From: Stegostoma tigrinum
Lineage: Eukaryota
NCBI RefSeq assembly: GCF_030684315.1
Contig: NC_081374.1
Coordinates: 33,516,630-33,580,629 of the forward strand
Length of the DNA: 64,000 nucleotides
Direction: 5' to 3'
In this document: positions 1 through 64,000 of the stretch, in pieces
How the letters are laid out: each line of letters begins with the position of its first letter
Position numbering within the stretch: the stretch's first letter is position 1
Made by a program: the position numbers and the translations under genes
Notes under the pieces: generated by a model
The model's database searches: none
What the model was told of the DNA's origin: nothing
The model's input: only the letters and a program-made list of their open reading frames with translations

Positions 1-18
1 AAGCAAGCTCTAAGAAAC

Positions 19-121
19 AAAATCAAAGTTGCTGGAAAAGCTCAGATCTGGTAGCATCTGTGGAGGAGAAAACAGAGTTAATGTTTTGGGTCTGGTGACC
101 CTTCCTCAGAACTGGCTCTAG
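19..121 (-). mobile_element. PLE 3'-end fragment (second family) with degenerate HHR motif
   Basis: Minus strand reads ctgaggaagggtcaccagacccaaaacattaac, a decayed CTGAnGA..GAAA motif. Flanked by a perfect 12-bp direct repeat gctctaagaaac (7-18, 122-133). Confidence 0.7.
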
Positions 122-999
122 GCTCTAAGAAACCATTGGACAAGCTGTAAGAAGAATGCTTGAAGCTTTAATGTGAAAATAAGAAAAAAAAACAATATTT
201 TATCAGTTTGAAAATTGACTTTTTAAAAACTAGTATTTATTGATTTATTTTAAAGTGGAAATGGAAACTGTTAACACAGAATATGGTCTGAAGTGATGCC
301 CAAGACAAAATGGAATGAGTGAACAGACAATGGATATATTAACCAATAGGTTAATAGTGAATGATTGTACAATTAAGGAGACCCAGTAATCAGTCAGCAG
401 TGAGTTCTATGAGTGTGGTTAACTAAAAATAATGTTGTCAATAAAGTTGTGGACCTGAACCCTGTTGAAAAATATCTATCATCTTGTGTATAGCACAAGG
501 CAGCTTCGGATGGGCAATGAATGCTGGCTAGCCATTCACCTTTATAGTTCATGAATGAATTTGAAAAACAAGGTAGATTACCAAAAATCTGCTGTAGGCT
601 ATGTTCTTCCTATCTAAATAATCACACTCCTGTTATTCTAATCTCTAGTTTTGTTGCCAATATTTGCTTTTGCCAATTATTATGTACCTTTCAGTTTTGC
701 TATAATCAATATTTTCTTTAATCATTCCACAGGTTGCGGGTGCCCATAATATCAGCTTCATAAAATAAAGACATATCACAACCTTTCAGGTAGGCATTAT
801 ACCATTGGCAAGATTGCTTAAACCAACAATTATGAAATTCAGGAGAAAAGAAAAACATCTCTTTAATAGCAGGATGGCAAAATAATGGGGAAAAAAGATC
901 AACTTGTTCAAAATGTTATCAGCTCCAATTTTCTGGCCTCCTGTCAGTTTATATCTGCACAACGAAAGTGCTGTTTCAATAAGAAAGACCTAAAATACT

Positions 1000-2720
1000 T
1001 TATCAGTAGCTGGGACAATGCTAATGTACTATAAAGGGTGGATAATGAATGATAAATGGGCACTTGGATACTCATGATCTGATTAGTTAAAGAAAGCATG
1101 GATTTGTGAAGGGGAAATTGATCAACCCTTGTAATTTTTTAATGAGGATTTTATGAACAGAATTGATAAGGTATGTTTGCATTTTCAGAAGGTGATGATA
1201 AAGTCCCCCACAGGTTGGTTAGTAAAAACAAAGGCAGCCATGGATAAAATATTGATTAATACCTCTAGGCAGAAAACAGAGTATGAATAAGCAGGTAATT
1301 CTTGTGCTAATAGGCTGCAACTAGTTGCAAGGAACAGTACTTCGGCCCTGCCTATTCACAACATATATCAATGACTTGGATGTTAACCAAAATTGACATT
1401 TCTAAGCTTGAAAATGACAGGTAGGAATATGTTCTGTGGAAAAAGATGAAAATTGGCTTCAAAAGGAGTTGAGCGGAAGCAACATGTTAGATGATATATG
1501 TTTTGTGGAGTATATTGAAAGTTGTGTGATTAAGCTACAGCATAACAAGGATTTACAAATGCTAGAGCAATGAGCTAGCTTGCAGGTGCCTTTGAGGCGA
1601 AGAGAATCAGTTCAATGTAGATAAGTATGTGTCAAACAGTTTGCCTAGGTCTTGTGGTTAAGGTGTTGGGAATAGTTTTCGTGAACGTACTGTAGTATAT
1701 CATGGAAAAGGTTAACAGAAGGCACTGAACATTGTTTTTGGTATTGGGAGGATCGAGGTAAAAACAAGTGTAAAGAGTATGAAGACAACAGTTGAGACAG
1801 AGTTCTTAACTGGCAACCATTTAATTGAAACATGAAGCAATGAGGCTGGAAATTTTAATAGATTGTGGACTCATTCCTTATTTATTTGGAACCCAACATC
1901 TATGTGTGTATAGAGGCTGAAGTTTTCACATACCATTGATGTGAAAAATTGAGTATATCACTCTTGGAGGGAGGGGTAGATCTACAAAATAGTTCTTTTA
2001 AATGTTAGGAGTTTAAAAATTAGAGATGTACAAATGGGACATTGGTGTCTTTTTATCAGTTAGTCACTGAAGACTAACATACAGTTGGGGCAAGTAATTC
2101 GGAGCTGTAGTGGTATTTTAATATTGATTGTAAGAGGATTTTGAGTACAGTGGTAGTGAATTCTTTTCTAATATCTTGGACCCAGCCTAGAGTAGTGTGT
2201 GTGTGTGGCTCTGGTCTCTCATTATAAAAAAGATATTTTTGTCATGAAGGGATTATTGCTTCATCACTTGTTATTGGCACGGCAGAAGTGTCTTATGAAG
2301 AGAAGGTGCAAAAATTGGCCTTGTATTCCCCTGAGTTTCAAAGAATGTAAGTGTTCTCATTGAAACTTACAGAATACCAGAAGGGATAGACAGGGTAGAT
2401 GCAGAAAGGAATCTTCCACTGGCCAGTAAGTTTAAAACCAGGGGACACAATTTCAAAATAAAGACCACTTAAAATTGAGATGCAAATTCTTTCTGCTCAA
2501 AATATCATGAAAAAATGGAATTTCCTACTTCTGAATACAGTAGAGGCTCAATCTTTGTGTATATTTAGAGTAGAGATTGATAAGTTTCCAAATCCCATTC
2601 AGGCAAAAGGGTATGGGGATCCTATAGGTGAAAAGACATTGAAATGTTTGATCAGCTGTGATTGTCTTATGTCGTGGACCAAACAAGATGGACTGAATTG
2701 CCTTCTCCTGCCCTTCCATT
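1000..2720 (+). mobile_element. Old, degraded CR1-type LINE (RT to 3' UTR), interrupted at about 1510-1910 by another LINE 3' fragment
   Basis: Eroded CR1 ORF2 motifs (gcatggatttgtgaagggg, ttttcagaaggtgatgataaagtcccccacagg, gggatagacagggtagatgcag) and a CR1-like 3' end (ggactgaattgccttctcctg). No intact ORF; ends approximate. Confidence 0.65.
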
Positions 2721-3500
2721 CCATTGTTCGTGAAACATGTAAAAAGTTTTTAAACAATATGTTAACACATTTCAATTTTCTGTAAGAGTGCCTAACTTCA
2801 GTGGGAAAGAAATCTATTGTAGTTTACCTCTTGAGGGATCCTTTCAGGGCTTTGAGCTATTTCTTTATTTATAATTACATGGTGCCTTCCATGAGCATGT
2901 AAATGATACTTGTAACATCACGTAAGGTTTGCAAGTAGCTGTTAAAAATGTTTAGTTTGAATATTTAATTACTTTCTATTGAATCCCTTTGTTCTGAATA
3001 TCTAGCTAAGCACTGAATTGTAACTAATTATACTGATCACATCAGTAAGCAATCAATCAGGAGTTATTGAGCTGACCTTGTGCTTTATTATCAATAAACA
3101 TAGTCATTAACTCAGGGAGACTCAGCTGACTTGAGAATGTCAATATAACACCCACACATTAAATTCATCCTGACCAATTCCTACAATTGATTTTATCAAG
3201 TCTTGCTACTGGAATAATTTTGTGCATAAACAGAACTAAAGAAAACCATAGACATTCAATCCATAAATCTTTGGAATTTGCTGAATTTTTCAAATGGTTT
3301 CAACAGAAGCCTGTATGAGCATGTCATATGTCCCATAATGTCTGAAAACTGATTTTAACGGCTGCTGTTACAGGGAGAGTAACTAATTTTTCTTGATATG
3401 CTAAATAACATTCTACGAAAAGTTGCCTATTCAAAAGGTTATAAAATGTGAGGCTGGATGAACACAGCAGGCCAAGCAGCATCTCAGGAGCACAAAAGCT

Positions 3501-3528
3501 GACGTTTCGGGCCGAGACCCTTCATCAG
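3501..3528 (-). ncRNA. Minimal hammerhead ribozyme motif (mirror copy)
   Basis: Reverse complement of gacgtttcgggccgagacccttcatcag = CTGATGA-A-GGGTCTCGGCCC-GAAA-C-GTC. Confidence 0.7.
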
Positions 3529-3752
3529 AGAGGGGGATGGGGGGAGGGAACTGGAATAAATAGGGAGAGAGGGGGAGGCGGACCGAAGATGGAGAGTAAA
3601 GAAGATAGGTGGAGAAGGTGTGGGTGGGGAGGTAGGGAGGGGATAGGTCAGTCCAGGGAAGACGGACAGGTCAAGCAGGTGGGATGAGGTTAGTAGGTAG
3701 CTGGGGGTGCGGCTTGGGGTGGGAGGAAGGGATGGGTGAGAGGAAGAACCGG

Positions 3753-4992
3753 TTAGGGAGGCAGAGACAGGTTGGACTGGTTTTGGGATGCAGTGGGTGG
3801 GGGGGAAGAGCTGGGCTGGTTGTGTGGTGCAGTGGGGGGAGGGGATGAACTGGGCTGGTTTAGGGATGCAGTGGGGGAAGGGGAGATTTTGAAACTGGTG
3901 AAGTCCACATTGATACCATATGGCTGCAGGGTTCCCAGGCGGAATATGAGTTGCTGTTCCTGCAACCTTCGGGTGGCATCATTGTGGCAGTGCAGGAGGC
4001 CCATGATGGACATGTCATCAAGAGAATGGGAGGGGGAGTGGAAATGGTTTGCGACTGGGAGGTGCAGTTGTTTGTTGCGAACTGAGCGGAGGTGTTCTGC
4101 AAAGCGGTCCCCAAGCCTCCGCTTGGTTTCCCCAATGTAGAGAAAGCCGCACCGGGTACAGTGGATGCAGTATACCACATTGGCAGATGTGCAGGTGAAC
4201 CTCTGCTTAATGTGGAATGTCATCTTGGGGCCTGGGATGGGGGTGAGGGAGGAGGTGTGGGGACAAGTGTAGCATTTCCTGCGGTTGCAGGGGAAGGTGC
4301 CGGGTGTGGTGGGGTTGGAGGGCAGTGTGGAGCGAACAAGGGAGTCACGGAGAGAGTGGTCTCTCCGGAAAGCAGACAGGGGTGGGGATGGAAAAATGTC
4401 TTGGGTGGTGGGGTCGGATTGTAAATGGCGGAAGTGTCGGAGGATAATGCGTTGTATCCGGAGGTTGGTAGGGTGGTGTGTGAGAACGAGGGGGATCCTC
4501 TTGGGGCGGTTGTGGCGGGGGCGGGGTGTGAGGGATGTGTCGCGGGAAATGCGGGAGACGCGGTCAAGGGCGTTCTCAATCACCGTGGGGGGGAAGTTGC
4601 GGTCCTTAAAGAACTTGGACATCTGGGATGTGCGGGAGTGGAATGTCTTATCGTGGGAGCAGATGCGGCGGAGGCGGAGGAATTGGGAATAGGGGATGGA
4701 ATTTTTGCAGGAGGGTGGGTGGGAGGAGGTGTATTCTAGGTAGCTGTGGGAGTCGGTGGGCTTGAAATGGACATCAGTTACAAGCTGGTTGCCTGAGATG
4801 GAGACTGAGAGGTCCAGGAAGGTGAGGGATGTGCTGGAGATGGCCCAGGTGAACTGAAGGTTGGGGTGGAAGGTGTTGGTGAAGTGGATGAACTGTTCGA
4901 GCTCCTCTGGGGAGCAAGAGGCGGCGCCGATACAGTCATCAATGTACCGGAGGAAGAGGTGGGGTTTGGGGCCTGTGTAGGTGCGGAAGATG
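3753..4992 (-). pseudogene. 5'-truncated but uninterrupted PLE ORF: RT C-terminal half (LRYIDD), thumb, Cys-rich linker, GIY-YIG endonuclease (left arm)
   Basis: ORF 3753..5042 contains FLRYIDD, FLDLSV, KPTDSHSYL, CNRRKCYTC, NVVYCIHCTRCGFLYIGET.RRLGDRFAEH, PVANHF and LGTLQPYGIN. The annotated start lies in the junction, so it is not a real start. Confidence 0.92.
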
Positions 4993-5053
4993 AACAGTCC
5001 ATCTTCCGCACCTACACAGGCCGAACAGTCCATCTTCCGCACCTACACAGGCC
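4992..5053 (+). repeat. Perfect 31-bp tandem duplication at the palindrome centre
   Basis: gaacagtccatcttccgcacctacacaggcc at 4992-5022 and 5023-5053. Confidence 0.95.
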
Positions 5054-6270
5054 CCAAACCCCACCTCTTCCTCTGGTACATTGATGACTGTATCGGCGCC
5101 GCCTCTTGCTCCCCAGAGGAGCTCGAACAGTTCATCCACTTCACCAACACCTTCCACCCCAACCTTCAGTTCACCTGGGCCATCTCCAGCACATCCCTCA
5201 CCTTCCTGGACCTCTCAGTCTCCATCTCAGGCAACCAGCTTGTAACTGATGTCCATTTCAAGCCCACCGACTCCCACAGCTACCTAGAATACACCTCCTC
5301 CCACCCACCCTCCTGCAAAAATTCCATCCCCTATTCCCAATTCCTCCGCCTCCGCCGCATCTGCTCCCACGATAAGACATTCCACTCCCGCACATCCCAG
5401 ATGTCCAAGTTCTTTAAGGACCGCAACTTCCCCCCCACGGTGATTGAGAACGCCCTTGACCGCGTCTCCCGCATTTCCCGCGACACATCCCTCACACCCC
5501 GCCCCCGCCACAACCGCCCCAAGAGGATCCCCCTCGTTCTCACACACCACCCTACCAACCTCCGGATACAACGCATTATCCTCCGACACTTCCGCCATTT
5601 ACAATCCGACCCCACCACCCAAGACATTTTTCCATCCCCACCCCTGTCTGCTTTCCGGAGAGACCACTCTCTCCGTGACTCCCTTGTTCGCTCCACACTG
5701 CCCTCCAACCCCACCACACCCGGCACCTTCCCCTGCAACCGCAGGAAATGCTACACTTGTCCCCACACCTCCTCCCTCACCCCCATCCCAGGCCCCAAGA
5801 TGACATTCCACATTAAGCAGAGGTTCACCTGCACATCTGCCAATGTGGTATACTGCATCCACTGTACCCGGTGCGGCTTTCTCTACATTGGGGAAACCAA
5901 GCGGAGGCTTGGGGACCGCTTTGCAGAACACCTCCGCTCAGTTCGCAACAAACAACTGCACCTCCCAGTCGCAAACCATTTCCACTCCCCCTCCCATTCT
6001 CTTGATGACATGTCCATCATGGGCCTCCTGCACTGCCACAATGATGCCACCCGAAGGTTGCAGGAACAGCAACTCATATTCCGCCTGGGAACCCTGCAGC
6101 CATATGGTATCAATGTGGACTTCACCAGTTTCAAAATCTCCCCTTCCCCCACTGCATCCCTAAACCAGCCCAGTTCATCCCCTCCCCCCACTGCACCACA
6201 CAACCAGCCCAGCTCTTCCCCCCCACCCACTGCATCCCAAAACCAGTCCAACCTGTCTCTGCCTCCCTAA
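5023..6270 (+). pseudogene. 5'-truncated but uninterrupted PLE ORF (right arm), LWYIDD variant
   Basis: ORF 4981..6270 is identical to the left-arm protein from IFRTYTG onward except R>W before YIDD. RT motifs 1-4 are absent. Confidence 0.92.
6146..6262 (+). repeat. Three diverged ~39-bp tandem units at the PLE ORF C-terminus (mirror at about 3761-3877)
   Basis: Encodes PTASLNQPSSSPP / PTAPHNQPSSSPP / PTASQNQSNLSLP. Confidence 0.8.
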
Positions 6271-6494
6271 CCGGTTCTTCCTCTCACCCATCCCTTCCTC
6301 CCACCCCAAGCCGCACCCCCAGCTACCTACTAACCTCATCCCACCTGCTTGACCTGTCCGTCTTCCCTGGACTGACCTATCCCCTCCCTACCTCCCCACC
6401 CACACCTTCTCCACCTATCTTCTTTACTCTCCATCTTCGGTCCGCCTCCCCCTCTCTCCCTATTTATTCCAGTTCCCTCCCCCCATCCCCCTCT

Positions 6495-6522
6495 CTGATG
6501 AAGGGTCTCGGCCCGAAACGTC
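6495..6522 (+). ncRNA. Minimal hammerhead ribozyme motif in PLE 3' UTR/pseudo-LTR
   Basis: CUGAUGA core, stem II GGGU/GCCC, GAAA, palindromic AC-GU stem III, GUC cleavage triplet (predicted cut after 6522). Local stem I is only about 2 bp, so activity is unproven. HHRs in PLEs are established knowledge. Confidence 0.7.
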
Positions 6523-6959
6523 AGCTTTTGTGCTCCTGAGATGCTGCTTGGCCTGCTGTGTTCATCCAGCCTCACATTTTATTATCTTGGAATCTCCAGC
6601 ATCTGCAGTTCCCATTATCTCTGATACTATTCAAAAGGTTAACCAAGTATCTATGTATTTTAGAAGGAATTCCACCCAAAGTTTTATTAAAACAACTCCA
6701 TTCAAAACAGAACCTAAACTAGCATGACACACCCTGCCATAGTTTTGACTGGAATATTATTTGTGTGAATGAAACCCAATGATCTCTGCACGCCGATGTT
6801 GCAGCGAGACTTCCATTGGGTTGTGTTCTTAACCATCTTTAGTTGTTGTATCAACTGTATCGCTTTCATCACAAGGTCAGAACTGAGTATATTTGGTGAT
6901 GATTACATGATGTTCAGCACCATTTGCAGTTCACCCTGTGTTGAAAACGGGTTGTGTCC

Positions 6960-8890
6960 ATATCTATACTTTAGAGGGAAATCAGGAGGGCAAAAAGGAG
7001 ACATGAGATAACTTTGGTAAATCGCGTTAAGGAAAATCCAAAGGAATTCTACAAATACGTTCAGGACAAAAGAGTATCTAGAGAGAGAATAGCCCCCTTG
7101 AAGGTCAGCAAGGCTGCCATGTTGTGGAACCTCAGGAGATGGGAGAGATAGAGATACTGAACAGGTATTTTGCATCATTGTTTACTGTGCAGAGGATATG
7201 GAAGATAAAGAGTGAGGGAAAATAAATAGTAATGTCTTGATAAATGTCCATATTTCAGAGGAGGAGATGCTGGATGTCTTAAAATGCATAAAGGTGGATA
7301 ATCCCTGGGACCTGATCTGGGGTACTCTGGAACTCTATGGGGCACTAGGGAAGTGATTGTTTGGTCCCTTGCTGAGCGGTTTGTATCATTGATAGCCACA
7401 GATGAGGTGCTGGAAGACTGGAGGTTGGCTAATGCAGTGCCATTACTTAAGGACGATGGGATGGAAAAGCCAGGTAATAGTCAGCGGTTGAGCTTGACAT
7501 CAGCAGTAGGCACGTTATTGGAGTAGATACTGAGGGACAGGGTTTACATGTATTTCAAAAGACAAGGACTGATTGGGGATAGTCAACATGTGTTTGTGTG
7601 TGAGAAAACGTTTTCTTACTCACTTGATTAAGTTGTTTTTTGATGAAGTAGAAGAAGATTGACAAAGTAAAGTGGTAGATGTGATTTATATGGACTTCAG
7701 GAAGACGTTCAACAAGGTTTCTCATGGTAGACTGATTGGCAACGTTATATCAAGTGGTATACAGGGCAGACTAAACATTTGGATACAGAACTGGCTCAAA
7801 TATAAGAGACAGAGGGTAGTGTTGGAGGGTTGTTTTTCAGGTTGTTGATCAGATGGGCCATGGGCCGAGGAGTGACATTTGGAGCTTAATCTCGATAAAT
7901 GTGAGGTGCTGCATTTTGGAAAGGCAAATCTGGGCAGAACTTGTACACTTAATGACAAGTCCAAGAGAGAGTTGCTGAACAAAGAAGTACAGGTTCATTG
8001 TTCCTTGAAAATGGAGCCCCAGGCAGTCAGCACAGTGAAGAATGCATTTGGCATGAGATAATGGGAACTGCAGATGCCGGAGAATCCAAGATAACAAAGT
8101 GTGAAGCTGGATGAACACAGCAGGTCAAGCAGCATCTCAGGAGTGCAAAAGCTGACGTTTCAGGCCTAGACCCTTCATCAGAGAGGGTGATGAAGGGTCT
8201 AGCCCGAAACGTCAGCTTTTGCGCTCCTGAGAAGCTGCTTGACCTGCTGTGTTCATCCAGCTTCACACTTTGTTATCAAGGCATTTGGTATGTTTGCCTT
8301 TATTGGTCAGTGCAATGAGTATGGGAGTTGGGAGATCATATTGCAGCCATACATGGCATTGGTTAGGCCACTTTCAGAGTACTGTATTCAGTTCTGATCT
8401 TCCTCCTATAGGAAGGAGTTGTAAAGGTTGAAAAAGTTCAGAAAAGATTTCCAAGAATGTTGCCAGTGTTGGAGGGTTTGATCTATAGAGAGCGGCTGGG
8501 GTTATTTTGCCTCAAGCATCGGAGGCTGAGAAGTGACCCTATAGAGGTGTATAAAATCATAAGGGGCTTAGATAGGGTGAATAGCCAAGGATTTTTCGCT
8601 GGGGTAGGGGAGTCTAAAACTAGGGCATAGGTTTAAGGTGCAAGGAGAAAGATTTAAAGGGAAGCAAAGGGGGCATTTTTTTTTCAGTGGTGCGTGTATA
8701 GAACGAGCTACCAGAGAAAGTGATTGATGCTGGTACAATTACAACATTTAAAAGGCATCTGGATGGGCATAATAGAGAGATTTTAGGGGATATGGGCAAA
8801 ATGCTGGCAAATGGGACTAGATGAATTTAAGATATCTAGAGAGCATGGATGAGTTGGACTGAAGGGCCTGTTTTCATGTGACACAGCTGT
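6960..8890 (+). mobile_element. CR1-type LINE ORF2 relic (RT to 3' UTR)
   Basis: KENPK.FY (aaggaaaatccaaaggaattctac), PGPD, YMDF.K.F.KV, WIQNWL, KCEVLHFGK and a 3' UTR ggactgaagggcctgtt. Frameshifted, with an internal deletion near 7845. Confidence 0.9.
8056..8277. mobile_element. Miniature fold-back PLE 3'-end insertion
   Basis: Arms at about 8090-8179 and 8188-8277, 34-nt tail on the left (8056-8089). TSD aatgcatttggcatg (8041-8055) / aaggcatttggtatg (8278-8292). Confidence 0.9.
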
Positions 8891-10669
8891 ATCGTTGTTG
8901 GTGATAAGACCTTAACAACTTTTGTGTTTTGGCTGATAAGTGGTAAATAACATATGTCTCCACACAATGTGCCAGGTAATAGCAATATCGAGAAAAGAAT
9001 CAAGCAATCTCCCCTTGAAGTTCAATGAAATTGTTAATGCTGAATTTCCCTCAACAAACCAGGCCTGTCATTTGATTAGAAACTGTTAGAACAGCATTTC
9101 CTCTGGATCCAAGACCAGATCAGATGCTGGGGATTCTACAATTAATAATTTCTCTCCTAACGTCCCGAAGTCTGTAAGGACAGTTTAGGAATACACCTCA
9201 TTGCCCAAAGTGGCCCAACAATAGTCAAGAGACTCAATACTCTTCTGATCAAACCAGCCCACGTAATTAGCATTCCATTTCTTTAACATTCACTCCCTTT
9301 ACCAACACAAAATGATTGGTGTATGTATCATGCACTAGACAGCACATCTTGCAATGACATCATTAACAGCACCTTCCCAATCTGCAATCTCTTCCCACCT
9401 AGAAAGACAAGAGTAGCTGATGCATTGGAACACCTGCAAATTTACCACAAGGTCATCCAATAATCTGACTTGGAACAGAATTGTTCCTTCACTGTCCCTA
9501 CATCAAAAAGAAATCAACTACCTTCCTAAAAGCACGATGGTGTGTCTTTTTAGTTGAAGAAAGCAGCTCACCATCACCTCATTTGGTGATGTGCATCAAC
9601 CATTGGCCTTGCTTGTGATGTTCACAAACTTTGAATAAATTATAACAAAGATCAGTTGAAGTCAATACTTAAATTAATTTATTTCATGTATGACCCACAT
9701 GCTGACCGGCACTCAATTCCTGGAAACAATATTTGATTTAGCTGTTTAGTCCCCATTTCCATTTCTTGCATTGAAATGGTGCCAGCGCTGATAACACTGA
9801 TTTCAAAAGTCAGTTTGCATGTCTTCTCATAATTCAATGCTAATAAAACCAGTGAATTTGTTTAGCATAGAGTTCATGTTGTCAAAGGCTCTCTGCCTTT
9901 TTTTGTCCATTCAAATGTTTTGCCTTTCTTCAATAATTTTGACCAAGATGCCTTTACAGTGTTGCAGTTTGGAACAAATGTCAGATAAGCTCTACTCTTG
10001 CCAATATGTACTTTTTAAAAAAAACCTTTTGTCTTAAGCTCAAGAAACTCTAAAGAAGGCCCTATTTTCATTTCTTTAGGATCTATTTGAAGTTGCCTCA
10101 CTTTAAAACCAGATTTGTGATCAAATTGGCTCTTGTAACCAAACAGTTCATTTAAAGTGGTATAAATGTCCATCTTAATTTTGACCGAACAGACCCATGC
10201 CATTGATGCAGACAATGCAATTATGCAATCCTTCAAAACTTTGGTCAACAATTAGAAAATTGCTTGGCACCTTTATTCCAAAGAGACACTGTACATTGAT
10301 TAAAATCCATCTAATATTAGAAAAAACTGATTCATTTGGCTATACCAGTCGATGCAACTTATGAGTATACTTTTAACAAATTAAATTTTGTGACAATTCA
10401 CCAAGCTTTTCAATGCGGGCTTCCAGTTGTAGAATCGGATAACAGTCCACTCATGTTGCCATATGGACTTTGTAATAATCAATGCATAATATTTGGGGAA
10501 TCATTCATTTTCAGCACCATTATGATAGGCTGCTCTGATGACTGTAACTCAGTTTAATTGTGAACATGGTCCATCATGATCTTAATCACTTCCTTCTCCT
10601 GAGCTAACCTCTCTCTGGATTGAGTGTATAGAATATTGTTTTATGGGTAACACAACCTTTACGTTAACA

Positions 10670-10770
10670 TAAAATAAAACATGAGCTGCGGATGTTGAAG
10701 ATCTGAAACAAAAACAAAAATCACTAGAGAAACTCAGCAGATCTGGCAGCATCTGTGGAGGGGGAAGCAT
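10670..10770 (-). mobile_element. PLE 3'-tail fragment (second family)
   Basis: gctgcggatgttgaagatctgaaacaaaaac...aaactcagcagatctggcagcatctgtggag, similar to 19-121 and 37207-37345. Confidence 0.65.
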
Positions 10771-11399
10771 TAGCAAATCAGAACTTTCTGGGTTATTCAC
10801 ACTAATAGATTCACACATCTGTAATAGCTTTTGTTGTAAGTCACTACATTAGTCTTCTGGAAGATTGCATTATATTCTATCTGACTTCTTAAGTACCTCA
10901 ACATTATTCCATCTGGCAACTAAAAGACAAGTCTTGAATTTTCAATTTCTGATTCATTTTCCAGTTATTTTGATATTTTTATTTATTTATTTCACTACAC
11001 ACATTTTTCTTCTGATTATTCTCCTTGACATAATGTCTCTTTAACATGTTATTGTGATACACTCACTGATTTTTCTTCCCGTTTGGAGATGTCACTGTGT
11101 AATTCACATCATTGAGTTTCTTTTCCGATATGATAAGCTCCAATAAACCGAGCCTTTTTTTTTGTTTTGTGCCTCCAGGGAAACAATGTTAACATATTGT
11201 CTCCAACAACAAAGTTCTGAATTTCAGCTATTTTATTCTCTCTAGGTTTGAATGTTTATCATGCACTTTTTAAGTGCTTTCTGGCCAACTCTCTCACAGT
11301 AGTTTTCCTTTGAAATTTAGGCTGAAAGTACAGTCTCTGAGCTTTGGTTATCAGTTTCTCTTCAATCAATTAAAGGGATGCTCTCATTCACGTCCTTCT

Positions 11400-11735
11400 G
11401 GACACAGTGGCACAGTGGTTAGCACTTCTGATTCACAGCACCAGGGACCAAGATTTGATTCCATGCCCAGGGGACTGTCTGTGTGGAGTTTGTACATTCA
11501 CCCCCTATCTGTGTGGGTTTCCTGCAGGTGCTCTGGTTTCCTCCCCCAGTCCAAACGTGTAGATTAGGTGGATTGGCTAAATTGTCCTTAGTGTCTAGGA
11601 ATATGTAGGCTTAAGGGAATTAGCCATGCAGGGTTACAAGGAGAGGAGAGGGGAGGGGAGAGGGTCTGGGTAAGATGCTCTTCGAAGAATCAGTGTGGAT
11701 CTGATGGACAGTATGATCTACAAGAAGGGATTGAA
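11400..11735 (+). mobile_element. tRNA-derived SINE (HE1-like)
   Basis: A-box-like tggcacagtggttagc, B-box-like gatttgattcc, body gtgtggagtttgtacattc...tgctctggtttcctcccccagtccaaa. Confidence 0.85.
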
Positions 11736-12804
11736 GGGTTGAAAGGTAAAAATGATTGAATCCTGCGAATGTTCCCAATGGAAAACATTAATGGTATCCT
11801 AGTCATTAGGATATTCCTGACAATAAACCTGATGGTCTGCAAAGTATAATGCCACCTTTCATTTCTCTTTGTGGATGATAAGCTGAACATGCATATTTTG
11901 TTATTCTAATAATAATCATAATAGTTACAACATATGAACTTTGACATGATTAGATTTCTTTGTTTAATACATTTCTGATAGAAAATTAAGCTACCTTTTC
12001 CATTTTTGTCATCATTATCTCCCAAAGTATGCTTAATGAAATCCATTGCAAACAAATATAATTGTTGAAGCATATTCTCATTCCTGCCTTCAGTTAGGAT
12101 CTGTTACAATCTGTTAGGATCCTGCGAAGCTATTCTTCAAAATCTTCTTTTATAGAAACATGATGTAGGTTTTATTGATGATTGACTTTGTCCGAGTACC
12201 TACTATAAATTTCATGTTGAGGAAAATTTGATTACATCTCTCTAATCCTAGTCAATTAGAATGTTTCAGTATTTTTGCCTGTGTTTTCTTGATATCTAAG
12301 TTATTTTGAGAGCCTCTTGTAAAATTTAATTACCATTCTCAGATGAAGCTATAAGCTGATGGACAGCTGTTCATCCCTCAATAGCTGGCATTTGAGGTGG
12401 TCTCCATTTTCACTTAATGCTTTTCAAATAATAATACTCGGGTAGTGGTTCTGAGTAGATGATTTGGTATAAATCTGAATTTCAGATTCTTTTTTCTACA
12501 GCCTTCTTTTCCACTTAATCAAATTGTCTTGTAACTGGATTTCCAAGTCATCTCCTTTTCTTTTCATATCCTCTTCCTCTTCCTAATTCCTCAATTCTTT
12601 GGGCCTTAGACCTAGCACAGTGTGAGGAAGCTATCCAGGATGTTCTTTCTGTAACATTTCAATTTAATTTACAACTGCTGGGTTCCAAAACCCTTTGTGA
12701 GGCCAATTATTTAAAACATCTGGGTTATTCCCCAAGATAACATCAATTCCTTCCATAAGGATTTGTTTAACCACTCTGACTGTATCTTTTCATTTATTAA
12801 GTCA

Positions 12805-13520
12805 AAGCACAAAGAACAAAGAAAATTACAGCACAGGAACAGGCCCTTCAGCCCTCCAAGCCTGCGCCAATCCAGATCCTCTATCTAAACACGTCCCCTA
12901 TTTTCCAAGGATCTGTATTCCTCTGCTCCCTGCTCATTCATGTATCTGTCTAGATATATCTTAAATCACACTATCATGCCCGCCTCTACCACCTCCACTG
13001 GCAATGTGTTCCAGGCACCCACCACCCTCTGCGTAAAGAACTTTCCATGTATATCTCCCTTAAACTTTCCTCCTCTCACCTTGAAATCATGACTCCTAGT
13101 AATTGAGTCCCCCACTCTGGGGGGGAAAAAGCTTCTTGCTATCCACCCTGTCTATACCTCTCATAATTCTGCAGACCACAATCAGGTTCGGCCTCAGCCT
13201 CCATTTTTCTAATGTAAATAATTCTAACCTACTCAACATTTTTTCATAGCTAGTGCCCTCCATTTCAGGCAACATCCTGGTGAACCGCCTCTGCTTCCTG
13301 TCTAAAATATCCACGTCATTTTGGTAACATGGCGACCAGAACTGTACACAGCATTCCAAATGTAGTCGAACCAAAGTCCTATACAACTGTAACATGACCT
13401 GCCAACTCTTGTACTCGGTACTCCGTCCAGTGAATGAAAGCATGCTGTATGCCTTCTTGACCACTCTATCGACTTGCGTTGCCAGCTCCAGAGTACAATG
13501 GACCTGAACATCCAGATTGA
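12805..13520 (-). mobile_element. CR1-type LINE 3' fragment
   Basis: ORF 13096..13533 (LYRTLVRLHLECCVQFWSP, QRRFTRMLP) and a short-repeat tail aaagcacaaagaacaaag. Confidence 0.9.
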
Positions 13521-16500
13521 AGTCACTCTTCAATCCAACAGTGTAGATTGGGACTGGTTTGTGATCTCCATGACAACACCCGCTAATATTTTCTCCTTCA
13601 ATAACTTCCCTGAAAGTTAAAAGTTATAATCAGGCAGCACCTTTGACTCGCTCTGACTATGTTTACATATTTACTGGTTTAATTATTTGATTAGAAGAAT
13701 AAGGAAATATATCATCTTTTTGAGATGACTATTCAGACATCTAATGGTCTGATTCACTTTATCAATAGTTAAGGAAGAATCTTCTTGTTTGTACTGAATA
13801 ATCTTTCCTTTATTATTAGATTCTAATCAAGTATGTTCTCTTTATACAACAGCCAATTTTAAAACCTACATTCATTCCTAAGACACCATTATCTGAATAT
13901 TCCTTCAGCATTCCAGTACTGTAATCAGTCTCCTATTTAACTTCCAACAAATAGATTTGTCTAGTCATATTACAATGGAAACAAGTTATATTCTTTACAT
14001 CACCTTAAGGTTCTAACATTTCTCTTTTATTACTTTGGCCTCCTTTTTGTTTGTTCTCTGAAACTAGCACCTCTTCCAGTCACAAATTGTGTTTTTCTCC
14101 AATTTCTTTGTAGATTCCAGTATACCCATCTCCTCATAGGAAACTAATGTAGAATTTCTTACATATATGTCAGAGGTCCTGTTTCTCTAATGCTCAAAAC
14201 TAGATAGTTATCAAAACATATGTTACATTTACTGGAATATTATTTTTGAATTCTTCCATGATCAGAGTTGTCTTATGTTCTCAATTTTTTTTTTACTGAC
14301 TTCAGCGATCAAAACCACTAGCCCCACAGCATTTCTTATTCACTTGTATATTGTACAAATGTCTGATTTAGTTTTTTTTTCCCTTGAAGCTTGTTGATTG
14401 AAATTTACCACTACATGGTCTAGCTCATAAGCTTTGTGTATTGCTTTTTGAGCAGTTTCACATTTGACAGACTGTTCTTCTTACAAAGCCATGTGCACAG
14501 TCATAGCTGTGTCTCTGTAGAAAACTATTGTGACATTTAAGATCAGTACAAATTCCCATCACTTTGTTTAGTTATGTTTTCAAATGCAGCAGAAACATCT
14601 TGCAATTCTATTCTTGACAACTGTAGATGCTAAATGTAGATTTCTGATGAAATCAAATCAGTCATTAGAGTCAGATTCATCCTCCAAGCTAACACCTTCT
14701 ATCTATTCTTATTCTAAGCTTTTCTCTGTTCATTTCATGTGGGCTTTTTCTTTACCTCCTTATCATCCACTACTTTTTAAATTCTATTTCAGGTTGTTTT
14801 GTCTTTTTTTTTCAACCTGCCTTATTTCTATTTTTTTTCCTTTCTATTTCACTTTTCCTTTCAATGCAAATCATTTCATTTTTCTTTTTGTCTCTCCAAG
14901 TCATAGCCATGCCTTCACTAATTCTAGTGATCACACAGTTAATCCCTCCTTCTGACTCTGTTAGGTAATTACTTTAATCATCTCGTCTTTAGAAGGTCCA
15001 GGTTTCACTTCTAACTTCAATCTGTTTAAACACTTCATTTTAACCTGTGTCAAAGACATCAATAATCTGTTATTATGTCTCTTTCTCTCAGAAAAGCCTA
15101 AGCAACACTGAAACCCATTTTGACAGTCCAAGCTGTGCAATAAAGCTTACTACAACACACCTATGTTAAGTCCAGAGCCTCTGTCTATTTTCTTTTAGAA
15201 AGGACATAGATCTTTCTTAAATTCAATGAATTTCCAATCCTGGATAGACTTTATTGCAATGCCAGCTTACATGACTATTGGGGAAATCAGATACTAGAAT
15301 GAAACCTAGTTTGGTAGATCGAGGTTTTTTTGTTTGTTTAGTTAAATAACACAGTGGTTAGTCACTGAAACACAAGGTTGCAAACGTCCTTTAACAATTA
15401 GACATGCATTCATTGCACAAATGAGAGAAAAATAACAAACCAAGTGATAGATAGATACAGGAGGCATTTTAGAAATATCTTTACATGAGCAGCAGGACCT
15501 TTAACCTGTTTCACAACACTATCCATTATGGGCACTTAAGTCCAGAGAAATTATATTCACATCTTAACACTTTAAGTTGGTACTTAACTAATTCCTTCCA
15601 TTTTCCTTTCTAAGAATAGAGCCAATTGTACAATTCATACCTGTGTCTGCTGGCATGAACCTTTCATAGACCACAGGACCTCCACTTGCTCAATTTTAGT
15701 CAACTTGAAGACTCCATACAAGTTTTCTTGGCTTGCCAATCCGAAGGCCCTCTGTTTATTTGACTTATTTCCTTGGCTTGAACTGAAAAAAGTTGATTCT
15801 CCTGTTCTAAAGTCAAAACAAATGACTTTGTTCTGTTTACTCCACCCCCTTCTCATCCCCCTCGCTAGTAATATTGCTATTATAAACACCTTATCCATTA
15901 ACATGATGGTGGCTTTCCTAAGCACTTGGTTAGCCACATGCTTTCCTAGCGATAGCACATTTAAGTTACTGTTCCTAATGGCTTTCTGACCTTTCAAAAG
16001 GCATTCAGAAAACTGAGCAAAATCTCTCTTCCTCTATTTGGTTCTTGCGTTTTAAAAATAATATTACAAATGAGACATCTTACATCCCATATGGTCCTGG
16101 TTGAGTTTTGGGGTTGGTTGGGGGGGGAATGCATCAGCTTTCTCTTGGGAGGGGAAGATGCCTTTTAGGGTGTTCAAATATCCTTGAGATCGTTAAAAGT
16201 ACACATTGATTTAAAAACTGAATAAAGCTTACTGTCAAAGAACTGTCAAAAAGCCGTTGACACGCTCTCAAAGTCTCAGCTAAGGAAGTAAAATGAAATA
16301 AACATCAGTGCTGGTTATTTCACTGTCTGTTGACATCACCTCATTTAAGATTTGTGCTTTATGATTATAACCCCAATCTATCATACTCACGCTGAGCTCC
16401 TGTTACATGAGCAGTTTGATAGTCAACTTATAAGTACTTATAGAATGGAAGTGTTAGTTCTTTTTTCCAACTAATTGTTTGTGAAAGAAACAATATATTG

Positions 16501-17249
16501 AACTTTTTTAAGTCTACGTATTATTTTTAATAATGACATCATAATAGGCACTTTATTTTATGTCTGCACGGCTCCTGAAGTATGGATAAGTGAACATTTG
16601 GCATGGAGAAGGAATGGCAAGAGGTGGTGTGTGGGGATTATGGATTAGCATGATTAACACTAAATTGGTACAAAGACTAGAAAGAGGCATTGGGATGAGT
16701 GAGGGTGATAGGTTAGCATAGGGATAGAAAAGTTATGGAGGTGTGTCACACTCTTGAAATACATGGAGGGTGCTGGGGACCTCTGGCGATGGGGATGTAG
16801 CAGAGTTATTAGGGATTATGTGAGTTGTTTAGAATTTAGAATTAGCTTCATTGTCACATGTACTCAAGAGTACGGTGAAAATCTTACAAGTCACCACCCA
16901 TGGTGCTATCTTAGGTACAAAGCTACCCAGGTACAGATTCTTAAGTACAAATTAGGGGAAATTAAAGAAATAAAAAGCTCAGAATTGTGTAGGACATTGG
17001 CAGATGTGGAAGATGTTACAGGCAATTGATATGTACAGGACATTTAAGTAGCAAATGTTGAGTTTGCATAGATGCAAGATGAGTGCGTAAGAGAAAGAGG
17101 CAGGGGGAAATAAAACAGGTGACATGAAATACTGGGAGTTGATTTGGTTTCCTGTTGGGTGAGCTAAGTAAATCACCCTAGTTTTGCACCCATGTTTGTG
17201 ATTTACTTTAAGTTGGGGTGAATAATAAATAGTGCAGGTTGGTACAGCA

Positions 17250-17920
17250 CACTGCAAAGGAACAAGGATGCATCAGGGAGCAGACAAATTGATGGCAAAT
17301 ACAGTCCAATACTGGTACTTGTAAGATCATCATCTGTTTTCAGTCCATGGGAAATAAATCAGAACAGGCTGTACATGCTGAGAAACTATCAGAAAGATTA
17401 GCAAGGCAATTTGGGAATCAAAGTATATAAATCATTAAAGGCTAACTGAGCACTAAACACAACAAAAAATAATCATGGAATACGAGCCTTCATCTCAAGG
17501 GGACTGAAATAGAGAGTTGGAATTTATTCTTTTGTTTCGGGTTCTGTTCAGGCCCTATCTAGAGCACTGCATTCACTTTTGAATACAACTCTTGGAATGA
17601 ATGTGTTCCCCCTGGAGAGACCCAGGTACAGATGCATTTGGATTATACCAGCGCTTGGAGGTGCAAGTTATGGCCCAGGGGTGCATACAAGTTTTTGATC
17701 CTTCAATTAGAAGACCAAGGATGGTTTAGTAGTTGTGTTTAAAATTATAAATGAATTGCTTAGTCGAAAGGAATCCAGCGTTGAAATCTTGATGTATTTT
17801 GTACTTCTTTTAAGTGCACTGTAAGTATGAAACATCTGCTCTAACTTCAATTGAAATATGTAAACGAAGATTGTCAAGTTTATTAATTAAGCATGTTGAG
17901 GATTATAAGGTTATTTGTGA
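17250..17920 (+). mobile_element. Highly degraded CR1-type 3' fragment
   Basis: ctgttcaggccctatctagagcactgcattcac (LVRP.LE.C.Q-like) and gtgtttaaaattataa. Confidence 0.55.
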
Positions 17921-18099
17921 CTATATATAGAAAGTTATACACACGCAATTTTCCTTGGCAGACAACAGGATCTCAAAAGGGTTCTTGAGCTGAGATTTTG
18001 GGCATTGATCTCTGACGTCAGCAGTGGTTGCCCTGGGAAAAGGCAAAACACTTCTACTTGTTCCCCTCAGTTAATACAGCCCAAGTTTCTTGAGGATTC

Positions 18100-19070
18100 T
18101 GACCAGCAGTGTTCTGCTGTGCCCAATGCTATTTGTCATTTATATAAATGATTTAGATCAGAATGTAGGATGCATGCTTAGTAAGCTTGCAGATAACACC
18201 AATATTAGTGGTATAATGGACAGTAAAGGTTATCTAAGAGCATAATGAGATCTTGATCCACTTGGCCGAGGAGTGGCAGATGGAATTTAATTTGGATAAA
18301 TGCATGGTGTTGCATTTTAAGATAAACCACGGCAGAACTTTCTTAGTTAATCATAGGACCCTGGTGAGTGTTGTCAAACAGAGAGGCCTAGGGGATCAGG
18401 TACATATTCCTTGAAATTGGTGTCACAGGTAGACTGTGGTAAAGAAGGCATCTGGCATGTTTGCCTTCAGTGTTCAGAACATTGGGTTTATGAGTTAGGA
18501 CGTCATGTTGTGGCTGAATAGGACATTGGTGAGACTACTTTTGGAGTACTGCATACAATTCTGGTTGCCCTTCTATAGGAAGCACATTATTGAATTGGAA
18601 GGGGTGCAGAAAAGATTTACAAGGATGTTACCGGGTCTGGAGGGCTTGTGTTACAAGGAGAGACTGGATAGGCTGGTACTTTCCTCGTTGGAGTGTAGGA
18701 GATTGAGGGGTGAACTTATTGAGGTTTATAGAGTCATGAGGGGCATCAATAAGGTGAATATCCAAGGTCTTTTCCCCAGGGTAAGGGAGTTCAAAACTAG
18801 AGGTCACAGGTTTAAGGTGAGAGGAGAAGGATTTAGAAAGGATCTGAGAGTCAACTTTTGTGCACAAGTGGTGACGTATATATGCAATGAACTGCCAGAG
18901 GAAGTGGTACAGATTCAACATTTAAAAGACATGTACATGGAGAACTACATGAATAGGAAAGAATGAGCAGAATATGGGCAAATGTGAGTAGCTTAGTTTG
19001 GGAAGTCTGGTTGGCATGGATGAATTGTACCAACTGGCCTGTTTTTGTGCTGTATGATTGAGTCTATCTA
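18100..19070 (+). mobile_element. CR1-type LINE 3' part
   Basis: ORF 18505..18966 (LVRLLLEYCIQFW, GVQKRFTRMLPGL, TRGHRFKV); upstream IYINDL and LADNT motifs. Confidence 0.9.
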
Positions 19071-19424
19071 AGCATTGCCTACTCATCCCTAGCACTATCT
19101 CAATGTATCTACATTACACCTTTACCAAAAATAATATTTAAGTAAAATTGAACATCGCAAACTCTACATTAGTTGCAAAGATTTTATTTAAAGAAAAACA
19201 TTAGTATCAATTAAGTGATTTGTTAAACATTACAGTGAATATGTTGCAATTTGTTGAGCATCATAAACTCAATAATGAGCAGTACTTGATTAATAAGATT
19301 TTATATAATTTAGGACAAGCTACACTGTGCACAGTGATGAACAGTAAATAGCCTGTTTTATATGCAGATAGTTAGTTGTACCTATGTCTCATAACAAAAG
19401 GCTTTCACTTTAACATGCTCTTAT

Positions 19425-21450
19425 GGCACACTGACCTTACCATAGCTGAGGCCAGGTGCCAACTCTCCTCCTACCGCCCCTTGAAACAAAACATCATCTC
19501 TCAAGCCATTCATAACTTCACCTCAGGTGACCTCCCACCCAAAGCCTCTAACCTTTTTATTCCCCACCCCTGCACCACCCGTTTCTATCTCCTTCCCAAA
19601 ATCCACAGACCTGACTGTCTCAGCTGACCCATTATCTCTGCCTGCTCCTGCCCCACTGAGCCTATCTCTGCTTACCCTGACCCTGTTTTCTCCTCCCCGG
19701 TCCAGGAACTTCCCAACTGCATCAGGGACACCAACCACACCCTCCACTTCCTCCAAGACTTCTAATTCCATGGTCCCCAACTCCTCATCCCCACTACGGA
19801 CATGCAATCCCTACACACTTGTATTCCCCATGTGGATAACCTAAAAGATTGCTTCTTCCTCTCCCGCAGTCCCAAGTAGTTCCCCACCACTGACCCCCTC
19901 ATCCGCTTAACTGAACTCCTTCTTAGCCTCAACAACTTCTCCTTTAACTCCGTTCACTTCCTGCGGACTAAGGGGGTGGCCAGGGGCACCCACATGAACC
20001 CAAGCTATGCCTGCCTCTGTTTAAGATATGTAGAACAGTCCCTCTTCCGTAGCTACACTGGCACTATCCCCCACCTCTTCCTCCATTTCATTGACTGTAT
20101 CGGTGTTCCCCTGCGAAGCTTGGACAGTTCATCAACTTTACTAGCACCTTCCACCCCAACCGCAAATTCACCTGGACCATCTCCAATGCCTCCCTCTCCT
20201 CTTTGAACATCTCTGTCTCCATCTCTGGGGACTGCCTCAAAACTGGCATCTATTACAAGCCCACTGACTCCCACAGCTACCTAGACTACGCCTCCTCTCG
20301 CCCACCCTCCTGCAAGAAGAGCCTTCCCCTAGTCCCAATTCCTCTGCCTCGACTGCATCGTGGAGTGTTCCGCTCATCACATTCCCGGATGTCCTCCTAT
20401 TTCAAGGACCGTAACTTCACACCCTCTGGTGATTAAAAATGCCCTCAACCACATCTCTTGTGTTTGCTGTATATCCGCCCTCACATCCCCACCCCCAACA
20501 AAAATAAAACCAGAATCCCCCTTGGTCTCACATCACCCCACCAACCTCCTCATCCAACGTAATATTCTCCGCCACATCCACCATCTACAATCCGACCCCA
20601 CAACTAAAGGTATATTTCCCTCCCCATTTCCATCTGCGTTTTATAGGGATTGCGCTCTCACTGTGTGACTACTTTGTCAGCTCCACACTCCCTACTAGCC
20701 CCAGCACCTTTCCTTGCAACTGCAGGAAGTGCTACACCTGCCCCTACACCTCCCCCCCACATCACCTCCATCCAAGGCACAAAACAAACCTTCCACATTA
20801 GACAAGGATACACCTGGACATTTGTCAATGTGGTCTATTTTATCTGCTGCTCCTCATCTGGCTTCTGCTACATCGGTGAGACCTAGCATGAGACTTGCAA
20901 GGCATTTTGTAGAGCACCTTCACTCGGTTCACAACAAAGCATTTTAACTCTCACTGCCACTCCCTGGGTGACATGTTTCTCCTGGGGATCCTCCAGTGTC
21001 ACAATGATGCCAGCTGCAACCTGCAGGAGCAGCAACTCATATTCCGCCTCAGAAGCCTACAGCCCGATGGTTCCCCTAAACGTGGATATTACTAGTTTCA
21101 AAATCTCCCCACCGTCAGCCTCATCCCATGACCACCCCTCCCTCTCATCTCCACCTCCTTGACTTGACACAACCTGTCCATCTTCTCTCCCACCTATCTG
21201 CCCTTCCCACCTCACTGACCGATCCCCTACCTGCACTCAGCTAGCACTATCCCATCTACCTTCCCCAGCCCTATCCCTCTTCTCTCTCTCTTTTTATTTC
21301 TGGGTTCCCTTCCCCCTCACCACTTCTGAAGAAGGGTCCCAACCCGAAACATCAACTTTCCTGCTCCTCTGATGCTGCCTGGCCTGCTGTGTTCCTCCAG
21401 CTCCACACTGTGTTATCTCTGACTCCAGCATCTGCAGTTCTTATTATCCC
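19425..21450 (+). mobile_element. Older, non-inverted, 5'-truncated PLE (RT, GIY-YIG, 3' UTR with HHR-like motif)
   Basis: Frameshifted peptides FYLLPKIHRPD, GTHMNPSYACL, YKPTDSHSYL, NVVYFICC..YIGET. ctgaagaagggtcccaacccgaaacatc at about 21326. Possible TSD core ttaacatg (19410, 21454). Confidence 0.92.
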
Positions 21451-24231
21451 CGCTTAACATGTTGCCTCAATCAGGAGAAAAAAAAACATTCATAGATTAG
21501 ACGCCTTTGGATTTCAAAGTAAGTCAAAGTTTTGTTGTATGTAGTTTCAAACACTTCACTGGGCTCTTTCTTTATATAATTGGTTTGAATTTTAGTTTAT
21601 CATATCATTCTGTTTCTATCAAACGATATAAAGGCATTTATTGGATACATTTGAAAATTATACTTCTGATCATCATGGGACATTGATAGCAAATATGCCA
21701 TCCTCGTTCAGCACGGGCTGAGCAACAGATATCAGTATGTATTCACTCTACCTGTGCTTCAGACTGTTAAATCCCCACACTCCACCCTTGACTCTCCTAT
21801 GCATAATCAAACTTTGGCATCTATATACGTTGTGTTAACACAGTCACCTAACAAAACGCCTCCCACCTAATCAAAATCTAGTGATTAGCTTTGATACTTC
21901 AGTAAAGTTGGAAGTTATCCTGTCTATTCTGCACTGGTCCATAATGAAAAAAAGTATTTGATGCATGCATACTTAAGGGATACATGGAAGTAGCTTGTTA
22001 ACAATCAGTTTACTGTTTCACTTCAGTCTAGATGTTATTATTGTTGGTTATCCATTAACATTGAAGAGTTTTCTATTGTCAGATAACACTTTAAATTGAG
22101 GTTTATTGCTTTAATTTTTTGATTCTTTGATCATTTAATGGGCAAGTAGGAAGTGATTCATTTATACACAAATGCTGGTATTTAACAGGCATCAAGCAAA
22201 TATATCACATTTATAATGCTGATAAAATATTATCACACTCATCTGATTTTCTATAAAGTTTGTTTTTGAGCCATAGAAATCAAAAGTTAGGCAGGGATCA
22301 ATTAAATTCATATTGTCAACTATTATGCAGCTGTTTGTTTGTCAGATGCAACAACTTCTATGGCAATGCCTTTAGGTTTAGGTGCCACTTCTGATCAGGA
22401 CACTCCATATGCTATCAATGTTAAAGGTGGTCACAGAATCCATTTATAAGAAGTTTAATACTTTACTATCAGTTACTCCAAATTACCATTAGCTATAAAT
22501 TGATCTACAGGAAAATGATATTGGCATCCTTATGGCATGGCAGTTTGTCTGTTGCTGGCAATCATTTCCACTCAATCTATATGTGATACTCTGAATAGAT
22601 CCTAAGAAACAAGTGGTTGCTCAAATATTAATTGATTTAGTTCATAAACTGGTTAAATTTAATCAAGTCTTCCAAAATACTAATGAAGAATGTGACGCAC
22701 TATAGTCCATTTATATGTAAGCCTATATAATTTGGAAAGCAATGTAAGGAGATCATTGCACTAAGAACACATTTCATTTGATTAATAAACTGTTTTAAAA
22801 AGAAATGTTAGTTTGAGATGAGCTAAGATATTGTGACTGAAGAACCAATTTAACAGGCAGCAAAAAACAACCTTGTTCCTTAGAGCTTGCAGTCCATTTT
22901 TTTTTAGGAAGTCTGCATTACTTTTCGTTCTCTTGAGCACGGAGAAACTGAGTTTGCAGTGATCGGAAGAACAACCACATGCAATGCTTGCAGCAAAACA
23001 GATGACATTAATTTCATTAAAAGGACCTATTACTGGATGTGCAAATTGTTTATTGAGATGATAAATAGTCTTCAGGCACTTAAATTAAATTGATTGTTCT
23101 TATAATTTGTTATGCATATTGTAATTGACAACAACACGATGAGAAGAAATGATTTTATCTGTTAAATGTTCTTATACCTAAGTGACAAATTACATAGAAT
23201 ATATATCTTTGGAAACTTATTGATCCAAATTTTTCATGCCAGTAAACTCTGAAATTAAACCTAACTTTAAATATTCGTGTTGTGATGGTTATTGCATTCT
23301 ACCTAATGCAATGAGTTATCCCTAAGGTGCAAAAGCTGTTTGATATTAGTTTCAATCTTGTCTGGACAGATGGTGTGAAGTTTTCTTTTTCCAGCCAAAC
23401 ATCATGTGGCTCCTATACAGGACTGCCCACCATTTTAAAAACAACAATGTTTGAGTTGCTTCCTCTCACTAAAACAGGGCACCATAATGGCTAATGCTGA
23501 ACTGGAAATATCCATTTTGTGAGCCTACATTATCACAACAAATTAGACCTATAAAATATGCTGCAATAATTATTGAAGAAATTGATGTTGATGCTGAGTG
23601 CTAAAGAGAAGTATAATATCAACCAACTGAATGACAGCATTGTATATAAAGCAAACAGTATTAATACCATATTGCCTTCCTCTTTAAGAAAACTTTAAGT
23701 TGAATGCATCTTTACTTGTCCAAAATCAATAGTTTGTTAGATAATAATTGTTCCAAGGAATATGGAGATGGCAAGGGAATTGCATTAAGATAGATGTATA
23801 GTCATGGTCTAGAATGGCACAGTAGGCACAAGAGGCTGAATGACCTACTTGGTCTGATGTCCATATGTTCATCACAGATCTGAATCTTACCCAAGGTTAT
23901 TAATGGTTACATTAGTGCAGCAACCAGCATGGACATTTATTAATGTCTTTCAAAGTAATAATACCTACCTAACTGTTATTCATTAAATGTTGGAAATTAT
24001 GTACATAGGCTAGATATGGTTTGTGGTGCTTATATGAAAGCTAAATAGTGAAGTTCAGCATCAAAAGCAAAAAAAAAGTGCCAGTTATATTGAACAGGTT
24101 AGTCAGCGTCAGTGAGGAACAACAATGGTATGCATTTCAGGTTAATGACCATTATTAGAACTGTTAAATGAAGAGAAGTAGCAAGTTTCTGGACAGTAAA
24201 AAGAACATGAGAAGGAAGTGTCAAGTGTGGT

Positions 24232-24608
24232 AGGGAGGCACTGTGGCATGATGGCTAGTACCATTGTCTCACATTGCCAGGGACTCTAGTTTGATTACTG
24301 CTTTGGGTAACTATCTGTGTGAAAGTTGTATGTTCTTGCTATGGCTGCATGAGTTTCCATCGAATGCTTCAGTTTCCTCCCAAAGTCCAAAGATGTGCAG
24401 CCAAATGGATTGGCCATGCTATATTGTACATATTGTTCAGGGATATGCAGGTTAGGTAGATTACCCATGGGAAATGCTGGGTTTAAGGAAGTTGGGCTGG
24501 GCCTGGGTGGGATGCTCTTTGAAGGATCAGTGCAGACACAGTGTGCTGAATGGCCTCTTTCCACATTGTAGAGGTTCTATGATTCTACTGTACATTTCTA
24601 TTCTATGA
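24232..24608 (+). mobile_element. tRNA-derived SINE (HE1-like)
   Basis: Homologous to 11400-11735; CR1-like 3' end gctgaatggcctctttccacattgtag..ttctatga. Confidence 0.85.
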
Positions 24609-25992
24609 GATAGAGAATAAAAAGAAAGATCCGTCATTGTGGAAGTCAGGAGGGATCTATAATACTGGATTTTACAACTTCCTATTGGTTGTGTTTTCCC
24701 TAGGGGATAAGGAGACATAAAATATGTCAAACTATACCCCTTTGGGAAAGTGGCAGGTGGGTAGACCACTTACTGAGCACCTTTCTTTTCCAGTGATATG
24801 CCAATTAAGGGACTCGACCTCCTTCCAAATGCATTAAACATAGATCTAACGGAAGCAAGCCAGAGGACACAGGCCATGTTTGGAAGTCTTGTTTTGAAAA
24901 GGCTGGCAGAAAGCATGGGGAAATGACAATTAGTGACTACCCTGTGCATATCAGAGGTGCTCTACCCCCACAACCTTTATCCTCCTGCCTGTCCTCCAAA
25001 ACTCACCAGCCTCAATTCCCTAATGTGCTTGCTCCCTTCCTGCTTTATAAGCCAGCAATCCAATTCATTCTGCTTACCTTTTATTCTTCCTGGATGTACC
25101 TGCAGTCCCATCAGTGCACATTATTGGGTTCTGGCAATGCTGCAGTGCCTCTACAACTGTTGATAACCAGATTGGTTAGTAGCTCTCAAGGGCGGAACTT
25201 CATGTCCGATGCGGGGCAGAAGCCGAACACTGGACTTCTTTATGTTAGTCCCAGCAGGGAACAGCAGTTTTGCTGAGGGGGAAGGCTTTTTCAGGGCTAG
25301 CACATTGTGGACTGGCTTTTATTCTAACATATGAGTAAACTGCAGCACACCCTGCACCCACACAAACACCTCTTCCAGCATGTCACCCATCCCCATGCAG
25401 CCCTGTAGTTGGTAGTTAATGTAGGAGACAGATTGAACCCCAGTCAAAACAAGGAATTATTAAGCCAATGCAATATCTGCTTTAGAATCTAATGTAGCAC
25501 ATTAGTCAGGCTGGATTAATGGAATAAGTGTGCATTAGTTGAATTAATTTCTGATTATATTTGGTATGGCTGATATTACCCTGTTATACATATAATCTAT
25601 AATTTGTTTTGTAACAATCTGGAGTTATGTAAACTGAAGTAAAGGCACTGATCTTACAAACTTTTATGCCAAGCTAGGACTCCATTGACACAATTCTTAC
25701 AACATTAGACGAATGCATTTAATGGCATCTGAAAGATATATTTTGTCAAGGCATGAAACTCCTTGAAGGTGGTTGCAAATTTCAAACTCAACAAAAAAAA
25801 TTTGCAAAATTACGTGCAAAAAAATATATAAACATCAAAACAATGTCAGAAAGTTGGCCTTGGGAGGAAGCTGGTACCATATTAGGTGAGATGTAACGTA
25901 GGATGAGGGATCTCTTACTCCTCAGTCATTCAGCCATTTCGTTTATGCAGGTAATTTCATCCTATTCATGTAAACAGGAACAAAAGCAGGAC

Positions 25993-26203
25993 AACAAAGT
26001 GTGAAGCTGGATGAACACAGCAGGCCAAGCAGCATCTTAGGAGCACAAAAGCTGACGTTTCGGGCCTAGACCCTTCATCGGTCTAGGCCCGAAACGTCAG
26101 CATTTGTGCTCCTGAGATGCTGCTTGGTCTGCTGTGTTCATCCAGCTTCACACTTTTGTTATCTTGGATTCTCCAGCATCTGCAGTTCCCATCATCTCTG
26201 ATC
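25993..26203. mobile_element. Miniature fold-back PLE 3'-end insertion
   Basis: Arms meet at cccttcatc|ggtctaggcccgaaacgtc (about 26079), 43-nt tail on the right (26161-26203). TSD acaaaagcaggac (25980-25992) / acaagagcaggac (26204-26216). Confidence 0.9.
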
Positions 26204-26560
26204 ACAAGAGCAGGACGTTCAGTTTTTCAAGCCAATTCTACCATTCAATAAAATCATAGCTTATCTGATTGTAACATCAACTCTACATTCCTGTGTGTCC
26301 CTGATTAATCTTTCAACCTCTTAGTTATCAAGAATCTATTCATTCCTGCCCTAAAAATATTTTTAATGTTTCTGTATCCACTGCCTTTTAAGGAAGGAAA
26401 TTCCAAAGATTCACAAAGATATTTTCTTCATTTGTCTTAAATGGCACTGACTTATTTTAAACTGTGAAGTTCTAGATTCTTTCCACAAGATGAAGCATTG
26501 GCATCCATACTGTTAAGTCCCCTCAGGATTTTGTGTTTCAGTCAACGCAATCTTAACATT
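26204..26560 (-). mobile_element. Old CR1 3' UTR fragment (host of the 25993 insertion)
   Basis: ccattcaataaaatcatagcttatctg...ttccaaagattcaca...ctagattc, a typical reverse-strand CR1 3' end. Confidence 0.7.
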
Positions 26561-26867
26561 TGAGGAACGTTTTCTAACCCTTCTTTGCTCTGGGTATATA
26601 GTTTTAACAAACCATGGACTCGAAATAGAATAAAAATTGTTTGTACATTAAACGAGTGATAGCAAATCTGCCATTCATCTCATTTGAATCAAAAATAGCA
26701 ACTGCTGGAGAAACTCAGCATTTCTTTTGTTTCAGCTCTTCAGCATCCACAGTTTTTATTTGTGTGTTTTACTTTAATCACATTTTGTTGGCTTATCTCC
26801 AGGGCTGAAAATGAGACAACTGATTTAACATTGGCAGTTTAATATTTGAGTTTCAATGAATCCTATT

Positions 26868-27129
26868 GAGTCATTTAGCCCATTGAGCCCACAATAACCC
26901 TCCAAAGAGCATCCAACCCAGACCCATCTCCCCACCTATCCCTGTAACCCTGCATTTCCCTTGGCTAATCCACCTAGCTTTCACATCTTTGGACTGTGGG
27001 AGGAAATCCTCGCATTCACAGGGAGGATGTGTGCAAACCCCACACAGGCAGCCACCCAGGGCTGGAACCAAACACGAGTCCCTGGGTCTGTGAGGCAGTT
27101 ATGCTAATCACTGAGCCACCGTGTCGCCT
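26868..27129 (-). mobile_element. tRNA-derived SINE (HE1-like)
   Basis: cacatctttggactgtgggaggaaa...ctgtgaggcagttatgctaatcactgagccaccgtg. Confidence 0.88.
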
Positions 27130-28989
27130 AATCCAGGGAGTTGAGCTGCCATCAAACACCATGAACCTGACATGATTTGAACAGGCAATTCATTTCTAAA
27201 ACCACTGGCTCATTATGAGTTTAGAATATCTCAGATCCATGGTAATGGTTTCCATCACAATGCTACATTAAACCATCTTTATTCTTTGTCTAAAATTACT
27301 TCTGATGAGAATCTAATATGAACATACTGGATGTGAACTGATGGCTATGAAACAATTGCCTGATCTGAAGTCTTCCCAAAACTCCTGATGCCTGGATCAT
27401 CATGACCACACATTTCCTGAACCCTACTCTAGCCCTTGCAGGTACCTGAATTGGAAACAAAAATAGAATTCTTTTGGCCAATGAGGGGAACTACTCTGCA
27501 AAATTCTATTTTATTTCTTGAGGAGCTGAAACTGGGAAAGACAATTTCCAGGAGATCTCCAGGAAGGATAATCTCTCACATATTTACCAGATTATGCCGT
27601 TTCCATTGTGCTCAAAAAGATTGAAGGGCAGTTGAAAATTTAGGAAGCCATGACTTTTACTGGTAGGACTGCTGTGGCTGAAAACAGGAGGCAGGTTCCT
27701 GATGGTGGTCAATAGTTGGCCTTTCCCAAATCCACTGTTCCTGTTAAGGATGGTAGACCATCTTCAAGAGTTGCCACCCAATCAGATGACCAGTGGTTCA
27801 GCACCCAGTATAACGCATGTGCTACTAATGCCCCTTTCTTTGACTGAGCTGCAGCGTTAGGACTCTTCATTGGCTAAGTATCCTTAGAGTTAATTGGGAT
27901 CTAGGGATGTTGGGGCCTGACAGACAGAATCTCTCAATGGACAGGTGGTAATGCCATTTTCAATGTTGTAAGACATCTGTTCGAACCATCGAATGCCCAA
28001 AACTGTGCTGAACTCATTGCAACTCAGCCATTTTTCACTGGATGACCTCCCCATGCAGTGCAGGGCTTCCTCTCCTGATGTGAAGAACAATGCCCACAAA
28101 GGTGACAAGTGGTCTTTAATTGACCACTTCCGTGACTCATCTGGGTGTTTGGCCAATGGATTGTCTGCAACCTTTCCTGCGACTGACAAAATTAGATAAA
28201 AATGGGAACATATCAGATGCGCTGCCTGATGCCTCTCTATTATTTTGCATCTTCCCACCTCCAAGCCCATCACTAAGTGTTTGGTAAAAGTTTGCCTCAT
28301 GGAACTGCCACTTGAAAAATGGAGAGAAGCTAGAATAAAACTCAAAGATAAACCAAAGTGAAATAATATCCCAAGTGTTTCACCATATTTCTGAAAATAA
28401 TTGGTGCTACTCGTTCATACCTTATTTTTGTTTTAATTGCACAGATAACTTTGAGGAAGAACTCTGCTAAAATTTAATTAAAATAATGTTATATCTTTTT
28501 ATTATTTACAATTCATTACAAATCTACTGTTAGACTGTTGACCTTAAGCAACAGCTGGAATCAAAACAAATAAGTGCCTATCTTTAACTTCACATTGGCA
28601 AATTATGATGGGTGTGGTTGTGAGCCCACAAATAATTTAAGGCTTTTATTCATGAATATTTAACTTTGAAACTCTTTAAAGTTCATCAAGTTAACACTTG
28701 TCAGCAGATGTGCCGTAGAGCAATTCCAGTTGAAAAACTAAAGCAGATAAATGTATTTAAGATAAATGTATGACAAATCTAGAGCAGAAGATTTATCATT
28801 AATTGGATATTTTCCAAAACAACAGCTATTAATTTTCATGATGCTGTTTCTACTTGGCAACACAATGTTAAGTTTACAGTTTAGATTGATCAATGCAGTA
28901 TGATACTTCACTGCCATAAGTATCAGATTGAAGATTAAAGATGCAAGAAAATCACTGTTCTATGGTTCCATTGATGAGGATTTTGTCAC

Positions 28990-29330
28990 CATGGCATCAA
29001 ACACTCAAGCTTTTTCCAATAGACAGGAAAAGAAGGTAAGATATTAAAAGTAGTCATCTTGTAGATTTCTCCCACTGCCAGGCACTAGTGAAAGTTAGAT
29101 TAACAAGATAGGGGAGATCGATGAGTGGCTCAGGGAATAAAACAAGAGGGAGAGCTTCAAATTCATGGGTCATTACAACCAGTACAGGGATGGGAAGAAT
29201 CTAATCAAAAGGAAATGTCTGCATCTCAACAGGGTCAATATTCTCATTTGGAAGATTCACTAATGTGTGAGGTCATAGGTATCTAGAAGTAGACAAAGCA
29301 ATGTAAATCATAAAATGAGTGTTGGAGTGT
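28990..29330 (+). mobile_element. CR1 ORF1 (SGNH/esterase-like) relic
   Basis: gatgagtggctcagg..gagggagagcttcaaattcatgggtcatt..ctgcatctcaacagg, resembling WL..W...EGF.F.GHW...GLHLN. Confidence 0.6.
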
Positions 29331-29710
29331 TCTAAAGAAAGGGATACAAAATTAGATAGGGGCAGACTGACTGAGAATCATAAGCCTTTGAATAAATTCA
29401 CATAGCTGCATAAAGGTAAGAATCGTATGAGACTCTGATTGATGTGGAAAATGGTGAGATGAGTGGTAGAATTAAGCAGGATGATTGTCTCCACTTTGAG
29501 ATCATCTTGCCACAACTTCCTTGTTTTCCTTTAAGCTGTGTGGCGAGATTCTCACCAGGGTGTGGCAAGCTGCCAACTGATTATAAGACATGGGGACAGA
29601 AATAGGCCATTCAGCCCATTCGATGTGCTCTGATCTTGCCTATTAAATAGCTTGTTAGCAGTCTAACTTGCTCCTGGTTGTGATCGTATCAAATTTGCTG
29701 TAGAAACTTC

Positions 29711-29930
29711 AGAGATAGCAGGTACTGCACACGCTCGAGTCAGTCAACCCTGTGTGGAGCTGGGCAAACAGCAGATCAGGCAGCATCAGAGGAACAGGCT
29801 AGTCAATGTTTTGGATTGGGACCCTTCATCAGAAGGGATCTTTTGAACAATCTCAATCCAAAACGTTGACTTTCCCGTTCCTCCTCTGCTGCCTGACCTG
29901 TTGTGTTCCTCCAGCTCCACACTGTGTTGA
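29711..29930. mobile_element. Older miniature fold-back PLE 3'-end insertion
   Basis: Minus arm with tail 29711-29833 (ending gggacccttcatcaga); plus arm about 29851-29930 (tctcaatccaaaacgttgac...ccagctccacactgtgttgac). No convincing TSD. Confidence 0.75.
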
Positions 29931-30702
29931 CATTGGGAAAACTTGGGGTTTTTTTGAAACTGTTGGCATTAGTTGCCTTTTGCTTTTCTTCCTGTCACCA
30001 ACATGTTTCCCTCTGACCTTGCCTGTTTATCTAAGATAAACTTTTTTCAAATTGAGTGTCAGGACCCAAGCAGGGTCAGAAGCACCATTGGCCACTATGC
30101 AGCTCAACTCACTTACTCCTGATAGTCACAGGTCTTTTAGTCTCTCTGCCCACTCCTCCCATTAGTTTTCTCACTCCAATGCCCACTCTCATTACTCAGA
30201 GGGGTCACAGCAATTTTCAAGCCCCAGAAAAGGGCCACAATGTGGGAAAAACATGGGAAGCACTGGTCTCAGGCATAACTCTGAAATTAAATAATCCATT
30301 TGGTTCTCCTCTACATTGTAACTGTAGCATGAGCCAAACTTCCTTCTTTTCATGCACACTGTGTCATTAGAATATTAAATCCTTCACACAATGTTTAGTA
30401 CTCAATGTGTATTTGTCACTCAGGTTAGCTCATAATAAATTGGAGGATTCTATGTAGAAAGTATAAACAACCTTGAACGTATTTATATTCCTTATATGTG
30501 TTTATATAACATTAACGGAAATACTCAAACAATCTCCCATCTGTTGATATGTTTCATGTCGAATTTGTTTGTTTATGAGGAAATTTGCATATTTCTATCA
30601 AGTTTGCACCAAATTATAGAAGTTTCAATTCCTGAGTAGAACAGTGAAATTGCTTCTGAAAAATATAGAATTCAATTTCTGAAAGCAGCAACTAATAAGT
30701 GA

Positions 30703-30786
30703 TAATAAGTTGTAGAGCACAGCTGGCCAAGCAGCATCAGAGGAGCAGGAAAGCTGACGTTTCAGGTCTGGACCCTTCTTGAAGAA
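30703..30786 (-). mobile_element. PLE 3'-end fragment truncated at the HHR motif
   Basis: gcagcatcagaggagcaggaaagctgacgtttcaggtctggacccttctt; direct repeat taataagtga at 30693 and 30787. Confidence 0.75.
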
Positions 30787-33705
30787 TAATAAGTGAAATC
30801 CTTTGACATTAGCTATGTATTTTGTTCTTTAGCAAGATATAGATGCTGCTTTTTTTAAAAAAACAGGAATAAAAGTTATGACTAGTTTTTTCTCTGGCTC
30901 TGCTTATAGCATTTGGCTTTCATCATAGGCACAACAGTGATTTATATAAAGTATTTAACTTTGACAGAGTTTTTTTCATGACTGCAGCCTCCCTTTTGAC
31001 ACTGACATTGAAGAGCTCTATAATCTATGGGTGGGGGTTTGATGGTGGGGGAAAACTCAAAGCAACGTTGCCACAAGAATAGAATGTGATGATTTTACAG
31101 CAAAAAGAGAGCAGTGAAATCGAGGAACTCACTACCACTGGGACTAGTTGAGGCAAATCGTATTGATGTATTTAAATGAAAGTGAACAAGCGCACAGCAG
31201 AAAAGGGAATAAAGAACTATGCTAATGGCGTTGGATGACAAAGGATTAAGGATGCTGCTAATACTGAAAAGGATTGGTTGGAGCAGCTAGTCTGCTCTGT
31301 GCTGTGCCTTCTATGTTTTTTTAAAAAAAATCAATGACAGAAAAAGCATAAGAATAATATTTGAAAATTAAATGTAGATTTCTATAATAATTGCTATTGT
31401 GTATGTATACTCTGATAACATTAAGAGATTCCTGGAAAGGCCATTTGTCAAGATGACTCATGGCCATGGAGATATAAATGAGCTCCCGACCTCTTTCAAT
31501 TTCCAGGGTTGGAGGTGGTTGCATCATGTAAGTGGACCAATGTGAGTGAGATACTTGTTTCAGCCGACGAGCACCTTTACTTCATCATTTACTAGTCATG
31601 CTTTCCTTTTTCTTTTGGAAAAATGTCACACTTTAAATTTACCACTTTCCCAAACACACTCCTGGGGGAATCTAGCCCTTCAAAGAAAAATGGGTCAAAC
31701 TTGTATGAAATATAATCCCAGCACCACAGCTCATTGCATTACACAATGGCATTGGAGGCATAGGAAGTGAAAATGCTAGCGCTTATAACAAATGAAGTCA
31801 TGCTGTCAGTTTCACCTGTGTGTGAAACACCCATCAGGTACCCCACAAGAAACAACTCAATACAGTATCAGACTGTATTTTGTCTTGGCTGAAAAGGTCC
31901 AATTGTTTATCAAAAAATAGTAGCCTTCAGTGTTAGCATCCTAGGAATTTTAAGGCTTTCATCTTTGTATTATAAAGCTTAGGGGAAAAGAGTGGCTGTT
32001 TTATTTTTCTTAAATTTGAATCAAATCTTGTATCTTTCAAAATGACACTGATGATTTGCCAAGTTAACACTCAAGAATATATTTCAAAAACGAATCACTC
32101 GTATCTGCAACCTATAACCACATTTTGCCTGAATAGCCAAAGCTCCACCTTCCTCCCATACTAGAACAATAAACAAGAGATATTTTAATTTCCTTACATA
32201 CTTATGCAATATTTTTGAACAACCATACTTCTGCAGGTTAAATGGAGAAAAATATGCTGATATTTGGAAACCTATATCACAGATTGGAGCTGTCTCTATA
32301 AAAACTAATTATTGCCTCTTGGAGATGATCTGGCCTATCCTTAGAAAAATTGATATGAATCTTCTGCAATTGTACAAAAATATGTTTTGATGTATTAATT
32401 AAACACTTTTGGCTGGTAACTTCCATAAATATTAACTGCATTTATTTATCTTTCATACAGTCTGTAAAGTAGAAAATATTACCTAGATGGCTTTAAATTA
32501 CAGATACAAATTCTCTGATTTTTAAATATAGTCAATGGGATGCTGAAAATGTATTAAATTTGTTTGGTATCTAATTGCTGTGGTTAAGTAGAAAGACTCA
32601 TCATGTTATTATTTAAATATGGACGTTCAAGTAAACTTTTTTTCTCCCATTTTGATGCTTTATTCTTTGCTGTATAGAGAGCAAACAAAGGCATAACAGC
32701 TGAAGCATGCGATGCCTTCTCAATCTCCCTGGTAAAATTTTATACCATTTCTTTCACCAACTTCCCAATTCTTCCCAAAGAATCCGCAAGAAAAAATAAA
32801 GCGGTAATTGCACTATTTTGTTCTTATTAAATTTTGTATCACTTTCGAGCATGGAAACTGAAAGTAGGCAGTGCCCACTGAGACTGACATAGACGAATCC
32901 TTTTATATTTTGAAATAATTCTCTAGGCTGAGATTTCTTAAAATGTAACATGCAATGATATCAAATGGCTCCAAAATTGAATATTTCTTTTCTCTTGAAT
33001 CTGCACTGCTTCTGTGCTATTTTAATACAAGGGTTGACTTTTTATGAAAAACTGCTAGAAAAGAACTTGCTTGAAATTGTTTACAGTATAAGAGGAAGTT
33101 ATTTATTCTACCATCTCCAAGTTAATGGCATGTTTAAACTAATCCCACCACAATGGACTTTGGCTAAACCATTTCCTGTAGCAAAGAATTCTATACTCTG
33201 ATTCCCATGAGGAATAAAATATCCTAACCATTGTTTTTCCTTTCTTTTGAGGCATTTTAAATTAATAAACACTTAATTTAAAAGTCTGGATATGAACAAT
33301 GACAGTATTAAAGAGATTATTTTAAATATCAACATCCAAAGAATATGTATTTTATGTCTATAAAACATATGGTTGTTCTTTTTCTAAAATAATTGGTGAT
33401 TAAGTTAATATTACATTAGTAGCCTCAAAACTGTTGAAAGTTCCAACCCATTCTGGTCAAAAGTGAAGGAAGGTGGAGAGGTGTGATAAACCAAAAAAAA
33501 AGCAGATGTTTTTGAGGGCATTTGGGACACAGTTGAAATGTCCCTATCTCTGACCACATGGCCAAGGTTGAAATCCCACCTGTTCTGGGCATGTTGTAAT
33601 ATGTCTGAACATGTTGATTTAAAAATTATCTGGATAGGTAAGATTGAAGCTGATCCATGTGCTGAATTATAGTTCGGCAATAAAACAAGTGCAATTTTGT
33701 TGTAA

Positions 33706-33798
33706 GATATAACAGTATGGAGCTGGAGGAACACAGCAGGTCAGGCAGCATCAGGGGAGCAGGAAAGCTGATGTTTCGGGTTGGGACCCTTCTTCAGA
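33706..33798 (-). mobile_element. PLE 3'-end fragment truncated just upstream of the HHR motif
   Basis: ggagctggaggaacacagcagg...gatgtttcgggttgggacccttcttcaga. Confidence 0.8.
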
Positions 33799-33799
33799 A

Positions 33800-34330
33800 A
33801 AAATTGTCCAGATCTTGTTGCACTGAAACCGGGCATATTCAAGTATCTGAGAATTATGAATGCTGAACATTCCCAATTCAGGCCTTATAATGGAGGGAAG
33901 GTCATTGATTAAAGCAGCTGAAGATGGATAGGCCAAAGCTAGCACCTTGCTGGACTCCTGAAAAGATGTCCTGGAGCTGAGATGACTGATCTCCAACAGC
34001 CACAACCATTTTCCTATGTGCCAGGTATGACTCCAATTAGCATAGATTTTGACTCCTGATGCACATTGATTTTAGTTTTTCTGGGACACCTTGATGCCAC
34101 ACTGATTCGATACGGCCTTGATGACAAAGGCTGTCACACTCGCCACATTGCTAGAATGCAGCTTCTTTGTCTATGTTTGAAACAAGGCTTCAATGAGGTC
34201 AGGAGCTGAGTGGCCCTGACAGAACCCAAACTGGGTGCCACTGAGCAGGCTATTTCTGGGCAGGTGCTGCTTGATAGCACTGTTGATGATACTTTCTATC
34301 ACTTTACTGATGATTGGGGTGATAATTGGC
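33800..34330 (-). mobile_element. CR1/L2-group LINE RT fragment
   Basis: ORF 34171..34431 IISKVIESIINSAIKQHL..QFGFCQGHSAPDLI; INDLPSIIR. Confidence 0.85.
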
Positions 34331-37206
34331 CCCATGTTGGATGTATCCTGTTTATCAAAATCTTCCACTGTCTTATTTCTACGAATAGTACCTGCCATCA
34401 AACATTCTATTGGTTGATTTTTTGCAAACAAAATGTTCTGATGCCAGTTATCCAGAGAAGCCTACAAATGGAATTGGGCAGTTAGCTATTCTATGAGATT
34501 AAAGCGGAATTGAGGCCTAATACCATACACTCATCTCTGCTGATATCCCTTAACAACATTTTCAGACAAAATTCTCTCAAAGCTACATCTAGCATCTTTT
34601 TCATGGAGGTGTGCTTCTTAATTTCCTGAATGATCTCACTCTCATTTTCTTTGGCTATTCCATGTTTATCAAACTTAATTAGCATGAATAGTTTTGACTA
34701 ATCTACACTCTAATTTGTTAATATCTTGAAATATTTAATTTAAACTAGCCCTTATACTTCAAATTCAGGGAAAATAAGTCTCGTTTGTTTCGACTGCCCT
34801 CGCAGATTAACTGCTGAAGTCCAGGTAATATTTGAATAAATCTATACTCCATTCTACTTGTTGGAAACATTTCTGGATACAGTCTTGTGGGCTTACAATT
34901 TGTACCACTTTGTTCTGGATTTAGAAGAGTTTAGCTGGGCAACAAGCCTTTGATTGGCCAAGTTGCTGGTTAACATGGATTCTGCGATCAAAGCAAAATA
35001 GAAGAGGTTTGCAGCATCTAAGTTCCCTTGCTCTGAAAAAATGTTCTCTCCAACTCTGTCTGAACAGCATGGCAAAATTACATCCAGAGTTGCTTAAAAT
35101 AAAGAATTCTAAAATCCAAAGGGAGAGAAATATCTTGGGTCTGACCAAGCAAACAGTGACCTAAAGACTGATCTTTGCGATACTTCTTGATATACATCAA
35201 GGCTTTTTTATAAAAAGCAAAAGGATTGTAAATTTAGCTAAACTAGTTTAATACCCCTCCATTCATAACATCTGCATTTTGTTACTAAGCAAACCTGGTC
35301 AGTTTTGCTTTTATCCTGAGTGGACTAAACCAGAGACAAAGTTGGGTTTGTGTCAGTTTCATTACATCTTAATAGATGTCATGACCCCAAGATTAATGGA
35401 GCCTGATTTCCAGTGGATTATGACACATTACTCATAAATAAAAGACATGGGTATCACCTGGGCACAAGATGGTTGGCAATTTTTTTTTCCTAAGTGAAGT
35501 TCAATGTGGTGGATCTCTATGGGAATGGGCTGTTGGGGTACTGTGATGGGACAAGGGAGCACAAAGACTCTGCCAATGATATCTACACTGAGTTGTGTTC
35601 TCTGCCATCATATCATGTTCTTCGGATGCTAAGTGCAACTAAAAAAATGGCTCAGATGATGTCCAGGTGGGCAGAGTTAGTATCGCGTAGAAGTGCGGGA
35701 TCTATGTTGACTAGATGATGAGACAACGAAGTACAAATTAAAGAGGCATGATTTGCCAACTCCAGCTATATTTAATTTTCGAACATTTCTTTGCACATTT
35801 GCATGTAGAATTAAAATGCTTTTGCATCAAATGTTGGTCAAAGGCAAATTGCACTTTGCCTTTTCTGACAGTAATTTAAAAGGTATCAACTGCTGCGTAA
35901 AAGAATTCTGTCACTTGTAAAACTTCCAAGGGTGCAGTGAGATGAGGAGCAGCACTTCTTCTTAGCTGTGTAAGTGTGACATTGGACTCTACTGAATGCA
36001 ATGGAAAATGGAATGGTTGAGGTGGGTCTTGGGTAGAATGGGGTCGGAGCACAACGGGCACTCTCGTTTGATGCAACATTCTGGGCACTCAGATGGTGTA
36101 ACACTTTTTCATCAGGTTAGTGCAGATATTACAACCAGGGCTGCAGTGGAGCTGACCACAGGGCAGGTCATGACCTGATTCCGCTGCTTGGAGCAAATGG
36201 GGTTTGGAGTTTTGGGCGGGGGGGGGCGGGCGCGCGGGAGGGTGAGGGCATTGGGAGGGGAGGGGAGGGCCTCCACTTTCACCTGAACAGTTTGCTGCAC
36301 CGCCCTGGTGTGCCATATTCTGCACAACTGGAGCAAGTAATAACACAAAATGATAGTTACAGAGGAGCAAGAGCATCCTTCTGAGAAGGATGAAGGAGGA
36401 GGAAGCTCTTGTTGTTGGCAAAGCTCAGCAGCATCAGATGCTATAAGGCAGACAGGATGTCATTCACTGCTGGTCCCAGTAGATGAGAAATTGGTGCAGA
36501 AGATCATCTTGGACTGTGAAAGTCAAGATGCCAGCATTGATTTGCAATGTGGGGACAAACTGTTTACTTTGACAATCACTGAACAGGAGCACAATGAAAG
36601 CTCATGTTTGGACATCCCATCTTGCCTATATGTAATGCTCGCTTACTGGACAACAACATGTAGGTGACCACTGGAAAATGGGGAAACAATAACAGGGTCT
36701 CAGTGTTTGCAGATGGGATATGTCTAAGAACAAATAAAGTTAAACAGCAGCTCGGATAAGTGAATGGTGCTCCATGTGCAAGGAGGTACCAGCCATGCCA
36801 GCAGTGTGCCATTGGTAGTATGACTTTTGTGGCCGTTGTGCCATTATGCTACCAGAGAGGGGCAATGCCAGACTGCCAATGCTTGTCCAGGTATATAGCA
36901 GCCTCCAAAAGATGGTGCTGGCGCAAAGGATGCTGGATCTTGGCAAGTACCCACTGAGTGACAAGGTGCTTTAGGAGTAGCACCAGTGATAACATGAGGT
37001 GAGAATTAGATGTGAGGACTGCAGTAGTGGTGGGGTAAGTAGTTAATGAGATTTAAGAGCTAAGATACAGCAAGAAATCTTGCTGGCCCTCCAAGTTGAA
37101 TAGCCCTACACCTCACCACAATCCAACTTGGCCATAAGCACATAAGATTCAGCCCTTTCCCACATATCTCAACCTAACAATAAAGGCCAACACATTCAAA
37201 TGCTCA

Positions 37207-37457
37207 TTTAGAAAACAACTGCAGATAGTGGAAATGAGAAACAGAAATAGGAAAAAAGAAATTGCTAGGAAAACTCAACAAGTCTGGCAGCATCTGTGGC
37301 GAGCAAGCAGAGTTAACATTTCAGGCCCAGTAACTCTTCTTCAGAATGGACTCACTGAGCCTGCAATTGAAGAAAGGTCACAGGGCTCCAAACATTAATG
37401 CTGCTTTCTCTGCACAGAGGCTGCCAGATGTGCTGAGGTTTTCTAGCAATTTCTCTT
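37207..37457. mobile_element. Miniature fold-back insertion of a second PLE family
   Basis: gaaattgctaggaaaactcaacaagtctggcagcatctgtg (about 37258-37345) is inverted to cacagaggctgccagatgtgctgaggttttctagcaatttc (about 37368-37455); tail on the left. TSD ttcaaatgctca (37195-37206) / ttcaaatactca (37458-37469). Confidence 0.8.
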
Positions 37458-37524
37458 TTCAAATACTCAATATCAGAGGTTTTTTTTACAACTCATGCTA
37501 TTTTAGCTACAGAATGGTATCCAT

Positions 37525-38035
37525 AGCGACTGTTGATGCGTTTCTGAACTGAAAATAAAAAATGCAGGAAATCACAATGGGCCAGGCAGCATTCATGGAA
37601 AGAAAGCAAGCTAATGGTTTAAGTCTAGATGTCTCTTCATTAGAGCTAATATTAAATGTGGATGGGGTAGCATTTATGCATAGTGGGGGGTGGGTTGAAG
37701 TGCTGGGGGGGAGAGGCTGCTGATAGTACAGACGGGAATGTGGGAATGACCGAACAATGGTGTGTCTAGTTGCCAAACCAAAAGGAACAGATGCTCTCAT
37801 GGGAGTGGCATGAGGGGAGAGGGGAGAAGGGCCATGGTGACAGAGAATGCAACAAGTAAAGCTAAAAAAAAGGCAAGAAATGGGCGTGAGTTCATAATCT
37901 GAAGCTCAACATTGAGCTCAGAAGGTTGTAAAGTGCCAAATCTGAAGATGAGATGTTGTTCCTGCAGTTTACTTTGTGATTCAGTGGAGAATTACAGCGT
38001 GCTGAGGATGTACAAGTGGGCATGCAAGCAGGAGC
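37525..38035 (-). mobile_element. PLE 3' fragment (third family; endonuclease C-terminus + 3' UTR)
   Basis: Reverse strand encodes KLQEQHLIFRFGTLQPSELNV-like sequence; homologous to 43703-44400. Confidence 0.8.
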
Positions 38036-38269
38036 TTTTCACTATTTTTATTGTATTATTAACTGTAAAATACAAGTGACAATAAATAAATCATTCGTAA
38101 GAGATTCATCCTTTATTTGACATTTTGCCTCAGATATTGTATATTGACTAATTTGACAGCATCAGATTAATATCTCATGCACTCAAAGATGGCCTCTCCA
38201 ACATTATGACAGCACTGTAATATCAGTCTATATGCTACTGCTCAAACTGGAGTGGGAATTATATCTCAG

Positions 38270-39130
38270 AACTTTGTGTGCCAGAGGTGAAAGTGTTACC
38301 AACAAAGCAATGGCCTATACAAAGACTTGTCAACCACGTGCTTCGGCAGTATCAAGGGGATGGAATTAAAGAGAAGCAGTGGCTAAGGTTTAGAGCTTTT
38401 CTGCTCAATAACTTTAGTCTTCCCAATATCTCAAGAAGGAAATTTCTGCTCATCCAATACTGGATGTGAGATAAACAAAGTGCAATTTACCAACGGGTAA
38501 TTGTGGTGGATTAAAATTGGGCACCTGGGAAAAGGCAAAGATTTCTACTACACTTTCACGATGTTGCTGAGGGACAGCTGGTAGATGAGAAACCAGAAGA
38601 GGCTATGGACTGATCCTTGAGGGACTGCACAGCAGGAGGAGGAAATGTTATAGATGATATTCTGGCTATCAATCAATGGATAAGAATAGAACCAGGTGTA
38701 TGTTGTCCTTTCAGCTGCACAGTGCAGGAGAAGTGTTGCAGTAGGATGCTGTGGTTAACAGTGGCAGATCTAGAAGGACCAGGAGGAATAGTTTACCTTT
38801 TGTCTCAGTCAACCTTCTCTTTGAGTTTCATGGCTGTGCGTGCACATGGCCTTTCCAAGGTTCAGCGCATGACGATTGGTGTGGGCTTGCTGATCATGGC
38901 ATTGAATTCTGGTTCCAGAAGTTGATGCCGTAAACAGGGCTCAGAGGCTCATGCAGTCAGGATGAAAATTTTGAGGAAATGCTGCTCACAATCTCTCAGG
39001 ATGTCATTTGTGCTTTTAATAAGGTGAGTTCCCAAAATGAAAACTGTTTAGAGGGATTCAAACGTGGTTACCTGGCAAAGATTGGCATAGATTAGGGAGC
39101 TGGAAACATATTCAGGAAGGAAGATTGAGA
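38270..39130 (-). mobile_element. Degraded L2-type LINE fragment
   Basis: gtcttcccaatatc..aatttctgctcatccaatactggatgt and gtagatgagaaa..gactgatccttgagggactgc, resembling the reverse strand of GVPQGS.L..LF..Y. Confidence 0.55.
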
Positions 39131-42100
39131 GAGAAAGACAAAGAATGGAGGCACCTAATACAGCCCCTTTCTGACTGGATTATCCATGATTAACTTATTT
39201 GACAACAACCCCAATAAATGCCATCATAATTCCCCATTCAATAAACATCACACCAATTACTATCTCTGATCATCACCGGAATGTGCTTGGCCACAATGTT
39301 AACACAAAAACCACCTCAAAACTCCTAATTAGATTCACAAATGAACTGTTGCCATATTGCTTACAAGCAACAACTAATCACCTTTATTGATTCCTTAATA
39401 CTTGTCTTTGGCATGACTTTGTCTGCCATCGTGATCCTGTGCTGTGATACCCCAGTGGCTGCAGCATGTCTGGTTGAAAACTGTTGACTTTCTGTCAGGA
39501 TGAACTGCAGATAGCCTTGGACAATGACTTTGAGCATTTCTGGCTGTACAAGGCCCTGCTTTGCATGATACCATTTCAGCTTATCAGTGATAGTAAACTG
39601 ATAGTGGCAGAGAGCCAAAAGTAAGGACACTGGTGATGTGGCAACGGTGGGAGTGTGAACCCTGTCATTGCTAAGTGAAGGTGCTAAGTTGTCTGTGCAG
39701 AGCCATTGCCACTCCCCCAGGATGGTGCACCAGGAAATCTTAATGTGCTGAAGGATGGAATGCTTGACTGCTGTGACACCTTGCAAGTCCCTTGGCTCAT
39801 TGGTATCCAAAATCACAACAGTAGAGGTCTGGATAGGCACAGCCAGAAGTTAGGTTTACATGGCTTTACTCTGAGTTTTCACTTAGAAACAGTTAGGCTT
39901 TAAATGGTTTTGACTTGTATTGTAGTGGAAACTGAAGCATCAAGAACTAAAGCACTGTTGGGTCCACAATTGTGCTAATGGAGTGATTGTCATTGATACA
40001 AAGCAGTGCCTCTAAACTTTGTGTGATATTATGTTTCCAGTTGAAATCAGACATCCTCTGCAATTTGGCTTACATTCTCATCTTCCTGGTTAGCCTGCCA
40101 ATACATCATATTCCACTAGACAAAGCATCAGTCAGAGGAGAACTTGTATATAACCTCACCCTCTGGGCAGCTAGCATTTGGCTGCCTTTCTTTGCTGTCC
40201 TGACTGCAGGCCATACATCCTCAGTGGTTCACCATGTGCAGGTCCTACTTTTAAGCTATTTTCTAAACTAGGCCTAATTGATTATTGACTACAATTATGA
40301 GCATCAGTTTTTGATGATTCATCTTTGGCACACTCTCCACTCAATGTTTTGCTACTGCCTGACTAGGTACGAGTTACTACATATCTGAAAGCAGAAAAGC
40401 ACAGGTATTTGTGTGATGGGGACAAGGAGGTAAATAAGAAGTGCATCCTTAAACCTTCTGCAGTTTGTACACCAGAAGTAAGAGAGGGAATTGGGCATGA
40501 GAATATGGATTTGATGTGAGAATACTGTTATCTTTGGTGTTTTAAATGTGGTCATTGGTCACAATTTCAGCAGTGGCTAATCCAATTAAAATGATTACTG
40601 CCTTCCCCATCACAGTAAAGATATATAGCCCTCACAGTCTCCCTCCTTTTAACACATTTCCAGAAACAGCAGGCGTTGTCTTGTCCTGTAAAAAAACAGA
40701 GAAGTGTGTCATTCATCCTGTTACAAAATGTTTAGGTGATGTGCTTATTATTGATTGAATGACTGGAGAAGTATGTAGGTATGAAGCTTGTGGCAGTTTG
40801 CGAGTTGGTTTGTGAGGAAAACAAAATATGTCAGTTACAACTCTGCCAACGGTGAAGCGAATGATGGGGGTGTGATCTATTGAGCAGAGTTTGAGGATAG
40901 TGGTGCAATTTCTAGAATATGGCATTTGAAAATATGCTCCCTCACCTAGACAAGTCTTGTGAGGCCATGAATTTTATGAGCCTGCTTCAGGTTATTGGGA
41001 AATAATTCTTGGAATTGATCACCACAGTGGTCCCATTGCCAATGCAGTCTATGGAGTACTTCCTGGTCCCTTGCATACAAATTGTGTGTCTCCTCTTCTC
41101 CAATTGTTCCATCAAGACTCCCACTAGAGAACAGCAGAGAATGTACCCTTTCTGCTCAGATTCTCTTCCACCAACAGTTCCTGTACCTTGTCTAGCCGGA
41201 ATGTACCTTTCCCTTTAAGAGATACAAGTGTAGGCATTAATTAGCACCAGTTAACTTTAAGTGATGATGGGTCACTCTCAAACGCAGGCTCCCTAATAAG
41301 GAGTGTCCCATGTCATTGAACTTAGCGTTGGCGGTGTGCAGTAAACAGGTAAATTAGCTGACAATGCCAAGTTGGTGTGCCACCTGTATCGAAATCAAAG
41401 GTGTGGGTTGGTCACTAATTGCCATCCTTTTCCTTGTTTTTGGCTGTTAAATTTTGTCCCTTGGGTTCCAGTGAGGAAATTTATTTTTGAGAAGCTTATC
41501 AGTGCGATGGATTAGGAAATGAATATAGATGTCCCAAACGAATTAGTTCAGATTTGCTGCACTGCAGACGCGAGCTCTATAGGAACCCACATTTTATTGC
41601 ATGTTAGGTTAATTCAGATTCTTTTATGCTTACTGCTCAAGGTCATTGAGAGCTAGTGACTGCTGGTGCATAAAATGCCTCTTATTTACCTCCCTAACAC
41701 CACCCCAACATCTTCTGCCGTGGTTTCCCTCTCTCAGCAACTGAAAGCAAATTTCCCTGCCAAGTAATCAGCAGTGAACAGAAAGATGAGGAGTTGCAGC
41801 AGAATCTGCAGAACATTCTTCCAGCCAGAGCTGGAGGCTCTGAAAATGCAGCACTACCTTTTCAACAAAAGAATAGTAATCGACTTTTTCTTTAACTTCA
41901 ATCATCTGGGCGTTGCAGTAGTCTCCATATCCTAGCTATTTTTGCTATACTGCAGTATTATGAATGGTTGATACAGGCAAAATAATATGAATACTTTAAA
42001 TCAATGTTTCCTCTGACCATGGATCTGAAGAGAATAAAATGTTTAGAAATTAAATACTCATTTTTCTCTGATTTTTCAATTTTAATGATTTATAGTATAG

Positions 42101-43134
42101 AAGGCATTTCAATAAATCTCAAGTCCCACATTTCTGCCAGTTTGACTCCACAATATACAACACAAACGTTTATGAAAACAAATTTCATTTTATTTATCAT
42201 TTTTCTCAAAAAAAAACTACGACCTCTTTTTAATCAATTTTTGAGTCTGATTATTCTTTAAAAGATTAGGATTAATGAATTATGCTAATTTGACCTACTT
42301 ATAAATCTGATTTAAGATTAATTGGAAACTAGTCTTTTCAGGATAAATTAAAATCCACATTCCTTATGAAACTTGGAGTAAAAGTGTTTCTACTGTTCAC
42401 ACAAAACGCTAATTAATCACAGCAATTAGACCTAATTTTCATATGCCATTAAGCAAAAGAGAATGTAATCCTTTCCAGGTAGCTCGAAGAATCCTATCTT
42501 TGGGTTTGTTAGCTGTTTTAAATATTGAACCAATATATGAATAAATTCTAATAATTAGACTTAAATTATATCTGTACATTTAGGTGCACATTCTTAATGA
42601 AAGTTGAGTGTATATTTTGGGCCTACTAGCTTCACTCAGTGAAGAATCCATCGGAAAAAAAAATTGCATTTAAAGGAGGATGTAACTACCACACAAATCC
42701 AACATTCACCATGGCCTAAGATCAGACTAACCCTGATTGAATGAATAATAAATTCCATAATGCTACATGGCATTGTCGGCATCTGCAACCACGAGGCAAT
42801 ATCTTTAAGTAGGGTTGTATGTATGCCTTTCCATTACAATTGGGAAAACCAGTATTTAAGAACCATATAAAACAGACAAAGCATAAAACTTAAAAGTAAC
42901 AGAAAAAGAATAGAAATATAGAACATTTATGATGAAGGAGGAAACCAAGCAGTTCATGGCTGACCTAGCCAGAGAAAAAGGAATTATTCACCCTCACTAC
43001 CGTTTTCCAGCTCTTGGACTATAGCCCTCCAGGATACAGCAGGTAAAGTGCACACTCAAGTGCTTTTTCAAATGCAGCCGAGAGTGGCAACTGTTGCAGT
43101 GTGAATAGAATCTCAATGTTAATTTGTAAAGGCT

Positions 43135-43452
43135 ATATAGAACCCCTACAGTGTAGAAACAGGTCATTCAACACAACAAGTCCACATCGCCCCTCTGAAG
43201 AAAATCCTACCCAGACCCATTCCCCCACCCCTGCATTTCCCATGTCTAACCCACCTAACATAAACATCCCTGGAATACTATAGACAGTTTAGCATGGCCA
43301 ATCCACTTATGCTGCACATCTTTGGACTGTGGGAAGAAACCGGAGCACCTGGAGGATGCCCACGCAGACACTGGGAGAATATGTATGAGGGTGGAATCAA
43401 AACTGGGCCCCTGGTGCAGCCATGAAGCAGTGCTAACCACTAAGCCACCATG
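43135..43452 (-). mobile_element. tRNA-derived SINE (HE1-like)
   Basis: ctgcacatctttggactgtgggaagaaaccggagcacc...gcagtgctaaccactaagccacc. Confidence 0.88.
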
Positions 43453-43702
43453 ATCAGTGTGCGAAATGCGCTTCTGAACAATTCCAGGACTAGAGAAGCA
43501 GCAGGAACACTCCAGGACCCTATGGAATGGAGGGGCACGATAGAGATTCAAGCTAAAAGAAAGATGTTTGCGGATGTTGGAGTAACGCCATCTCCATTCA
43601 GTCCCAGGTCTTCACTATAGCAGTTTCTCAGGGTAGTGTCCCAGACCTAATCATCTTTGGTTACATCATCAATAACCTTCCCTCCACTATAGAATCAGAA
43701 AT

Positions 43703-45322
43703 AATGGAGCAAATAACTGCAGATGCTGGAATATGTGCTAAAAACAAACACTGGTGGTGATTACAGCAGGTTAGTCAGCATGCATGGAGAGAAAGCGAGC
43801 TAAAATTTCAGGTCTAGATGAATCTTTGTCAGAGCTGACATGAAGTGTGGAGATAATAAAATGTGAGGCTGGATGAACACAGCAGGCCAAGCAGCATCTC
43901 AGGAGCACAAAAGCTGCTTGGCCTGCTGTGTTCATCCAGCCTCACATTTTATTATCTTGGAATTCTCCAGCATCTGCAGTTCCCATTATCTATGAAGTGT
44001 GGAGAGGCAGTTTTCATGTAATAGTTGGGTGAGAGGGGGTGGGGACTTTGGAATGCTGGGGGAGAAAGAATGTTGATAGTTCAGATTAAGCGGTCAGAAT
44101 GCGAGAATGGCAGAACAATGGCAGTTGTAACCACCAGGTTAAAAAGAACAGACCATCCAACTGAGTGTGGGGGACAGTAATGCAACAAGTAAACTAAAGG
44201 AAAGGAATGGGAATAGGTTCACAATTTGAAGGTGTTGAACTCCATGTTAAGTGCAGAAGCTTGTAATCTTCCTAGTCTGAAGATGAGATGTTGTCCCTCC
44301 AATTTGTGCTGTGATTCACTGGAACATTGCAGAATGCTGAGGATAGACAAGTGGGCATGCAAACAGCACATTACAGTATTAAAATGACTGGCTTTGGGAA
44401 GGTCAGGATCATGCTTGCACACAGACCAGTGGCAATCTGTAAAGCAGTCATCCAGTGTGTGTTTGGTTTATCCAACGTAGAATAGGCCACATTGGGTGCA
44501 ATGAATACAATACACAAGACTGGAGGAGGTACACATGAAATGCTGCTTCACCTGGAAAAACTGTTTAGGCCCTTGGATGGTGAGCGGGGAGGAGGGGAAG
44601 GGGCAGGAGTTGCATTTTCTGCAGTTACTTGGGGAGGTGCGGAGGGAAGGCCAGGTGGTATTGATGGTGGGGAAACAGACTAGGGTGTCCTGGAGGGAAT
44701 AATCCCTACAAAATGCAGATGGGGAGTGAGGGGAAGATGTGTTTGATGTTGATGTTCTGTTGGATTTATCTGAAATGGCCAAGAATGAACATTTGAATGT
44801 GCGGGCTGGTAGGATGAAATGTGAAGAAATGGGGGACCCAATCACGTGGAAGTATGGGTCACAGGTCGGATGTGGTTGAGGGCCCTGTCAATCACAGTGG
44901 GTGGGAAGTCACGTTTATAGAAGGAGGAAGCCATGTCAGCAGCACCGTGTGAATGTGGCACCATCCAAACAGATACAGTGTAGGCGAAGGAACTGAGAGA
45001 ATAGGATGGAATCCTTGCCAGATGTGGAGTGTGACAAGCTATAGGTAGCTATGGGAATCGGTAGCTTTATAATGGATGGCATTGGACAGTTTATTCCTCA
45101 AAATTGGAACAGAGATGTCAAGGGAAGGAAAGAATGTGCCGGAAATGGGCAATATGAAAGTCTTATGGGGGTGGAAATTGGAGGCAAAATGTACAAATTT
45201 TTAAAGGTCCAGGCAGGAGCACGAAGTGGCACCAAAACAGTCAGCAAAGTAACAAGAATTTTGGGGAGGGGGATAGGGGCAATCTAGGACTGGAACAAGG
45301 ATTGTTCCTCACACCCCAGAGG
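43703..45322 (-). mobile_element. Older 5'-truncated PLE (third family): RT C-terminus, GIY-YIG, 3' UTR
   Basis: ORF fragments LVYCIHCTQCGLFYVG and KLEGQHLIFRLGRLQ..LNMEF; reverse strand near 45240-45310 gives EQSLFQS..YFADCFGATSCS. Confidence 0.9.
43854..43991. mobile_element. Very young miniature fold-back PLE insertion (same subfamily as 3441-6626)
   Basis: taataaaatgtgaggctggatgaacacagcaggccaagcagc and its exact inverse; tail on the right. Perfect 14-bp TSD atgaagtgtggaga (43840-43853, 43992-44005). Confidence 0.92.
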
Positions 45323-45685
45323 CTAAGGTGTTAGCGGCACAATTTCAGCACCATTCACAATTCCTCAGAAAATTAAACAGCTTATGCTGCCAGACATGAA
45401 CAACATTTGATATGTCGCAATTAGCTTTCATGCCGCACAGGTATCAGGCAATTTACATCTCCTAAGAGAGAATTTAACCATCCCCTCTTGACATTCCTGA
45501 CATTGGTATTACAATTTCTGAATCCTTCACTATTGACATCCTAGGTGGTACCATTGACCAGAAACTGAATTGGACCAGCCAAATAAATACTACGGCTATA
45601 AGAGCAGATAAGAGGCTAGGGATTATATGGTGCATAGCTCCCCTTCGGTCTCCCTAATGCCTATCCACCATCTAAAAGGAACAAG

Positions 45686-46440
45686 TGAATGAATGAATGA
45701 ATAATTCATTGTCACTTGTATTTGACAAATAATACAGTGGAAAGTGTAATATGTCACCATGCTCCAGTGCCATCTTGAGCTACAGATGCAACCAGATCGA
45801 ACCAAAACCAGAGTTCTTCCTCCTCTTTGTAGTCCATTCTACATTGGGTTTGGAGTAGAGGAGGATCTCCCACAACAGGCTTTTGGCTTACCAACACCTC
45901 CGCACCATAGTCTAAAACAGAAGCCCAGCTCCAGGGCTACCAGTGCCGCTTTTGCTTCCAGGAGTGCCATTTTGGGCGTACTGTGCCGCCGCTGATGGAA
46001 ATGCCAGTCCTGTCAATCTGCCAGGGGTATCGCTGCAGTTAAAGCCAATTTCAATGTCAACTGCAGAGGCTGCCCTACTGGTGCTGCCACCACCACCACC
46101 TTGCATCCTGTGTTGGGCCCACCAGCGTCGAAGTCACCATGCTGTGGCACCATCTCTCGCCACTGGGCTCACTCTCGCTGCCATTGTAAGCTCCCTCTGG
46201 GCTAGCTCTCCCCAAGGACCCGACTCTTGCCACCACTGCCATGCATGCTAAGGAGGCTGGGACTTCCTTTTGCCCTGTCAAAGATGCCAAGAAAGATTTT
46301 AGAGATAAAAACGGGAAAGCAAAAGAAAAGAATAAACGTTTTTTAAATAATAAAAATAATGAAGAAAATATATGGAATTGAACAAGCCACAGGCCAGGAG
46401 CTCAGACACAGTGTGGCTCCTCTATTGCCATCTTGGAAAT
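45686..46440 (-). mobile_element. Probable non-autonomous retroposon with (TTCA)n-type tail; related 3' end at about 16835-16930
   Basis: Left end (gaat)n + ttcattgtcacttgta..gccatcttgag, right end gccatcttggaa. It interrupts the older LINE. Family not identified. Confidence 0.5.
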
Positions 46441-47263
46441 GGAAGTCAGGAATATTATGGGAATACTTTCTACTTTTTGGATGGGTTCAACTTCAACAAA
46501 ATTTTTGTTGCATGTCACATTGAGGTCAAAGCTGACAGCTTGATTGGCACCCAATCCACCACCTTCAACAGTGTGTCATCCACTATCGACGTTCTGTAGC
46601 AACAGTGTGATCTGCTGTAATTCATGAAGGCTCCTTTTGATATTGCCATCCAACTGTGTACTGTGATTCAGAAGGACAAAGACATCAGATGAATGGGAAT
46701 ATCATCACTTGCAAGTTTCTCTTCAAGTCATACGACATCTTGAATTAAACTTTATTAGTATTCCTTTACTGGTGCTAGGTCAATATCTTGGAAATCTTCC
46801 TGACAGCAGTGTGGAAGTATTTACATTGCAAAGAGCAGCAGTAATTCAAGACGGCAGCTCACCAACACCTTCTCAAAGGATATGAAGAATTGGTAATGAA
46901 TGCTGGTCAAGCCCACATTTCATAAATGAATAAAAAACAGTCGTTACAAATTACTCTATAACATGCTAAATGAAGTGAGTTTAACTATTTGCATGCTGAC
47001 AAGGACATTTTTATAAACCAGTAATATGCCAAAACCATTTCTACCCAATTTATGCCTTAGAAGGGCCGTAGCTGTTGCAAATCTTTTTAGATTAATTTTT
47101 TTATGTGGTGGAACATTTATCATTAGGTTATAATTTTTGTATTAGAATTCTCCATTCTGTGGCCCACTGGCTGTGATTTCTTGATCATTACAATGAATAG
47201 AGGTGTATTGTGGACTGTTGAACACAGAATTAAGACATTCCATTCCAAATTTATATTTGATAT

Positions 47264-47824
47264 TGTAATGGACCAGACTGAGTCCCTTCAAAACATGTCA
47301 AGGGGATAGACTAAATCTAAACTTCTTATTTTAAAGGCAAGTGCCAAGTGCTGCATTCTGGATGCAATTTGATTGGTCAAACTATCAGGCTTGAAGCAGA
47401 ATAAAAAAATAAAGAAAAGAATTGGCTTGACTAAAACTCTATTGAAATACTTAAAACAAACTACTTTTTAACTGTGTTCCAGTAGTAAATCCCATAAGCA
47501 CACCCTTAGCAATGGCAAATTCAGGAAGATAGATTGCCTCCCGTGCAAAGCTATAGCTAAGAGATACAGAGGTGTAGCAGTTTTCACAACCGGAGAGCTG
47601 CTGAAAGCTAAACTGAAAATCCTGGTTCTATGGGAGCTTGACCCTGTCAATGCAAGTTGCTTCTACTGTTCCAAGCTTTTTAATAAAAAAAAATGCCCCA
47701 AGGCGTCACAAGCTCTTCACTTCATTTGCTTGACACACACCGCTTGGTGTCCCTGTCTCAATCTTCTCTTCTTTTCCAAAACAAAGCAATAAAATACACC
47801 CCCTAAAGCCGCAGTACCATCACA
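47264..47824. mobile_element. Probable solo LTR (561 bp)
   Basis: TG...CA termini with imperfect inverted ends tgtaatgg/ccatcaca; flanks atat/atgt (4-bp TSD with one mismatch). Confidence 0.6.
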
Positions 47825-47842
47825 ATGTCAATATTGAACAAG

Positions 47843-48055
47843 AGATAACGGGAACTGCAGATGCTGAAGAATCCGAGATAACAAAGTGTGAAGCTGGATG
47901 AACGCAGCAGGCCAAGCAGCATCTTAGGAGCACATATGCTGGCTTTTCAGGTCTCAACCCTTTCTGATGAAGGGCCTGGGCCTGAAATGTCAGCTTTTGT
48001 GCTCCTAAGATGCTGCTTGGCCTGCTGTGTTCATCCAGCTCCACAGTTTGTTATC
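47843..48055. mobile_element. Miniature fold-back PLE 3'-end insertion
   Basis: Tail on the left; arms meet at caaccctt|tctgatgaaggg (about 47962). Perfect 15-bp TSD tcaatattgaacaag (47828-47842, 48056-48070). Confidence 0.92.
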
Positions 48056-49274
48056 TCAATATTGAACAAGTTAGTCTGCATGTAGATAACCTATTTTCAC
48101 ACAAGATCAAATAAATTTCTATAGTTGGTTTTACTGTGATAATTTTATTCTTCACTTTCTACTTATTTTACTTAATTTATAAAATCTTTTAAGCATAAAT
48201 GTTGCATGTGTTTTCTTGATGGCATTAATGTGTTATGATCTCATTCAGATAAACAAGGTGAAGACAGGTGCATACAAGTTAAGATGGTGAGCACATTGTA
48301 GTAAGTTAGATGTTCCATTTGGTCATGCTCTGCAGCTGAAGACGTAAATTGTTTTACAGTTACAAAATTTATTATACCTGAGGCACCATTATTTACAAAT
48401 ATTACAGGATAAAGTATTGATGACAGCCAAAGGGGATGAACAGCTGAATTCAGTTTGGATTCAACTTACCTAAAAATTTAGAATATTTGAGCTGAAGGAG
48501 AATGTGTATTTCTTTTTAAAACAGCATGTGAAATAAGTGATATTAATATTAATTTATATTCATAAAAGTCTCAATAGTATTTGGTAATCTAGATAGTTAG
48601 GAATAGAGTATTGTGTATATACAGATCTGTGTTACTCCCTGAAAGGGCCGTGCTGTTTAATTCCAAAATTCTGGATTTTGCTTGAATATGGATTGATTTG
48701 CATACAGAAATAACTCTGCAATTATTGATGGCGTACTTTTTTTTAACAATGCAGGTTTTGCTTTTTGGTATGTTGTTGAAAAATTATTGCTGGTTAAACC
48801 AATAGATGCAAGAGCTGCATATGAATTTTTCTTTTCTCCTTCATCTCTGAGATGTAGACATTCCCTAAGGCCAATCATCTTTGAGAAGGTGATGATGAGC
48901 ATCCATATTGATCTGCTGCAGCCATGTGATGTAGTTATGCAGTTAAGGGAAACTTTCAGGCTTTTGATCAATGGTGAAGGAATAGCATCATATTTCTGAA
49001 AAAGTATAGTGTGGGATTCCAGCAACATTGGTAGTAGTGCTAATAACAAATGTCTGTAGTTTTATGGGTTTCCGTGGAACATGGACGTGTGACAGTGAGA
49101 GAAAGTTAACTGAACACTCATTTGTTGTTGTCCCGTTGTCACAGCCGAATGAATACTTCTTCCCTTTTCTCTCAAATCTGACAACGAAATCTCATCATTA
49201 TTTAGAGGCTGAAGGTTTAGAGCAGACTTTTACGTGCCACTAAATGTCACGGATATTTCAGAACTGTTTTGTAG

Positions 49275-49563
49275 TCATAGACTCCCTACTGTGTGGAAGA
49301 AGGCCATTCAGCCCATCATGTTCACAGTGTCCATGCTGAAGAGATTCCCGCCCAGACCCACTCCTACCTTTATAAATCTGCATTCCCCATGGCTAATCCA
49401 CCTTACCTGCACACCTTTGGGACGTGGAAGTAAACCAGAGCACACCCTTACAGACACAACGAGAATGTGCAAACTCCGCACATAATTGCCTGAGGGTGGA
49501 GTTTAAACCAGGGCCCTGACACCGTGAGGCAGCAGTGTTAACAACTGAGCCACTGTGCCACCC
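49275..49563 (-). mobile_element. tRNA-derived SINE (HE1-like)
   Basis: aaggccattcagccc...gtgcaaactccgcac...gtgaggcagcagtgttaacaactgagccactgtgcc. Confidence 0.88.
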
Positions 49564-52500
49564 AAGCAAAATATTAGTTCAAAGTATAATTCCCATCTCC
49601 CCCACTCCCCCGCCCTACATAAGTTTTGGTGCAAAGCTCATTTCCATTTTAACCTTATTGTAATATTATGCATTTTTTTCAAACAGCTTGACCCAATGAT
49701 AATTTACCAAGTGGAAGTAAAATACTACGTTCTCAATAAATCTTCAAATCATAGACAGTTCAGATAAATATTCTAATAATAACAGACCAAATTATGGCTC
49801 CAGTTGTTTGCACTAATACTATTCCCAAGGGAATTTAAAAGAAGGATGATTATTGAGGCAAAGATGGCTTTAAAAAAGCAGGTCGAATGCTAAGGAGAAA
49901 AATTGCGACTGTTCATTTCATTCATCTTGCAGGCAAAATCATCTTAGGTGGCTGAATTTATCCCTGAGACAAATGTAATATGCAGAGAAGCATTCATAAA
50001 CATTGAAGATGGAACTATCCTCATAAAACCAAAACTGCAGCATTGGGAATAGACAAAGTTTTGTTATCACTCGAAATTGTGAATATTTTAATTTGGGAGT
50101 CTCAAATGCAGTCAACCATCTGGCAAACTGTTTGTGAACAGCTGCTCCCACCTACTTTTCTTGATGTCTAGCTTTACTTAGGTATGGAAGGCAAGCTTCC
50201 AACCATACAGCAGTCTCTTTGGGGAACCTATATGCATTTAACCAGTGTAGCTATGACGTGACTGCTTCCAGAGCAGCACAGTTGGAGCAGAATATTTCCT
50301 GTGGAAATAAACAGAAGCTTGCATTTTCAATTGTGGTGTTAAGATGGTGAAGAGCCGGTGGTGAAATGTGAGCAAATTAAAATGTGGTTTTTGTACATAA
50401 CATTTGAAGGTTGACATATTTCCATAGGTTCAGGTACAGGCCTCAACACATGTAGATGTAAGCAGAACAAGAATCTTCATGTAAGCATTGTTTAAGGAGG
50501 AAGAAATTACTGAAAGCGTATATCAGGATGGTCAACAATGCCCAAAGCTTTTGACAACACTGAGAAAGTATTTCCATTTTGGTCAAATATGGAGGAAAAT
50601 GTTCTGTTTCCTTGTGAGGGACTTACTGACTAGTTAATTTCAAGCACTCAAAAGTAAGAGAATCCTTTTTTCCTGTAATTAAAGGATGATGAATTGATGA
50701 TTCCTCTGTAGTGATCTTCAGTGCATACTCGCGCTCAAACCCAGAATAATACATTGCAATCTTAGTTCTTACATCTGCGTTCACTGCCACTTCCTTCTAC
50801 TGGTGCATGTAAAGCAGAGTTGTTTGTTTTATTCTCTGGAAGGGTGAATAACAAGAAATATCTGCAAAAAGTAGCTTTGCACTGAGAGGAAGAAGATAGC
50901 CATCCCCATTGTTATAACGTCCTGTTTTTTTCTCTCTCTCTCCAACTCATTCTCTTGCTTGCTCTCTGACTTGGCATTCCACAGTTGCGATATTCCTGAT
51001 TCCCACATAAACCTTTTTCAGATGGCACTGAATTTGTATCTACAGTCACTTTTTGGCTGTAGTAATCCACTCGTCATTTATAAAAAAATTAAAATCCTAG
51101 CTTGGGCCTCTTGGTTGCCAGTCTAGTGACTACCACTACAACACCATCTCCCTGAAAAATGTCAACAGTATGTCAAGGTTCTGATCTGTCATCATGATAC
51201 ATGATTGGCCCAGTTAGACATTGGCTATGATAGGGAAATGGCCAGGGGTCATTCAGAGTAGGACAAGTTATTTAAAGGGGGAGCATGCAGAAAGGGAAAT
51301 GGGCTTTCGGCATGATAAACTGCAGATGTTTCTTTTAGGGAGATCTGTTGGAAACATTGCAGGAGTGCTGAGATGTCCTGGACCCCCCTTTTTCAATGAT
51401 GTCCAAAGCCATGATGATGGGTCCTGCAGCAACATTCAGTCATTAGCTGGATGCTTTTATGCTGCATATGCCATCATAAGTTACAACATGGATTGCACAT
51501 GTGAACTTCTGGATGCCGTTCTCTGTTAGATATTGAGGAAAACAGCTTCCAAACTCTATGAAAATCTGATATCAAGTTGGTGCCACATGCCTCCATGCCG
51601 TTTGATATCCTTCCAGTATAAATCACATTATCTATCTTCAGTAACCTGGCTCAGCAAAGTCATCATCTGAGTTCTCTGTAGCAAAGTGTTGTGTGACCTC
51701 GGATGAGCTGTGTTGTGGCAGGCCTGGTTACAGGAGGCACAATATGGTAACTCATTAGCGTAAATATGGCTGCAGTAACAGAGTTAACTTGCCTGATCCA
51801 GCATTAAAATGAAGCCATAGTTAGAAAAAGGTAGCTTTGAAAAGGTGATATCCCAATATAATAGAATTTATACTGAACAAAGAATCTTACAAATTAATAT
51901 ACAGGGAGGTCTGTTTAAAAACAACAACTGCAGATATCTGTAGGAGACAATTCAATAAGAGATGTGCGAGACCAGACAGCCTGAAGTTTACATAAAGCAT
52001 TAATTAAAAAGAAAAAGTATGATCCCACAAAAGCAGAGACCGTGTTAAAGCTTCTTAATGAAAGAATTTTAATATTAGGTTTAACTACATAGCATTATTG
52101 GAACTGACTGTACCGTTTTTATAACAATCAGTAAAGATTAATATCCATTTGTACGTACAGTGATAAGGATGGTAAACTCTACCTCCGAATTTAAAAGGTC
52201 TTTAAGTGATAGGCAAGTATATTACAGGGAGAAAGAAACTACTCACAACTCATCAGCTAAAGGATGTTAACTGTAGGTCCAACAATAAAATTTTACAAAT
52301 AGCTGGCATTGTATTCGAACTAATATTATGAATCTTATAACAATGAGTAAGAGCTAATATCCTTTTGTATCCCCTGTGATTAGGACAGTGGGAAATGTGA
52401 CTAACAGGATTTGATAGTGATAGCAATGAATGCAATGCATAACAGAATTCAAATAGTCCTTGTAGGTAAGTAAGTCTGGGAAATGTTTGAAGGGGAGCAT

Positions 52501-53018
52501 CATTAATGGGTTACATTGTAAGATCCCAAGGCCTAATATAATGTCCAGTAAACCATGGGGAACCCAGGCCTGTCCTCGGGTGTTCATCATTGATCAGGTG
52601 TTTCACAGGTTTAGATGTACAGATTAAGGGGTAATGAACAATAACAATGTTGCATGTAATTTGTCATAAATTCCTCCAGTCCTGGCTGTAGTGTACGATG
52701 TTTTGTGTTTCGCCATATAGAGCATATCTCTAAACTGTCCTCTAAATTACACAGTGTCAGTATTTGACCTAATATTTGCAACTGTGAGGTCAAGTGACAG
52801 ACAATGATATTGAAGATGCACTATCTGTCTGCCTGTTTTCCATCACTATGATATGGTTTCATTTCTAGAGTAACTTTAAGGTAAAAGAGACAGAGATAAA
52901 ATTGTGATGAGGGGGAAAGAAGAAAGTAAGAAATGAATGAATATATCATTTGCAGTTTCTCAGCCAGCTGAGATCAGAGAGAGATGTGAGATAATTAGGA
53001 ATGCAAACACCCTCATCT

Positions 53019-53230
53019 CCTCTCCACCTATCTTCTTTTCTCTCCATCTTCGGTCTGCCTCCCCCTCTCTCCCTATTTATTCCAGAACCCTCACCCCATC
53101 CCCTCTCTAATGAAGGGTCTAGGCCCGAAACATCAGCTTTTGTGCTCCTGAGATGCTGCTTGGCCTGCTGTGTTCATCCAACTTCACACTTTATTATCTT
53201 GGATTCTCCAGCATCTGCAGTTCCCATTGT
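53019..53230 (+). mobile_element. Simple (non-inverted) PLE 3'-end insertion with mutated HHR motif
   Basis: Matches about 6407-6620 of the young element; ctaatgaagggtctaggcccgaaacatc. Perfect 11-bp TSD caccctcatct (53008-53018, 53231-53241). Confidence 0.9.
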
Positions 53231-53504
53231 CACCCTCATCTTATGCTGTTTTCACCTTGTCAATGGCTCTAGCTTCAGGATTGAGCTTTTCAGTAATTGT
53301 CAATGTCGTCTCATCAATTGAGATGAAATCATGCATCACCATCTTTCCCCATCTGGATAGCTTCTATTGCCTCCGATTGTACATCATGAAATCTGTTTGA
53401 GTGATCTAACTGTAATGGTTGAATAGCTGATATGGATTGCAGTTAAGCTGAGTGATGGGAGTTGGGTGAATTGAGCAGTGGCTGAGGTTAATGGTGCACG
53501 AGAT

Positions 53505-55310
53505 ACATAGAGCATAGAACAAAGAACAGTACAACACAGTACCGGCCCTTCGGCCCACTATGTTGTGCCGAACTTTTACCCGAAACCTAAGCTCTATCTA
53601 ACCTCCACCACTACCTTATACTATCATCCATATGCTTATCTAATAGCCACTTAAATGCCCCAATGAGGCTGGCTCCACTACCATCTCCGGCAATGCATTC
53701 CGCACCCCTATCGCTCTCTGACTAAAGGACCTACCTCTGACATCTCCCCGATATCTACTTCTTTTCACTTTAAAACTGTGTCCCCTTGTAAAAGCTAGCA
53801 TTACCCTTGGAAAATGTGTCTGGCTGTCTACTCTATATATACCTCTGATCATTTTGTATACCTCTATCAAGTCACCTCTCATCCTTCGCCGTTCCAAAGA
53901 GAAAAGCCCTTGCTCTCTCAACCTTTCCTTGTAAGACCTTCCCTCCATTCCAGGCAACATCCTGGTAAATCTTCTCTATAGCTTTTCCAACACTTCCACA
54001 TCTTTCCTGTAATGAGGTGACCAGAACTGGACGCAATACTCCAGATGTGGCCGAACGAAGCTTTTATATAGCTGGAGCATAACTTCACGGCTCTTGAACT
54101 CAATCCCTCTATTAATGAAAGCTAACACACCATACACCTTCTGAACAACTCTATCCACCTGGGTGGCAGCTTTCAGGGAACTGTGAGCATGAACCTCAAG
54201 ATCCCTCTGCTCTTCCACGCTGCCAAGAATCTTTCCATTAACCCTGTATTCTGCTTTCAAGTTTGTCCTTCCAAAATGAATCATCTCACACTTTTCAGGG
54301 TTAAACTCCATCTGCCAATTCTCAGCCCAGCTCTGCATTCTAACAATGTCACTTTGTAACCTCGAACAGGCCTCCGCACTCTCCACAACGTGACCCACCT
54401 TTGTATCATCTGCGAACTTGCTAATCCACCCTTCCACTCCCTCATCCAAATCATTTACAAAAATCACAAATAGAAGAGGGCCCAGAACAGATCCTTGTGG
54501 TACACCACTTGTAACTGAGCACCATGTTGAATATTTTCTGTCCACTACCACCCTTTGTCTTCTAAGGGTCAGCCAATTTTGAATCCAATCTGCCACATTT
54601 CCCCTTATCTCCCCCTATCCCATGCCTCCTTGCCTTCTGCATGAGCCTACCATGGGAAACCTTATCAAATACCTTACTTAAATCCATGTACACCACATCC
54701 TCTGCTCCACCTTCATCTACATGTTTGGTCATCTCTTCAAACAATTCAATAAGGTTTGTGAGGCATGGTCTACCCCTCACAAATCCATGCTGACTATCAC
54801 AAATCAAACTGTGCCTTTCCAAGTGATCATAATTCCTGTATTTCAGAGCCCTTTCCAATAATTTACCCACCACTGACGTAAGACTAACTGATACCGTAAT
54901 TTCTGGGGTTATCCCTATTCCCTTTTTTTGAACAAAGGAATGATGTTTGCCTCTTTCGAATCTTTTGGCACTATACCCATGGACAGTGAGGATGAAAAGA
55001 TCATCGCCAAAGGCCCCCAAATCTCTTTTCTCACTTTCCATAGAATCCTTGGATAAATCCCATCAGGCCTGAGGGACTTATCTATCTTCGACTTCCTCAG
55101 AATTCCTAGCACATCTTCTTTACTAACATCAATCCCCTCTAGCCTACCTGCCTGTTTCACTTTGTCGTCCTATACAACTAGGCCCTTCTCAGTTGTGAAT
55201 ATTGAAGAAAAGTATTCATTAAGAACCTCTCCTACCTCTTTAGGCTCTGTGCACAAGTTCCCTTTACAATCCTTTATTGGCCCTATTCTTTCTCTGGCCA
55301 TTCTCTTGTT
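53505..55310 (-). mobile_element. Relatively young 5'-truncated CR1-type LINE
   Basis: ORFs 54915-55160, 54562-55041, 53976-54596 (GVPQGSVLGPLLF, FADDTK) and 53640-53960; tail catagagcatagaacaaagaac. Confidence 0.95.
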
Positions 55311-56709
55311 CTGGTTTTCCTCTTGTTCATTTGTTGGCTATACATTCACTGATCAGAACACCAAGGAATGAGCATTATTTTCTTCCTTTTACTGTTACCA
55401 GGTTCCTGGGCCTATACACCTGGCATTGATTTCCATAGCTATCTGATCCAATTGCCTTGTTGTAACCCACCCCAACCTTCATCTCACCCTCTTTGGTATA
55501 CAAGACATCTCCACCCTTTCCACCAAAACTTCCAGTACAATAGCCACAAACATGAGTGCATTCTTTCCCTTATGGCCAGCTACACTCTCCTCTTTCCCAC
55601 GCCATGTTCACTTCGAGAATGAGTCCCAAGCATCTTTCCTATCTGGGCTAATTTTCACAGTCTCTATCCTGTAATGCAGTAATGGTATTAGGTCCACCAA
55701 AATTTGTAAGGTGAGCAATTTTAGGGGCTTTTCATACAGAAGTCATTATAAACAGGAAGCTGCAACGTTTAGTTTAATAGGCACAGGTCAATCTTTCATT
55801 ACAGTGCCTGCATCCATTTGCTCAGGATAACCAATTAATGGCCCTAATGTTCAAACATAAATTTTTAGGCTTGTGATGTGCCCTTATATCTTGTGCGAGA
55901 TCTGCAGAATTAACGATGATAGGGTGCAAAGTGGCACTAATTAAGGAGGACCTCTGTTTTACTCTACAAGTACCAATTACATACATTTCCAATGCAATGA
56001 GGTGGAGCCTAATTTCAAGCCAAAGTTGACTGTCGGTGCTGCAGCGCGCCAGAAGTTGTAGGTACCCTTGCGATAGTTGAGATGGAGTTGGGCTCTGTAT
56101 CTCTCTTCTGACCTCAAAAGAGGTTCTCCAAAGTTATTTCCAGTTGAGACAAAGATGCTTGCAGATTCGATTGGTGGTATTTCAGATGGTGAGGTCAGAG
56201 AGTGTGCTGATATTTGAAACTCTGGCATGCCTTCTTCAATGCAGAAGCAATTCCTTCAGATTTGAAAATTGTATGTGTCACTCTGATACTTTAGGGTGGG
56301 ATGGGGAAACTGAGAAATTGAAAACTAGTGAACCCAACCTAGTGGGAAATTATTATAATCTATAGTTACAGACAGTGACTGACAAGTTCTAGGCTATCAG
56401 AGAGTGTAAGCAGAGGTTTGTGTAGGCCATGTCTAATGAATCTGAATGAATATTTTGAAAGAGGAGATTAAAGTAGTAGTGAGGAATTGTCTATGGATGT
56501 TATTTGTACTGACTTCAGAAGGCGCCTGATAAAGTCCTCCACAAAAAGCTGATAGCTAAAGTTGAAGTTCATGAATTTGAAACAAAAAACTAAACATGCT
56601 AAGAAATTAGCCGAGTGGTAGCAGACAGATAGGAGGAATAAACAGCAAATAGTTTAATGGCAGGTGTTTATGGGTTCAATTAGGAATTTCAATTGAAGCC
56701 ATAGCTTAT

Positions 56710-57750
56710 TGTCATGGCCATGGCCCAGAACTCCAAAATGCTATATCATGGACATTTCCAATTTTTTATATAAAAGGAGGCTTGATGCAGGTAGAGATGG
56801 CTGTAGATGTAAGTTAAGTAACTGTCTGGAGAGGGAGAGACCCGTGGAATATCCCACAAAGGAGGCAACACAAATTCAAATTGCAGCACTTCAAAGGGAA
56901 AAGGGACAGGCCAAAGAAAACAGGACAGTGATCTCTTATGGTTACAATGATAATGAGAGCTGATGATCCACTGCCAAAAGGAAGGCACCCCACACAGATA
57001 TTGTCCCAATTGCAATCACGTTTTGTTTTTCCTTTGAAAAATACACAAGGATAGGGATTAAAATGTTAGTTTCAATTCAACTGGAGTGTGGTAGTGGGTC
57101 TGAATTTTGCTATGTGTCCCAGTAGGCTAACGTACAAATTTACACTGACCTAGGTTTGAGCATTAGGATGGTACAAAAGGCCACAATTAAAGAACTATGC
57201 CATAGTCACCCCATGTAGCAAGTAAAAAGACTTTCTCACTCTGTGTATTGGCAGGCAGCTAACCACCGTGCCAGACAAAAAAAAGGGACAACAAAAAGGA
57301 CTGACTCACACTGAATGTTCGAATTCAATCCCCAGTCAAAAGAAGTCAGAGGACTTTAACTTCAACAAATCTAAAAGATGAATTATCTTCAAGTCAACTG
57401 TTAAACTACCATAATCAATGCTGCTGATAATCTCCAATGCAATGGCTGCGACATTCAACTCTATACTTTTCATGAACAATTCAGAAACTGATCTGTGTAT
57501 CTGATCTTTTTTAAATGTTTTAATATTTTTGGACTCTTTTTATAACCTGTGTGTGCCTGTTGCCTTATTAATTCTTCTTGCATCCAGTCGTTCAAATGCT
57601 TACTTCATACTTCAAGAAAGCCTGGTTACGTTAGTTCTTTTCAAACATTTTTAGTCTGGGAAGCGGGGAGATCCTTTCAAAATTAACCTTGTTGTGACCA
57701 GCTGAGGATGTGGATGAATAAAGGAACGGAGACAGTTTATCCCTCCTCAC
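56710..57750 (+). mobile_element. Possible degraded LTR inserted into an old CR1 (pieces at about 56370-56680 and 57810-58510)
   Basis: Starts tgtcatgg and ends near tcaca. CR1 RT motifs (gacttcagaaggcgcctgataaagtcc; aagtttgccaatgaca) lie on either side. Confidence 0.4.
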
Positions 57751-59199
57751 ATTTAATGCTTTTAGGATATCTTTTTCAGAGTCATAAAGTGTGAAATGTT
57801 GCCTATGGTTAGGATGTAGCATTTATTGTGATATTTATTAATAATTTAGATGATGGGATAGAAAACATATACAAGTTTGCCAATGACATACAGATATGTG
57901 GGATTGTAACCAGTTTAGATGACCATATAAAATTATCAAGAGATATTAATTAGGTGAATGGGTAGAACAATGGCAATTTGTACTGCAGCAATACAAATTC
58001 CTTAGACTACTTTTGCTGTTAAACAAAGTTAAGAAAGAATATGCTGGCTTTTTGAGATATAGTATAATGATCCTGAACTTCAAGGGTTAAATTACAAGAA
58101 GTTATCATATTAACTAGGCAGTATTCCCTGGAACCTATACAGTTATAAGCAATTTGCTCAACAGTTCCAACTATTAAGGGAAACTGATAAGATAGATAAT
58201 GAGAAGCTAATTCTACCGACTGACGAATCTAGAACAGCAACACATTATCTAAAAGTTACAGTCAGGCTTCTCAGGAGTTATTTATCATCGCACTTCTACA
58301 TGCAATGGTAGTAAAACTTTAGAACACTGTTCCATGAATGGTGATTGATGCAAGATTAATTTTAAATCCGAGGATAATTTATTTTTAACTAATCCTATTT
58401 CAGCATATAGGCAAAGGTGTAAGTATGGAATTAGGTCACACATCACTATTAAATTGAATCAGGGAACAGATTTGAAGGTTATGAATGGCTTATTCCTTGT
58501 TTTTGCCTTCCTGTGACTATTGGGTGGTGATAATATGACTCTGACAACCCTTCTCCAGGTCAATAAGGGATTGGCAATAAATACTTGCTATACGAGTGAC
58601 ACTCACATCCCAAGAGTGAATTTCTGAAAATCCATTAATTATCTTACTGTAATCAGATGTGTTGCTCCGTAGCCTCTAGGACAGGAAATTCCACGCTCAC
58701 TAATTGTCTACCGTATGAAGAATCTCCATTCACAGATTTAAAGTCGACACTTTTAACACTAAAGATAATTATCGTGCAAGTTAATTTATTATGTATCCCA
58801 TAAATGATCTAACTATTTTAAGGGCCTCATATTCCCACTGGGTAACATATTGTTTCTAGAAATTTATTGCAGCAATTGGCACAAAATGAATTCTAACAAT
58901 CTAATGCCAGCAGGGAGAAATGTAACAGTCCATATGTTGCTACAGAGTGCTGTATATCATAACTTACACCTAACATCCTGCATAGCTAGGCCACCTAGTG
59001 CAACATTTTGCAGCATGTAACAAAGTGATCAAAGAGACACCAGCCAAAATAGTGTAAGGCTGTGGTTGTAATTCAGCATGGCAATGTAATACTTTGTGAA
59101 GATCCTGCTGATCTAGATATATCTTACCATATCTGTTATCTGTTTCCATCCAGTTTGGTGCAGGGGATGTCATCACCCATGCTTGAAGATCCTGGCATT

Positions 59200-60860
59200 C
59201 AGTTCGAAAGTCCATTCCATGCAGCTTGCCTTTAACAATGTCCATCAAAGAGAGACAATGGCATTGTTATGGTTTGGTCTCACTGGTCACCTACCCGAGA
59301 AGCTCTTCAAATACTGCAGACAGTTAGTTGAACGTGATTTTTCCTCTAGGCTTCTCCAAATCAACCTGCTTTTTCCATGTAACTATTAATTTTAACCTGA
59401 AAAATTGTTTCTAGAAGCTTCCCTACCACTGAATTTAAAATAACCGACTGATCTGTAATTGGTTGGGCTTATACTTACCAGTTTTTTGATCAAGGGCATA
59501 ATGCCTGCAATTTTCCAGACCTCTGCTATCTTCCCTGAGTCTAGTGAAGATTATGGTCAGGGCCCCTGCAATTTCTACCCTCTCTTCCTTCAGTATCCTT
59601 AGATGCATCTCATCATATTCCAATACCTTGTCAACTTTAAATAATGATAAGCCTATACTGTTTCCTCCTTGTCAGTTTTGAACTTTCCAATGATAAAATC
59701 TCCTCCTCTGTCATTATAACTTAAGTAATATCTATGTGCTTGGCAAAGGCAGGTGTAAGTTATTCATTTAACTTATCAGCCAAGCTTGTTTGCCTCCATT
59801 TGTTAATGCCCCTGTTGGTCCTTAATCAGACCTACTGCTGCTTTTTATCACACTTTACTATTAATGTGGCTGTAGAATATTTCGGGATTCCTCTTTCTTT
59901 TGGTCTCCAATCTTTCTTTCATAATCTCTTTCTCTCTCTGCTTCTCTAATATTCACCTCCCAACTAAACCTTCTGTATTCCATTTAATTCTAAATAGTAT
60001 TTTCTATATTTTTGCTTGCCATTAGGGCACTTTTGCTTCTTTATTTAAATTTCTGTCTCCTTTTTCATTGAAGGAGTTCTGGATTTTTTTGCTCTCACTT
60101 TCCCTTTCTAAGGAATATATCTTGACTGTGTCTGAACCATCTCCTCTTTGAAGGTGGCCCATTGTTTAGCTATAGTTTATTCTCACACCAGACCTTTTTA
60201 TGTTGCAGTCTATCTGAGCCAGGACCATGTTAACACCATAATATTATTTTTCCACCTATGAACCACTCTTGTACTCTGCATCCACAAACCTCACAGTAAT
60301 TGTGACTTAGATGTAGGCTTTTTTATATTCTGTTTTACTCTGACTTTTTACCTATTGAATTCCCATTCTCCATACTAACGTTTGTTGTCCCTCTTGTGTA
60401 TTTTGTGCACACTTGTATTCCTCTCTGACATTCTCCATTTGTTACCACACTCTGCTAAGTTAGTTTAACGTCCTCACATTCATAAAACCATTTGCAAACA
60501 GCTCAGAGATCCAGCACTGGTCAGATCCAACTGGCTTGCTCAAGTAACATCTTCCCAAGAGCCAGTCCCAGGGATGTAGACATTCTCTCTTACACCATCC
60601 TTCTAGCCATTCAATCATCTGCTTTCTCCTTCAATTTCTGTATTCACTTGCACTTGGCATAGGGAGTAATCTAGACGTTACTGCATTTGAGGTCCTACTT
60701 GCTAAATTTCTACTTAGCCGCTTTGATCGCAGGACCACTTCCTGTTTACTATCCATGTCATTGGGACCAATACAGACCATAAGCTGTGGCTACTTACCTC
60801 CTGAGAAGAATGTCCTGCAGCTGCTCTGTGACTTCCTTGAACATAGCACCATGAATTTAG
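59200..60860 (-). mobile_element. Old CR1 relic covering ORF1 and the 5' part of ORF2
   Basis: ORF 59435..59623 MHLRILKE.RVEIAGALTIIF; ORF1-like gagtaatc..gaggtcct..ccatgtcattggg near 60660-60780. Confidence 0.7.
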
Positions 60861-63129
60861 AATTATAAACCATTGACAGACTTCTCTAAAAATTCATAAT
60901 CTGAAAAATAAACGACCTCAAATCAGACCAGAGATAGTAGGAACTGCAAATTACTGTAATTACCTCCAAATAATACATTTTTTGAGCTACATATAGGTAG
61001 TGGTGTCAAATACCACGAGGCACTAACAGCAGCAATCAGGGTGATATGAGAGTAGGAGCCCTTCTATTAATGAAAAAGTCTGGTTTGCCTTTTAGAGTTG
61101 TTGTAAAATTTTTGAAGTATTCCTGGCAGTATTTAGGATCAAATTTAAGAGTCATGAATTCTCAGTATAGTTACTCCTAGTTACACATCTTATGTCAACT
61201 TAATATGCAGGAACACGAACCAGAGTTTCAATGTTTTGATCCTAATAAGGCAAAGTTAAGCAATACATTGTCTGTGTGAAACTAACAAAGACATGGATCA
61301 CAGCAAAGATTATGGAGTAAATTTCCCAAATGGGTTAAGCGATTTCATCTTCAAGTTAACATGGATGAGGGAAGGATGGTGATATCTGATTTACAATTAA
61401 GCCAGTTAAATTCATAATAAACTCATTGCCTGTTACAACCATAATATTTCCTATTTAAACTAAAGTAAATTTAATTTACAATCTAGATTATCCATTTATT
61501 ACTAATCTGCTGATTGCAGCTTCTATGCTTGGATTTTTTTCAGATCATCAATCTTCAGTGAAATCGCTCATCAAAGGTTGATAAATCTAACTGCATCAGT
61601 AGCTAGAATAGTCAGTAAAACAGCAAGAGGCCTGAGCACTTTAATTGTAAACTTCTAACTGACTAATTGTGCTGATAAAGATTCTTTCTGGGATAATATT
61701 AAAACATACAAACAAGGTTTGTAGTTTTGATTCAGATATTGAGTCAATTGACTTCAGCCAATAGTGTATTTAAGAAACTGCAATGGCTTCAATATTCCTG
61801 GGTTAAAGGCAGGTTCATTCAGGATTTCTATTCTGTCTATCGTGGACCTTACTGAAGAATATTTTTGTCCGAAGTGATTTGAGGGAAGGGTTGGATTGTC
61901 CACACAGTCACTGTCTACTCTCAGACAATAAAAATTGGTCACTAGGATGAGAGAACATATTAGGTATTCATAATTTCAAGAAAAGTGGAGAGAAAATCTG
62001 ACCATTTAAACAATTAATTTAAAAAACATAGAACCCAATTACATTTCTTTTGAATCATCCGGCAGAACCTGATTAACATAGGCTGTGGTGAGATATTTGC
62101 CAGAATCAGGTGACAAGTGCGGTGAGGTTCATCTTGGTGTTGAGGTCATCTCACTCATCTTTTATGCTTTTCACAAAGCGGAAACCAAACTCTCAGAACG
62201 GGCTAAGCTGCCTCCCAAACATATTTGCTTGTTATCTTAGCAATCGTTCATTTAATGCCTACCTGCTTGCTCATAGCATCCCTGCTTTGCCTTGCTGCAT
62301 CATGCCAATTAGTGCAGTTAGACAATCAAGCAGCTTGCAATACTGCTCAGCAGTGTTATGATTGGGGGCACACACTTTGCTGTATGAAAGTGTACTATAT
62401 CAATCTCCTATCTTACCTTGGATTGACAGTAGATAATGCTAAAAACACATTGCATGTGCAACAAGCAGGCAGCCTTGTCTCAAAACTTTAGGGAAATTGC
62501 ACTCGATGTCCATGAAGTCACACATCAGTGACTTTGGACTGCAGCCATTTAAGAAGGCAGCTCACCTCCACCTTCTCAAGGGCAACTAGTGACAGGCAAT
62601 AAAAGTGAACTTAATTTAAAAAAAATGTCAGGTGTTGCTCGTGAAATGTAGCCTCCCATACCAGTCAGGGACCGGCCACAGTCAAGCATCTGGTCAGGGG
62701 AGTCTCAGTCAGGGGGTCAGTGCCTCGACAGTAAAGTGAATTGATCACGGTCAGTGCATTGGCTGTGAAGGTACACATCCAAGGGTCCTGGCTAATGTTC
62801 TTGGGAGGGCACACAGCCCAGGGCTGGCACGTCTTGCCTAGGCCTGTCTGGCATGTTTGTTGAGAGAGGTTTGGCCCAGTCAGTCCAATTGAAATGGTAG
62901 CCACAGCACAGAATCTTGGCAAATAAGTCTTTGGGACTTCGGGCTGCAGGCTCTGGACGAGGGTGTGTGTCAGTAATGAAGGTGGCAGCAAGATTTTGAA
63001 TGGGATAACATTGTAAAGCAATGGCAAGGAAGAGTGTAATGAGGGAGGGGAGGGATTTCATCAATAGTCAAGAACACTCTGTCCTCAAGGTGGGGAAGGT
63101 GCACCAGGCATGGTCGCCTCACATTGGCT

Positions 63130-63344
63130 GGCTCTGGGTGGGAAAGGGAGCCAGCTGTAGGGGAGTGTAACTGGCTCTGGGTAGGAAAGGGAGCCAGCTG
63201 TAGGGGAATGTAACTGGCTCTGGGTGGGTAAGGGAGGCAGCTGTAGAGGAATGTAACTGGCTCTGGGTGGGAAAGGGAGGCAGCTGTAGGGGAATGTGGC
63301 TGGCTCTGGGTGGGAAAGGGAGGCAGCTGTAGGGAAATGTAGCT
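63130..63344 (+). repeat. G-rich minisatellite, five 43-bp units
   Basis: Unit ggctctgggtgggaaagggag(c/g)cagctgtaggggaatgtaact starts at 63130, 63173, 63216, 63259 and 63302. Confidence 0.95.
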
Positions 63345-64000
63345 GGCTGGGGAGGGACTGGGCAAATGGTGAATGCTGTGAGATTAACGAGTTGTGGATA
63401 TCTGGGAGATCACTGACCGGGTCAGGCTGAGGCTGAGGGCTACTGGAGATGAAGCTTTCACTCTCCCTTTCCATCATCATGATGCAAATGAAAAGTGCTC
63501 AATGAGGGAGAAAATGGCTGTGACCATGCTCAGAGTGGGTAGGGCAAGTGCTTTGACCTAAGAGGGAGGGGTTTTAGTACACACCAATTTTTAAGGTGGA
63601 ATTATAGATCTCAGGCCCTTGAAAGGTCTAGCATACAGGCATGGATTCTGCCTACTCCCTGGTCATGCCACGACATTGACCCTCTCTGTAGGTGGCACCT
63701 GCCTGGCACAGGCAACTGTTGAAAAATACTTCAGCAGCTATACCCTTGTGCACACAGAGATCGAAACATTAGGGAGTTCATGAGGAGAGCCAAAGGGGTC
63801 AGCATCACACAATGTGATATCTCTGCAATATTCCCCTGCTTGGAGATAATATTGTAGGCTGTTAGCACAAACCTCAGTTCATGAAGTCTCTTGTATGACT
63901 ATTAACTGCTGCTGGGCAGTATGAAAAAGTGCTTTTCAGAGACTCAAAAGCAGATGAATGAAAGCTAGCATTAATAACATTTATGAATACATTTTGAATA

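Follow-up and report, generated by a model that had tools for sequence, protein, structure and literature searches.

Mirror-image insertions of a Penelope-like retrotransposon in Stegostoma tigrinum: a candidate case of two-ended target-primed reverse transcription

An abundant Penelope-like retrotransposon in Stegostoma tigrinum probably generates its mirror-image insertions by two-ended target-primed reverse transcription, a reading based on the structure of the inserted sequences to which we assign a probability of about 0.72. The insertions have one TSD per pair and one arm per start site, either arm can be the longer one, variants are shared between the arms, and the junctions are 1–5-nt overlaps, blunt joins or short inserts. 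From these features we infer the geometry of the endonuclease cut, that priming takes place on RNA and that the cDNAs are joined. A predicted staggered cut of ~12–15 nt would leave two 3'-OH ends. Each would prime on RNA from a common source, one at the end of the tail (~+35) and the other ~35 nt upstream (~0), after which the growing ends of the two cDNAs would be joined. In short pairs, priming would occur at the pLTR-tail close to the RNA 5' end, and the cDNAs would run off the template in one of two places, near −95 (the likely capped start) or at −63 (where the hammerhead is predicted to cut); in long pairs, priming would occur at the downstream pLTR, with the truncation of one arm largely independent of that of the other. 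Should a single RNA serve both ends, the simplest sequence of events would be priming at 0 and then at +35 on the still-free RNA, displacing the first cDNA. Productive priming at one end only would leave a single copy flanked by a TSD.

Insertions in the window and the identity of the element

The window, the whole 64-kb stretch of DNA analysed, contains five mirror-image insertions with head-to-head arms and one 12–15-nt TSD each, confirming the predicted arrangement of TSD, outward-pointing 3' ends and turn-around in all five; the tail is likewise confined to one arm in 5/5. Insertion 1 is flanked by TSD copies of 15 nt (3427–3441 and 6627–6641) that match exactly. Its tail-less arm, delimited against the right arm, is the 3' part of the element with the 3' end leftward (3442–4992, minus strand), and the turn-around, as read from the sequence, holds a 31-nt direct duplication of the right-arm start (4992–5022, plus strand). 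The tailed arm (5023–6626, plus strand) consists of a 5'-truncated ORF, the pLTR and a 40-nt tail, the ORF covering the RT end, the thumb, a CX4CxxC linker and GIY-YIG with a stop at 6270. The arms of 1,552 nt differ by a single mismatch, and this 1.5-kb palindrome is atypical in its arm agreement in comparison with other long pairs. A motif scan placed a minimal hammerhead core at 6495–6522 (plus strand), and from the standard hammerhead core the cut is predicted between 6522 and 6523, the latter being position −63. The zone of short-arm ends, −98 to −84, corresponds to 6488–6502 (plus strand) and includes the likely capped RNA start near −95. The tail (6587–6626, plus strand) lies between two RT start sites (~0 = 6586 and ~+35 = 6621) and is the beginning of the next tandem unit.

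The remaining insertions are shorter. Insertion 2 (8044–8292; TSD 8044–8055/8281–8292, 12 nt with 1 mismatch) has the tailed arm on the left (minus strand) and the tail-less arm on the right (plus strand), with 5' ends near −102/−90, and insertion 3 (25980–26216; TSD 25980–25992/26204–26216, 13 nt with 1 mismatch) has the tail-less arm on the left and the tailed arm on the right, with 5' ends at −89/−82. In insertion 4 (43840–44005; TSD 43840–43853/43992–44005, 14 nt, exact), the tail-less arm stops at −64/−63, the predicted ribozyme cut, which places its 5' end 21 nt beyond that of the tailed arm (−43). Insertion 5, of an older subfamily (47828–48070; TSD 47828–47842/48056–48070, 15 nt, exact), has the tailed arm on the left and the tail-less arm on the right, with 5' ends at −85/−97. 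A one-armed copy of the same family (53008–53241, plus strand), spanning −179 to +33 with an 11-nt TSD, represents a single-ended outcome. Two further hairpins (29743–29931 and 37251–37460) are ~75% palindromic and showed no convincing TSD.

The full ORF of the family, 1,076 aa, was found in locus L178. Pfam placed RVT_1 at residues 575–702 (E 3.5e-5) and GIY-YIG at 936–976 (E 0.0015), both below the Pfam cut-off, and found no match in the ORF fragment of the window alone. As in EN+ PLEs, one ORF encodes RT and, C-terminal to it, the GIY-YIG endonuclease; the same locus has a 634-nt partial tandem ahead of a 3,621-nt unit, corresponding to the pLTR of such elements, and within this tandem the tail continues into the ORF start. 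The CX4CxxC linker between RT and EN fits the zinc-finger-like CX2–5CxxC definition described as common to Neptune and Nematis (PMC8557442). By its sequence, the family belongs to the Penelope-like elements with an endonuclease and has a linker of the Neptune/Nematis type, an assignment that does not separate Neptune from Nematis. Exact matches to the tail number 69,220 genome-wide. The motif scan found the core hammerhead motif in other copies too, in keeping with the minimal type I hammerhead motif of EN+ PLE pLTRs; the hammerhead region gave no Rfam match. An insertion bias to microsatellites has been hypothesised for Neptune (PMC8557442), but the 95 TSDs studied here are ordinary mixed sequence without such bias, and the target sequence adjacent to the nick shows a weak purine bias only.

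Frequency, start sites and arm lengths

To count the insertions without targeting, we used 914 kb of DNA and found 41 pairs in inverted arrangement, along with 38 ends that had no partner. The rate of ~45 pairs per Mb, or ~3 per 64 kb, bears out the prediction that the pathway is routine for this Penelope-like family, but the proposed frequency of at least 7 per 64 kb was too high, as it included the two hairpins without a convincing TSD. By rough extrapolation, inverted pairs make up about half of all insertions and are of the order of 10^5 genome-wide. We sampled 141 pairs and left out 28 with <85% identity. A TSD was present in 95 of the remaining 113, against 0 of 226 swapped-flank controls, so the pairing with a TSD is not due to chance. 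The 18 pairs without a TSD, which include three two-tailed pairs, were excluded from the end statistics, and a further 38 "single" matches, whose start lies at −46, were set aside because they belong to a tandem satellite. TSDs were 12–17 nt long in 90 of the 95 pairs, with one TSD per pair. Microhomology between target and primer was 1.4 nt in comparison with 0.4–0.5 nt in shuffled data, a weak signal as greedy TSD calling can about double the null. An assembly artefact was ruled out by the TSDs, the differences between arms and the spread over subfamilies.

Exactly one tail was seen in 95/95 pairs with a TSD, a sample chosen in part by the tail motif, and in 36 of the 37 untargeted pairs with a TSD (p = 3e-10 in comparison with free choice of start site), the one exception having no tail. 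Precise 3' ends were missing for 12 of the 95 pairs; among the 83 mapped precisely, the tail-less end lies ≤5 nt from a fixed site in 69. The expected fixed endpoint of the tail-less arm thus holds for most pairs and not always, the outliers extending to −29 and −45. Single copies with a TSD end at either start site, and the TSD-bearing tail-less ones show that priming takes place at the short end, where the original prediction had proposed a block. Its other option, priming of both 3'-OH ends of a staggered cut, is supported by the single TSD and the one arm per start site.

The idea that both arms are truncated at nearly the same place stands for 50/95 pairs, whose 5' ends differ by no more than 10% or 20 nt, but fails for the long pairs (5 of the 37 having an arm >130 nt). 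The tail-less arm reaches >5 nt further 5' in 34/95 pairs, the tailed arm does so in 31/95, and the ends are within 5 nt in 30/95; for an excess of ≥20 nt, the numbers are 24 and 23, respectively. If one strand snapped back and was copied to a block near the priming site, or if self-priming used an antisense template (PMC3846280), the tailed arm should contain the other; this fails in the 34 pairs, by >300 nt in 11. Among 24 single copies with a TSD, two have a tail-less long arm opposite a partner arm of tail sequence only (matches of 20 and 12 nt, the latter length reached by 1/400 random stretches) and, by eye, in locus L236. Simple snap-back is refuted as the general route because the tail-less arm is as often the longer one (34 vs. 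31) and some partners are tail-only. Fold-back alone would account for the source variants common to both arms and for the 30 pairs with ends ≤5 nt apart, but not for tail-less single copies with a TSD of their own, and we regard it as very improbable. About a third of the pairs contradict it, and individual cases may still fit.

Arm lengths are coupled within pairs. After dropping 14/95 pairs from loci picked for long arms, 23 were long/long, 5 mixed and 53 short/short (p = 7e-15), contrary to the predicted independence of length. Both arms span the same 3' stretch and have a common source: subfamily sites agree in 393/433 cases vs. 60% in shuffled data, and shared rare variants amount to 95 in 24,616 nt between own arms vs. 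9 in 15,444 nt with the closest other arm. Older arms have diverged separately, with 230 and 237 private changes, and the six youngest pairs show 0–3 arm differences in 700–2,400 nt. By nearest-neighbour distance, an arm is nearer to its partner than to the best-matching arm elsewhere in just 13/27 long pairs, so origin from the same molecule is not separable from origin from the same source locus.

The long-with-long coupling and the near-identical young arms would also be accounted for by a combined route, in which both nicks are RNA-primed, which sets the two outer ends, but just one cDNA grows long and snaps back, and its second strand anneals to the short cDNA at the opposite nick. This route likewise fits one tail per pair and either arm being the longer, and the overlaps of ≥1 nt found at 70/126 junctions are what snap-back priming would give. 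However, 56/126 junctions have no overlap and 40 contain inserts of up to 56 nt, tail-only partner arms share no overlap with the other arm, and the 709 exact zero-loop centres at −63 would need a 1-bp stem and a 2-nt loop to self-prime, fitting instead two cDNAs annealing by four bases. We therefore consider the combined route improbable and favour the joining of two separately primed cDNAs.

Pile-ups of 5' ends at −63 and near −95

Half of the short-arm ends (58/116) fall at −84 to −98; the interval from −99 to −130 holds 3 out of 190 arm ends. Of the 15 ends between −99 and −91 that have no partner, 11 are preceded by a G (p = 5e-4), a signal based on those few ends and on a test that omitted 31 older TT-type anchors, but at −63 only 6/24 ends are; the count for partnered arms, 19/43, is confounded. 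The pile-up near −95 with its extra G thus likely reflects the start of a capped RNA.

Using pattern searches, we counted symmetric turn-arounds genome-wide: 709 at −63, 240 at −76, 39 at −68 and 23 at −36. One-sided 5' ends numbered 606, 554, 1,045, 635 and 241 at −61 to −65 in raw counts, and ~1,100, 3,300, 660 and 120 at −62 to −65 after a correction that assumes random flanks; 6/30 inspected "−63" loci were not clean ends. The peak coincides with the first base 3' of the predicted hammerhead cut, where the arms likely run off. Only 3/15 partners of −63 ends pass −64, vs. 75% overall.

The recurrence of some centres by the hundreds would be expected if the hairpins were one MITE-like unit amplified whole, but dozens of different centres exist, and across 15 loci the −63 centre was found in members of at least three subfamilies and with differing 3' ends. 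The sizes of the paired insertions form a continuous range up to 5.7 kb. With these variable centres and lengths and TSDs of 12–17 nt, a MITE (non-autonomous DNA transposon) was rejected, in agreement with the original prediction, and amplification as a unit is hardly credible.

A more serious concern is that the pile-ups mark pauses of RT at RNA structure or a C-rich tract, combined with a 4-nt palindrome, and not RNA ends. Folding of the ribozyme region predicts a plain hairpin at −91 to −62 (z ~0). The minimum-energy structure does not resemble a hammerhead, nor does the tail fold in any special way; helix I of the hammerhead, judged by eye, has just 2 bp. The −63 to −60 bases are palindromic, and −76, within stem II, is enriched too. 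Yet non-palindromic junctions show the peak as well, counts fall ~25-fold over the next two upstream bases, stalling at the base of the hairpin should give ends at −61, few partners of −63 ends continue past the site, the extra G is found near −95 and not at −63, and long arms pass both sites. Pausing as the whole explanation is doubtful, while stalling at the hairpin could add to the −63 peak.

More specifically, we give an even chance to a single RNA being copied twice, from both nicked strands at two fixed, non-interchangeable sites, with thousands of copies stopping precisely at the hammerhead cut. If true, this would be germline evidence that a minimal PLE hammerhead cleaves in vivo, and the 3' product of the hammerhead would, like the capped transcript, be a working template. 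In the literature searched, we found neither the pile-up of 5' ends near −95 nor that at −63 described.

Comparison with known systems

The layout itself is not new, contrary to the earlier suggestion that it might be undescribed. Inverted-pLTR insertions of EN+ PLEs are known from Pen2a_Av of Adineta vaga (PMC3846280) and Penelope of D. virilis (PMC2377424), with an overview in PMC8557442, and those described there share with ours the head-to-head 5'-truncated copy, the 30–40-nt tail at one end, the single TSD and the partial tandems. TSDs are 12–17 nt here and 8–10 nt in the rotifer cases, and the self-priming model of that study misfits the ends seen here (PMC3846280). The origin of the inverted copies and one-sided tails has been called undefined (PMC8557442), and the in vivo role of minimal PLE hammerheads a mystery (PMC7761336).

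The closest biochemical parallel is PAc, the Poseidon element of Anolis carolinensis, with a pLTR hammerhead and a predicted dimer: in vitro, both strands are cut and extended, and initiation takes place at two internal sites bounding the tail, as proposed here (PMC11167929). PAc belongs to the Penelope/Poseidon clade without the cysteine linker, whereas our family has the linker. According to the available text of that study, its start sites show no strand asymmetry in vitro, ribozyme cleavage is not required and no RNA-seq reads end at the cut site, which speaks against the two-start rule and a ribozyme role, and that text offers no explanation of the inverted copy; here, each insertion uses one of each start site and the ends peak sharply at the predicted cut.

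The end statistics exclude one published model, self-priming. They yield a strict rule, by which each strand uses one start site, and pinpoint −63 as an exact position on the RNA, and the pairs are abundant enough here for testing the mechanism. Penelope-like elements are the sister group of telomerase. In L1 twin priming, the second primer binds at varying upstream positions, giving inversion without duplication. The insertions here are distinct, as predicted: the starts are fixed, 35 nt apart, and the arms duplicate the same 3' stretch rather than only invert. Both pathways would have two DNA ends priming on RNA and cDNAs end-joined with microhomology, and an extra G marks capped 5' ends in L1 as well (PMC11702581). 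Non-LTR retrozymes are similarly short, non-coding type I hammerhead repeats tied to Penelope pLTRs (bioRxiv 10.64898/2026.07.22.740005; PMC7761336), but they are tandem units amplified as such, whereas the hairpins described here would arise afresh with every insertion, as a side product of an element with coding capacity.

Inverted insertions of a Penelope-like element

Self-comparison of the window recovered five palindromes, bounded by target duplications (TSDs) at 3427-6641, 8044-8292, 25980-26216, 43840-44005 and 47828-48070. All five bear out the original prediction of inverted insertions with outward 3' ends, one TSD and a one-sided tail: each has a single TSD of 12-15 nt, both 3' ends face outward, and only one arm carries the tail, an extension of 33-44 nt. 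In the largest (3427-6641), the 1,552-nt arms differ by 1 mismatch and a 31-nt duplication lies at the turn. The arms in the window code for the end of the reverse transcriptase (RT) and a GIY-YIG domain, and a motif scan placed a minimal hammerhead core at 6495-6522.

One full copy, L178, consists of a 634-nt partial tandem (pLTR) followed by a unit of 3,621 nt. In its 1,076-aa ORF we recognized DKG, RT, CX4CxxC linker and CCHH-type GIY-YIG region as defined in PMC8557442; Pfam matches fell under the cut-off. N-terminal to the RT, residues ~170-300 are proline/threonine-rich and of low complexity, with short tandem repeats whose number differs among copies (L151 vs L158). The tail sequence carries on into the beginning of the following unit's ORF, and a 33-nt motif from the tail occurs 69,220 times without mismatch in the 3.2-Gb genome. 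A tandem array of 50-nt units from -46 to -10 of the element (L028:474-1229; a similar one lies near G000:C1:2,940,000) is, judging by its sequence, a pLTR-born satellite.

Two hairpins at 29743-29931 and 37251-37460, ~75% palindromic and with variant hammerhead cores, belong to older or related Penelope-like families, and no convincing TSD was seen around either. Older related copies or fragments (64-87% identity) lie at 19422-21448, 30715-30778, 33704-33798 and 44436-45254. Fragments at 6950-8480, 13096-13623, 18499-18966 and 53976-55062 resemble CR1/L2-type LINE reverse transcriptase; the insertion at 8044-8292 lies within the first of them. The tandem repeats at 62665-63498, whose minus strand contains open frames, are unrelated to these insertions.

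We analysed first 1.48 Mb of the genome, made up of 714 kb of untargeted DNA and the surroundings of the first 100 tail-motif matches and 30 long-copy matches, and then 1.80 Mb, of which 914 kb was untargeted. Head-to-head pairs numbered 141; in 113 of them each arm reached ≥85% identity, and 95 of the 113 had one TSD, 12-17 nt long in 90 cases (swapped-flank control, 0/226). Untargeted DNA held 41 pairs (37 with TSD) vs 38 unpaired 3' ends, the latter including parts of complex insertions; pairs are about half of the insertions there, or ~140,000 genome-wide by rough extrapolation.

Two start sites and a probable joining of two cDNAs

We set element position 0 at window 6586, the usual end of tail-less arms, so that +35 is 6621, -63 is 6523 and -95 is 6491. 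The tail was on one arm only in 95/95 TSD pairs; in untargeted DNA, 36 of 37 TSD pairs had one tail and the remaining pair was tail-less. Precise mapping was possible for 83 pairs: 73 have a tailed arm that stops between +32 and +40, and 69 have a tail-less arm that stops no more than 5 nt from 0. Isolated single copies had a TSD in 24/64 cases (control, 0/90), and because these TSD-bearing copies stop at either site, position 0 is itself a priming site. The proposal that both 3'-OH ends of a staggered cut are primed is supported. Tandem junctions upstream of -63 at two loci (L245, L252) use +3 and +38 as well. The motif ATTATCT precedes both start sites (6581-6587 and 6614-6620, 33 nt apart). 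The few two-tailed pairs (C1_3236912; C1_6041833, 4198-8862; C25 47909-49374; L219) are without detectable TSD and may thus arise by a different route.

Subfamily sites were alike between the arms of an insertion in 393/433 cases (shuffled, 60%). Over 24,616 nt, 95 rare variants were common to both arms, compared with 9 over 15,444 nt in the control; after insertion, the arms of old copies diverged separately. These agreements show one source locus or one RNA, without choosing between the two.

If nascent cDNA had snapped back, as was alternatively proposed, the tailed arm must contain the other. This fails: among the 95 TSD pairs the tail-less arm extended further 5' in 34 and the tailed arm in 31, with 30 ending within 5 nt of each other, and differences >300 nt favored the tail-less arm in 11 and the tailed arm in 14. 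In untargeted pairs the tail-less arm was ahead in 15 and the tailed arm in 15, with 8 ending within 5 nt of each other. For two tail-less long copies, the partner arm was tail sequence only. The expectation of equal truncation fared no better, as 5' ends matched within 10% or 20 nt in only 5/37 long pairs (long/long, n = 23: rho 0.40, p = 0.056); what is coupled is length class (long/long 23, mixed 5, short/short 53). Junctions (n = 126) showed overlap in 70, were blunt in 16 and contained an insert in 40. The chief rival for arm formation, two-site priming with snap-back of the longer cDNA, appears quite unlikely. Our best reading, with a probability of about 0.7, is two-ended priming on same-source RNA followed by cDNA end-joining: the target would be cut with a stagger, both 3'-OH ends would prime at ~0 and ~+35, the two cDNAs would be end-joined, and the second strands filled in.

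Preferred 5' ends at -63 and near -95

The first base past the predicted hammerhead cut is -63. Exact symmetric turn-arounds numbered 709 there, whereas three other 4-nt palindromes had 240, 39 and 23. Nonsymmetric 5' ends at -61 to -65 numbered 606, 554, 1,045, 635 and 241, the search pattern for -63 being the stricter one; corrected for flank chance, those at -62 to -65 were ~1,100, 3,300, 660 and 120. On inspection of 30 such loci at -63, 24 began there (6 with a G ahead), 2 aligned to -68 and 4 ran on upstream. Partners of -63 ends extended past -64 in 3/15 cases vs 75% of all arms, and splitting 58 short pairs at -64 gave 16/8/3/31 (p = 7e-6). The -63 centre is recurrent, since the 15 symmetric loci vary in their 3' ends and represent three or more subfamily backgrounds.

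At L230, L231, L248 and L249, a segment of the ORF taken from the region downstream of the tail is joined directly onto -63 in direct orientation; the segments end at ~184, 109, 1117 and 426 of the unit, respectively. Such joins fit an RT jump after cut-end run-off; alternatively, RT may have read through an RNA that had been circularized at the ribozyme cut.

Short-arm ends fell at -84 to -98 in 58/116 cases, and only 3/190 arm ends at -99 to -130. At -99 to -91, a G stood ahead of 11/15 ends without a partner (p = 5e-4); for partnered ends the count, 19/43, is confounded. As capped full-length L1 insertions are recognizable by an added G (PMC11702581) and a TATA-like stretch read at 6461-6468 lies 30 nt upstream of the -95 region, we infer a probable capped RNA start near -95. 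Whether both peaks instead reflect RT pausing is a question separate from arm formation, and we consider it doubtful; pausing may nevertheless contribute at -63, because -91 to -62 is predicted to fold as a hairpin. Under two-ended priming, short pairs would come from RNA, either capped or cut by the ribozyme, on which synthesis runs off after starting at the 5' pLTR-tail, and long pairs would begin at the downstream pLTR.

Relation to known elements

Neither a one-start-per-strand rule nor a genomic cut-site peak was found in the literature searched, on both of which older subscription reviews and supplements may bear, and the accessible parts of PMC8782182 and of a retrozyme preprint (bioRxiv 10.64898/2026.07.22.740005) add nothing on insertion ends. 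In vivo evidence for the hammerheads of Penelope-like elements is said to be lacking (PMC4209133 and PMC7761336). Two start sites and extension of both strands have been reported in vitro, where the ribozyme was not required (PMC11167929). The mirror-image layout is already described in PMC3846280, PMC8557442 and PMC2377424. The element is a further case of a known kind, and its value lies not in the layout but in a mechanistic record open to testing.
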